Shown: one piece after another, positions 1 to 64,000 of the stretch
Layout: every line of letters starts with the position of its first letter
How positions within the stretch are numbered: position 1 is the first letter of the stretch
Assembly: GCA_965655095.1 (NCBI GenBank)
Contig: OZ296648.1
Span: 78,244,001 to 78,308,000 of the forward strand
DNA from: Haplodiscus bocki
Taxonomy: Eukaryota
DNA length: 64,000 bases
Reading direction: 5' to 3'
The notes under the pieces: model-generated
The model's database searches: none
What the model was told of the DNA's origin: nothing
What the model saw: the letters and a program-made list of their open reading frames with translations, nothing else
Position numbers and translations under genes: made by a program

Positions 1-577
1 GTGTGTGTTCCGGACAGCTCTTTTGTACGGTACTTTTTCGACAAAATTTTCCAGAGGCAAAGAACAATATACTAAAAAACTGACGGACAAAACAAGCAAG
101 AGCCCAGAGAAAAAACTATCACTGTCGCTAGATATTCGTACATTACCGCTGCGTTTGTTTAAAAACTCAAACAGAAAATGTGAGCAAGGGGATTCCTCCA
201 CTGAACCATAGTTTAAAGTACCAGTATCAGAATCAAAACTCTTTCTTGAACTTTCGACCTGCTCCTCTTTGGCATCAATCAAAATGTTCCGTGGCCTAAG
301 TTGGAATCGTCAATCGTATTTTTCTCAGTATCCGCTGAATCCTGCAACTCACTTTCTGATTAGATACATTGATTAAATCCAGAGTCTGGCGGTGAAGAAC
401 TTTCAACTGATTTTTAAGTCAAAGGGTTAAATTCATCAAATCCGATGAAATCTACCGCTACACAAAAATGCGTTAAAGAAGGCATTCTTGAGGGCGGTGA
501 GACATTAAAGTATTCGATGGTTCTTGACCAACGCGCGGACAAAATGATGGAATTGTTCGTCAAAGCTTCAACTTCCA

Positions 578-1063
578 GTCCGCTATCAAGCACTTGTTTT
601 GGCAGCTAATGAAGTTGGGTTCTACGTCACTGCCGAAGTTATAAAGCCGCCGTTCAAATTGGCGTAGGATGGAGCGAAGCCAAAGGCACTAGCCCATATC
701 CAGAAACTTTTGTTGGGGTCAGCCCGACATCGAAACTCGGAGACAGTTTGCAAAACTGTCAAAATAAAGCACGCGAGTACAAATGTTAATCTGAATCCTG
801 CACCCACGGGATATGATGTACATGCCAACACCTTTGCCAGAAAAGTGCTCCTACTCACTGGTATCAAAGTCGTTGACATCAGAATATCTGGGAGAGAAGG
901 TGACCATATCAACATGGCCCATCCAAAAAAATAAAGCATTGCGTTAGCTCACACTCCAGGTAGAGCTCTTGATTTATTTTATTTGGATGTTTCGTTTTTG
1001 GAAGAACTGTACCGAACTTTTTTTTCTTTTGACGTTTTTCATCTTTCAAAACTCTTTAGATGA
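578..1063 (+). pseudogene. Divergent ribosomal protein uS5 (RPS2/S5-like) pseudogene, copy 1; representative of 37 copies
   Basis: The + frame reads VRYQALVLAANEVGFYVTAEVIKPPFKLA*DGAKPKALAHIQKLLLG...TVCKTVKIKHASTNVNLNPAPTGYDVHANTFARKVLLLTGIKVVDIRISGREGDHINMAHPKK*SIA. It is colinear with the uS5 N- and C-terminal domains by hand alignment. In-frame TAG at ~665 and TAA at ~932. Confidence 0.75.
622..939 (-). other. Recurrent 105-codon ATG-initiated antisense ORF overlapping the uS5-like frame (representative copy); probably a shadow ORF
   Basis: It is exactly 105 aa in 22 of 37 units in the ORF track. It is hydrophobic with no recognised homology, and shares third codon positions with the uS5-like frame. 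Confidence 0.25.
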
Positions 1064-1249
1064 GCACGAAAGTCATCCTCAAACTTGTATCCAGAACCGC
1101 AGACTCTCAGACTAGTTCATCCTACGGTCTCTTAAACCGGCTCTGAATAACTCAGTGATATGATTAACTGGAATGTTTTTAATTAGTTTGATACAACTTC
1201 CAAACCAAAAGACTTTTAGAAAAATTTTACACAGTTAATGTTGAGGAGC

Positions 1250-1735
1250 CTTTCGATACGGTCCTTTTCGATAGCGACTTTTTAACGGTGTTTCGGGCAG
1301 CACGTTTGTACGGTACTCTTTCGATGCAGAATTCGACACGGTGTTTTTTGGAAGCAATTTTTTAACGGTGTTTCGGGCAGCACGTTTGTACGGTACAATT
1401 TCGACGCAGAATTCGATACGGTGTTTTTTGTAAGCAATTTTTTAACAGTGTTTTGAGCAGCACTTTTGTACGACAACTTTTTGTCGAGCAACTCGATACG
1501 GTCTTTCTTCAGTGGCGATTTATTAACGGTGATACGGGCAGCACTTTTGTATGACACTTTTCTGACGACATTTTTGATACAGTTTGTTTTCGAAAATGGT
1601 TTTTTAACGGTGTCTAAGGAAGCACTTTCATGCTGTACCTCTTTGACAGGCATTTTGATACGGTCCTTTTTTGATAGCGATTTTCTGTGTGTGTTCCGGA
1701 CAGCTCTTTTGTACGGTACTTTTTCGACAAAATTT
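1250..1735. repeat. Internal minisatellite block of the unit (representative copy): about six degenerate 80/81-bp monomers plus a partial one
   Basis: tttaac(g/a)gtgttt..gcagcac.tttgtacg begins at 1281, 1361 and 1441 (exact 80-bp steps), with more diverged monomers at ~1522, ~1603 and ~1684. The block is present in every unit and produces the repeated KxxYKxAAxxTVxK peptides in the - strand ORFs. Confidence 0.93.
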
Positions 1736-4700
1736 TCCAGAGGCAAAGAACAATATACTAAAAAACTGACGGACAAAACAAGCAAGAGCCCAGAGAAAAA
1801 ACTATCACTGTCGCTAGATATTCGTACATTACCGCTGCGTTTGTTTAAAAACTCAAACAGAAAATGTGAGCAAGGGGATTCCTCCACTGAACCATAGTTT
1901 AAAGTACCAGTATCAGAATCAAAACTCTTTCTTGAACTTTCGACCTGCTCCTCTTTGGCATCAATCAAAATGTTCCGTGGCCTAAGTTGGAATCGTCAAT
2001 CGTATTTTTCTCAGTATCCGCTGAATCCTGCAACTCACTTTCTGATTAGATACATTGATTAAATCCAGAGTCTGGCGGTGAAGAACTTTCAACTGATTTT
2101 TAAGTCAAAGGGTTAAATTCATCAAATCCGATGAAATCTACCGCTACACAAAAATGCGTTAAAGAAGGCATTCTTGAGGGCGGTGAGACATTAAAGTATT
2201 CGATGGTTCTTGACCAACGCGCGGACAAAATGATGGAATTGTTCGTCAAAGCTTCAACTTCCAGTCCGCTATCAAGCACTTGTTTTGGCAGCTGATGAAG
2301 TTGGTTTCTGCGTCACTGCCGAAGTTATAAAGCCGCCGTTCAAATTGGCGTAGGATGCAGCGAAGTCAAAGCCACTAGCCCATATCCAGAAACTTTTGTT
2401 GGGGTCAGCCCTACATCGAAACTTGGAGACAGTTTGAAAAACTGTCAAAAAAAAGCACGCGAGTACAAATGTTAATCTGAATCCTGCACCCACGGGATAT
2501 GATGTACATGCCAACACCTTTGCCAGAAAAGTGCTCCTACTCACTGGTATCAAAGTCGTTGACATCAGAATATCTGGGAGAGAAGGTGACCATATCAACA
2601 TGGCCCATCCAAAAAAATAAAGCATTGCGTTAGCTCACACTCCAGGTAGAGCTCTTGATTTATTTTATTTGGATGTTTCGTTTTTGGAAGAACTGTACCG
2701 AACTTTTTTTTCTTTTGACGTTTTTCATCTTTCAAAACTCTTTAGATGAGCACGAAAGTCATCCTCAAACTTGTATCCAGAACCGCAGACTCTCAGACTA
2801 GTTCATCCTACGGTCTCTTAAACCGGCTCTGAATAACTCAGTGATATGATTAACTGGAATGTTTTTAATTAGTTTGATACAACTTCCAAACCAAAAGACT
2901 TTTAGAAAAATTTTACACAGTTAATGTTGAGGAGCCTTTCGATACTGTCCTTTTCGATAGCGACATTTTAACTTTGTTTCGGGCAGCACGTTTGTACGGT
3001 ACATTTTCGACGCAGAATTCGATACGGTGTTTTTTGTAAGCAATTTTTTTAAAGTGTTTTGAGCAGCACTTTTGTAAGAAAACTTTTTGTCGAGCAACTC
3101 GATACGGTCTTTCTTCAGTGGCGATTTATTAACGGTGATACGGGCAGCACTTTTGTATGACACTTTTCTGACGACATTTTTGATACAGTTTGTTTTCGAA
3201 AATGGTTTTTTAACGGTGTTTAAGGAAGCACTTTCATGCTGTACCTCTTTGACAGGCATTTTGATACGGTCCTTTTTTGATAGCGATTTTCTGTGTGTGT
3301 TCCGGACAGCTCTTTTGTACGGGACTTTTTCGACAAAGTTTTCTAGAGGCAAAGAACAATATACTAAAAAACTGACGGAGAAAACAAGCAAGAGCCCAGA
3401 AAAAAAATAATCACTGTCGCTAGATATTCGTACATTACCGCTGCGTTTGTTTAAAAACTCAAACAGAAAACGTGAGCAAGGGGATTCCTCCGCTGAACCA
3501 TAGTTTAAAGTACCAGTATCAGAATCAAAACTCTTTCCTGAACTTTCGACCTGCTCCTCTTTGGCATCAATCAAAATGTTCCGTGGCCTAAGTTGGAATC
3601 GTCAATCGTATTTTTCTCAATATCCGCTCAATCCTGCAACTCACTTTCTGATTAGATACATTGATTAAATCCAGAGTCTGGCGGTGAAGAACTTTCAACT
3701 GATTTTCAAGTCAAAGGGTTAAATTCATCAAATCCGATGAAATCTACCGCTACACAAAAATGCGTTAAAGAAGGCATTCTTGAGGGCGGTGAGACATTAA
3801 AGTATTCGATGGTTCTTGACCAACGCGCGGACAAAATGATGGAATTGTTCGTCAAAGCTTCAACTTCCATTCCGCTATCAAGCACTTGTTTTGGCAGCTG
3901 ATGAAGTTGGGTTCTACGTCACTGCCGAAGTTATAAAGCCGCCGTTCAAATTGGCGTAGGATGCAGCGAAGTCAAAGCCACTAGCCCATATCCAGAAACT
4001 TTTGTTGGGGTCAGCCCTACATCGAAACTTGGAGACAGTTTGCAAAACTGTCAAAAAAAAGCACGCGAGTACAAATGTTAATCTGAATCCTGCACCCACG
4101 GGATATGATGTACATGCCAACACCTTTGCCAGAAAAGTGCTCCTACTCACTGGTATCAAAGACTTTGACATCAAAATATCTGAGAGAGAAGGTGACCATA
4201 TCAACATGGCCCATCCAAAAAAAAACATTGCGTTAGCTCACACTCCAGGTAGAGCTCTTGATTTATTTTATTTGTATGTTTCGTTTTTGGAAGAACTGTA
4301 CCGAACTTTTTTTTCTTTTGACGTTTTTCATCTTTCAGAACTCTTTAGATGAGCACGAAAGTCATCCTCAAATTTGTATCCAGAACCGCAGACTCTCGGA
4401 CTAGTTCATCCTACGGTCTCTTAAACCGGCTCTGAATAACTCAGTGATATGATTAACTGGAATGTTTTTAATTAGTTTGATACAACTTCCAAACCTAAAG
4501 ACTTTTAGAAAAGTTTTACACAGTTAATGTTAAGGAGCCTTTCGATACGGTCCTTTTCGATAGCGACTTTTTAACGGTGTTTCGGGCAGCACGTTTGTAC
4601 GGTACTCTTTCGATGCAGAATTCGGCACGGTGTTTTTTGGAAGCAATTTTTTAACGGTGTTTCGGGCAGCACGTTTGTACGGTACATTTTCGACGCAGAA

Positions 4701-7700
4701 TTCGATACGGTGTTTTTTTTAAGCAATTTTTTAACAGTGTTTTGAGCAGCACTTTTGTACGACAACTTTTTGTCGAGCAACTCGATACGGTCTTTCTTCA
4801 GTGGCGATTTATTTACGGTGATACGGGCAGCACTTTTGTATGACACTTTTCTGACGACATTTTTGATACAGTTTGTTTTCGAAAATGGTTTTTTAACGGT
4901 GTTTAAGGAAGCACTTTCATGCTGTACCTCTTTGACAGGCATTTTGATACGGTCGTTTTTTGATAGCGATTTTCTGTGTGTGTTCCGGGCAGCTCTTTTG
5001 TACGGTACTTTTTCGACAAAATTTTCCAGACGCAAAGAACAATATACTAAAAAACTGGCGGAGAAAACAAGCAAGAGCCCAGAGAAAAAATAATCACTCT
5101 CGTCAGATATTCGTACATTACCGCTGCGTTTGTTTAAAAGCTGAAACAGAAAATGTGAGCAAAGGGATTCCTCCGCTGAACCATAGTTTAACGTACCAGT
5201 ATCAGAATCAAAACTCTTTCATGAACTTTCGACCTGCTCCTGTTCGGCATCAATCAAAATGTTCCGTGGCATAAATTGGAATCGTCAATCCTGTTTTCCT
5301 CAAAATCCTTTAAATTATCCAAATCACTTTCTGATTAAATACGTTGAAGAAATCCAGAGTCTGGCTGTGAACAATTTTCAACTGAATTCAGAGACAAGGG
5401 GTTATATTCATCAAATCCGATGAAATCTACCGCTACACAAAAATGCGTTAAAGAAGGCATTCTTGAGGGTGGTGAGACATTAAAGTATTCGATGGTTCTT
5501 GACCAACGCGCGGACAAAATGATGGAATTGTTCGTCAAAGCTTCAACTTCCAGTCCGCTATCAAGCACTTGTTTTGGCAGCTGATGAAGTTGGGTTCTAC
5601 GTCACTGCCGAAGTTATAAAGCCGCCGTTCAAATTGGCGTAGGATGCAGCGAAGTCAAAGGCACTAGCCCATATCCAGAAACTTTTGTTGGGGTCAGCCC
5701 TACATCGAAACTTGCAGACAGTTTGCAAAACTGTCAAAAAAAAGCACGCGAGTACAAATGTTAATCTGAATCCTGCACCCACGGGATATGATGTACATGC
5801 CAACACCTTTGCCAGAAAAGTGCTCCTACTCACTGGTATCAAAGACTTTGACATCAAAATATCTGAGAGAGAAGGTGACCATATCAACATGGCCCATCCA
5901 AAAAAATAAAGCATTGCGTTAGCTCACACTCCAGGTAGAGCTCTTGATATATTTTATTTGGATGTTTCGTTTTTGGAAGAACTGTACCGAACTTTTTTTT
6001 CTTTTGACGTTTTTCATCTTTCAGAACTCTTTAGATGAGCACAAAAGTCATCCTCAAACTTGTATCCAGAACCTCAGACTCTCAGACTAGTTCATCCTAC
6101 GGTCTCTTAAACCGGCTCTGAAAAACTCAGTGATATGATTAACTGGAATGTTTTTAATTAGTTTGATACAACTTCCAAACCAAAAGACTTTTAGAAAATT
6201 TTTACACAGTTAATGTTGAGGAGCCTTTCGATACGGTCCTTTTCGATGGCGACTTTTTAACGGTATTTCGGGCAGCACGTTTGTACGGTACATTTTCGAC
6301 GCAGAATTCGATACGGTGTTTTTTGTAAGCAATTTTTTTAAAGTGTTTTGAGCAGCACTTTTGTAAGAAAACTTTTTGTCGAGCAACTCGATACGGTCTT
6401 TCTTCAGTGGCGATTTATTAACGGTGATACGGGCAGCACTTTTGTATGACACTTTTCTGACGACATTTTTGATACAGTTTGTTTTCGAAAATGGTTTTTT
6501 AACGGTGTTTAAGGAAGCACTTTCATGCTGTACCTCTTTGACAGGCATTTTGATACGGTCCTTTTTTGATAGCGATTTTCTGTGTGTGTTCCGGACAGCT
6601 CTTTTGTACGGGACTTTTTCGACAAAGTTTTCTAGAGGCAAAGAACAATATACTAAAAAACTGACGGAGAAAACAAGCCAGAGCCCAGAGAAAAATTATT
6701 CACTGTCGCTAGATATTCGTACATTACCGCTGCGTTTGATTAAAAGCTCAAACAGAAAATGTGAGCAAGGGGATTCCTCCGCTGAACCATAGTTTAAAGT
6801 ACCAGTATCAGAATCAAAACTCTTTCTTGAACTTTCGACCTGCTCCTCTTTGGCATCAATCAAAATGTTCCGTGGCCTAAGTTGGAATCGTCAATCGTAT
6901 TTTTCTCAATATCCGCTGGATCCTGCAACTCACTTTCTGATTAGATACATTGATTAAATCCAGAGTCTGGCGGTGAAGAACTTTCAACTGATTTTTAAGT
7001 CAAAGCGTTAAATTCATCAAATCCGATGAAATCTACCGCTACACAAAAATGCGTTAAAGAAGGCATTCTTGAGGGTGTTGAGACATTAAAATATTCGATG
7101 GTTCTTGACCAACGCGCGGACAAAATGATGGAATTGTTCGTCAAAGCTTCAACTTCCAGTCCGCTATCAAGCACTTGTTTTGGCAGCTGATGAAGTTGGG
7201 TTCTACGTCACTGCCGAAGTTATAAAGCCGCCGTTCAAATTGGCGTAGGATGCAGCGAAGTCAAAGCCACTAGCCCATATCCAGAAACTTTTGTTGGGGT
7301 CAGCCCTACATCGAAACTTGGAGACAGTTTGCAAAACTGTCAAAAAAAAGCACGCGAGTACAAATGTTAATCTGAATCCTGCACCCACGGGATATGATGT
7401 ACATGCCAACACCTTTGCCAGAAAAGTGCTCCTACTCACTGGTATCAAAGAATTTGACATCAAAATATCTGAGAGAGAAGGTGACCATATCAACATGGCC
7501 CATCCAAAAAAATAAAGCATTGCGTTAGCTCACACTCCAGGTAGAGCTCTTGATTTATTTTATTTGGATGTTTCGTTTTTGGAAGAACTGTACCGAACTT
7601 TTTTTTCTTTTGACGTTTTTCATCTTTCAAAACTCTTTAGATGAGCACGAAAGTCATCCTCAAACTTGTATCCAGAACCGCAGACTCTCAGACTAGTTCA

Positions 7701-10700
7701 TCCTACGGTCTCTTAAACCGGCTCTGAATAACTCAGTGATATGATTAACTGGAATGTTCTTAATTAGTTTGATACAACTTCCAAACCAAAAGACTTTTAG
7801 AAAAATTTTACACAGTTAATGTTGAGGAGCCTTTCGATACGGTCCTTTTCGATAGCGACTTTTTAACGGTGTTTCGGGCAGCACGTTTGTACGGTACTCT
7901 TTCGATGCAGAATTCGACACGGTGTTTTTTGGAAGCAATTTTTTAACGGTGTTTCGGGCAGCACGTTTGTACTGTACATTTTCGACGCAGAATTCGATAC
8001 GGTGTTTTTTGTAAGCACTTTTTTAACAGTGTTTTGAGCAGCACTTTTGTACGACAACTTTTTGTCGAGCAACTCGATACGGTCTTTCTTCAGTGGCGAT
8101 TTATTAACGGTGATACGGGCAGCACTTTTGTATGACACTTTTCTGACGACATTTTTGATACAGTTTGTTTTCGAAAATGGTTTTTTAACGGTGTTTAAGG
8201 AAGCACTTTCATGCTGTACGTCTTTGACAGGCATTTTGATACGGTCCTTTTTTGATAGCGATTTTCTGTGTGTGTTCCGGACAGCTCTTTTGTACGGTAC
8301 TTTTTCGACAAAATTTTCCAGAGGCAAAGAACAATATACTAAAAAACTGACGGAGAAAACAAGCAAGAGCCCAGAGAAAAAATAATCACTGTCGCTAGAT
8401 ATTCGTACATTACCGCTGCGTTTGTTTAAAAACTCAAACAGAAAATGTGAGCAAGGGGATTCCTCCACTGAACCATAGTTTAAATACCAGTATCAGAATC
8501 AAAACTCTTTCTTGAACTTTCGACCTGCTCCTCTTTGGCATCAATCAAAATGTTCCGTGGCCTAAGTTGGAATCGTCAATCGTATTTTTCTCAATATCCG
8601 CTGAATCCTGCAACTCACTTTCTGATTAGATACATTGATTAAATCCAGAGTCTGGCGGTGAAGAACTTTCAACTGATTTTTAAGTCAAAGGGTTAAATTC
8701 ATCAAATCCGATGAAATCTACCGCTACACAAAAATGCGTTAAAGAAGGCATTCTTGAGGGTGGTGAGACATTAAAGTATTTGATGGTTCTTGACCAACGC
8801 GCGGACAAAATGATGGAATTGTTCGTCAAAGCTTCAACTTCCAGTCCGCTATCAAGCACTTGTTTTGGCAGCTGATGAAGTTGGGTTCTACGTCACTGCC
8901 GAAGTTATAAAGCCGCCGTTCAAATTGGCGTAGGATGCAGCGAAGTCAAAGGCACTAGCCCATATCCAGAAACTTTTGTTGGGGTCAGCCCTACATCGAA
9001 ACTTGCAGACAGTTTGCAAAACTGTCAAAAAAAAGCACGCGAGTACAAATGTTAATCTGAATCCTGCACCCACGGGATATGATGTACATGCCAACACCTT
9101 TGCCAGAAAAGTGCTCCTACTCACTGGTATCAAAGACTTTGACATCAAAATATCTGAGAGAGAAGGTGACCATATCAACATGGCCCATCCAAAAAAATAA
9201 AGCATTGCGTTAGCTCACACTCCAGGTAGAGCTCTTGATTTATTTTATTTGGATGTTTCGTTTTTGGAAGAACTGTACCGAACTTTTTTTTCTTTTGACG
9301 TCTTTCATCTTTCAGAACTCTTTAGATGAGCACAAAAGTCATCCTCAAACTTGTATCCAGAACCTCAGACTCTCAGACTAGTTCATCCTACGGTCTCTTA
9401 AACCGGCTCTGAATAACTCAGTGATATGATTAACTGGAATGTTTTTAATTAGTTTGATACAACTTCCAAACCAAAAGACTTTTCGAAAAATTTTACACAG
9501 TTTATGTTGAGGAGCCTTTCGATACGGTCCTTTTCGATAGCGACATTTTAACGGTGTTTCGGGCAGCACGTTTGTACGGTACATTTTCGACGCAGAATTC
9601 GATACGGTGTTTTTTGTAAGCAATTTTTTAACAGTGTTTTGAGCAGCACTTTTGTACGAAAACTTTTGTCGAGCAACTCGATACGGTCTTTCCTCAGTGG
9701 CGATTTATTAACGGTGATACGGGCAGCACTTTTGTATGACACTTTTCTGACGACATTTTTGATACAGTTTGTTTTCGAAAATGGTTTTTTAACGGTGTTT
9801 AAGGAAGCACTTTCATGCTGTACCTCTTTGACAGGCATTTTGATACGGTCCTTTTTTGATAGCGATTTTCTGTGTGTGTTCCGGACAGCTCTTTTGTACG
9901 GTACTTTTTCGACAAAGTTTTCTAGAGGCAAAGAACAATATACTAAAAAACTGACGGAGAAAACAAGCAAGAGCCCAAAGAAAAAATAATCACTGTCGCT
10001 AGATATTCGTACATTACCGCTGCGTTTGTTTAAAAACTCAAACAGAAAATGTGAGCAAGGGGATTCCTCCGCTGAACCATAGTTTAAAGTATCAGTAGCA
10101 GAATCAAAACTCTTTCCTGAACTTTCGACCTGCTCCTCTTAGGCATCAATCAAAATGTTCCGTGGCCTAAGTTGGAATCGTCAATCGTATTTTTCTCAAT
10201 ATACGCTGAATCGTGCAACTCACTTTCTGATTAGTTACATTGACTAAATCCAGAGTCTGTCGGTGAAGAACTTTCAACTGATTTTTAAGTCAAAGGGTTA
10301 AATTCATCAAACACGATGAAATCTACCGCTACACAAAAATGCGTTAAAGAAGGCATTCTTGAGGGTGGTGAGACATTAAAGTATTCGATGGTTCTTGACC
10401 AACGCGCGGACAAAATGATGGAATTGTTCGTCAAAGCTTCAACTTCCAGTCCGCTATCAAGCACTTGTTTTGGCAGCTGATGAAGTTGGGTTCTACGTCA
10501 CTGCCGAAGTTATAAAGCCGCCGTTCAAATTGGCGTAGGATGCAGCGAAGTCAAAGGCACTAGCCCATATCCAGAAACTTTTGTTGGGGTCAGCCCTACA
10601 TCGAAACTTGCAGACAGTTTGCAAAACTGTCAAAAAAAAGCACGCGAGTACAAATGTTAATCTGAATCCTGCACCCACGGGATATGATGTACATGCCAAC

Positions 10701-13700
10701 ACCTTTGCCAGAAAAGTGCTCCTACTCACTGGTATCAAAGACTTTGACATCAGAATATCTGGGAGAGAAGGTGAACATATCAAAATGGCCCATCCAAAAG
10801 AATAAAGCATTGCGTTAGCTCAACTTCCAAGAAAAGCTCTTGATTTTTCTTATTTGAATGTTTCGTTTATGGAGGAAATGTACCGAATTTTTCTTTCTTT
10901 CGATGTTTTTCATCTTTCAAAACTCTTCAGATGATCACAAAAATCATCCTCAAACGTGTATCCAGAACCACAGACTCTCAGACTAGTTCATGTTACGGTC
11001 TCTTAAACCGGCTCCGAATAACTCAGTGATATGATTAACTGGAATGTTTTTAATTAGTTTGATACAACTTCCAAACCAAAAGACTTTTAGAAAAATTTTA
11101 CACAGTTATTGTTGAGGAGCCTTTCGATACGGTCTTTTTCCATAGCGACATTTTAACGGTGTTGCGGGCAGCACGTTTGTACGGTACTCTTTCGATGCAG
11201 AATTCGACACGGTGTTTTTTGGAAGCAATTGTTTAACGGTGTTTCGGGCAGCACGTTTGTACGGTACACTTTCAACGCAGAATTCGATACGGTGTTTTTT
11301 GTAAGCAATGTTTTAACAGTGTTTTGAGCAGCACTTTTGTACGAAAACTTTTCGTCGAGCAACTCGATACGGTCTTTCCTCAGTGGCGATTTATTGACGG
11401 TGATATGCGCAGCACTTTTGTTTGACACTTTTCTCACGACATTTTCGATACGGTTTGTTTTCGAAAATGGTTTTTTAACGGTGTTTAAGGAAGCACTTTC
11501 ATGCTGTACGTCTTTGACAGGCATTTTGATACGGTCCTTTTTTGATAGCGATTTTCTGTGTGTGTTCCGGACAGCTCTTTTGTACGGTACTTTTTCGACA
11601 AAATTTTCCAGAGGCAAAGAACAATATACTGCAAAACTGACGGAGAAAACAAGCAAGAGCCCAGAGAAAAAATAATCACTGTCGCTAGATATTCGTACAT
11701 TACCGCTGCGTTTAATTAAAAACTCAAACAGAAAATGTGAGCAAGGGGATTCCTCCACTGAACCATAGTTTAAAGTACCAGTATCAGAATCAAAACTCTT
11801 TCTTGAACTTTCGACCTGCTCCTCTTTGGCATCAATCAAAAAGTTCCGTGGCCTAAGTTGGAATCGTCAATCGTATTTTTCTCAATATCCGCTGAATCCT
11901 GCAACTCACTTTCTGATTAGATACATTGATTAAATCCAGAGTCTGGCGGTGAAGAACTTTCAACTGATTTTTAAGTCAAACGGTTAAATTCATCAAATCC
12001 GATGAAATCTACCGCTACACAAAAATGCGTTAAAGAAGGCATTCTTGAGGGTGGTGAGACATTAAAGTATTCAATGGTTCTTGACCAACGCGCGGACAAA
12101 ATGATGGAACTGTTCGTCAAAGCTTCAACTTCCAGTCCGCTATCAAGCACTTGTTTTGGCAGCTGATGAAGTTGGGTTCTACGTCACTGCCGAAGTTATA
12201 AAGCCGCCGTTCAAATTGGCGTAGGATGAAGCGAAGTCAAAGGCACTAGCCCATATCCAGAAACTTTTGTTGGTGTCAGCCCTACATCGAAACTTGGAGA
12301 CAGTTTGCAAAACTGTCAAAAAAAAGCACGCGAGTACAAATGTTAATCTGAATCCTGCACCCACGGGATATGATGTACTTGCCAACACCTTTGCCAGAAA
12401 AGTGCTCCTACTCACTGGTATCAAAGACTTTGACATCAAAATATCTGAGAGAGAAGGTGACCATATCAACATGGCCCATCCAAAAAAATAAAGCATTGCG
12501 TTAGCTCACAATCCAGGTAGAGCTCTTGATTTATTTTATTTGGATGTTTCGTTTTTGGAAGAACTGTACCGAACTTTTTTTTATTTTGACGTTTTTCATC
12601 TTTCAGAACTCTTTAGATGAGAACGAAAGTCATCCTCAAACTTGTATCCAGAACCGCAGACTCTCGGACTAGTTCATCCTACGGTCTCTTAAACCGGCTC
12701 TGAATAACTCAGTGATATGATTAACTGGAATGTTTTTAATTAGTTTGATACAACTTCCAAACCTAAAGACTTTTAGAAAAGTTTTACACAGTTATTGTTG
12801 AGGAGCCTTTCGATACGGTCTTTTTCCATAGCGACATTTTAACGGTGTTGCGGGCAGCACGTTTGTACGGTACTCTTTCGATGCAGAATTCGACACGGTG
12901 TTTTTTGGAAGCAATTGTTTAACGGTGTTTCGGGCAGCACGTTTGTACGGTACACTTTCAACGCAGAATTCGATACGGTGTTTTTTGTAAGCAATGTTTT
13001 AACAGTGTTTTGAGCAGCACTTTTGTACGAAAACTTTTCGTCGAGCAACTCGATACGGTCTTTCCTCAGTGGCGATTTATTGACGGTGATATGCGCAGCA
13101 CTTTTGTTTGACACTTTTCTCACGACATTTTCGATACGGTTTGTTTTCGAAAATGGTTTTTTAACGGTGTTTAAGGAAGCACTTTCATGCTGTACGTCTT
13201 TGACAGGCATTTTGATACGGTCCTTTTTTGATAGCGATTTTCTGTGTGTGTTCCGGACAGCTCTTTTGTACGGTACTTTTTCGACAAAATTTTCCAGAGG
13301 CAAAGAACAATATACTGCAAAACTGACGGAGAAAACAAGCAAGAGCCCAGAGAAAAAATAATCACTGTCGCTAGATATTCGTACATTACCGCTGCGTTTA
13401 ATTAAAAACTTAAACAGAAAATGTGAGCAAGGGGATTCCTCCACTGAACCATAGTTTAAAGTACCAGTATCAGAATCAAAACTCTTTCTTGAACTTTCGA
13501 CCTGCTCCTCTTTGGCATCAATCAAAAAGTTCCGTGGCCTAAGTTGGAATCGTCAATCGTATTTTTCTCAATATCCGCTGAATCCTGCAACTCACTTTCT
13601 GATTAGATACATTGATTAAATCCAGAGTCTGGCGGTGAAGAACTTTCAACTGATTTTTAAGTCAAACGGTTAAATTCATCAAATCCGATGAAATCTACCG

Positions 13701-16700
13701 CTACACAAAAATGCGTTAAAGAAGGCATTCTTGAGGGTGGTGAGACATTAAAGTATTCAATGGTTCTTGACCAACGCGCGGACAAAATGATGGAACTGTT
13801 CGTCAAAGCTTCAACTTCCAGTCCGCTATCAAGCACTTGTTTTGGCAGCTGATGAAGTTGGGTTCTACGTCACTGCCGAAGTTATAAAGCCGCCGTTCAA
13901 ATTGGCGTAGGATGAAGCGAAGTCAAAGGCACTAGCCCATATCCAGAAACTTTTGTTGGTGTCAGCCCTACATCGAAACTTGGAGACAGTTTGCAAAACT
14001 GTCAAAAAAAAGCACGCGAGTACAAATGTTAATCTGAATCCTGCACCCACGGGATATGATGTACTTGCCAACACCTTTGCCAGAAAAGTGCTCCTACTCA
14101 CTGGTATCAAAGACTTTGACATCAAAATATCTGAGAGAGAAGGTGACCATATCAACATGGCCCATCCAAAAAAATAAAGCATTGCGTTAGCTCACAATCC
14201 AGGTAGAGCTCTTGATTTATTTTATTTGGATGTTTCGTTTTTGGAAGAACTGTACCGAACTTTTTTTATTTTGACGTTTTTCATCTTTCAGAACTCTTTA
14301 GATGAGAACGAAAGTCATCCTCAAACTTGTATCCAGAACCGCAGACTCTCGGACTAGTTCATCCTACGGTCTCTTAAACCGGCTCTGAATAACTCAGTGA
14401 TATGATTAACTGGAATGTTTTTAATTAGTTTGATACAACTTCCAAACCTAAAGACTTTTAGAAAAGTTTTACACAGTTAATGTTGAGGAGCCTTTCGATA
14501 CGGTCCTTTTCGATAGCGACTTTTTAACGGTGTTTCGGGCAGCACGTTTGTACGGTACTCTTTCGATGCAGAATTCGGCACGGTGTTTTTTGGAAGCAAT
14601 TTTTTAACGGTGTTTCGGGCAGCACGTTTGTACGGTACATTTTCGACGCAGAATTCGATACGGTGTTTTTTGTAAGCAATTTTTTAACAGTGTTTTGAGC
14701 AGCACTTTTGTACGACAACTTTTTGTCGAGCAACTCGATACGGTCTTTCTTCAGTGGCGATTTATTAACGGTGATACGGGCAGCACTTTTGTATGACACT
14801 TTTCTGACGACATTTTTGATACAGTTTGTTTTCGAAAATGGTTTTTTAACGGTGTTTAAGGAAGCAATTTCATGCTGTACCTCTTTGACAGGCATTTTGA
14901 TACGGTCGTTTTTTGATAGCGATTTTCTGTGTGTGTTCCGGGCAGCTCTTTTGTACGATATATTTTCGACAAAATTTTCCAGACGCAAAGAACAATATAC
15001 TAAAAAACTGGCGGAGAAAACAAGCAAGAGCCCAGAGAAAAAATAATCACTCTCGTCAGATATTCGTACATTACCGCTGCGTTTGTTTAAAAGCTGAAAC
15101 AGAAAATGTGAGCAAGGGGATTCCTCCGCTGAACCATAGTTTAAAGTACCAGTATCAGAATCAAAACTCCTTCATGAACTTTCGACCTGCTCCTGTTCGG
15201 CATCAATCAAAATGTTCCGTGGCATAAATTGGAATCGTCAATCCTGTTTTCCTCAAAATCTTTTAATTTATCCAAATCACTTTCTGATTAAATACGTTGA
15301 AGAAATCCAGAGTCTGGCTGTGAAGAATTTTCAACTGAATATAGAGACAAGTGGTTAAATTCATCAAATCCGATGAAATCTACCGCTACATAAAAATGCG
15401 TTAAAGAAGGCATCCTTGAGGGTGGTGAGACATTAAAGTATTCGATGGTTCTTGACCAACGCGCGGACAAAATGATGGAATTGTTCGTCAAAGCTTCAAC
15501 TTCCAGTCCGCTATCAAGCACTTGTTTTGGCAGCTGATGAAGTTGGGTTCTACGTCACTGCCGAAGTTATAAAGCCGCCGTTCAAATTGGCGTAGGATGC
15601 AGCGAAGTCAAAGGCACTAGCCCATATCCAGAAACTTTTGTTGGGGTCAGACCTACATCGAAACTTGGAGACAGTTTGCAAAACTGTCAAAAGAAAGCAC
15701 GCGAGTACAAATGTTAATCTTAATCCTGCACCCATGGGATATGATGTACATGCCAACACATTTGCCAGAAAAGTGCTCCTACTCACTGGTATCAAAGACT
15801 GTGACATCAAAATATCTGAGAGAGAACGTGACCATATCAACATGGCCCATCCAAAAGAATAAAGCATTGCGTTAGCTCACACTCCAGGAAGAGCTCTTGA
15901 TTTATTTTATTTGGATGTTTCGTTTTTGGAGGAACTGTACCGAACTTTTTTTTCTTTTGACGTTTTTCATCTTTCAGAACTCTTTAGATGAGCACAAAAT
16001 CATCTACAAACGTGTATCCAGAACCGCAGACTCTCAGACTAGTTCATCCTACGGTCTCTTAAACCGGCTCTGAATAACTCAGTGATATGATTAACTGGAT
16101 TGTTTTCAATTAGTTTGATACAACTTCCAAACCATAAGACTTTTAGCAAAAGTTCCACAGTTAATGTTGAGGAGCCTTTCGATACGGTCTTTTCGATAGC
16201 GACTTTTTAACGGTGTTTCGGGCAGCACGTTTGTACGGTACTCTTTCGACGCAGAATTCGATACGGTGATTTTGGAAGCAATTTTTTATTGGTGTTTCGG
16301 GCAGCACGTTTGTACGGTACAATTTCGACGCAGAATTCGATACGGTGTTTTTTGTAAGCAATTTTTTAACAGTGTTTTGAGCAGCACTTTTGTACGACAA
16401 CTTTTCGTCGAGCAACTCGATACGGTCTTTCTTCAGTGGCCATTTATTAACGGTGATACGGGCAGCACTTTTGTTGGACACTTTTCTGACGACATTTTTG
16501 ATACAGTTTGTTTTCGAAAATGATTTTTTAACGGCGTTTAAGGAAGCACTTTCATGCTGTACCTCTTTGACAGGCATTTTGCTACGGTCCTTTTCTGATA
16601 GCGAATTTCTGTGTGTGTTCTGGACAGCTCTTTTGTACGGTACATTTTCGACAAAATTTTCCAGAAACAAAGAACACTATACTGAAAACCTGACGGAGAA

Positions 16701-19700
16701 AACAAGCAAGAGCCCAGAGAAAAAATAATCACTGTCGTTAGATATTCGTACATTACCGCTGCGTTTGTTTAAAAGTTGAAACAGAAAATGTGAGCAAGGG
16801 GATTCCTCCGCTGAACCATAGTTTAAAGTACCAGTATCAGAATCAAAACTTTTTCATGAACTTTCGACTTGCTCCTGTTCGGCATCAATCAAAATGTTCC
16901 ATGGCTTAAGTTGGAATCGTCAACCCTGTTTTCCTCAAAATCCATTCAATTATCCAAATCACTTTCTGATTAAATACGTTGATTAAATCCAGAGTCTGGC
17001 CGTGAAGAAGTTTCAACTGAAAACAGAGACAAGGGGTTATATTCATCAAATCCGAGGAAATCTACCGCTACATAAAAATGCGTTAAAGAAGGCATTCTTG
17101 AGGGTGGTGAGACATTAAAGTATTCGATGGTTCTTGACCAACGCGCGGACAAAATAATGGAATTGTTCGCCAAAGCTTCAACTTCCAGTCCGCTATCAAG
17201 CACTTGTTTTGGCAGCTGATGAAGTTGGGTTCTACGTCACTGCCGAAGTTATAAAGCCGCCGTTCAAATTGGCGTAGGATGCAGCGAAGTCAAAGGCACT
17301 AGCCCATATCCAGAAGCTTTTGTTGGGGTCAGCCCTACATCGAAACTTGGAGACAGTTTGCAAAACTGTCAAAAGAAAGCACGCGAGTACAAATGTTAAT
17401 CTTAATCCTGCACCCATTGGATATGATGTACATGCCAACACATTTGCCAGAAAAGTGCTCCTACTCACTGGTATCAAAGACTGTGACATCAAAATATCTG
17501 AGAGAGAACGTGACCATATCAACATGGCCCATCCAAAAGAATAAAGCATTGCGTTAGCTCACACTCCATGAAGAGCTCTTGATTTATTTTATTTGGATGT
17601 TTCGTTTTTGGAGGAACTGTACCGAACTTTTTTCTTTTGACGTTTTTCATCTTTCAGAACTCTTTATGTGAGCACAAAAGTCATCTACAAACGTGTATCC
17701 AGAACCGCAGACTCTCAGACTAGTTCATCCTACGGTCTCTTAAACCGGTTCTGACAAACTCAGTGATATGATTAACTGGAATGTTTTTAATTAGTTTGAT
17801 ACAACTTCCAAACCAAAAGACTTTTAGAAAAAGTTCCACAGTTAATGTTGAGGAGCCTTTCGATACGGTCCTTTTCGATAGCGACTTTTGAACGGTGTTT
17901 CGGGCAGCACGTTTGTACGGTACTCTTTCGACGCAGAATCGATACGGTGATTTTGGAAGCAATTTTTTATTGGTGTTTCGGGCAGCACGTTTGTACGGTA
18001 CAATTTGGACGCAGAAATCGATACGGTGTTTTTTGTTAGCAATTTTTTAACAGTGTTTTGAGCAGCACTTTTGTACGACAACTTTTCGTCGAGCAACTCG
18101 ATACGGTCTTTCTTCAGTGGCGATTTATTAACGGTGATACGGGCAGCACTTTCGTATGACACTTTTCTGACGACATTTTTGATACAGTTTGTTTTCGAAA
18201 ATGATTTTTTAACGGCGTTTAAGGAAGCATTTTCATGCTGTACCTCTTTGACAGGCATTTTGCTACGGTCCTTTTCTGATAGCGATTTTCTGTGTGTGTT
18301 CTGGACAGCTCTTTTGTACGGTACATTTTCGACAAAATTTTCCAGAAACAAAGAACACTATACTGAAAAACTGACGGAGAAAACAAGCAAGAGCCCAGAG
18401 AAAAAATAATCACTGTCGTTAGATATTCGTACATTACCGCTGCGTTTGTTTAAAAGTTGAAACAGAAAATGTGAGCAAGGGGATTCCTCCGCTGAACCAT
18501 AGTTTAAAGTACCAGTATCAGAATCAAAACTTTTTCATGAACTTTCGACTTGCTCCTGTTCTGCATCAATCAAAATGTTCCATGGCTTAAGTTGGAATCG
18601 TCAACCCTGTTTTCCTCAAAATCCATTCAATTATCCAAATCACTTTCTGATTAAATACGTTGATTAAATCCAGAGTCTGGCCGTGAAGAAGTTTCAACTG
18701 AAAACAGAGACAAGGGGTTATATTCATCAAATCCGATGAAATTTACCGCTACATAAAAATGCGTTAAAGAAGGCATTCTTGAGGGTGGTTCGACAATAAA
18801 TTATTTGACTCTTCTTGACCAACGCGCGGACAAAATGATGGATTTGTTCGTCAAAGTTTCCACTTCCAGTCCGCTGTCAAGCAATTGTTTTGGCAGCTAA
18901 TGGCGTTGGGTTCTACGACTCTGCTGAAGTTATAGAGCCGCCGCTCAATTTGGCGTAAGAGGCAGCGATGTCAGAGGCACTAGCCCATCTCCAAAAACTT
19001 TTGTTGGGGTCAGCCTTATGTCGAAAATTGGAGACAGTTTGCAAAACTGTCAAAAGAAATCACGCGAGTACAAATGTGAATCTGAGACCTGCACCCACGG
19101 GACATGATGGACATGCCCACACCTTTGCCAGAAAAGTGCTCCTACTCACTGGTATCAAAGACTGTGACATCAGAATATCTGGGAGAGAATGCGACCATAT
19201 TAAAATGGCCCATCCAAAAGAATAAAGCTTTGCGTTAGCTCACATTCCAAGAAATGCTCTTGATTTATTTTATTTGGATGTTTCGTTTATGGAGGAAATC
19301 TACCGAATTTTTCTTTCTTTTGATGTTTTTCATCTTTCAAAACTCTTTAGATGATCACAAAAGTCATCCTCAAACGTGTATCCAGAACCACAGACTCTCA
19401 GACTAGTTCATCCTATGGTCTCTTAAACCGGCTCTGAATAACTCAGTGATATGATTAACTGGAATGTTTTTAATTAGTTTGATACAACTTCGAAATCGAA
19501 AGTCTTTTAGAAAAATTTCCACAGTTATTGTTGAGGAGCCTTTCCATACGGTCCTTTTTGATAGCAACTTTTTAATGGTGTTTCGGGCGGCACGTTTGTA
19601 CGGTACTTTTTCGACGCAGAATTCGATACTGTGTTTTTTGTAAGCAATTTTTTAACAGTGTTTTGAGCAGCGCTTTTGTACGACAAGTTTTCGTCGAGCA

Positions 19701-22700
19701 ACTCGATACGGTCTTTCTTCCATGGCGATTTATTAACGGTGATATGGGCAGCACTTTTGTATGCCACTTTTTTGACGACAATTTTGATACGGTTTATTTT
19801 TGAAAATGGTTTTTTTAACGGTGTTTAAGGAAACACTTTCATGCTGTACCTCTTTAACAGGCATTTTGATACGGTCGTTTTTTGATAGCGATTTTCTATG
19901 TGTGTTCTGGACAGCTCTTGTGTACGGTACTTTTTCGACAAAATTTTCCAGACACAAAAAACAATATACTAAAAAACTGACGGAGAAAACAAGCGAGAGC
20001 CCAGAGAAAAAACACACACTGTCGCTAGATATTCGTACATTACCGCTACATTTGATTAAAAGCTCAAACAGAAAATGTGAGCCAGGGGATTCCTCCCCTG
20101 AACCATAGTTTAAAGTACCAGTATCAGAATCAAAACTCTTTCATGAACTTTCGACCTGCTACTGTTCGTCATCAATCAAAATGTTCCGTGGCTTAAGATG
20201 GAATCGTCAATCCTGTTTTCCTCAAAATCCACTAAAACCTCCAAATCACTTTCTCGTTAAATACGTTGATTAAATCCGGAGTCTGGCGGTGAGAAATTTC
20301 AACTGAATATAGAGACAAAGGGTTGAATTCATCAAATCCGATGAAATCTTCCGCTACATAAAAGTTGTTGAAGAAGGCATTCTTGAGGGTGGTTCGACAA
20401 TAAATTATTTGACTCTTCTTGACCAACGCGCGGACAAAATGATGGATTTGTTTGTCAAAGTTTCCACTTCCAGTCCGCTATCAAGCAATTGTTTTGGCAG
20501 CTGATGACGTTGGGTTCTACGACACTGCTGAAGTTATAGAGCCGCCGCTCAATTTGGCGTAAGAGGCAGCGATGTCAGAGGCACTAGCCCATCTCCAAAA
20601 ACTTTTGTTGGGGTCAGCCTTATGTCGAAAATTGGAGACAGTTTGCAAAACTGTCAAAAGAAATCACGCGAGTACAAATGTGAATCTGAGACCTGCACCC
20701 ACGGGACATGATGGACATGCCCACACCTTTGCCAGAAAAGTGCTCCTACTCACTGGTATCAAAGACTGTGACATCAGAATATCTGGGAGAGAATGCGACC
20801 ATATTAAAATGGCCCATCCAAAAGAATAAAGCTTTGCGTTAGCTCACATTCCAAGAAATGCTCTTGATTTATTTTATTTGGATGTTTCGTTTATGGAGGA
20901 AATCTACCGAATTTTTCTTTCTTTTGATGTTTTTCATCTTTCAAAACTCTTTAGATGATCACAAAAGTCATCCTCAAACGTGTATCCAGAACCACAGACT
21001 CTCAGACTAGTTCATCCTATGGTCTCTTAAACCGGCTCTGAATAACTCAGTGATATGATTAACTGGAATGTTTTTAATTAGTTTGATACAACTTCGAAAT
21101 CGAAAGTCTTTTAGAAAAATTTCCACAGTTATTGTTGAGGAGCCTTTCCATACGGTCCTTTTTGATAGCAACTTTTTAATGGTGTTTCGGGCGGCACGTT
21201 TGTACGGTACTTTTTCGACGCAGAATTCGATACTGTGTTTTTTGTAAGCAATTTTTTAACAGTGTTTTGAGCAGCGCTTTTGTACGACAAGTTTTCGTCG
21301 AGCAACTCGATACGGTCTTTCTTCCATGGCGATTTATTAACGGTGATATGGGCAGCACTTTTGTATGCCACTTTTTTGACGACAATTTTGATACGGTTTA
21401 TTTTTGAAAATGGTTTTTTTAACGGTGTTTAAGGAAACACTTTCATGCTGTACCTCTTTAACAGGCATTTTGATACGGTCGTTTTTTGATAGCGATTTTC
21501 TATGTGTGTTCTGGACAGCTCTTGTGTACGGTACTTTTTCGACAAAATTTTCCAGACACAAAAAACAATATACTAAAAAACTGACGGAGAAAACAAGCGA
21601 GAGCCCAGAGAAAAAACACACACTGTCGCTAGATATTCGTACATTACCGCTACATTTGATTAAAAGCTCAAACAGAAAATGTGAGCCAGGGGATTCCTCC
21701 CCTGAACCATAGTTTAAAGTACCAGTATCAGAATCAAAACTCTTTCATGAACTTTCGACCTGCTACTGTTCGTCATCAATCAAAATGTTCCGTGGCTTAA
21801 GATGGAATCGTCAATCCTGTTTTCCTCAAAATCCACTAAAACCTCCAAATCACTTTCTCGTTAAATACGTTGATTAAATCCGGAGTCTGGCGGTGAAAAA
21901 AATTCAACTGAATATAGAGACAAAGGGTTGAATTCATCAAATCCGATGAAATCTTCCGCTACATAAAAGTTGTTGAAGAAGGCATTCTTGAGGGTGGTTC
22001 GACAATAAATTATTTGACTCTTCTTGACCAACGCGCGGACAAAATGATGGATTTGTTCGTCAAAGTTTCCACTTCCAGTCCGCTATCAAGCAATTGTTTT
22101 GGCAGCTGATGACGTTGGGTTCTACGACACTGCTGAAGTTATAGAGCCGCCGCTCAATTTGGCGTAAGAGGCAGCGATGTCAGAGGCACTAGCCCATCTC
22201 CAAAAACTTTTGTTGGGGTCAGCCTTATGTCGAAACTTGGAGACAGTTTGCAAAACTGTCAAAAGAAAACGCGCGAGTACAAATGTGAATCTGAAACCTG
22301 CACCCACGGGACATGATGTACATGTCCACACATTTGCCAGAAAAGTGCTCCTACTCACTGGTATCAAAGACTGTGACATCAGAATATCTGGGAGAGAAGG
22401 TGACTATATCAAAATGGCCCATCCAAAAGAACAAAACATTGCGTTAGCTCACATTCCAAGGAAAGCTATTGATATTTTTTATTTGGATGTTTCGTTTATG
22501 GAGGAAATGTACCGAATTTTTCTTCTTTTGATGTTTTTCATCTTCCAAAACTCTTCAGATGATCAAAATTGTCATCCTCAAACTTGTATCCAGAACCACA
22601 GACTCTCAGACTAGTTCATCCTACGGTCTTTTAAACCGGCTCTGAATAACTCAGTGATATGATTAACTGGAATATTTTTAATTAGTTTGATACAACTTCT

Positions 22701-25700
22701 AAATCGAAAGTCTTTTAGAAAATATTCCACAGTTATTGTTGAGGAGCCTTTCCATACGGTCCTTTTCGATAGCAACTTTTTAACGGTGTTTCGGGCAGCA
22801 CGTTTGTACGGTACTCCTTCGACGCAGAATTCGATACGGTGTTTCTTGTAAGCATTTTTTTAACAGTGTTTTGAGCAGCACCTTTGTACGACAAGTTATC
22901 GTCGAGCGATTCGATACGGTCATTCATCCATGGCGATTTATTAACGGTGATACGGGCAGCACTTTTGTATGACACTTTCCTGACGATTTTTTGATACAGT
23001 TTGTTTTCGAAATTGGTTTTTTAACGGTGTTTAAGGAAGCACTTTCATGCTGTACCTCTTTGACAGGCATTTTGATACGGTCCTTTTTTGATAGCGATTT
23101 TCTGTGTGTGTTCTGGACAGCTCTTTTGTACGGTACTTTTTCGACAAAATTTTCCAGAGACAAAGAACAACACACTAAAAAACTGACGGAGAGGACAAGC
23201 AAGAGCCCATAGAAAAAATAATCACTGTCGCTAGATATTCGTACATTACCGTTGCGTTTGATTAAAAGCTCAAACAGAAAATGTGAGCAAGGGGTTTCCT
23301 CCCCTGAACCATAGTTTAAAGTACCAGTATCCCAATCAAAACTCTTTTATGAACTTTCGACCTGCTCCTCTTCGGCATCAATCAAAATGTTCCGTGGCCT
23401 AAGTTGGAATCGTCAATCCTGTTTTCCTCAAAATCCGCTAAAACCTCCAAATCACTTTCTGATTAAATACGTTGATTAAATCCGGAGTCTGGTGGTGAAG
23501 AAATTTCAAATGAATATAGAGACAAAGGGTTGAATTCATCAAATCCGATGAAATCTTCCGCTACATAAAAATGCGTTAAAGAAAGCATTCTTGAGGGTGG
23601 TGAGACATTAAATTATTTGACAATTTTTGACCAACGCGCGGACAAAATGATGGGATTGTTCGTCAAAGTTTCCACTTCCAGTCCGTTATCAAGCAATTGT
23701 TTTGGCAGCTGATGACGTTGGGTTCTACGGCACTGCTGAAGTTATAGAGTCTCTGCTCAATTTGGCGTAGGAGGCAGCGATGTCAGAGGCACTACCCCAT
23801 ATCCAAAAACTTTTGTTGGGGTCAGCCTTATGTCGAAACTTGGAGACAGTTTGCAAAACTGTCAAAAGGAGGCACGCGAGTACAAATGTGAATCTGAAAC
23901 CTGCACCCACGGGACATGATGTACATGCCCACACATTTGCCAGAAAAGTGCTCCTACTCACCGGTATCAAACACTGTGACATCAGAATATCTGGGAGAGA
24001 AGGTGACCATATCAAAATGGCCCATCCAAAAGAATAAAATATTGCGTTAGCTCACATTCCAAGAAAAGCTCTTGATTTATTTTATTTGGATGTTTCGTTT
24101 ATGGAGGAAATGTACCGAATTTTTCTTCTTTTGATGTTTTTCATCTTCCAAAACTCTTCAGATGATCAAAATTGTCATCCTCAAACTTGTATCCAGAACC
24201 ACAGACTCTCAGACTAGTTCATCCTACGGTCTTTTAAACCGGCTCTGAATAACTCAGTGATATGATTAACTGGAATATTTTTAATTAGTTTGATACAACT
24301 TCTAAATCGAAAGTCTTTTAGAAAATATTCCACAGTTATTGTTGAGGAGCCTTTCCATACGGTCTTTTCGATAGCAACTTTTTAACGGTGTTTCGGGCAG
24401 CACGTTTGTACGGTACTCCTTCGACGCAGAATTCGATACTGTGTTTTTGGAAGCAATTTTCTAACGGTGTTTCGGGCAGCACGTTTGTACGGTACTCCTT
24501 CGACGCAGAATTCGATACGGTGTTTCTTGTAAGCATTTTTTTAACAGTGTTTTGAGCAGCACCCTTGTACGACAAGTTATCGTCGAGCGATTCGATACGG
24601 TCTTTCATCAATGGCGATTTATTAACGGTGATACGGGCAGCACTTTTGTATGACACTTTCCTGACGACTTTTTTGATACAGTTTGTTTTCGAAATTGGTT
24701 TTTTAACGGTGTTTAAGGAAGCACTTTCATGCTGTACCTCTTTGACAGGCATTTTGATACGGTCCTTTTTTGATAGCGATTTTCTGTGTGTGTTCTGGAC
24801 AGCTCTTTTGTACGGTACTTTTTCGACAAAATTTTCTAGAGACAAAGAACAATACACTAAAAAACTGACGGACAAAACAAGCAGGAGCCCATAGAAAAAA
24901 TAATCACTGTCGCTAGATATTCGTACATTACCGTTGCGTTTGATTAAAAGCTCAAACAGAAAAGGTGAGCAAGGGGTTTCCTCCCCTGAACCATAGTTTA
25001 ATGTACCAATATCAGAATCAAAACTCTTTCATGAACTTTCGACCTGCTCCTCTTCGGCATCAATCAAAGTGTTCCGTGGCTTAACTTGGAATCGTCAATC
25101 CTGTTTTCCTCAAAATCCGCTAAAACCTCCAAATCAATTTCTGATTAAATACGTTGATTAAACCCGGAGTCTGGTGGAGAACAAATTTCAAATGAATATA
25201 GAGACAAAGGGTTGAATTCATCAAAGCCGATGAAATCTTCCGCTACATAAAAATGCGTTAAAGAAAGCACTCTTGAGGGTGGTGAGACATTAAATTATTT
25301 GACGATTTTTGACCAACGCGCGGACAAAATGATGGGATTGTTCGTCAAAGTTTCCACTTCCAGTCCGTTATCAAGCAATTGTTTTGGCGGCTGATGACGT
25401 TGGGTTCTACGGCACTGCTGAAGTTATAGAGTCGCCGCTCAATATTGCGTAGGAGGCAGCAATGTCAGAGGCACTACCCCATATCCAAAAACTTTTGTTG
25501 GGGTCAGCCTTATGTCGAAACTTGGAGACAGTTTGCAAAACTGTCAAAAGAAGGCACGCGAGTACAAATGTGAATCTGAAACCTGCACCCACGGGACATG
25601 ATGTACATGCCCACACATTTGCCAGAAAAGTGCTCCTACTCACCGGTATCAAACACTGTGACATCAGAATATCTGGTAGAGAAGGTGACCATATCAAAAT

Positions 25701-28700
25701 GGCCCATCCAAAAGAATAACGCATTGCGTTAGCTCACATTCCAAGAAATGCTCTTGATTTATTTTATTTGGATGTTTCGTTTATGGAGGAAATGTACCGA
25801 ATCTTCCTTCTTTTGATGTTTTTCATCTTTCAAAACTCTTTAGAAGATCACAAAAGTCATCCTCAAACGTGTATCCAGAACCACAGACTCTCAGACTAGT
25901 TCATCCTACGGTCTCTTAAACCGGCTCTGAATAACTAACTGATATGATTAACTGGAATGTTTTTAATTAGTTTGATACAACTTCTGAATCGAAATTCTTT
26001 TAGAAAATATTCCACAGTTAATGTTGAGGAGCCTTTCCATACGGTCCTTTTCGATAGCAGCTTTTTAACGGTGTTTCGGGCAGCACGTTTGTACGGTACT
26101 CCTTCGACGCAGAATTCGATACTGTGTTTTTGGAAGCAATTTTCTAACGGTGTTTCGGGCAGCACGTTTGTACGGTACTCCTTCGACGCAGAATTCGATA
26201 CGATGTTTTTTGTAAGCATTTTTTTAACAGTGTTTTGAGCAGCACTTTTTTACGACAAGTTTTCGTCGAGCAATTCGATACGGTCTTTCTTCCATGGCGA
26301 TTTATTAATGGTGATATGGGCAGCACTTTTGTATGAAACTTTTTTGACGACCATTTTGATTTGGTTTTTTTTGCAAACGGTTTTTAACGGTGTCTAAGGA
26401 AGCACTTTCATGCTGTACCTCTTTAACAGGCATTTTGATACGGTCCTTTTTTGATAGCGATTTTCTTTGTGTGTTCTGGACAGCTCTTTTGTACGGTACT
26501 TTTTCGACAAAATTTTCTAGAGACAAAGAACAATACACTAAAAAACTGACGGAGAAAACAAGCCAGAGCCCAGAGAAAAATTATTCACTGTCGCTAGATA
26601 TTCGTACATTACCGCTGCGTTTGATTAAAAGCTCAAACAGAAAATGTGAGCAAGGGGATTCCTCCCCTGAACCATAGTTTAAAATACCAGTATCAGAATC
26701 AAAACTCTTTCATGAACTTTCGACCTGCTCCTCTTCGGCATCAGTCAAAATGTTCCGTGGCTTAAGTTGGAACCGTCAATCCTGATTTCCTCAAAATCCG
26801 CTAAAACCTCCAAATCACTTTCTGATTAAATACGTTGATTAAATCCGGAAGTCTGGCGGTGAAGAAATTTCAACTGAATATAGAGACAAAGGGTTGAATT
26901 CATCAAATCCGATGAAATATTCCGCTACATAAAAATGCGTTAAAGAAGGCATTCTGGAGGGTGGTTAGACATTAAATTATTTGACTCTTCTTGACCAACG
27001 CGCGGAGAAAATGATGGATTTGTTCGTCAAAGTTTCCACTTCCAGTCCGCTATCAAGCAATTGTTTTGGCAGCTGATGACGTTGGGTTCTACGACACTGC
27101 TGAAGTTATAGAGCCGCCGCTCAATTTGGCGTAGGAGGCAGCGATGTCAGAGGCACTAGCCCATATCCAAAAACTTTTGTTGGGGTCAGCCTTATGTCGA
27201 AACTTGGAGACAGTTTGCAAAACTGTCAAAAGAAAACGCGCGAGTACAGATGTGAATCTGAAACCTGCACCCACGGGACATGATGTACATGTCCACACAT
27301 TTGCCAGAAAAGTGCTCCTACTCACTGGTATCAAAGACTGTGACATCAGAATATCTGGGAGAGAAGGTGGCCATATCAAAATGACCCATGCAAAGGAAAA
27401 AAGCATTGCGTTAGCTCACTTTCCAAGAAAAGCTCTTGATATTTTTTATTTGGATGTTTCGTGTATGGAGGAAATGTACCGAATTTTTCTTTCTTTTGAT
27501 GTTTTTCATCTTTCAAAACTCTTTAGAAGAACATAAAAGTCATCCTCAAACGTGTATCCAGAACCACAGACTCTCAGACTAGTTCATCCTACGGTCTCTT
27601 AAACCGGCTCTGAATAACTAACTGATATGATTGACTGGAATGTTTTTAATTAGTTTGATACAACTTCTAAATCGAAACTCTTTTAGAAAATATTCCACAA
27701 TTAATGTTGAGGAGCCTCTCCATACGGTCCTTTTCGATAGCAACTTTTTAACGGTGTTTCGGGCAGCACGTTTGTACGGTACTCCTTCGACGCAGAATTC
27801 GATACGGTGTTTTTTGTAAGCATTTTTTTAACAGTGTTTTGAGCAGCACTTTTGTACGACAAGTTTTCGTCGAGCAATTCGATACGGTTTTTCTTCCATG
27901 GCGATTTATTAACGGTGATATGGGCAGCACTTTTGTATGAAACTTTTTTGACGACAATTTTGGTTTGGTTTATTTTTGAAAATGGTTTTTAACGGTGTAT
28001 AAGGAAGCACTTTCATGCTGTACCTCTTTAACAGGCACTTTGATACGGTCCTTTTTTGATAGCCTTTTTCTATGTGTGTTCTGGACAGCTCTTTTGTACG
28101 GTACTTTTTCGACAAAATTTTCCAGAGACAAAGAACAACATACTAAAAAACTGACGGAGAAAACAAGCCAGAGCCCAGAGAAAAATTATTCACTGTCGCT
28201 AGATATTCGTACATTACCGCTGCGTTTGATTAAAAGCTCAAACAGAAAATGTGAGCCAAGGGATTCCTCCCCTGAACCATAGTTTAAAGTACCAGTATCA
28301 GAATCAAAACTCTTTCATGAACTTTCGACCTGCTCCTCTTTGGCATCAATCAAAAAGTTCCGTGGCCTAAGTTGGAATCGTCAATCGTATTTTTCTCAAT
28401 ATCCGCTGAATCCTGCAACTCACTTTCTGATTAGATACATTGATTAAATCCAGAGTCTGGCGGTGAAGAACTTTCAACTGATTTTTAAGTCAAACGGTTA
28501 TATTCATCAAATCCGATGAAATCTACCGCTACACAAAAATGCGTTAAAGAAGGCATTCTTGAGGGTGGTGAGACATTAAAGTATTCAATGGTTCTTGACC
28601 AACGCGCGGACAAAATGATGGAACTGTTCGTCAAAGTTTCCACTTCCAGTCCGCTAACAAGCAATTGCTTTGGCAACTGATGAAGATGGGTTCTACGACA

Positions 28701-30269
28701 CTGCTGAAGTTATAAAGCCGCCGCTCAAATTGGAGTAGTAGGCAGCGAGGTTAAAGACAATAGCCCGTATCCAAAAACTTTTGTTGGGGTCAGCCTTATG
28801 TCGAAACTTGGAGACAGTTTGCAAAACTGTCAAAAGAAACCACGCGAGTACAAATGTGAATCTGAATCCTGCACCCACGGGACTTGATGTACATGCCCAC
28901 ACATTTGCCAGAAAAGTGCTCCTACTCACTGGTGTCACAGACTGTGACATCAGAATATCTGGGAGAGAAGGTGACTATATCAAAATGGCCCATCCAAAAG
29001 AACAAAACATTGCGTTAGCTCACATTCCAAGGAAAGCTATTGATATTTTTTATTTGGATGTTTCGTTTATGGAGGAAATGTACCGAATTTTTTTTTTTTG
29101 ATGTTTCTCATCTTTCAAAACTCTTTAGATGATCACAAAAGTCATCCTCAAACGTGTATCCAGATCCACAGACTCTCAGACTAGTTTATCCTACGGTCTC
29201 CTAAACCGGCTCTGAATATCTAACTGATATAATTGACTGGAATGTTTTTAATTAGTTTGATACAACTTCTAAATCGAAAGTCTTTTGGAAAAATTTCCGC
29301 AGTTATTGTTGAGGAGCCTTTCCATATGGTCCTTTTTGATAGCAACTTTCTAACGGTGTTTTGGGCAGCACGTTTGTACGGTACTCTTTAGACGCAGAAT
29401 TCGATACTGTGTTTTTGGAAGCAATTTTCCAACGGTGTTTCGGGCAGCACGTTTGTACGGTACTTTTTCGACGCAGAATTCGATACGGTGTTTTTTGTAG
29501 GCAATTTTTTAACAGTGTTTTGAGCAGCACTTTTAAACGACAAGTTTTCGTTGACCAATTCGATACGGTCTTTCTTCCCTGGCGATTTTTTAACGGTGAC
29601 ATGGGCAGCACTTTTGTATGAAACTTTTTTGACGACAATTTTGATACGGTTTATTTTTGAAAATGGTTTTCTAACGGTGTCTAAGGAAGCACTTTCATGC
29701 TGTACCTCTTTAACAGGCATTTTGATACGGTCCTTTTTTGGTAGCGGTTTTCTACGTGTGTTCGGGGCAGCTTTTTGTACGGTACTTTTTCCTCAAACTT
29801 TTCCAGAGACAAAGAAAAATACACTGCAAAACTGACGGAGAAAACAAGCAATAGCCCAGAGAAAAAATAATCACTGTCGCTAGATACTCGTACATTACCG
29901 CTGCGTTTGCTTAAAAGCTCAAACAGAGAAGGCCAGCAAGGAGTTTCCTCCCCTGAACCATAGTTTAAGGTACCAGTATCAGAATCAAAACTCTTTCATG
30001 AACTTTCGACCTGCTCCTGTTCGGCATCAATCAACATGTTCCGTGGCTTAAGTTGGAATCGTCAATCCTGATTTCCTCAAAATCCGCTAAAACCTCCAAA
30101 TCACTTTCTGATTAAATACGTTGATTAAATCCGGAGTCTGGCGGTGAAGAAATTTCAACTGAATGTAGAGACAAAGGGTTGAATTCATCAAATCCGATGA
30201 AATCTTCCGCTACATAAAAATGCGTTAAAGAAGGCATTCTGGAGGGTGGTTAGACATTAAATTATTTGA

Positions 30270-30818
30270 CTCTTCTGGACCAACGCGCGGCGGACAAAAA
30301 GATGGATTTGTTCGTCAAAGTTTCCACTTCTAGTCCGCTATCAAGCAATTGTTTTGGCAGCTGATGACGTTGGGTTCTACGACACTGCTGAAGTTATAGA
30401 GCCGCCGCTCAAGCTGGCGTTGGAGGCAGCGATGTCAGAGCCACTAGCCCATATCCAAAAACTTTTGTTGGGGTCAGCCTTATGTCGAAACTTGGAGACA
30501 GTTTGCAAAACTGTCCAAAGAAAACGCGCGAGTACAAATGTGAATCTGAAACCTGCACCCACGGGACATGATGTACATGTCCACACATTTGCCAGAAAAG
30601 TGCTCCTACTCACTGGTATCAAAGACTGTGACATCAGAATATCTGGGAGAGAAGGTGACTATATCAAAAGGGCCCATCCAAAAGAACAAAACATTGCGTT
30701 AGCTCACATTCCAAGAAAAGCTATTGATATTTTTTATTTGGATGTTTCGTTTATGGAGGAAATGTACCGAATTTTTTTTTCTTTTGATGTTTTTCATCTT
30801 TCAAAACTCTTTAGATGA
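30270..30818 (+). CDS. uS5-like open reading frame, copy 19; stop-free over the whole core and C-terminal tail, no clear start codon
   Basis: Track ORF 30354-30818 (154 aa). By hand the frame stays open upstream to a TGA at 30267-30269. The three stops common in other copies read AGA (30300), TTG (~30420) and CAA (~30687) here. The first ATG lies inside the domain (~30432), so expression is unproven. Confidence 0.4.
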   Translation, partial: LFWTNARRTKRWICSSKFPLLVRYQAIVLAADDVGFYDTAEVIEPPLKLALEAAMSEPLAHIQKLLLGSALCRNLETVCKTVQRKRASTNVNLKPAPTGHDVHVHTFARKVLLLTGIKDCDIRISGREGDYIKRAHPKEQNIALAHIPRKAIDIFYLDVSFMEEMYRIFFSFDVFHLSKLFR

Positions 30819-33800
30819 TCACAAAAGTCATCCTCAAACGTGTATCCAGATCCACAGACTCTCAGACTAGTTCATCCTACGGCCTCTTAAACCGGCTCTG
30901 AATAACTAACTGATATGATTGACTGGAATGTTTTTATTCAGTTTGATACAACTTCTAAATCGAAAGTCTTTTAGAAAAATTTCCACAGTTATTGTTGAGG
31001 AGCCTTTCCATATGGTCGTTTTTGATAGCAACTTTTTAACGGTGTTTGTGGCAGCACGTTTGTACGGTACTCTTTCGACGCAGAATTCGATACTGTGTTT
31101 TTGGAAGCAATTTTCTAACGGTGTTTCGGGCAGCACGTTCGTATGTTACTTTTTCGACGCAAAATTCGATACGGTGTTTTTTGTAAGCAATTTTTTAACA
31201 GTGTTTTGAGCAGCACTTTTGTACGACAAGTTTTCGTCGAGCAATTCGATACGGTCTTTCTTCCATGGCGATTTATTAACGGTGACATGGGCAGCACTTT
31301 TGTATGACACTTTATTGACGACAATTTTGATACGGTTTAATTTTGAAAATGGTTTTTTTAACGGTGTTTAAGGAAACACTTCCATGCTGTACCTCTTCGA
31401 CAGGCATTTTGATACGGTCCTTTTTTGATAGCGGTTTTCTAAGTGTGTTTCGGGCAGCACTTCTGTACGGTAGTTTTTCGACAAACTTTGTCGGAGACAA
31501 TGAACAAAATACTGCAAAACTGACGGAGAAAACAAGCAAGAGCCCAGAAAAAAAACAATCACAGTCGCTAGATGTTCGTACATTACCGCTGCGTTTGTTT
31601 AAAAGCTCAAACAGAGAAGGCCAGCAAGGAGCTTCCTCCCCTGAACCATAGTTTAAAGTACCAGTATCAGAATCAAAACTCTTTCATGAACTTTCGACCT
31701 GCTCCTGTTCGGCATCAATCAAAATGTTCCGTGGCTTAAGTTGGAATCGTCAATCCTGTTTTCCTCAAAATCCGCTAAAACCTCCAAATCACTTTCTGAT
31801 TAAATACGTTGATTAAATCCAGAGTCTGGCGGTGAAGAATTTTCAACTGAATATAAAGTCAAAGGGTTAAATTCATCCAATCCGATGAAATCTACCGCTA
31901 CATAAAAATGAGTAAAAGAAGGCATTCTTGCGGGTGGTGAGACATTAATTTCTCTGATGATTCTTGACCAATGCGGGGACAAAAAGATGGATTTGTTCGT
32001 CAAAGTTTCCACTTCCAGTCCGCTAACAAGCAATTGCTTTGGCAACTGGGTTCTACGACACTGCTGAACTCATAAAACCACCGCTCAAATTGGAGTAGTA
32101 GGCAGCGAGGTCAAAGACAATAGCCCGTATCCAAAAACTTTTGATGGGGTCAGCCTTATATCGAAACTTGGAAACAGTTTTCAAAAATGTCAAAAGGAAG
32201 CACGCGAATACAAATGCGGTTCTGAATCCTGCACCCACGGGATTTGATGTAAATGCCCACACTTTTGCCAGAAAAGTGCTCCTACTCACTGGTATCAAAG
32301 ACTGTGACATCAAAATATCTGGGAGAGAAGGTGACCATATCAAAATGGCCCATCCAAAAGAATAAAGCATTGCGTTAGCTCAAATTCCAGGAAAAGCTCT
32401 TGATATTTTGTATTCGGTTGTTTCGTTTATGGAGGAAATGTACCGAATTTTTCTTTCTTTTGATGTTTTTCATCTTTCAAAATTCTTCAGATAATCACAA
32501 AATTCATCCTCAAACGTGTATCCAGAACCACAGACTCTCAGACTAGTTCGTCTTACGGTCTCTTAAACCGGCTCTGAACAACTAACTCATATGATTGACT
32601 GGAATGTTTTTAATTAGTTTGATGCAACTTCTAAATCGAAAGTCTTTTAGAAAAATTTCCACAGATATTGTTGAAGAGCCTTTCCATATGGTCTTTTTGA
32701 TAGCAACTTTTTAACGGTGTTTCGGGCAGCACGTTTGTACGGTACTCTTTCGACGCAGAATTCGATACTGTGTTTTGGGAAGCAATTTTCTAACGGTGTT
32801 TCGGGCAGCACGTTTGTATGGTACTTTTTCGACGCAGAAGTCGATACGGTGTTTTTTGTAAGCAATTTTTTAACAGTGTTTTGAGCAGCACTTTTGTACG
32901 ACAAGTTTTCGTCGAGCAATTCGATACGGTCTTTCTTCCATGGCGATTTATTAACAGTGACATGGGCAGCACTTTTGTATGACACTTTATTGACGACAAT
33001 TTTGATACGTTTTGTTTTTGAAAATGGTTTTTTTAACGGTGTTTAAGGAAACACTTCCATGCTGTACCTCTTTGACAGGCATTTTGATACGGTCCTTTTC
33101 TGATAGCGGTTTTCTTTGTGTGTTTCGGGCAGCACTTTTGTACGGTACTTTTTCGACAAATTTGTCAGAGATAAAGAACAAAATACTGCAAAACTGACGG
33201 AGAAAACAAGCAAGAGCCCAGAAAAAAGACAATCACAGTAACTAGATGTTCGTACATTACCGCTGCGTTTGTTTAAAAGCTCAAACAGAGAAGGCCAGCA
33301 AGGAGTTTCCTCCCCTGAACCATAGGTTAAGGTACCAATATCAGAATCAAAACTCTTTCATGATTTTTCGACCTGCTCCTGTTCGGCATCAATCAAAATG
33401 TTCTGTGGCTTAAATTGGAATCGTCAATCCTGATTTCCTCAAAATCCGCTAAAACCTCCAAATCACTTTCTGATTAAATACGTTGATTAAATCCGGAGTC
33501 TGGCGGTGAAAAAATTTCAACTGAATATAGAGACAAAGGGTTGAATTCATCAAATCCGATGAAATCTTCCGCTACATAAAAATGCGTTGAAGAAGGCATT
33601 CTGGAGGGTGGTTAGACATTAAATTATTTGACTCTTCTGGACCAACGCGCGGACAAAATGATGGATTTGTTCGTCAAAGTTTCCACTTCCAGTCCGCTAT
33701 CAAGCAATTGTTTTGGCAGCTGATGACGTTGGGTTCTACGACACTGCTGAAGTTATAGAGCCGCCGCTCAATTTGGCGTAGGAGGCAGCGATGTCAGAGG

Positions 33801-36800
33801 CACTAGCCCATATCCAAAAACTTTTGTTGGGGTCAGCCTTATGTCGAAACTTGGAGACAGTTTGCAAAACTGTCAAAAGGAAACGCGCGAGTACAAATGT
33901 GAATCTGAAACCTGCACCCACGGGACATGAGGTACAAGTCCACACATTTGCCAAAAAGTGCTCCTACTCACTGGTACCAAAGACTGTGACATCAGAATAT
34001 CTGGGACAGAAGGTGGCCATATCAAAATGACCCATCCAAAAGAATAAAGCATTGCGTTAGCTCACATTCCAAGAAAAGCTCTTGATTTTTTTTCTTTGGA
34101 TGTTTCGTTTATGGAGGAAATGTACCGAATTTTTCTTTCTTTTGATGTTTTTCATCTTTCAAAACTCTTTAGATGATCACAAAAGTCATCCTCAAACGTG
34201 TAAGCAGAACCACACACTCTCAGACCAGTTCATCCTACGGTCTCTTAAACCGGCTCTGAACAACTAACTCATATGATTGACTGGAATGTTTTTAATTAGT
34301 TTGATACAACTTCTAAATCGAAAGCCTTTTAGAAAAATTTCCACAGTTATTGTTGAGGAGCTTTTCCATATGGTCCTTTTTGATAGCAACTTTTCAACGG
34401 TGTTTATGGCAGCACGTTTGTACGGTACTCTTTCGACGCAGAATTCGATACTGTGTTTTTGGAAGCAATTTTCTAACGGTGTTTCGGGCAGCACGTTTGT
34501 ATGGTACTTTTTCGACGCAAAATTCGATACGGTGTTTTTTGTAAGCAATTTTTTAACAGTGTTTTGAGCAGCACCCTTGTACGACAAGTTATCGTCGAGC
34601 GATTCGATACGGTCTTTCATCAATGGCGATTTATTAACGGTGATACGGGCAGCACTTTTGTATGACACTTTTTTGACGACAATTTTGATACTGTTTATTT
34701 TTGAAAATGGTCTTTTAACGGTGTTTAAGGAAACACTTTCGTGCTGTACCTCTTTGACAGGCATTTTGATACGGTCCTTTTTTGATAGCGATTTTCTGTG
34801 TGTGTTCCGGACAGCTCTTTTGTACGGTACTTTTTCGACAAAATTTTCCAGAGGCAAAGAACAATATACTAAAAAACTGACGGAGAAAACAAGCAAGAGC
34901 CCAGAGAAAAAATAATCACTCTCGTCAGATATTCGTACATTACCGCTGCGTTTGTTTAAAAGCTGAAACAGAAAATGTGAGCAAGGGGATTCCTCCGCTG
35001 AACCATAGTTTAAAGTACCAGTATCAGAATCAAAACTCTTTCATGAACTTTCGACCTGCTCCTGTTCGGCATCAATCAAAATGTTCCGTGGCTTAAGTTG
35101 GAATCGTCAATCCTGTTTTCCTCAAAATCCGCTAAAACCTCCAAATCACTTTCTGATTAAATACGTTGATTAAATCCAGAGTCTGGCGGTGAAGAATTTT
35201 CAACTGAATATAAAGTCAAAGGGTTAAATTCATCCAATCCGATGAAATCTACCGCTACATAAAAATGAGTAAAAGAAGGCATTCTTGCGAGTGGTGAGAC
35301 ATTAATTTCTCTGATGATTCTTGACTAATGCGGGGACAAAAAGATGGAATTGTTCGTCAAAGTTTCCACTTCCAGTCCACTAACAAGCAATTGCTTTGGC
35401 AACTGGGTTCTACGACACTGCTGAACTCATAAAACCACCGCTCAAATTGGAGTAGTAGGCAGCGAGGTCAAAGACAATAGCCCGTATCCAAAAACTTTTG
35501 ATGGGGTCAGCCTTATATCGAAACTTGGAAACAGTTTTCAAAAATGTCAAAAGGAAGCACGCGAATACAAATGTGGTTCTGAATCCTGCACCCACGGGAT
35601 TTGATGTAAATGCCCACACTTTTGCCAGAAAAGTGCTCCTACTCACTGGTATCAAAGACTGTGACATCAAAATATCTGGGAGAGAAGGTGACCATATCAA
35701 AATGGCCCATCCAAAAGAATAAAGCATTGCGTTAGCTCAAATTCCAGGAAAAGCTCTTGATATTTTGTATTCGGTTGTTTCGTTTATGGAGGAAATGTAC
35801 CGAATTTTTCTTTCTTTTGATGTTTTTCATCTTTCAAAATTCTTTAGATGATCACAAAAGTCATGCTCAAACGTGTATCCAGAACCACAGACTCTCAGAC
35901 TAGTTCACCCTACGGTCTGTTAAACCGGCTCTGAATAACTAAGTGATATGATTAACTGGAATGTTTTTAATTAGTTTGATACAACTTCTAAATCGAAAGT
36001 CTTTTAGAAAAATTTCCACAGATATTGTTGAAGAGCCTTTCCATATGGTCTTTTTGATAGCAACTTTTTAACGGTGTTTCGGGCAGCACGTTTGTACGGT
36101 ACTCTTTCGACGCAGAATTCGATACGGTGTTTTTGGAAGCAATTTTCTAACGGTGTTTCGGGCAGCACGTTTGTGCGGTACTTTTTCGACGCAGAATTCG
36201 ATACGGTGTTTTTTGTAAGCAATTTTTTAACAGTGTTTTGAGCAGCACTTTTGTACGACAACTTTTTGTCGAGCAACTCGATACGGTCTTTCTTCAGTGG
36301 CGATTTATTAACGGTGATACGGGCAGCACTTTTGTATGACACTTTTCTGACGACATTTTTGATACAGTTTGTTTTCGAAAATGGTTTTTTAACGGTGTTT
36401 AAGGAAGCACTTTCATGCTGTACCTCTTTGACAGGCATTTTGATACGGTCCTTTTTTGATAGCGGTTTTCTTTGTGTGTTTCGGGCAGCACTTTTGTACG
36501 GTACTTTTTCGACAAACTTTGTCAGAGATAAAGAACAAAATACTGCAAAACTGACGGAGAAAACAAGCAAGAGCCCAGAAAAAAGACAATCACAGTAACT
36601 AGATGTTCGTACATTACCGCTGCGTTTGTTTAAAAGCTCAAAGAGAGAAGGCCAGCAAGGAGCTTCCTCACCTGAACCATAGTTTAAAGTACCAGTATCA
36701 GAATCAAATTTCTTTCTTGAACTTTCGATCTGCTCCTTTTTGGCATCAATCAAAATGTTCCGTGGGCTAAGTTGGAATCGTCAATCGTATTTTTCTCAAA

Positions 36801-39800
36801 CTCCGCTGAATCCGGCAACTCACTTTCTGATTAGATACGTTGATTAAATCCAGAGTCTGGCGGTGAACAACTTTCAACTGAATATAAAGTCAAAGGGTTA
36901 AATCCATCCAATCCGATGAAATCTACCGCTACATAACAATGCGTTAAAGAAGGCATTCTTGAGGGTGGTTAGACATTAAATTATTTGACTCTTGTTGACC
37001 AACGCGCGGACAAAATGATGGAATTGTTCGTCAAATTTTCCACTTCCAGTCCGCTAACAAGCAATTGCTTTGGCAACTGATGAAGATGGGTTCTACGACA
37101 CTGCTGAAGTTATAAAGCCGCCGCTCAAATTGGAGTAGTAGGCAGCGAGGTTAAACACAATAGCCCGTATCCAAAAACTTTTTTGTTGGGGTCAGCCTTA
37201 TGTCGAAACTTGGAGACAGTTTGCAAAACTGTCAAAAGAAACCACGCGAATACAAATGTGAATCTGAATCCTGCACCCACGGGACTTGATGTACATGCCC
37301 ACACATCTGCCAGAAAAGTGCTCCTACTCACTGGTATCAAAGACTGTGACATCAGAATATCTGGGAGAGAAGGTGACCATATCAAAATGGCCCATCCAAA
37401 AGAAGAAAGCATTGCGTTAGCTCACATTCCAAGAAAAGCTCTTGATACTTTTTATTTGGATGTTTCGTTTATGGAGGAAATGTACCGAATTTTTCTTTCT
37501 TTTGATGTTTTTCATCTTTCAAAACTCTTTAGATGATCACAAAAGTCATGCTCAAACGTGTATCCAGAACCACAGACTCTCAGACTAGTTCACCCTACGG
37601 TCTGTTAAACCGGCTCTGAATAACTAAGTGATATGATTAACTGGAATGTTTTTAATTAGTTTGATACAACTTCTAAATCGAAAGTCTTTTAGAAAAATTT
37701 CCACAGATATTGTTGAAGAGCCTTTCCATATGGTCTTTTTGATAGCAACTTTTTAACGGTGTTTCGGGCAGCACGTTTGTACGGTACTCTTTCGACGCAG
37801 AATTCGATACGGTGTTTTTGGAAGCAATTTTCTAACGGTGTTTCCGGTAGCACGTTTGTACGGTACTCTTTCGACGCAGAATTCGATACGGTGTTTTTTG
37901 TAAGCAATTTTTTACCAGTGTTTTGAGCAACACTTTTGTACGACAAGTTTTCGTCGAGCAATTCGATACGGTCTTTCTTCCATGGCAATTTATTAACGGT
38001 GATATGGGCAGCACTTTTGTATGACACTTTTTTGACGACAATTTTGATACTGTTTATTTTTGAAAATGGTCTTTTAACGGTGTTTAAGGAAACACTTTCG
38101 TGCTGTACCTCATTGACAGGCATTTTGATACGGTCCTTTTTTGATAGCGGTTTTCTTTGTTTGTTTCGGGCAGCACTTTTGTACGGTACTTTTTCGACAA
38201 ACTTTGTCCGAGACGAAGAACAGAACACTGCAAAACTGACGGAGAAAACAAGCAAGAGCCCAGAAAAAAAAACAATCACAGTCGCTAGATGTTCGTACAT
38301 TACCGCTGCGTTTGTTTAAAAACTCAAACAGAGAAGGCCAGCAAGGAGCTTCCTCACCTGAACCATAGTTTAAAGTACCAGTATCAGAATCAAATTTCTT
38401 TCTTGAACTTTCGATCTGCTCCTTTTTGGCATCAATCAAAATGTTCCGTGGGCTAAGTTGGAATCGTCAATCGTATTTTTCTCAAACTCCGCTGAATCCG
38501 GCAACTCACTTTCTGATTAGATACGTTGATTAAATCCAGAGTCTGGCGGTGAACAACTTTCAACTGAATATAAAGTCAAAGGGTTAAATCCATCCAATCC
38601 GATGAAATCTACCGCTACATAACAATGCGTTAAAGAAGGCATTCTTGAGGGTGGTTAGACATTAAATTATTTGACTCTTCTTGACCAACGCGCGGACAAA
38701 ATGATGGAATTGTTCGTCAAATTTTCCACTTCCAGTCCGCTAACAAGCAATTGCTTTGGCAACTGATGAAGATGGGTTCTACGACACTGCTGAAGTTATA
38801 AAGCCGCCGCTCAAATTGGAGTAGTAGGCAGCGAGGTTAAAGACAATAGCCCGTATCCAAAAACTTTTGTTGGGGTCAGCCTTATGTCGAAACTTGGAGA
38901 CAGTTTGCAAAACTGTCAAAAGAAACCACGCGAGTACAAATGTGAATCTGAATCCTGCACCCACGGGACTTGATGTACATGCCCACACATTTGCCAGAAA
39001 AGTGCTCCTACTCACTGGTATCAAAGACTGTGACATCAGAATATCTGGGAGAGAAGGTGACCATATCAAAATGGCCCATCCAAAAGAAGAAAGCATTGCG
39101 TTAGCTCACATTCCAAGAAAAGCTCTTGATATTTTTTATTTGGATGTTTCGTTTATGGAGGAAATGTACCGAATTTTTCTTTCTTTTGATGTTTTTCATC
39201 TTTCAAAGTTCTTCAGATAATCACAAAATTCATCCTCAAACGTGTATCCAGAACCACAGACTCTCAGACTAGTTCGTCTTACGGTCTCTTAAACCGGCTC
39301 TGAATAACTCAGTGATATGATTAACTGGAATGTTTTTAATTAGTTTGATACAACTTCTAAATCGAAAGTCTTTCAGAAAAAATTCCACAGTTTTTGTTGA
39401 GGAGCCTTTCCATATGGTTCTTTTTGATAGCAACTTTTTAACGGAGTTTCGGGCAGCACGTTTGTACGGTACTCTTTCGACGCAGAATTCGATACTGGAT
39501 ACTGTGTTTTGGGAAGAAATTTTCTAACGGTGTTTCGGGCAGCACGTTTGTGCGGTACTTTTTCGACGCAGAATTCGATACGTTGTTTTTTGTAAGCAAT
39601 TTTTTAACAGTGTTTTGAGCAGCACTTTTGTACGACAACTTTTTGTCGAGCAACTCGATACGGTCTTTCTTCAGTGGCGATTTATTAACGGTGATACGGG
39701 CAGCACTTTTGTATGACACTTTTTTGACGACATTTTTGATACAGCTTGTTTTCGAAAAAGGTTTTTTAACGGTGTTTAAGGAAGCACTTTCATGCTGTAC

Positions 39801-42800
39801 CTTTTTGACAGGCATTTTGATAGGGTCCTTTTTTGATAGCGGTTTTCTTTGTGTGTTTCGGGCAGCACTTTTGTACGGTACTTTTTCGACAAACTTTGTC
39901 AGAGATAAAGAACAAAATACTGCAAAACTGACGGAGAAAACAAGCAAGAGCCCAGAAAAAAGACAATCACAGTAACTAGATGTTCGTACATTACCGCTGC
40001 GTTTGTTTAAAAGCTCAAACAGAGAAGGCCAGCAAGGAGCTTCCTCACCTGAACCATAGTTTAAAGTACCAGTATCAGAATCAAATTTCTTTCTTGAACT
40101 TTCGACCTGCTCCTCTTTGGCAGCAATCAAAATGTTCCGTGGCCTAAGTTGGAATCGTCAATCGTATTTTTCTCAAACTCCGCTGAATCCGGCAACTCAC
40201 TTTCTGATTAGATACGTTGATTAAATCCAGAGTCTGGCGGTGAACAACTTTCAACTGAATATAAAGTCAAAGGGTTAAATTCATCCAATCCGATGAAATC
40301 TACCGCTACATAACAATGCGTTAAAGAAGGCATTCTTGAGGGTGGTTAGACATTAAATTATTTGACTCTTGTTGACCAACGCGCGGAGAAAATGATGGAT
40401 TTGTTCGTCAAAGTTTCCACTTCCAGTCCGCTAACAAGCAATTGCTTTGGCAACTGATGAAGATGGGTTCTACGACACTGCTGAAGTTATAAAGCCGCCG
40501 CTCAAATTGGAGTAGTAGGCAGCGAGGTTAAAGACAATAGCCCGTATCCAAAAACTTTTGTTGGGGTCAGCCTTATGTCGAAACTTGGAGACAGTTTGCA
40601 AAACTGTCAAAAGAAACCACGCGAGTACAAATGTGAATCTGAATCCTGCACCCACGGGACTTGATGTACATGCCCACACATTTGCCAGAAAAGTGCTCCT
40701 ACTCACTGGTATCAAAGACTGTGACATCAGAATATCTGGGAGAGAAGGTGACCATATCAAAATGGCCCATCCAAAAGAAGAAAGCATTGCGTTAGCTCAC
40801 ATTCCAAGAAAAGCTCTTGATATTTTTTATTTGGATGTTTCGTTTATGGAGGAAATGTACCGAATTTTTCTTTCTTTTGATGTTTTTCATCTTTCAAAGT
40901 TCTTCAGATAATCACAAAATTCATCCTCAAACGTGTATCCAGAACCACAGACTCTCAGACTAGTTCGTCTTACGGTCTCTTAAACCGGCTCTGAATAACT
41001 CAGTGATATGATTAACTGGAATGTTTTTAATTAGTTTGATACAACTTCTAAATCGAAAGTCTTTCAGAAAAAATTCCACAGTTTTTGTTGAGGAGCCTTT
41101 CCATATGGTTCTTTTTGATAGCAACTTTTTAACGGAGTTTCGGGCAGCACGTTTGTACGGTACTCTTTCGACGCAGAATTCGATACTGGATACTGTGTTT
41201 TGGGAAGAAATTTTCTAACGGTGTTTCGGGCAGCACGTTTGTACGGTACTCTTTCGACGCAGAATTCGATACGGTGTTTTTTGTAAGCAATTTTTTACCA
41301 GTGTTTTGAGCAACACTTTTGTACGACAAGTTTTCGTCGAGCAACTCGATACGGTCTTTCTTCAGTGGCAATTTATTAACGGTGATTCGGGCAGCACTTT
41401 TGTATGACACTTTTTTGACGACATTTTTGATACAGTTTGTTTTCGAAAAAGGTTTTTTAACGGTGTTTAAGGAAGCACTTTCATGCTGTACCTTTTTGAC
41501 AGGCATTTTGATACGGTCCTTTTTTGATAGCGGTTTTCTTTGTGTGTTTCGGGCAGCACTTTTGTACGGTACTTTTTCGACAAACTTTGTCAGAGATAAA
41601 GAACAAAATACTGCAAAACTGACGGAGAAAACAAGCAAGAGCCCAGAAAAAAGACAATCACAGTAACTAGATGTTCGTACATTACCGCTGCGTTTGTTTA
41701 AAAGCTCAAACAGAGAAGGCCAGCAAGGAGCTTCCTCACCTGAACCATAGTTTAAAGTACCAGTATCAGAATCAAATTTCTTTCTTGAACTTTCGACCTG
41801 CTCCTCTTTGGCAGCAATCAAAATGTTCCGTGGCCTAAGTTGGAATCGTCAATCGTATTTTTCTCAAACTCCGCTGAATCCGGCAACTCAGTTTCTGATT
41901 AGATACGTTGATTAAATCCAGAGTCTGGCGGTGAACAACTTTCAACTGAATATAAAGTCAAAGGGTTAAATTCATCCAATCCGATGAAATCTACCGCTAC
42001 ATAACAATGCGTTAAAGAAGGCATTCTTGAGGGTGGTTAGACATTAAATTATTTGACTCTTGTTGACCAACGCGCGGACAAAGTGATGGAATTGTTCGTC
42101 AAAGTTTCCACTTCCAGTCCGCTAACAAGCAATTGCTTTGGCAACTGATGAAGATGGGTTCTACGACACTGCTGAAGTTATAAAGCCGCCGCTCAAATTG
42201 GAGTAGTAGGCAGCGAGGTTAAAGACAATAGCCCGTATCCAAAAACTTTTGTTGGGGTCAGCCTTATGTCGAAACTTGGAGACAGTTTGCAAAACTGTCA
42301 AAAGAAACCACGCGAATACAAATGTGAATCTGAATCCTGCACCCACGGGACTTGATGTACATGCCCACACATCTGCCAGAAAAGTGCTCCTACTCACTGG
42401 TATCAAAGACTGTGACATCAGAATATCTGGGAGAGAAGGTGACCATATCAAAATGGCCCATCCAAAAGAAGAAAGCATTGCGTTAGCTCACATTCCAAGA
42501 AAAGCTCTTGATACTTTTTATTTGGATGTTTCGTTTATGGAGGAAATGTACCGAATTTTTCTTTCTTTTGATGTTTTTCATCTTTCAAAACTCTTTAGAT
42601 GATCACAAAAGTCATCCTCAAACGTGTATCCAGAACCACAGACTCTCAGACTAGTTCACCCTACGGTCTGTTAAACCGGCTCTGAAGAACTAAGTGATAT
42701 GATTAACTGGAATGTTTTTAATTAGTTTGATACAACTTCTAAATCGAAATTCTTTTAGAAAAATTTCCACAGATATTGTTGAAGAGCCTTTCCATATGGT

Positions 42801-45800
42801 CTTTTTGATAGCAACTTTTTAACGGTGTTTCAGGCAGCACGTTTGTACGGTACTCTTTCGACGCAGAATTCGATACGGTGTTTTTGGAAGCAATTTTCTA
42901 ACGGTGTTTCCGGTAGCACGTTTGTACGGTACTCTTTCGACGCAGAATTCGATACGGTGTTTTTTGTAAGCAATTTTTTACCAGTGTTTTGAGCAGCACT
43001 TTTGTACGACAAGTTTTCGTCGAGCAATTCGATACGGTCTTTCTTCCATGGCAATTTATTAACGGTGATATGGGCAGCACTTTTGTATGACACTTTTTTG
43101 ACGACAATTTTGATACTGTTTATTTTTGAAAATGGTCTTTTAACGGTGTTTAAGGAAACACTTTCGTGCTGTACCTCATTGACAGGCATTTTGATCCGGT
43201 CCTTTTTTGATAGCGGTTTTCTTTGTTTGTTTCGGGCAGCACTTTTGTACGGTACTTTTTCGACAAACTTTGTCCGAGACGAAGAACAGAACACTGCAAA
43301 ACTGACGGAGAAAACAAGCAAGAGCCCAGAAAAAAAAACAATCACAGTCGCTAGATGTTCGTACATTACCGCTGCGTTTGTTTAAAAACTCAAACAGAAA
43401 AGGCCAGCAAGGAGCTTCCTCACCTGAACCATAGTTTAAAGTACCAGTATCAGAATCAAATTTCTTTCTTGAACTTTCGATCTGCTCCTTTTTGGCATCA
43501 ATCAAAATGTTCCGTGGGCTAAGTTGGAATCGTCAATCGTATTTTTCTCAAACTCCGCTGAATCCGGCAACTCACTTTCTGATTAGATACGTTGATTAAA
43601 TCCAGAGTCTGGCGGTGAACAACTTTCAACTGAATATAAAGTCAAAGGGTTAAATCCATCCAATCCGATGAAATCTACCGCTACATAACAATGCGTTAAA
43701 GAAGGCATTCTTGAGGGTGGTTAGACATTAAATTATTTGACTCTTGTTGACCAACGCGCGGACAAAATGATGGAATTGTTCGTCAAAGTTTCCACTTCCA
43801 GTCCGCTAACAAGCAATTGCTTTGGCAACTGATGAAGATGGGTTCTACGACACTGCTGAAGTTATAAAGCCGCCGCTCAAATTGGAGTAGTAGGCAGCGA
43901 GGTTAAAGACAATAGCCCGTATCCAAAAACTTTTGTTGGGGTCAGCCTTATGTCGAAACTTGGAGACAGTTTGCAAAACTGTCAAAAGAAACCACGCGAG
44001 TACAAATGTGAATCTGAATCCTGCACCCACGGGACTTGATGTACATGCCCACACATTTGCCAGAAAAGTGCTCCTACTCACTGGTATCAAAGACTGTGAC
44101 ATCAGAATATCTGGGAGAGAAGGTGACCATATCAAAATGGCCCATCCAAAAGAAGAAAGCATTGCGTTAGCTCACATTCCAAGAAAAGCTCTTGATATTT
44201 TTTATTTGGATGTTTCGTTTATGGAGGAAATGTACCGAATTTTTCTTTCTTTTGATGTTTTTCATCTTTCAAAACTCTTTAGATGATCACAAAAGTCATC
44301 CTCAAACGTGTATCCAGAACCACAGACTCTCAGACTAGTTCACCCTACGGTCTGTTAAACCGGCTCTGAATAACTAAGTGATATGATTAACTGGAATGTT
44401 TTTAATTAGTTTGATACAACTTCTAAATCGAAAGTCTTTTAGAAAAATTTCCACAGATATTGTTGAAGAGCCTTTCCATATGGTCTTTTTGATAGCAACT
44501 TTTTAACGGTGTTTCAGGCAGCACGTTTGTACGGTACTCTTTCGACGCAGAATTCGATACTGTGTTTTTGGAAGCAATTTTCTAACGGTGTTTCCGGTAG
44601 CCCGTTTGTACGGTACTCTTTCGAGGCAGAATTCGATACGGTGTTTTTTGTAAGCAATTTTTTAACAGTGTTTTGAGCAGCACTTTTGTACGACAAGTTT
44701 TCGTCGAGCAATTCGATACGGTCTTTCTTCCATGGCAATTTATTAACGGTGATATGGGCAGCACTTTTGTATGACACTTTTTTGACGACAATTTTGATAC
44801 TGTTTATTTTTGAAAATGGTTTTTTAACGGTGTTTAAGGAAACACTTTCGTGCTGTACCTCATTGACAGGCATTTTGATACGGTCCTTTTTTGATAGCGG
44901 TTTTCTTTGTTTGTTTCGGGCAGCACTTTTGTACGGTACTTTTTCGACAAACTTTGTCCGAGACGAAGAACAGAACACTACAAAACTGACGGAGAAAACA
45001 AGCAAGAGCCCAGAAAATAAAACAATCACAGTCACTAGATGTTCGTACATTACCGCTGCGTTTGTTTAAAAACTCAAACAGAGAAGGCCAGCAAGGAGCT
45101 TCCTCACCTGAACCATAGTTTAAAGTACCAGTATCAGAATCAAATTTCTTTCTTGAACTTTCGATCTGCTCCTTTTTGGCATCAATCAAAATGTTCCGTG
45201 GGCTAAGTTGGAATCGTCAATCGTATTTTTCTCAAACTCCGCTGAATCCGGCAACTCACTTTCTGATTAGATACGTTGATTAAATCCAGAGTCTGGCGGT
45301 GAACAACTTTCAACTGAATATAAAGTCAAAGGGTTAAATCCATCCAATCCGATGAAATCTACCGCTACATAACAATGCGTTAAAGAAGGCATTCTTGAGG
45401 GTGGTTAGACATTAAATTATTTGACTCTTCTTGACCAACGCGCGGAGAAAATGATGGATTTGTTCGTCAAAGTTTCCACTTCCAGTCCGCTAACAAGCAA
45501 TTGCTTTGGCAACTGATGAAGATGGGTTCTACGGCACTGCTGAAGTTATAAAGCCGCCGCTCAAATTGGAGTAGTAGGCAGCGAAGTCAAAGACAATAGC
45601 CCGTATCCAAGCACTTTTGTTGGGGTCAGCCTTATATCGAAACTTGGAGACAGTTTTTAAAACTGTCAAAAGAAAGCACGCGAATACAAATGTGGTTCTG
45701 AATCCTGCACCCACGGGATATGATGTAAATGCCCACACTTTTGCCAGAAAAGTGCTCCTACTCACTGGTAGCAAAGACTGTGAAAACAGAATATCTGGGA

Positions 45801-48800
45801 GAGAAGGTGACCATATCAAAATGGCCCATCCAAAAGAAGAAAGCATTGCGTTAGCTCACATTCCAAGAAAAGCTCTTGATATTTTTTATTTGGATGTTTC
45901 GTTTATGGAGGAAATGTACCGAATTTTTCTTTCTTTTGATGTTTTTCATCTCTCAAAACTCTTTAGATGATCACAAAAGTCATCCTCAAACGTGTATCCA
46001 GAACCACAGACTCTCAAACTAGTTCACCCTACGGTCTGTTAAACCGGCTCTGAATAACTAAGTGATATGATTAACTGGAATGTTTTTAATTAGTTTGATA
46101 CAACTTCTAAATCGAAAGTCTTTTAGAAAAATTTCCACAGATATTGTTGAAGAGCCTTTCCATATGGTCTTTTTGATAGCAACTTTTTAACGGTGTTTCG
46201 GGCAGCACGTTTGTACGGTACTCTTTCGACGCAGAATTCGATACGGTGTTTTTGGAAGCAATTTTCTAACGGTGTTTCCGGTAGCACGTTTGTACGGTAC
46301 TCTTTCGACGCAGAATTCGATACGGTGTTTTTTGTAAGCAATTTTTTACCAGTGTTTTGAGCAGCACTTTTGTACGACAAGTTTTCGTCGAGCAATTCGA
46401 TACGGTCTTTCTTCCATGGCAATTTATTAACGGTGATATGGGCAGCAGTTTTGTATGACACTTTTTTGACGACAATTTTGATACTGTTTATTTTTGAAAA
46501 TGGTCTTTTAACGGTGTTTAAGGAAACACTTTCGTGCTGTACCTCATTGACAGGCATTTTGATCCGGTCCTTTTTTGATAGCGGTTTTCTTTGTTTGTTT
46601 CGGGCAGCACTTTTGTACGGTACTTTTTCGACAAACTTTGTCCGAGACGAAGAACAGAACACTACAAAACTGACGGAGAAAACAAGCAAGAGCCCAGAAA
46701 AAAAAACAATCACAGTCGCTAGATGTTCGTACATTACCGCTGCGTTTGTTTAAAAACTCAAACAGAGAAGGCCAGCAAGGAGCTTCCTCACCTGAACCAT
46801 AGTTTAAAGTACCAGTATCAGAATCAAATTTCTTTCTTGAACTTTCGATCTGCTCCTTTTTGGCATCAATCAAAATGTTCCGTGGGCTAAGTTGGAATCG
46901 TCAATCGTATTTTTCTCAAACTCCGCTGAATCCGGCAACTCACTTTCTGATTAGATACGTTGATTAAATCCAGAGTCTGGCGGTGAACAACTTTCAACTG
47001 AATATAAAGTCAAAGGGTTAAATCCATCCAATCCGATGAAATCTACCGCTACATAACAATGCGTTAAAGAAGGCATTCTTGAGGGTGGTTAGACATTAAA
47101 TTATTTGACTCTTCTTGACCAACGCGCGGAGAAAATGATGGATTTGTTCGTCAAAGTTTCCACTTCCAGTCCGCTAACAAGCAATTGCTTTGGCAACTGA
47201 TGAAGATGGGTTCTACGACACTGCTGAAGTTATAAAGCCGCCGCTCAAATTGGAGTAGTAGGCAGCGAGGTTAAAGACAATAGCCCGTATCCAAAAACTT
47301 TTGTTGGGGTCAGCCTTATGTCGAAACTTGGAGACAGTTTGCAAAACTGTCAAAAGAAACCACGCGAGTACAAATGTGAATCTGAATCCTGCACCCACGG
47401 GACTTGATGTACATGCCCACACATTTGCCAGAAAAGTGCTCCTACTCACTGGTATCAAAGACTGTGACATCAGAATATCTGGGAGAGAAGGTGACCATAT
47501 CAAAATGGCCCATCCAAAAGAAGAAAGCATTGCGTTAGCTCACATTCCAAGAAAAGCTCTTGATATTTTTTATTTGGATGTTTCGTTTATGGAGGAAATG
47601 TACCGAATTTTTCTTTCTTTTGATGTTTTTCATCTTTCAAAACTCTTTAGATGATCACAAAAGTCATCCTCAAACGTGTATCCAGAACCACAGACTCTCA
47701 GACTAGTTCACCCTACGGTCTGTTAAACCGGCTCTGAATAACTAAGTGATATGATTAACTGGAATGTTTTTAATTAGTTTGATACAACTTCTAAATCGAA
47801 AGTCTTTTAGAAAAATTTCCACAGATATTGTTGAAGAGCCTTTCCATATGGTCTTTTTGATAGCAACTTTTTAACGGTGTTTCGGGCAGCACGTTTGTAC
47901 GGTACTCTTTCGACGCAGAATTCGATACTGTGTTTTTGGAAGCAATTTTCTAACGGTGTTTCCGGTAGCCCGTTTGTACGGTACTCTTTCGAGGCAGAAT
48001 TCGATACGGTGTTTTTTGTAAGCAATTTTTTAACAGTGTTTTGAGCAGCACCTTTGTACGACAAATTTTCGTCGAGCAATTCGATACGGTCTTTCTTCCA
48101 TGGCAATTTATTAACGGTGATATGGGCAGCACTTTTGTATGACACTTTTTTGACGACAATTTTGATACTGTTTATTTTTGAAAATGGTTTTTTAACGGTG
48201 TTTAAGGAAACACTTTCGTGCTGTACCTCATTGACAGGCATTTTGATACGGTCCTTTTTTGATAGCGGTTTTCTTTGTTTGTTTCGGGCAGCACTTTTGT
48301 ACGGTACTTTTTCGACAAACTTTGTCCGAGACGAAGAACAGAACACTACAAAACTGACGGAGAAAACAAGCAAGAGCCCAGAAAATAAAACAATCACAGT
48401 CACTAGATGTTCGTACATTACCGCTGCGTTTGTTTAAAAACTCAAACAGAGAAGTCCAGCAAGGAGCTTCCTCACCTGAACCATAGTTTAAAGTACCAGT
48501 ATCAGAATCAAACTTCTTTCTTGAACTTTCGACCTGCTCCTCTTTGGCATTAATCAAAATGTTCCGTGGCCTAAGTTGGAATCGTCAATCGTATTTTTCT
48601 CAAAATCCGCTGAATCCTGTAACTCACTTTCTGATTAGATACGTTGGTTAAATCCAGAGTCTGGCGGTGAAGAACTTTCAACTGAATATGAAGTCAAAGG
48701 GTTAAATCCATCCAATCCGATGAAATCTACCGCTACATAAGTTTCGTTAAAGAAGGCATTCTTGCGGGTGGTGAGACATTAATTTCTTTGATGATTCTTG

Positions 48801-51800
48801 AACAATTCGGGGACAAAAAGATGGAATTGTTCGTCAAAGTTTCCACATCCAGTCCGCTATCAAGCAATTGCTTTGGCAACTGATGAAGATGGGTTCTACG
48901 GCACTGCTGAAGTTATAAAGCCGCCGCTCAAATTGGAGTAGTAGGCAGCGAAGTCAAAGACAATAGCCCGTATCCAAGCACTTTTGTTGGGGTCAGCCTT
49001 ATATCGAAACTTGGAGACAGTTTTTAAAACTGTCAAAAGAAAGCACGCGAATACAAATGTGGTTCTGAATCCTGCACCCACGGGATATGATGTAAATGCC
49101 CACACTTTTGCCAGAAAAGTGCTCCTACTCACTGGTAGCAAAGACTGTGAAAACAGAATATCTGGGAGAGAAGGTGACCATATCAAAATGGCCCATCCAA
49201 AAGAAGAAAGCATTGCGTTAGCTCACATTCCAAGAAAAGCTCTTGATATTTTTTATTTGGATGTTTCGTTTATGGAGGAAATGTACCGAATTTTTCTTTC
49301 TTTTGATGTTTTTCATCTCTCAAAACTCTTTAGATGATCACAAAAGTCATCCTCAAACGTGTATCCAGAACCACAGACTCTCAAACTAGTTCACCCTACG
49401 GTCTGTTAAACCGGCTCTGAATAACTAAGTGATATGATTAACTGGAATGTTTTTAATTAGTTTGATACAACTTCTAAATCGAAAGTCTTTTAGAAAAATT
49501 TCCACAGATATTGTTGAAGAGCCTTTCCATATGGTCTTTTTGATAGCAACTTTTTAACGGTGTTTCGGGCAGCACGTTTGTACGGTACTCTTTCGACGCA
49601 GAATTCGATACGGTGTTTTTGGAAGCAATTTTCTAACGGTGTTTCCGGTAGCACGTTTGTACGGTACTCTTTCGACGCAGAATTCGATACGGTGTTTTTT
49701 GTAAGCAATTTTTTACCAGTGTTTTGAGCAGCACTTTTGTACGACAAGTTTTCGTCGAGCAATTCGATACGGTCTTTCTCCCATGGCAATTTATTAACGG
49801 TGATATGGGCAGCACTTTTGTATGACACTTTTTTGACGACAATTTTGATACTGTTTATTTTTGAAAATGGTCTTTTAACGGTGTTTAAGGAAACACTTTC
49901 GTGCTGTACCTCATTGACAGGCATTTTGATACGGTCCTTTTTTGATAGCGGTTTTCTTTGTTTGTTTCGGGCAGCACTTTTGTACGGTACTTTTTCGACA
50001 AACTTTGTCCGAGACGAAGAACAGAACACTGCAAAACTGACGGAGAAAACAAGCAAGAGCCCAGAAAAAAAAACAATCACAGTCGCTAGATGTTCGTACA
50101 TTACCGCTGCGTTTGTTTAAAAACTCAAACAGAGAAGTCCAGAAAGGAGCTTCCTCACCTGAACCATAGTTTAAAGTACCAGTATCAGAATCAAACTTCT
50201 TTCTTGAACTTTCGACCTGCTCCTCTTTGGCATTAATCAAAATGTTCCGTGGCCTAAGTTGGAATCGTCAATCGTATTTTTCTCAAAATCCGCTGAATCC
50301 TGCAACTCACTTTCTGATTAGATACGTTGGTTAAATCCAGAGTCTGGCGGTGAAGAACTTTCAACTGAATATGAAGTCAAAGGGTTAAATTCATCCAATC
50401 CGATGAAATCTACCGCTACATAAATTTCGTTAAAGAAGGCATTCTTGCGGGTGGTGAGACATTAATTTCTTTGATGATTCTTGAACAATTCGGGGACAAA
50501 AAGATGGAATTGTTCGTCAAAGTTTCAACATCCAGTCCGCTATCAAGCAATTGCTTTGGCAACTGATGAAGATGGGTTCTACGGCACTGCTGAAGTTATA
50601 AAGCCGCCGCTCAAATTGGAGTATTAGGCAGCGAAGTCAAAGACAATAGCCCGTATCCAAGCACTTTTGTTGGGGTCAGCCTTATATCGAAACTTGGAGA
50701 CAGTTTTTAAAACTGTCAAAAGAAAGCACGCGAATACAAATGTGGTTCTGAATCCTGCACCCACGGGATATGATGTAAATGCCCACACTTTTGCCAGAAA
50801 AGTGCTCCTACTCACTCGTAGCAAAGACTGTGAAAACAGAATATCTGGGAGAGAAGGTGACCATATCAAAATGGCCCATCCAAAAGAAGAAAGCATTGCG
50901 TTAGCTCACATTCCAAGAAAAGCTCTTGATAGTTTTTATTTGGATGTGTCGTTTATGGAGGAAATGTACCGAATTTTTCTTTCTTTTGATGTTTTTCATC
51001 TTTCAAAACTCTTTAGATGATCGCAAAAGTCATCCTCAAACGTGTATCCAGAACCACAGACTCTCAGACTAATTCATCCTACGGTCTCCTAAACCGGCTC
51101 TGAAAAACTAACTGATATGATTGACTGGAATGTTTTTAATTAGTTTGATACAATTTCTAAATCGAAAGTCTTTTAGAAAATATTCCACAGTTAATGTTGA
51201 GGAGCCTTTCCATACGCTCCTTTTCGATAGCAACTTTTTAACGGTGTTCCGGGCAGCACGTTTGTACGGTACTCCTTCGACGCAGAAATCGATACTGTGT
51301 TTTGGGAAGCAATTTTCTAACGGTGTTTCGGGCAGCACGTTTGTGCGGTACTTTTTCGACGCAGAATTCGATACGGTGTTTTTTGTAAGCAATTTTTTAA
51401 CAGTGTTTTGAGCAGCACTTTTGTACGACAACTTTTTGTCGAGCAATTCGGTACGGTCTTTCTTCCATGGCGATTTATTAACGTTGATATGGGCAGCACT
51501 TTTGTATGAAACTTTTTTGACGACCATTTTGATTTGGTTTTTTTTTGAAAATGGTTTTTAACGGTGTCTACGGAAGCACTTTCATGCTGTACCTCTTTGA
51601 CAGGCATTTTGATACGGTCCTTTTTTGATAGCGATTTTCTGTGTGTGTTCCGGACAGCTCTTTTGTACGGTACTTTTTCGACAAAATTTTCCAGAGGCAA
51701 AGAACAATATACTAAAAAACTGACGGAGAAAACAAGCAAGAGCCCAGAGAAAAAATAATCACTCTCGTCAGATATTCGTACATTACCGCTGCGTTTGTTT

Positions 51801-52217
51801 AAAAGCTGAAACAGAAAATGTGAGCAAGGGGATTCCTCCGCTGAACCATAGTTTAAAGTACCAGTATCAGAATCAAAACTCTTTCATGAACTTTCGACCT
51901 GCTCCTGTTCGGCATCAATCAAAATGTTCCGTGGCATAAGTTGGAATCGTCAATCCTGTTTTCCTCAAAATCCTTTAAATTATCCAAATCACTCTCTGAT
52001 TAAATACGTTGATTAAATCCGGAGTCTGGCGGTGAAGAAATTTCAACTGAATATAGAGACAAAGGGTTGAATTCATCAAATCCGATGAAACCTTCCGCTA
52101 CATAAAAATGCGTTGAAGAAGGCATTCTGGAGGGTGGTTAGACATTAAATTATTTGACTCTTCTGGACCAACGCGCGGACAAAATGATGTATTTGTTCGT
52201 CAAAGTTTCCACTTCCA

Positions 52218-52574
52218 GTCCACTATCAAGCAATTGCTTTGGTAGCTGATGAAGATGGGTTCTACGACACTGCCAAAGGTAAAAATCCGCCGTTCAAATT
52301 GGCATACGAGGCAGCAAAATCAAAAGCACTAGCCCATAACCAAAAACTTTTGTTGGGGTCAGCCTTATGTCGAAACTTGGAGACAGTTTGCAAAACTGTC
52401 AAAAGAAACCACGCGAGTACAAATGTGAATCTGAATCCTGCACCCACGGGACTTGATGTACATGCCCACACATTTGCCAGAAAAGTGCTCCTACTCACTG
52501 GTGTCACAGACTGTGACATCAGAATATCTGGGAGAGAAGGTGACCATATCAAAATGGCCCATCCAAAAGAATAA
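52218..52574 (+). pseudogene. uS5-like copy 32, open through both domains, truncated by TAA after HPKE
   Basis: Reads YQAIALVADEDGFYDTAKGKNPPFKLAYEAAKSKALAHNQKLLLG...PAPTG...GVTDC...HPKE*. It has TAC where most copies have TAG. Confidence 0.7.
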
Positions 52575-53900
52575 AGCATTGCGTTAGCTCACATTCCAAG
52601 AAAAGCTCTTGATATTTTTTATTTGGATGTTTCGTTTATGGAGGAAATGTACCGAATTTTTCTTTCTTTTGATGTTTTTCATCTCTCAAAACTCTTTAGA
52701 TGATCACAAAAGTCATCCTCAAACGTGTTTCCAGAACCACAGACTCTCAGACTAGTTCATCCTACGGTCTCTTAAACCGGCTCTGAATAACTCAGTGATA
52801 TGATTAACTGGAATACTTTTAATTAGTTTGGTACAACTTCTAAATCGAAAGTCTTCTAGAAAAAATTCCACAGTTAATGTTGAGGAGCCTTTCCATACGG
52901 TCCTTTTCGATAGCAACTTTTTAACGGTGTTTCGGGCAGCACGTTTGTACGGTACTCGTTCGACGCAGAATTCGATACTGTGTTTTTGGAAGCAATTTTC
53001 TAACGGTGTTTCGGGCAGCACGTTTGTACGGTACTATTTCGACGCAGAATTCGATACGGTGTTTTTTGTAAGCAGTTTTTTAACAGTGTTTTGAGCAGAA
53101 CTTTTGTACGACAAGTTTTCGTCGAGCAATTTGATACGGTCTTTCTTTCATGGCAATTTATTAACGGTGATATGGGCAGCACTTTTGTATGACACTTTTT
53201 TGACGACAATTTTGATACGGTTTTTCTTGAAAATGGTTTTTTAACGGTGTTTAAGGAAACACTTTCATGCTGTACCTATTTAACAGGCGTTTTGATACGG
53301 TCCTTTTTTGATAGCGATTTTCTGTGTGTGTTCCGGACAGCTCTTTTGTACGGTACTTTTTCGACAAAATTTTCCAGAGGCAAAGAACAATATACTAAAA
53401 AACTGACGGAGAAAACAAGCAAGAGCCCAGAGAAAAAATAATCACTCTCGTCAGATATTCGTACATTACCGCTGCGTTTGTTTAAAAGCTGAAACAGAAA
53501 ATGTGAGCAAGCGGATTCCTCCCCTGAACCATAGTTTAAAGTACCGGTATCAGAATCAAAACTCTTTCATGAACTTTCGACCTGCTCCTCTTCGGCATCA
53601 GTCAAAATGTTCCGTGGCTTAAGTTGGAATCGTCAATCCTGTTTTCCTCAAAATCCGCTAAAACCTCCAAATCACTTTCTGATTAAATACGTTGATTATA
53701 TCCGGAGTCTGGTGGTGAAGAAATTTCAACTGAATATAGAGACAAAGGGTTGAATTCATCAAATCCGATGAAATCTTCCGCTACATAAAAATGCGTTGAA
53801 GAAGGCATTCTTGAGTGTGGTTAGACATTAAAGTATTTCACTCTTCTTAACCAACGCGCGGACAAAATGATGTATTTGTTCGTCAAAGTTTCCACTTCCA

Positions 53901-54257
53901 GTCCACTATCAAGCAATTGCTTTGGTAGCTGATGAAGATGGGTTCTACGACACTGCCAAAGGTAAAAATCCGCCGTTCAAATTGGCATACGAGGCAGCAA
54001 AATCAAAAGCACTAGCCCATAACCAAAAACTTTTGTTGGGGTCAGCCTTATGTCGAAACTTGGAGACAGTTTGCAAAACTGTCAAAAGAAACCACGCGAG
54101 TACAAATGTGAATCTGAATCCTGCACCCACGGGACTTGATGTACATGCCCACACATTTGCCAGAAAAGTGCTCCTACTCACTGGTGTCACAGACTGTGAC
54201 ATCAGAATATCTGGGAGAGAAGGTGACCATATCAAAATGGCCCATCCAAAAGAATAA
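53901..54257 (+). pseudogene. uS5-like copy 33, translation identical to copy 32
   Basis: Track ORF 53922-54257 has the same translation as 52239-52574, 1683 bp away. Confidence 0.7.
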
Positions 54258-57200
54258 AGCATTGCGTTAGCTCACATTCCAAGAAAAGCTCTTGATATTT
54301 TTTATTTGGATGTTTCGTTTATGGAGGAAATGTACCGAATTTTTCTTTCTTTTGATGTTTTTCATCTCTCAAAACTCTTTAGATGATCACAAAAGTCATC
54401 CTCAAACGTGTTTCCAGAACCACAGACTCTCAGACTAGTTCATCCTACGGTCTCTTAAACCGGCTCTGAATAACTCAGTGATATGATTAACTGGAAAACT
54501 TTTAATTAGTTTGGTACAACTTCTAAATCGAAAGTCTTCTAGAAAAAATTCCACAGTTAATGTTGAGGAGCCTTTCCATACGGTCCTTTTCGATAGCAAC
54601 TTTTTAACGGTGTTTCGGGCAGCACGTTTGTACGGTACTCGTTCGACGCAGAATTCGATACTGTGTTTTTGGAAGCAATTTTCTAACGGTGTTTCGGGCA
54701 GCACGTTTGTACGGTACTATTTCGACGCAGAATTCGATACGGTGTTTTTTGTAAGCAGTTTTTTAACAGTGTTTTGAGCAGAACTTTTGTACGACAAGTT
54801 TTCGTCGAGCAATTTGATACGGTCTTTCTTTCATGGCAATTTATTAACGGTGATATGGGCAGCACTTTTGTATGACACTTTTTTGACGACAATTTTGATA
54901 CGGTTTTTCTTGAAAATGGTTTTTTAACGGTGTTTAAGGAAACACTTTCATGCTGTACCTCTTTAACAGGCGTTTTGATACGGTCCTTTTTTGATAGCGA
55001 TTTTCTGTGTGTGTTCCGGACAGCTCTTTTGTACGGTACTTTTTCGACAAAATTTTCCAGAGGCAAAGAACAATATACTAAAAAACTGACGGAGAAAACA
55101 AGCAAGAGCCCAGAGAAAAAATAATCACTCTCGTCAGATATTCGTACATTACCGCTGCGTTTGTTTAAAAGCTGAAACAGAAAATGTGAGCCAGCGGATT
55201 CCTCCCCTGAACCATAGTTTAAAGTACCGGTATCAGAATCAAAACTCTTTCATGAACTTTCGACCTGCTCCTCTTCGGCATCAATCAAAATGTTCCGTGG
55301 CGTAAGTTGGAATCGTCAATCCTGTTTTCCTCAAAATCCGCTAAAACCTCCAAATCACTTTCTGATTAAATACGTTGATTATATCCGGAGTCTGGTGGTG
55401 AAGAAATTTCAACTGAATATAGAGACAAAGGGTTGAATTCATCAAATCCGATGAAATCTTCCGCTACATAAAAATGCGTTGAAGAAGGCATTCTTGAGTG
55501 TGGTTAGACATTAAAGTATTTCACTCTTCTTGACCAACGCGCAGACAAAATGATGTATTTGTTCGTCAAAGTTTCCACTTCCAGTCCACTATCAAGCAAT
55601 TGCTTTGGTAGCTGATGAAGATGGGTTCTACGACACTGCCAAAGTTAAAAAGCAGCCGTTCAAATTGGCATACGAGGCAGCAAAATCAAAAGCACTAGCC
55701 CATAACCAAAAACTTTTGTTGGGGTCAGCCTTATGTCGAAACTTGGAGACAGTTTGCAAAACTGTCAAAAGAAAGCACGCGAGTACAAATGCGAATCTTA
55801 ACCTGCACCCACGGGACATGATGTACATGCCCACACATTTGCCAGAAAAGTGCTCCTACTCACTGGTGTCAAAAACTGTGACATCAGAATATCTGGGATA
55901 GAAGGTGACCATATCAAAATGGCCCATCCAAAAGAATAAAGCATTGCGTTAGCTCACATTCCAAGAAAAGCTTTTGATATTTTTTATTTGGATGTTTCGC
56001 TTATGGAGGAAATGTACCGAATTTTTCTTTCTTTTTATGTTTTTCATCTTTCAAAACTCTTTAGATGATCACAAAGGTCATCCTCAAACGTGCATCCAGA
56101 ACCACAGACTCCCAGACAATTCATCCTACGGTCTCTTAAACCGGCTCTGAATAACTAAGTGATATGATTAACTGGAATGTTTTTAATTAGTTCGATACAA
56201 CTTCTAAATCGAAAGTCTTTTAGAAAAAGTTCCAAAGTTAATGTTGAGGAGCCTTTACATACGGTCCGTTTTGATAGCAACTTTTTAACGGAGTTTCGGG
56301 CAGCACGTTTGTACGGTACTCTTTCGACGCAGAATTCGATACTGTGTTTTTGGAAGCAATTCTCTAACGGTGTTTCGGGCAGCACGTTTGTACAGTACTC
56401 TTTCGACGCAGAATTCGACACCGTGTTTTTTGTAAGCAATTTTTAACAGTGTTTTGAGCAGCACTTTTGTATGACAAGTTTTCGTCGAGCATTTCGATAC
56501 GGTCTTTCTTCCATGGCGATTTATTAACGGTGATATGGGCAGAACTTTTGTATGACACTTTTTTGACGACATTTTTGATACGGTTTTCTTTTGAAAATGG
56601 TTTTTTTAACGGTGCTTAAGGAAACACTTTCGTGCTGTACCTATTTGACAGGCATTTTGATACGGTCCTTTTTTGATAGCGGTTTTCTTTGTGTGTTTCG
56701 GGCAGCACTTTTGTACGGTACTTTTTCGACAAACTTTGTCAGAGACAAAGAACAGAATACTGCAAAACTGAAGGAGAAAACAAGCAAGAGCCCAGAAAAA
56801 AAACAATCACAGAAACTAGATGTTCGTACATTACCGCTGAGTTTAATTAAAAGCTCAAACAGAGAAGGCAAGCAAGGAGCTTCCTCACTTGAACCATAGT
56901 TTAAAGTACCAGTATCAGAATCAAATTTCTTTCTTGAACCTTCGACCTGCTCCTCTTTGGCATCAACCAAAATGTTCCGTGGCCTAAGTTGGAATCGTCA
57001 ATCGTATTTTTCTCAAAATCCGCTGAATCCTGCAACTCACTTTCTGATTAGATACGTTGATTAAATCCAGAGTCTGGCGGTGAAGAACTTTCAACTGAAT
57101 ATAAAGTCAAAGGGTTAAATTCATCCAATCCGATAAAATCTAACGCTACATAAAAATGCGTTAAAGAAGGCATTCTTGCGGGTGGTGAGACATTAATTTC

Positions 57201-60200
57201 TTTGATGATTCTTGACCAATGCGGTGACAAATTGATGGAATTGTTCGCCAAAGTTTCCACTTCCATTCCACTATCAAGCAATTGCTTTGGCAGCTGATAA
57301 AGATGGGTTCTACGACATGGCAAAGGTAAAAAGCCGCCGTTCAAATTGGCATACGAGGCAGCGAAATCAAAAGCACTAGCCCATAACCAAAAACTTTTGT
57401 TGGGGTCAGCCTTTTATCGAAACTTGGAGACAGTTTTCAAAACAGTCAAAGGAAAGCACGCGAATACAATTGTGGTTCTGAACCCTGACCCACGGGATAG
57501 GATGTAAGTGCCCACACTTTTGCCAGAAAAGTGCTCCTACTTACTGGTATCAAAGTTGGTGACATCAAATTATCTGAGAGAGAAGGTGAACATATCAACA
57601 CGGCCGATCCAAAAGAATAAAGAATAAAGCATTGCGTTAGCTCACATTCCAAGAAGAGCTCTTGATTTTTTTTATTTGGATAGTTCGTTTATGGAGGAAC
57701 TGTATCTAATTTTTTTTCTATCGATGTTTTTCATTTTTCAAAACTCTCTAGATGAGCACAAAAATGATCCTCAAACGTGTAACCAGAATCCCAGACTCTC
57801 AGACTAGTTCATCCTACGCTCTCTTAAACCGGCTCTGAATAACTCAGTGATATGTTTAACTGGAATGTTTTTAATAAGTTTGATACAACTTCCAAATCAA
57901 AGGCTTTTAGAAAATTTCCACAGGTAATGTTAAGGTGCCTTTCGAAACGGTCCTTTTTCGATAGCGATTTTTTAACGGTGTTTCGGGCAGCACATTTGTA
58001 CGGTACTTTTTCGACGCGAAATTCGATACGATGTTTTTTGGAAAGCAATTTTTTAACAGTGTTTTGGACAGCACTTTTAAACGGTACATTTTTGATAGAA
58101 TTTTTTAACAGTCTTTCGAGCAGCACTTTTGTACGACAACTTTTCGTCGAGCAATTCGATACGGCCTTTTTCCATGGCGTTTATTGACGGTGATAAGGGC
58201 AGCACTTTTGTTTGACACTTTTTGACGACAATTTTGATACGGTTTATTTTCGAAAATGGTCTTTTAACGGTGTTTAAGGAAACACTTTTATGCTGTAGCT
58301 CTTTGACAGGCATTTCGATACGGTCCTTTTTTGATAGCGGCTTTCTATGTGTGTTTCGGGCAGCACTTCTGTACGGTACTTTTTCGACAAACTTTGTCAG
58401 AGACAAAGAACAAAATACTGCAAAGCTGACGGAGAAAACAAGCAAGAGCCCAGAAAAAAAACAATCACAGTCGCTAGATGTTCGTACATTACCGCTGCGT
58501 TTGTTTAAAAGCTCAAACAGAGAAGGCCAGCAAGGAGCTTCCTCACCTGAACCATAGTTTAAAGTACCAGTATCAGAATCAGAATTCTTTCTTGAACTTT
58601 CGACCTGCTCCTCTTTGGCATCAATCAAAATGTTCCGTGGCCTAAGTTGGAATCGTCAATCGTATTTTTCTCAAAATCCGCTGAATCCTGCAACTCACTT
58701 TCTGATTAGATACGTTGATTAAACCCAGAGTCTGGCGGTGAAAAATTTTCAACTGAATATGAAGACAAAGGCTTAAATTCATCAATTCCGATGAAATCTA
58801 CCGTTACAAAAAATGCGTTAAAGGAGGCATTCTTGCTGGTGGTGGGACATTAAAGCCTTTGATGATTCTTGAACAATTCGGGGACAAAAAGATGGAATTG
58901 TCCGTCAAAGTTTCCACTTCCAGTCCGCTATCAAGCAATTGCTTTGGCAACTGATGAAGATGGGCTCTACGACACTGCTGAAGTTATAAAACCGCCGCTC
59001 AATTAGGCATACGAGGCAGCGAAATCAAAAGCACTAGCCCATAACCAAAAACTTTTGTTGGGGTCAGCCTTTTATCGAAACTTGGAGACAGTTTTCAAAA
59101 CAGTCAAAGGAAAGCACGCGAATACAATTGTGGTTATGAACCCTGCACCCACGGGATAGGATGTAAGTGCCCACACTTTTGCCAGAAAAGTGCTCCTACT
59201 TACTGGTATCAAAGTTGGTGACATCAAATTATCTGAGAGAGAAGGTGAACATATCAACACGGCCGATCCAAAAGAATAAAGAATAAAGCATTGCGTTAGC
59301 TCACATTCCAAGAAGAGCTCTTGATTTTTTTTATTTGGATAGTTCGTTTATGGAGGAACTGTATCTAATTTTTTTTCTATCGATGTTTTTCATTTTTCAA
59401 AACTCTCTAGATGAGCACAAAAATGATCCTCAAACGTGTAACCAGAATCGCAGACTCTCAGACTAGTTCATCCTACGCTCTCTTAAACCGGCTCTGAATA
59501 ACTCAGTGATATGTTTAACTGGAATGTTTTTAATAAGTTTGATACAACTTCCAAATCAAAGGCTTTTAGAAAAATTCCACAGGTAATGTTAAGGTGCCTT
59601 TCGAAACGGTCCTTTTTCGATAGCGATTTTTTAACGGTGTTTCGGGCAGCACATTTGTACGGTACTTTTTCGACGCGAAATTCGATACGATGTTTTTTGG
59701 AAAGCAATTTTTTAACAGTGTTTTGGACAGCACTTTTGAACGGTACATTTTTGATAGAAATTTTTAACAGTCTTTCGACCAGCACTTTTGTACGACAACT
59801 TTTCGTCGAGCAATTCGATACGGCCTTTTTCCATGGCGTTTATTGACGGTGATATGGGCAGCACTTTTGTATGACACTTTTTGACGACAATTTTGATACG
59901 GTTTTTTTTCGAAAATGGTCTTTTAAAGGTGTTTAAGGAAACACATTCATGCTGTACCTCTTTGACAGGCATTTCGATACGGTCCTTTTTTGATAGCGGC
60001 TTTCTATGTGTGTTTCGGGCAGCACTTCTGTACGGTACTTTTTCGACAAACTTTGTCAGAGACAAAGAACAAAATACTGCAAAACTGACGGATAAAACAA
60101 GCAAGAGCCCAGAAAAAAAAACAATCACAGTCGCTAGATGTTCGTACATTACCGCTGCGTTTGTTTAAAAGCTCAAACAGAGAAGGCAAGCAAGGAGCTT

Positions 60201-61605
60201 CCTCACTTGAACCATAGTTTAAAGTACCAGTATCAGAATCAAATTTCTTTCTTGAACCTTCGACCTGCTCCTCTTTGGCATCAACCAAAATGTTCCGTGG
60301 CCTAAGTTGGAATCGTCAATCGTATTTTTCTCAAAATCCGCTGAATCCTGCAACTCACTTTCTGATTAGATACGTTGATTAAACCCAGAGTCTGGCGGTG
60401 AAAAACTTTCAACTGAATTTGAAGACAAAGGCTTAAATTCATCAATTCCGATGAAATCTACCGTTACAAAAATTGCGTTAAAGGAGGCATTCTTGCTGGT
60501 GGTGGGACATTAAAGCCTTTGATGATTCTTGAACAATTCGGGGACAAAAAGATGGAATTGTCCGTCAAAGTTTCCACTTCCAGTCCAATATCAAGCAATT
60601 GCTTTGGCAACTGATGAAGATGGGTTCTACGACACTGCTGAAGTTATAAAACCGCCGCTCAATTAGGCGTAGGAGGCAGCGAAGTCACAGGCACTAGCCC
60701 ATGTCATAGGATTTTTGTTGGGGTCAGCCTTATGTCGCAACTTGGAGACCGCTTGCAAAATTGTAAAAGGAAAGCACGCGAGTACAAATGTGGTTCTGAA
60801 TCCTGCACCCACGGGATATGATGTACATGCCCACACCTTTGCCAGAAAAGTGCTCCTACTCACTGGTATCAAAGACTGTGACATGGAAATATCTGGGAGA
60901 GAAGACGACCATATCAATACGGTCGATCCAAAAGAATAAAGCATTGCGTTAGCTCACATTCCAAGAAAAGCTCTTGATATTTTTTATTTGGATGTTTCGT
61001 TTATGGAGGAAATATACCGAATTTTTTTTCTTTTGATGTTTTTCATCTTTCAAAACTCTTTAAATGATCGCAAAAGTCATCCTCAAACGTGCATCCAGAA
61101 CCACAGACTCTCACACTAGTTCATCTTACGGTCTCTTAAACCGGCTCTGAATAACTAAGTGATATGATTAACGGGAATGTTTTTAATTAGTTTGATACAA
61201 CTTCTAAATCGAAAGTCTTTCAGAAAAATTTCCACAGTTAATGTTGAGGAGCCTTTACATACGGTCCGTTTTGATAGCAACTTTTAACGGTGTTTCGGGC
61301 AGCACGTTTGTACGGTTCTCTTTCGACGCAGAATTCAATACGGTCATTTTCCAAGGCGATTTATTAACGGTGGTTTGGGCAGCACTTTTGTACGAAGGTT
61401 TTTAACGAGCATTTTGATACGGTTTATTTTCGAAACTCGTTTTTTAACTGTGCTTAAGGAAGCACTTTCGTGCGATACATCATTGACAGGCATATCGATA
61501 CTGTTTTTTCGATAGCGATATTTTAACAGTGTTCTGGGCAGCGCTATTGTACGGCACTTTTTCGACAAACTTTTCCAGAGGCAAAGAACAATAAACTGCA
61601 AAAAT

Positions 61606-64000
61606 TACTACACCAGAGAATCAGTGTCAGAAGAAAACAAGGAGCAAACAAACGTAACTGTAATCAAACCTCAAAAAAAGTTATATTGAGAAAAAACATT
61701 AAAGACCCAGAATGATCGCAAAAAAAACATTACGATACCACTGATTTCAGGAAAAACTTAAATGTAAAGCTTTTTGGATGCAACCAAAACAAACTAGCTG
61801 TTCAAAGAAAGTAGAGTGTGTAATACTTTCCCAGATCCATAAAATAAACACCGACATCACTTGAAGTTTCCCAGAGAACAAAGCCGTTGCGGCAAGTAAC
61901 ATCAACGAGATTGCCATCAAAAACTTCAACGGTTTTAACGAGACTTTTTCCCGAGTTTTCCAAGACTCCCTCTCGAGTTGGTTGCCTTGACATCAACTCG
62001 GTTGCCTTTGCTTTCGAGAATTTTTCCGAAACCGGAATTTTTCATCAGTTTGTAGAATGACTCTTGAAGTTTTTTTTGTACATTTTGAACGCATTTCGGT
62101 AATCAAAGTTATGTACGGTTCCATTCATATTTCTTGTTTAAGTTTCAAGATACGGTGAACTTGAGAAACATGCATTCCGGGGTTTAAATACATGTTCAAT
62201 TTGATGTAAAGTACATTATATTTCTTTTTCTGATTCAGCGTTTGAAAACGTTTTTTGACGGACACTCGCTTATTTGCCCATGTTTTTACAGAAGGAACAA
62301 CTGGAAACAAGAGAGCATTTCTTCATCAATTGTCTATTTTCTCAGGGCTAAAGTAAACTCTTTGTACAATTTTTGCAGAGAATCGGGATACTCTAAAGCG
62401 ACGCCGAGGATAAAGCTAAGGGGAGAATCATTTGAGGTGTTCAAGTCTATGCCCAAAGATAGTTCGTTAGCTAATTCAAAATATCTCAACGGTATAGGAA
62501 ACTTCTCAATGACACCAGCATATAAGTTGTTAGCGTCTACCATGAGACCAAAAGTTTAAGCTTTCATTTCGTAAAAAGTTGCAAGCAAATCATTATTCAT
62601 TGTGGCCAGACGTTTGGAAAAAACAGAAGAAACTCCGACCCTGATCAAACTTTCTGCAGTTTCTGGATGTTCTTGATCTGTAATAAGCTACACAGAAGCA
62701 TTACTAACTTCAACAAATGCATCGCCAGCGAGATGAGAAAAATTTTAATAAGGTCCACTGTCTAATCCATAAGTTGAAATGGTCATTTTGCGGAAAGATT
62801 CAAAAACACAAACCAACAAGAGGGCATCTGTCGAGAGGTAGAGTTAATGATAGTCTCCGAGGTTTCCACATTTAAACGTGTCGAACACTTTTTGCGCGTG
62901 AAGCAAATTGTCTGAGTTGATAAACACTTGTCCTCCGTGCAGAAAACTAGTCCAGTATTGGAGATTAGGCATTCGCGTTTCCAAAAACTTTTCATGAGTC
63001 CCGAAATAACTGTAAGGGTAGAAACATTTTTGATAAACAAGTTTTTGGTCAGATTTATTGTGACCGGAGAAAAATTTATCCAAAATGTTGAAAACTCCTC
63101 TAGCTAGGAAGCTAACTAACTTATCGTGCGATAAAGTCATCAACCGTTAGGAGTCGACGAACCTCAGGTTTTCGGATATATTTTTTTGACACCTCGACAA
63201 TCGACATAGCCTACAACAATCGCTCCTACAGATGGCGCTAAAAACGTCTCACCAGTCACAGGGATGACTTGAACTTCGGAATCGTCTGAAAATAGAATTA
63301 AATTTTTGCAGACATGGTGAAGATCATAGTTCGACAAATTGTGAGCTAACACCGGGACATAAACAACTGTCCTGTTTTTCAAGTTGCATTTGCTACGGGC
63401 ATAGCCCAAAAAAATGCCGGTGGAACGACAGTGGTCCAAAACTTTGTGGGTACCTGCCGATGGAAGCTCACGCAGCCAGCACCGTCATTTATCGACCGAT
63501 GGATTAGAACTCATGAAGTCTCTATGCTGTTGTCGTTTCTGGCAGTTATCTTTAGCGTGTTTTTCCAGAACTTCTACAAATGCTTCCATACAGTTTTCCG
63601 ATCGCTCAATCTGAACGAGCGCTGGTTTTGGATTGTCGATTTCAAAAACTACACGCCTGGTGAACCTCGATAACCTCTGATAAGCTATAGGTGACGTTGT
63701 TTTAACAAGAGTCAACAGCCTTCATCACGGATTCAAAATCAAAGTAAATCACGATAGGCCCAAACCATTTCAATTGATATTTGCTGATATTCAGGACTTT
63801 TTTAATCGTTCGCCATTTTAATTGTAGCAGCTTCAAGTCTGAAACATCTTGCAATATAGTGGTGGTAAAACTCCTCGCATCAGCAAATGCGAAAACAGTT
63901 GCGGCAGGTTCGACTGATGGAGCCTGGAATTTGCTGTCTAACACTAGTAACAAGAAATTTGAGATCCTCAAGGAAACCATAATGATGAATTTCTCCCTCA
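61606..64000 (-). pseudogene. Degraded protein-primed family B DNA polymerase (pPolB), Polinton/Maverick type
   Basis: Motifs occur in the correct order across frameshifts and stops: VIYFDFES (ExoI, ~63730-63755), DHCxxTGxFxGxAxxKCNL (~63380-63436), HNLSNYDLH (ExoII, ~63320-63345), KCFYPYSYF, FDTFKCGNLGDYH*LYLSTD (ExoIII, ~62825-62885), DANNLY (Pol A, ~62520-62537), LEYP, KKKY..VHRILK, FYKLMKNSGFGK (Pol B, ~62022-62058), SDTDSLV (Pol C, ~61611-61631). Confidence 0.92.
61606..64000 (-). mobile_element. Polinton/Maverick (adintovirus-like) element relic, extends beyond the right edge
   Basis: The pPolB motif set including the DHC...CNL insert is typical of Polinton-like polymerases. No TIR, integrase, ATPase, protease or capsid gene is visible in this window. 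Confidence 0.8.

What the first reader, a model, noticed from the sequence alone, without database searches (positions are those of the whole stretch)
578..61067. A macrosatellite whose unit carries a highly diverged ribosomal protein uS5 (RPS2-like) gene, amplified at least 37 times
Seen: the composite + frame reads VRYQALVLAADEDGFYDTAKGKNPPFKLAYEAAKSKALAHIQKLLLGSALYRNLETVFKTVKRKHASTNVVLNPAPTGYDVHAHTFARKVLLLTGIKDCDIRISGREGDHINMAHPKEESIA. Knowledge (recalled, not searched): eukaryotic RPS2 reads [124 protein letters not shown]. The two align over ~125 residues with a single 2-aa gap, matching R-x-x-A-x-V, D-x-x-G, the A-A-A-I-G helix register, TV...V, V-x-L-x-PAP-x-G, K-x-L, GI-x-DC, G, N-x-A and I. 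The conserved GLG and TGIV glycines are lost. Inference: canonical uS5 is very conserved, so deep divergence with retained structural residues and almost no indels suggests a long-lived specialised paralogue (host or virus-borne) that was later amplified as satellite, not a freshly decayed RPS2 retrocopy.
Basis: partly seen in the sequence, partly recalled or inferred. Interest (0 to 1): 0.88.

Follow-up and report, generated by a model that had tools for sequence, protein, structure and literature searches.

The report
Satellite built from virus-borne uS5 gene
A stretch of more than 74 kb in this animal genome is one 1.7-kb piece of an integrated virus-like element (a Polinton) copied over and over; the piece holds a dead, beheaded copy of a small ribosomal-protein uS5 look-alike gene that, as far as I could find, has not been reported in such elements.

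Summary
The window carries 37 head-to-tail units of about 1684 bp from position 1 to about 61603. The same public contig shows at least 12.8 kb more array to the left. Each unit holds a frame that passes Pfam's threshold for Ribosomal_S5_C and hits only uS5 in the PDB.

The gene is not a decayed host RPS2 copy. It belongs to a family of compact (about 145-153 aa) uS5 homologues. In five loci of this genome the gene is the first one inside the left end of Polinton/Maverick elements. These elements have terminal inverted repeats, 6-bp target duplications, a protein-primed DNA polymerase and an rve integrase, with weaker signs of capsid, ATPase and protease genes.

A model of an intact member superposes on animal uS5 (TM 0.87, 42% identity).

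The satellite unit is an internal Polinton segment. It holds the uS5-like gene without its first 13 or so codons, an 80-bp minisatellite, and the 3' part of the neighbouring gene on the other strand. 36 of 37 copies carry stops or frameshifts, and the changes are neutral. The array itself is dead DNA.

The interesting part is the Polinton-borne uS5 family. First-stage readers of this scan had already flagged it on other DNA of this genome.

The parts
1..61603 (+). Macrosatellite array: 37 units plus a partial one at each end. Unit length is about 1684 bp, with variants of 1605, 1660 and 1691 bp. It continues at least 12.85 kb beyond the window's left edge.
30328..32004 (+). One unit, junction to junction (unit 19, the only one with an open S5 frame).
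30333..30692 (+). uS5-derived coding remnant of unit 19 (120 codons, from VRYQ onwards). It lacks the first 13 or so codons and the conserved upstream EE-x-L-K-V-x-P strand of intact relatives. Its C-terminal helix is degenerate.
30320..30332 (.). Unit junction. The 3' fragment of the p336-like gene (antisense) is joined to codon 13 or so of the uS5-like gene, with 2-3 bp of possible microhomology.
   Evidence: compared with single-copy loci L003 and L007
31006..31483 (+). Internal 79-81-bp minisatellite (4-6 copies per unit). The same repeat lies downstream of the uS5-like gene in single-copy relatives L003 and L004. One repeat more or less accounts for the 1605/1684-bp unit lengths.
31558..32015 (-). 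C-terminal 150 or so codons of the Polinton gene that lies next to the uS5-like gene (336 aa in L002, function unknown). It carries stops and is cut off by the unit junction.
61603..61608 (.). Right end of the array. The last unit stops inside the minisatellite. About 1 kb that relatives L003 and L007 have here is missing.
61808..64000 (-). [quoted passage not shown] It is broken into several frames and runs off the window's end.
   Evidence: tblastn, 47% identity, E 3e-161; 78% DNA identity to L003

Best explanation
The array is satellite DNA born from an integrated Polinton/Maverick provirus.

In this Polinton group the first gene inside the left terminal repeat encodes a compact homologue of eukaryotic ribosomal protein uS5 (RPS2), about 145-153 aa long. 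It has both S5 domains but lacks the long N-terminal extension and C-terminal tail. Downstream come a tandem-repeat region, an unknown gene on the other strand, and then the polymerase.

In one old, already decaying copy, an illegitimate join linked a point inside the unknown gene to about codon 13 of the uS5-like gene. This is inferred, with at most 2-3 bp of microhomology. The join duplicated a 1.7-kb segment that holds the convergent 3' parts of both genes and the minisatellite between them.

Unequal exchange then expanded and partly homogenised the segment to at least 45 units (inferred). Neither gene fragment keeps its 5' end, and the copies drift neutrally, so the array makes no uS5-like protein.

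The parent gene is a real, long-conserved Polinton gene. Most likely it was captured from an animal host's RPS2. I think it most likely acts on the host's small ribosomal subunit or on uS5's partners during element replication. That last step is inference only.
For: Shown:
- Tandem structure and extent.
- uS5 homology of the unit.
- Family of compact relatives, of which P0011 passes both Pfam S5 thresholds.
- The family profile hits eukaryotic RPS2 best, at E 2e-26 over profile positions 1-137.
- AlphaFold model of P0011: pLDDT 90, superposing on rabbit, C. elegans and human uS5 at TM 0.87, rmsd 1.6-1.8 A, 42% identity.
- Unit and flank are collinear with single-copy loci L003 and L007 at 72-78% DNA identity, and the junction maps to gene codon 13 or so.
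- The p336-like fragment lies on the minus strand of every unit tested.
- pPolB lies directly right of the array.
- Two insertions of a 19.7-kb element carry 72-78-bp terminal inverted repeats, AG...CT termini, 6-bp target duplications, rve integrase and a 1108-aa pPolB, with the uS5-like gene 0.8 kb inside the left end.
- The same terminal motif lies 0.6-1.1 kb upstream of the gene in three diverged loci.
- Neutral decay: variable sites by codon position are 49/58/49, dN/dS is 0.86-1.3 among unit 19, L003 and L007, and stops or frameshifts occur in 36 of 37 units.
Against: - The left end of the array was not reached, so the rest of the parent element on that side is unseen.
- The capsid, ATPase and protease calls in the intact relatives rest on weak evidence: language-model similarity 0.98, Pfam 18-22 bits below cut-off.
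- All loci with context come from one genome. The two relatives from other samples are on contigs under 1 kb, so linkage to Polintons outside this genome is unknown.
- No family member was found in IMG/VR or JGI metagenome scans.
- No RNA data exist for this organism in the runs served, so expression of any copy is untested.
- No tree with labelled eukaryotic RPS2 could be built. Animal origin rests on score and identity rankings only.
Confidence: 0.88

Rival explanations
1. The unit holds an ordinary decayed pseudogene or retrocopy of the host's own RPS2 that happened to be amplified.
For: The family's best matches are eukaryotic cytosolic RPS2. The copies in the array are clearly dead.
Against: Unit 19 finds no canonical RPS2 in 1.84 billion representatives. 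Its relatives are a separate compact family with conserved ends. In five loci they sit at a fixed place inside Polinton termini whose polymerases are only 44-47% identical. Deep pairs show saturated dS with dN 0.5-0.9, so the gene was long kept as coding.
Confidence: 0.03
2. The array is a functional tandem gene family, like histone or rDNA arrays, that mass-produces a uS5-like protein or RNA.
For: There are few indels in the S5 segment, one fully open copy (unit 19), and high copy number.
Against: The unit junction removes the start and the first 13 or so codons. 36 of 37 units have stops or frameshifts. Codon positions vary equally and dN/dS is about 1. The coding part is no better conserved than the rest of the unit. 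The few indels fit a young, homogenised satellite.
Confidence: 0.04
3. The array works as a source of small RNAs against the Polinton (a piRNA-cluster-like trap). It carries sense and antisense fragments of two Polinton genes.
For: Only circumstantial. It is a large one-directional block of provirus fragments next to a dead provirus.
Against: No RNA data are available. TE-derived satellites arise commonly without such a role.
Confidence: 0.07
4. The repeat is an assembly artefact.
For: Long arrays are error-prone in assemblies. The matching ENA contig is identical to the window and so may be the same assembly.
Against: Units differ by 1-25% in a graded, neighbour-correlated pattern, with length variants. 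Short-read contigs from two samples bridge the array/flank junction and cover the unit variants.
Confidence: 0.02

Closest known systems
Eukaryotic cytosolic ribosomal protein uS5 (RPS2)
   Same: It has both S5 domains (Pfam PF00333 and PF03719 in intact relatives). The predicted fold superposes at TM 0.87 with 42% identity to animal uS5. The conserved PAP-x-G, GI-x-DC and N-x-A-K-A motifs are kept, and the protein is basic (pI 9.3-11).
   Different: Only about 145-153 aa against about 250-293. It lacks the N-terminal extension (about 100 residues in the human protein) and the C-terminal tail. It corresponds to about residues 103-247 of the 293-residue mammalian RPS2 chains in the PDB. The Arg of PAPRG is replaced in every member aligned. 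Net charge is about half that of the archaeal S5 cores compared. It is carried by a mobile element.
Polinton/Maverick elements (polintoviruses, adintovirus-like proviruses)
   Same: Relatives in this genome have terminal inverted repeats with AG...CT ends, 6-bp target duplications, pPolB and rve integrase, and weak matches to A32-type ATPase, adenain-type protease and double-jelly-roll capsid.
   Different: They carry a uS5 homologue as the first gene inside one terminus, followed by a tandem-repeat region. I found no description of a ribosomal-protein gene in Polintons.
Virus-encoded ribosomal proteins (phage bS21, bL12 and others; giant-virus eL40)
   Same: A virus-like element carries a homologue of a core ribosomal protein (PMC6375957, PMC11499249).
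   Different: Neither paper mentions uS5. The eL40 paper of 2024 calls eL40 the first ribosomal protein in a eukaryotic virus. Here the carrier is a small (20-kb) integrating element of an animal, and the protein is a trimmed core.
Satellite DNA derived from transposable elements
   Same: An internal piece of a mobile element is amplified head to tail into a long array and homogenised between neighbours.
   Different: The unit is large (1.7 kb), nests an older 80-bp minisatellite, and comes from a Polinton. The unit spans the convergent 3' ends of two genes.

Membership tests
Ribosomal protein uS5 family (Pfam PF03719 + PF00333) | C-terminal S5 domain recognised above the curated threshold | tested here: met
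   Unit 19 scores 27.6 bits against a cut-off of 21.5, and 52218-52571 scores 26.5 bits. Relative P0011 scores 44.1 bits.
Ribosomal protein uS5 family (Pfam PF03719 + PF00333) | N-terminal S5 (dsRBD-like) domain recognised | tested here: inconclusive
   Pfam gives no hit for the window's copies. PDB phmmer alignments do run through this domain, but only at E 0.02-0.3. Intact relative P0011 passes at 33.8 bits against 27.1.
Ribosomal protein uS5 family (Pfam PF03719 + PF00333) | uS5 three-dimensional fold | tested here: met
   Tested for relative P0011 only. Model pLDDT is 90. The Foldseek top 50 are all ribosome structures, and the profile hits name the chain uS5. TM is 0.87 and rmsd 1.6-1.8 A. 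The single-sequence model of unit 19 was unusable, at pLDDT 50.
Ribosomal protein uS5 family (Pfam PF03719 + PF00333) | Is a component of the small ribosomal subunit | not testable with these tools
   This needs tagging, ribosome purification or cryo-EM.
Canonical eukaryotic RPS2 | Full length with N-terminal extension and C-terminal tail, and high identity to other eukaryotic RPS2 | tested here: not met
   The family is 145-153 aa and aligns only with about residues 103-247 of mammalian RPS2. P0011 reaches 42% identity in the structural alignment. Unit 19 retrieves no canonical RPS2 in the exhaustive search.
Polinton/Maverick | [quoted passage not shown] | tested here: met
   In the window it lies at 61808-64000 on the minus strand, broken, 47% identical to the L002 pPolB. 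The L002 pPolB hits PF03175 at 46.3 bits.
Polinton/Maverick | Retrovirus-type (rve) integrase | tested here: met
   Met in relative element L011, at 33.0 bits against 32.6. It was not seen in the window, whose element runs off the right end.
Polinton/Maverick | Terminal inverted repeats with 5'-AG...CT-3' ends and 6-bp target-site duplication | tested here: met
   Two insertions of the relative element have 72-78-bp inverted repeats and duplications CCCCTA/CCCCTA and GATACC/GATATC. Homology between the two loci stops exactly at these ends.
Polinton/Maverick | Capsid module (double-jelly-roll major capsid, packaging ATPase, maturation protease) | tested here: inconclusive
   The 439-aa protein has feature similarity 0.98 to eukaryotic clusters with DJR-like_dom and to Preplasmiviricota capsids. 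Pox_A32 scores 22.0 and 18.6 bits against 22.8, and Peptidase_C5 scores 18.2 against 21.3.
Satellite DNA (macrosatellite) | Many head-to-tail copies of one unit of over 1 kb in one orientation | tested here: met
   There are 37 units in the window and at least 45 with the left extension.

The most novel reading that the evidence does not exclude
A group of animal Polintons carries, as a conserved terminal gene, a trimmed uS5 that is made during element activity. It either enters host 40S subunits at the mRNA entry channel or titrates uS5's partners. That would make it the first ribosomal-protein homologue known in Polintons, and it would be a way for a small integrating virus to tune host translation.
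Probability: 0.35. Interest if true: 0.85.

Novelty: new variant of a known kind. Interest (0 to 1): 0.6.

Why it matters
Ribosomal-protein genes in viruses are known mainly from phages. A 2024 paper called eL40 in giant viruses the first case in a eukaryotic virus. A uS5 core kept at a fixed position in diverged Polintons of an animal would extend this to small integrating DNA viruses. It would also give a concrete handle, a 145-aa protein with a confident model, for asking whether such elements alter host ribosomes.

The satellite itself shows how a provirus fragment can become tens of kilobases of tandem DNA. It also warns annotators that the many 'uS5-like' ORFs here are not genes.

Tried and rejected
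- The word-indexed protein search with unit 19 found only the window's own ORF.
- A single-sequence AlphaFold model of unit 19 was unusable, at pLDDT 50.
- Pfam on ORFs of the right flank found nothing. The polymerase there was only recognised by tblastn with an intact relative.
- Two hits of the exhaustive search, P0006 and P0010 (1732-1985 aa repeat proteins), were set aside as low-complexity matches.
- IMG/VR scans with a family alignment and with two single members gave no relatives. One alignment was too diverse to scan with.
- The JGI metagenome scan returned only a canonical archaeal S5 inside a ribosomal-protein operon.
- The last word-indexed search, meant to fetch labelled eukaryotic RPS2 for a tree, returned only DPANN archaeal S5. 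No tree was built, and the claim of animal origin rests on PDB score and identity rankings.
- No RNA run was available.
- I built no consensus of the units, because the gene belongs to an animal provirus.
Full report
**1. What is in the window**

The window has about 40% G+C throughout. A k-mer spacing count peaks at 1683-1686 bp, with a second peak at 1604-1606 bp. An anchor inside the claimed frame occurs 37 times at spacings of 1603-1691 bp.

BLAST of one unit (unit 19, 30250-31925) against the window gives full-length + strand matches at 84-95% identity, from position 3 to about 61603. The last 2.4 kb are not repeated.

Neighbouring units are up to 99.6% identical, the mean over all pairs is 90%, and variation is spread evenly along the unit.

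Each unit nests a 79-81-bp minisatellite of 4-6 copies. One copy more or less explains the 1605/1684-bp length classes.

The window is identical to ENA contig ctg88523 (466,687 bp, sample ERZ26859043) from record position 18761. The 12.85 kb to the left of the window are array too, so the array is at least 74 kb with at least 45 units, and its left end is not reached.

Logan contigs of two samples bridge the right junction with no differences.

**2. The frame and its uS5 likeness**

- Pfam Ribosomal_S5_C is hit above its curated cut-off by unit 19 (27.6 bits against 21.5, E 2e-6) and by 52218-52571 (26.5 bits).
- Unit 19 against all PDB sequences gives 73 hits, every one a uS5. The E-values are weak (0.02-1), but several alignments run through both S5 domains.

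So the likeness is real, though the window's copies are badly worn.

**3. The copies in the array are dead**

- 36 of 37 units have one to five in-frame stops or a frameshift within the 120 S5-derived codons. Only unit 19 is open.
- Variable sites fall equally on codon positions 1, 2 and 3 (49/58/49), as in the non-coding control stretches.
- The S5 part is no better conserved than the rest of the unit.

**4. Relatives**

The word-indexed search found only the window's own ORF. An exhaustive phmmer search of 1.84 billion representatives found ten proteins and no canonical RPS2. Eight were short relatives or fragments. A profile search added more.

Intact-looking members are 141-153 aa:
- P0011, P0012, P0013, P0015 and P0017 come from the same ENA sample.
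- P0008 comes from a Tara Oceans metagenome scaffold.
- P0009 comes from another metagenome.

They are 24-43% identical to P0011 and align end to end with few gaps. P0011 passes both Pfam S5 thresholds: N domain 33.8 bits against 27.1, C domain 44.1 against 21.5.

The family profile hits eukaryotic cytosolic RPS2 best (E 2e-26, profile 1-137 against fly RPS2 56-193). Archaeal S5 scores slightly lower, and no bacterial or mitochondrial S5 is among the top 60. P0008 alone ranks mammalian RPS2 first, at 72.8 bits against 66-67 for archaea.

An AlphaFold model of P0011 was built with an alignment of the family plus archaeal S5 (A3). It has pLDDT 90 and pTM 0.81. It superposes on rabbit, C. elegans and human uS5 at TM 0.87, rmsd 1.6-1.8 A and 42% identity. 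Identity to archaeal, fungal and plant uS5 is 33-39%. Nothing in the BFVD library of viral protein models matches.

The family is thus a trimmed uS5 core. It corresponds to about residues 103-247 of mammalian RPS2, without the N-terminal extension and C-terminal tail. It is still basic, with net charge +7 to +12 against +14 to +24 for all but one of the archaeal S5 cores compared. The Arg of the PAPRG motif is replaced in all members aligned.

**5. Genomic context: a Polinton gene**

The 1108-aa neighbour of P0011 is a protein-primed family B polymerase (PF03175, 46 bits).

tblastn with it hits the minus strand of the window's right flank (61808-64000, 47% identity, E 3e-161, several frames, so broken). 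It also hits the same relative position in loci L001, L003 and L007. The order is uS5-like gene (+), a 336-aa gene (-), polymerase (-), a 205-aa gene (-).

Walking along two contigs gave two copies of one 19.7-kb element, 92-95% identical to each other:
- Their homology stops exactly at 72-78-bp terminal inverted repeats.
- The termini begin AGTAGTATAGGG and end ...CT.
- They are flanked by 6-bp duplications, CCCCTA/CCCCTA and GATACC/GATATC.

The element also holds:
- an rve integrase (33.0 bits against 32.6);
- weak A32-type ATPase hits (22.0 and 18.6 bits against 22.8);
- a weak adenain-type protease hit (18.2 bits against 21.3);
- a 400-439-aa protein whose language-model features match eukaryotic clusters with a double-jelly-roll domain and Preplasmiviricota capsids at 0.98.

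This is a Polinton/Maverick by its defining features.

The uS5-like gene starts 0.8 kb inside the left terminus. The same terminal motif, with 3-5 mismatches, lies 0.6-1.1 kb upstream of the gene in the diverged loci L003, L004 and L007. The polymerases of L003 and L007 are only 44-47% identical to that of L002. The gene is therefore an old, position-conserved part of this Polinton group.

Between deep lineages synonymous sites are saturated while dN is 0.5-0.9. Within the window's own lineage (unit 19, L003, L007) dN/dS is 0.86-1.3, so that lineage is decaying.

**6. How the unit relates to the element**

The unit and the right flank are collinear with single-copy loci L003 (74-78% DNA identity) and L007 (70-72%). 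One unit equals L003 9973-11971. It contains:
- the uS5-like gene from about codon 13;
- its 3' region;
- the 80-bp minisatellite, which L003 (ten copies) and L004 (by DNA similarity) also have;
- the last 150 or so codons of the 336-aa gene on the minus strand.

The junction sequence shows the tail of that gene fragment abutting the codons for P-x-V-R-Y-Q of the uS5-like gene. At most 2-3 shared bases lie at the join. Both gene fragments therefore lack their 5' ends, and the conserved upstream strand (EE-x-L-K-V-x-P) of intact members is absent from the array.

At the right end the last unit stops inside the minisatellite at about 61603. The sequence resumes at the point equivalent to L003 12476, so about 1 kb, most of the 336-aa gene, is missing there.

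**7. Mechanism**

Shown:
- The unit is an internal Polinton segment.
- It carries two 5'-truncated convergent gene ends.
- The copies decay neutrally.
- The array abuts the remaining, broken polymerase.

Inferred:
- One illegitimate join created a tandem duplication in an already inactive provirus.
- Unequal exchange then expanded and locally homogenised it. Neighbour identity of up to 99.6%, alternating 1686/1606-bp units at the left, and blocks of similar units fit this.

The function of the parent gene is untested. Its basic charge, intact fold and long conservation fit either incorporation into 40S subunits in place of host uS5 or binding to uS5's partners or RNA. I rate ribosome-directed action as the most likely single option, at about 0.35.

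**8. Literature**

Full-text searches found no paper linking Polintons, Mavericks or adintoviruses with a ribosomal-protein gene. The survey of viral ribosomal proteins (PMC6375957) and the eL40 paper (PMC11499249) do not mention uS5. The eL40 paper describes eL40 as the first ribosomal protein in a eukaryotic virus. These searches cover open-access papers and bioRxiv only.

**9. Earlier notes of this scan**

First-stage readers flagged uS5-like genes in or beside Polintons on other pieces of this genome, another amplified copy set, and a relic beside a satellite-Polinton block. None had been followed up. I tested the idea on independent loci fetched here and it holds.

**10. Limits**

- The organism is coded.
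- All loci with context are from one genome.
- No labelled eukaryotic RPS2 could be fetched, so no tree was built.
- There are no RNA data.
I used only natural sequences.

Noticed in passing
L002 6269-8465 and L001 11076-11406: In the intact Polinton the region just downstream of the uS5-like gene is a long array of roughly 27-bp repeats (period read off the offsets of BLAST matches; about 2.2 kb in L002, 0.3 kb in L001). It reads open in several frames and was called as a 658-aa 'protein'. The window's lineage has an 80-bp minisatellite at the same place. A tandem-repeat region there seems to be a conserved feature with a changing unit.
   Followed up: partly
L008 1400-3644 (L001 element, right part): Five 469-bp tandem repeats, 99% identical, each with a 122-aa ORF, lie just inside the right terminus of one Polinton copy. 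The sister copy (L011) has one.
   Followed up: no
L002+L011 record positions 23922-24118; L001+L008 combined positions 28782-28978: A 197-bp palindrome overlaps the inner part of the right terminal inverted repeat of both Polinton copies.
   Followed up: no
L002 9654-12977 (-), residues 497-533 of the polymerase: A weak Endonuclease_7 / RING-variant zinc-finger-like match (19.6 bits, below cut-off) lies just before the polymerase domain. The first 500 or so residues have no Pfam match.
   Followed up: no
window 495-12051: Units 1-7 alternate between 1686 and 1606 bp. Their identity is often higher at distance two than at distance one, a sign of a two-unit higher-order repeat.
   Followed up: partly
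L004 3818-5043 (-): A WD40 beta-propeller host gene lies about 5 kb from another decayed copy of the uS5-like gene, whose Polinton terminal motif is at L004 8873.
   Followed up: no
window 31558-32015 (-) and L002 8592-9599 (-): The 336-aa Polinton gene next to the uS5-like gene has an acidic C-terminal part with a conserved FDSDTGTLNY motif and no Pfam family. Its function is unknown.
   Followed up: partly
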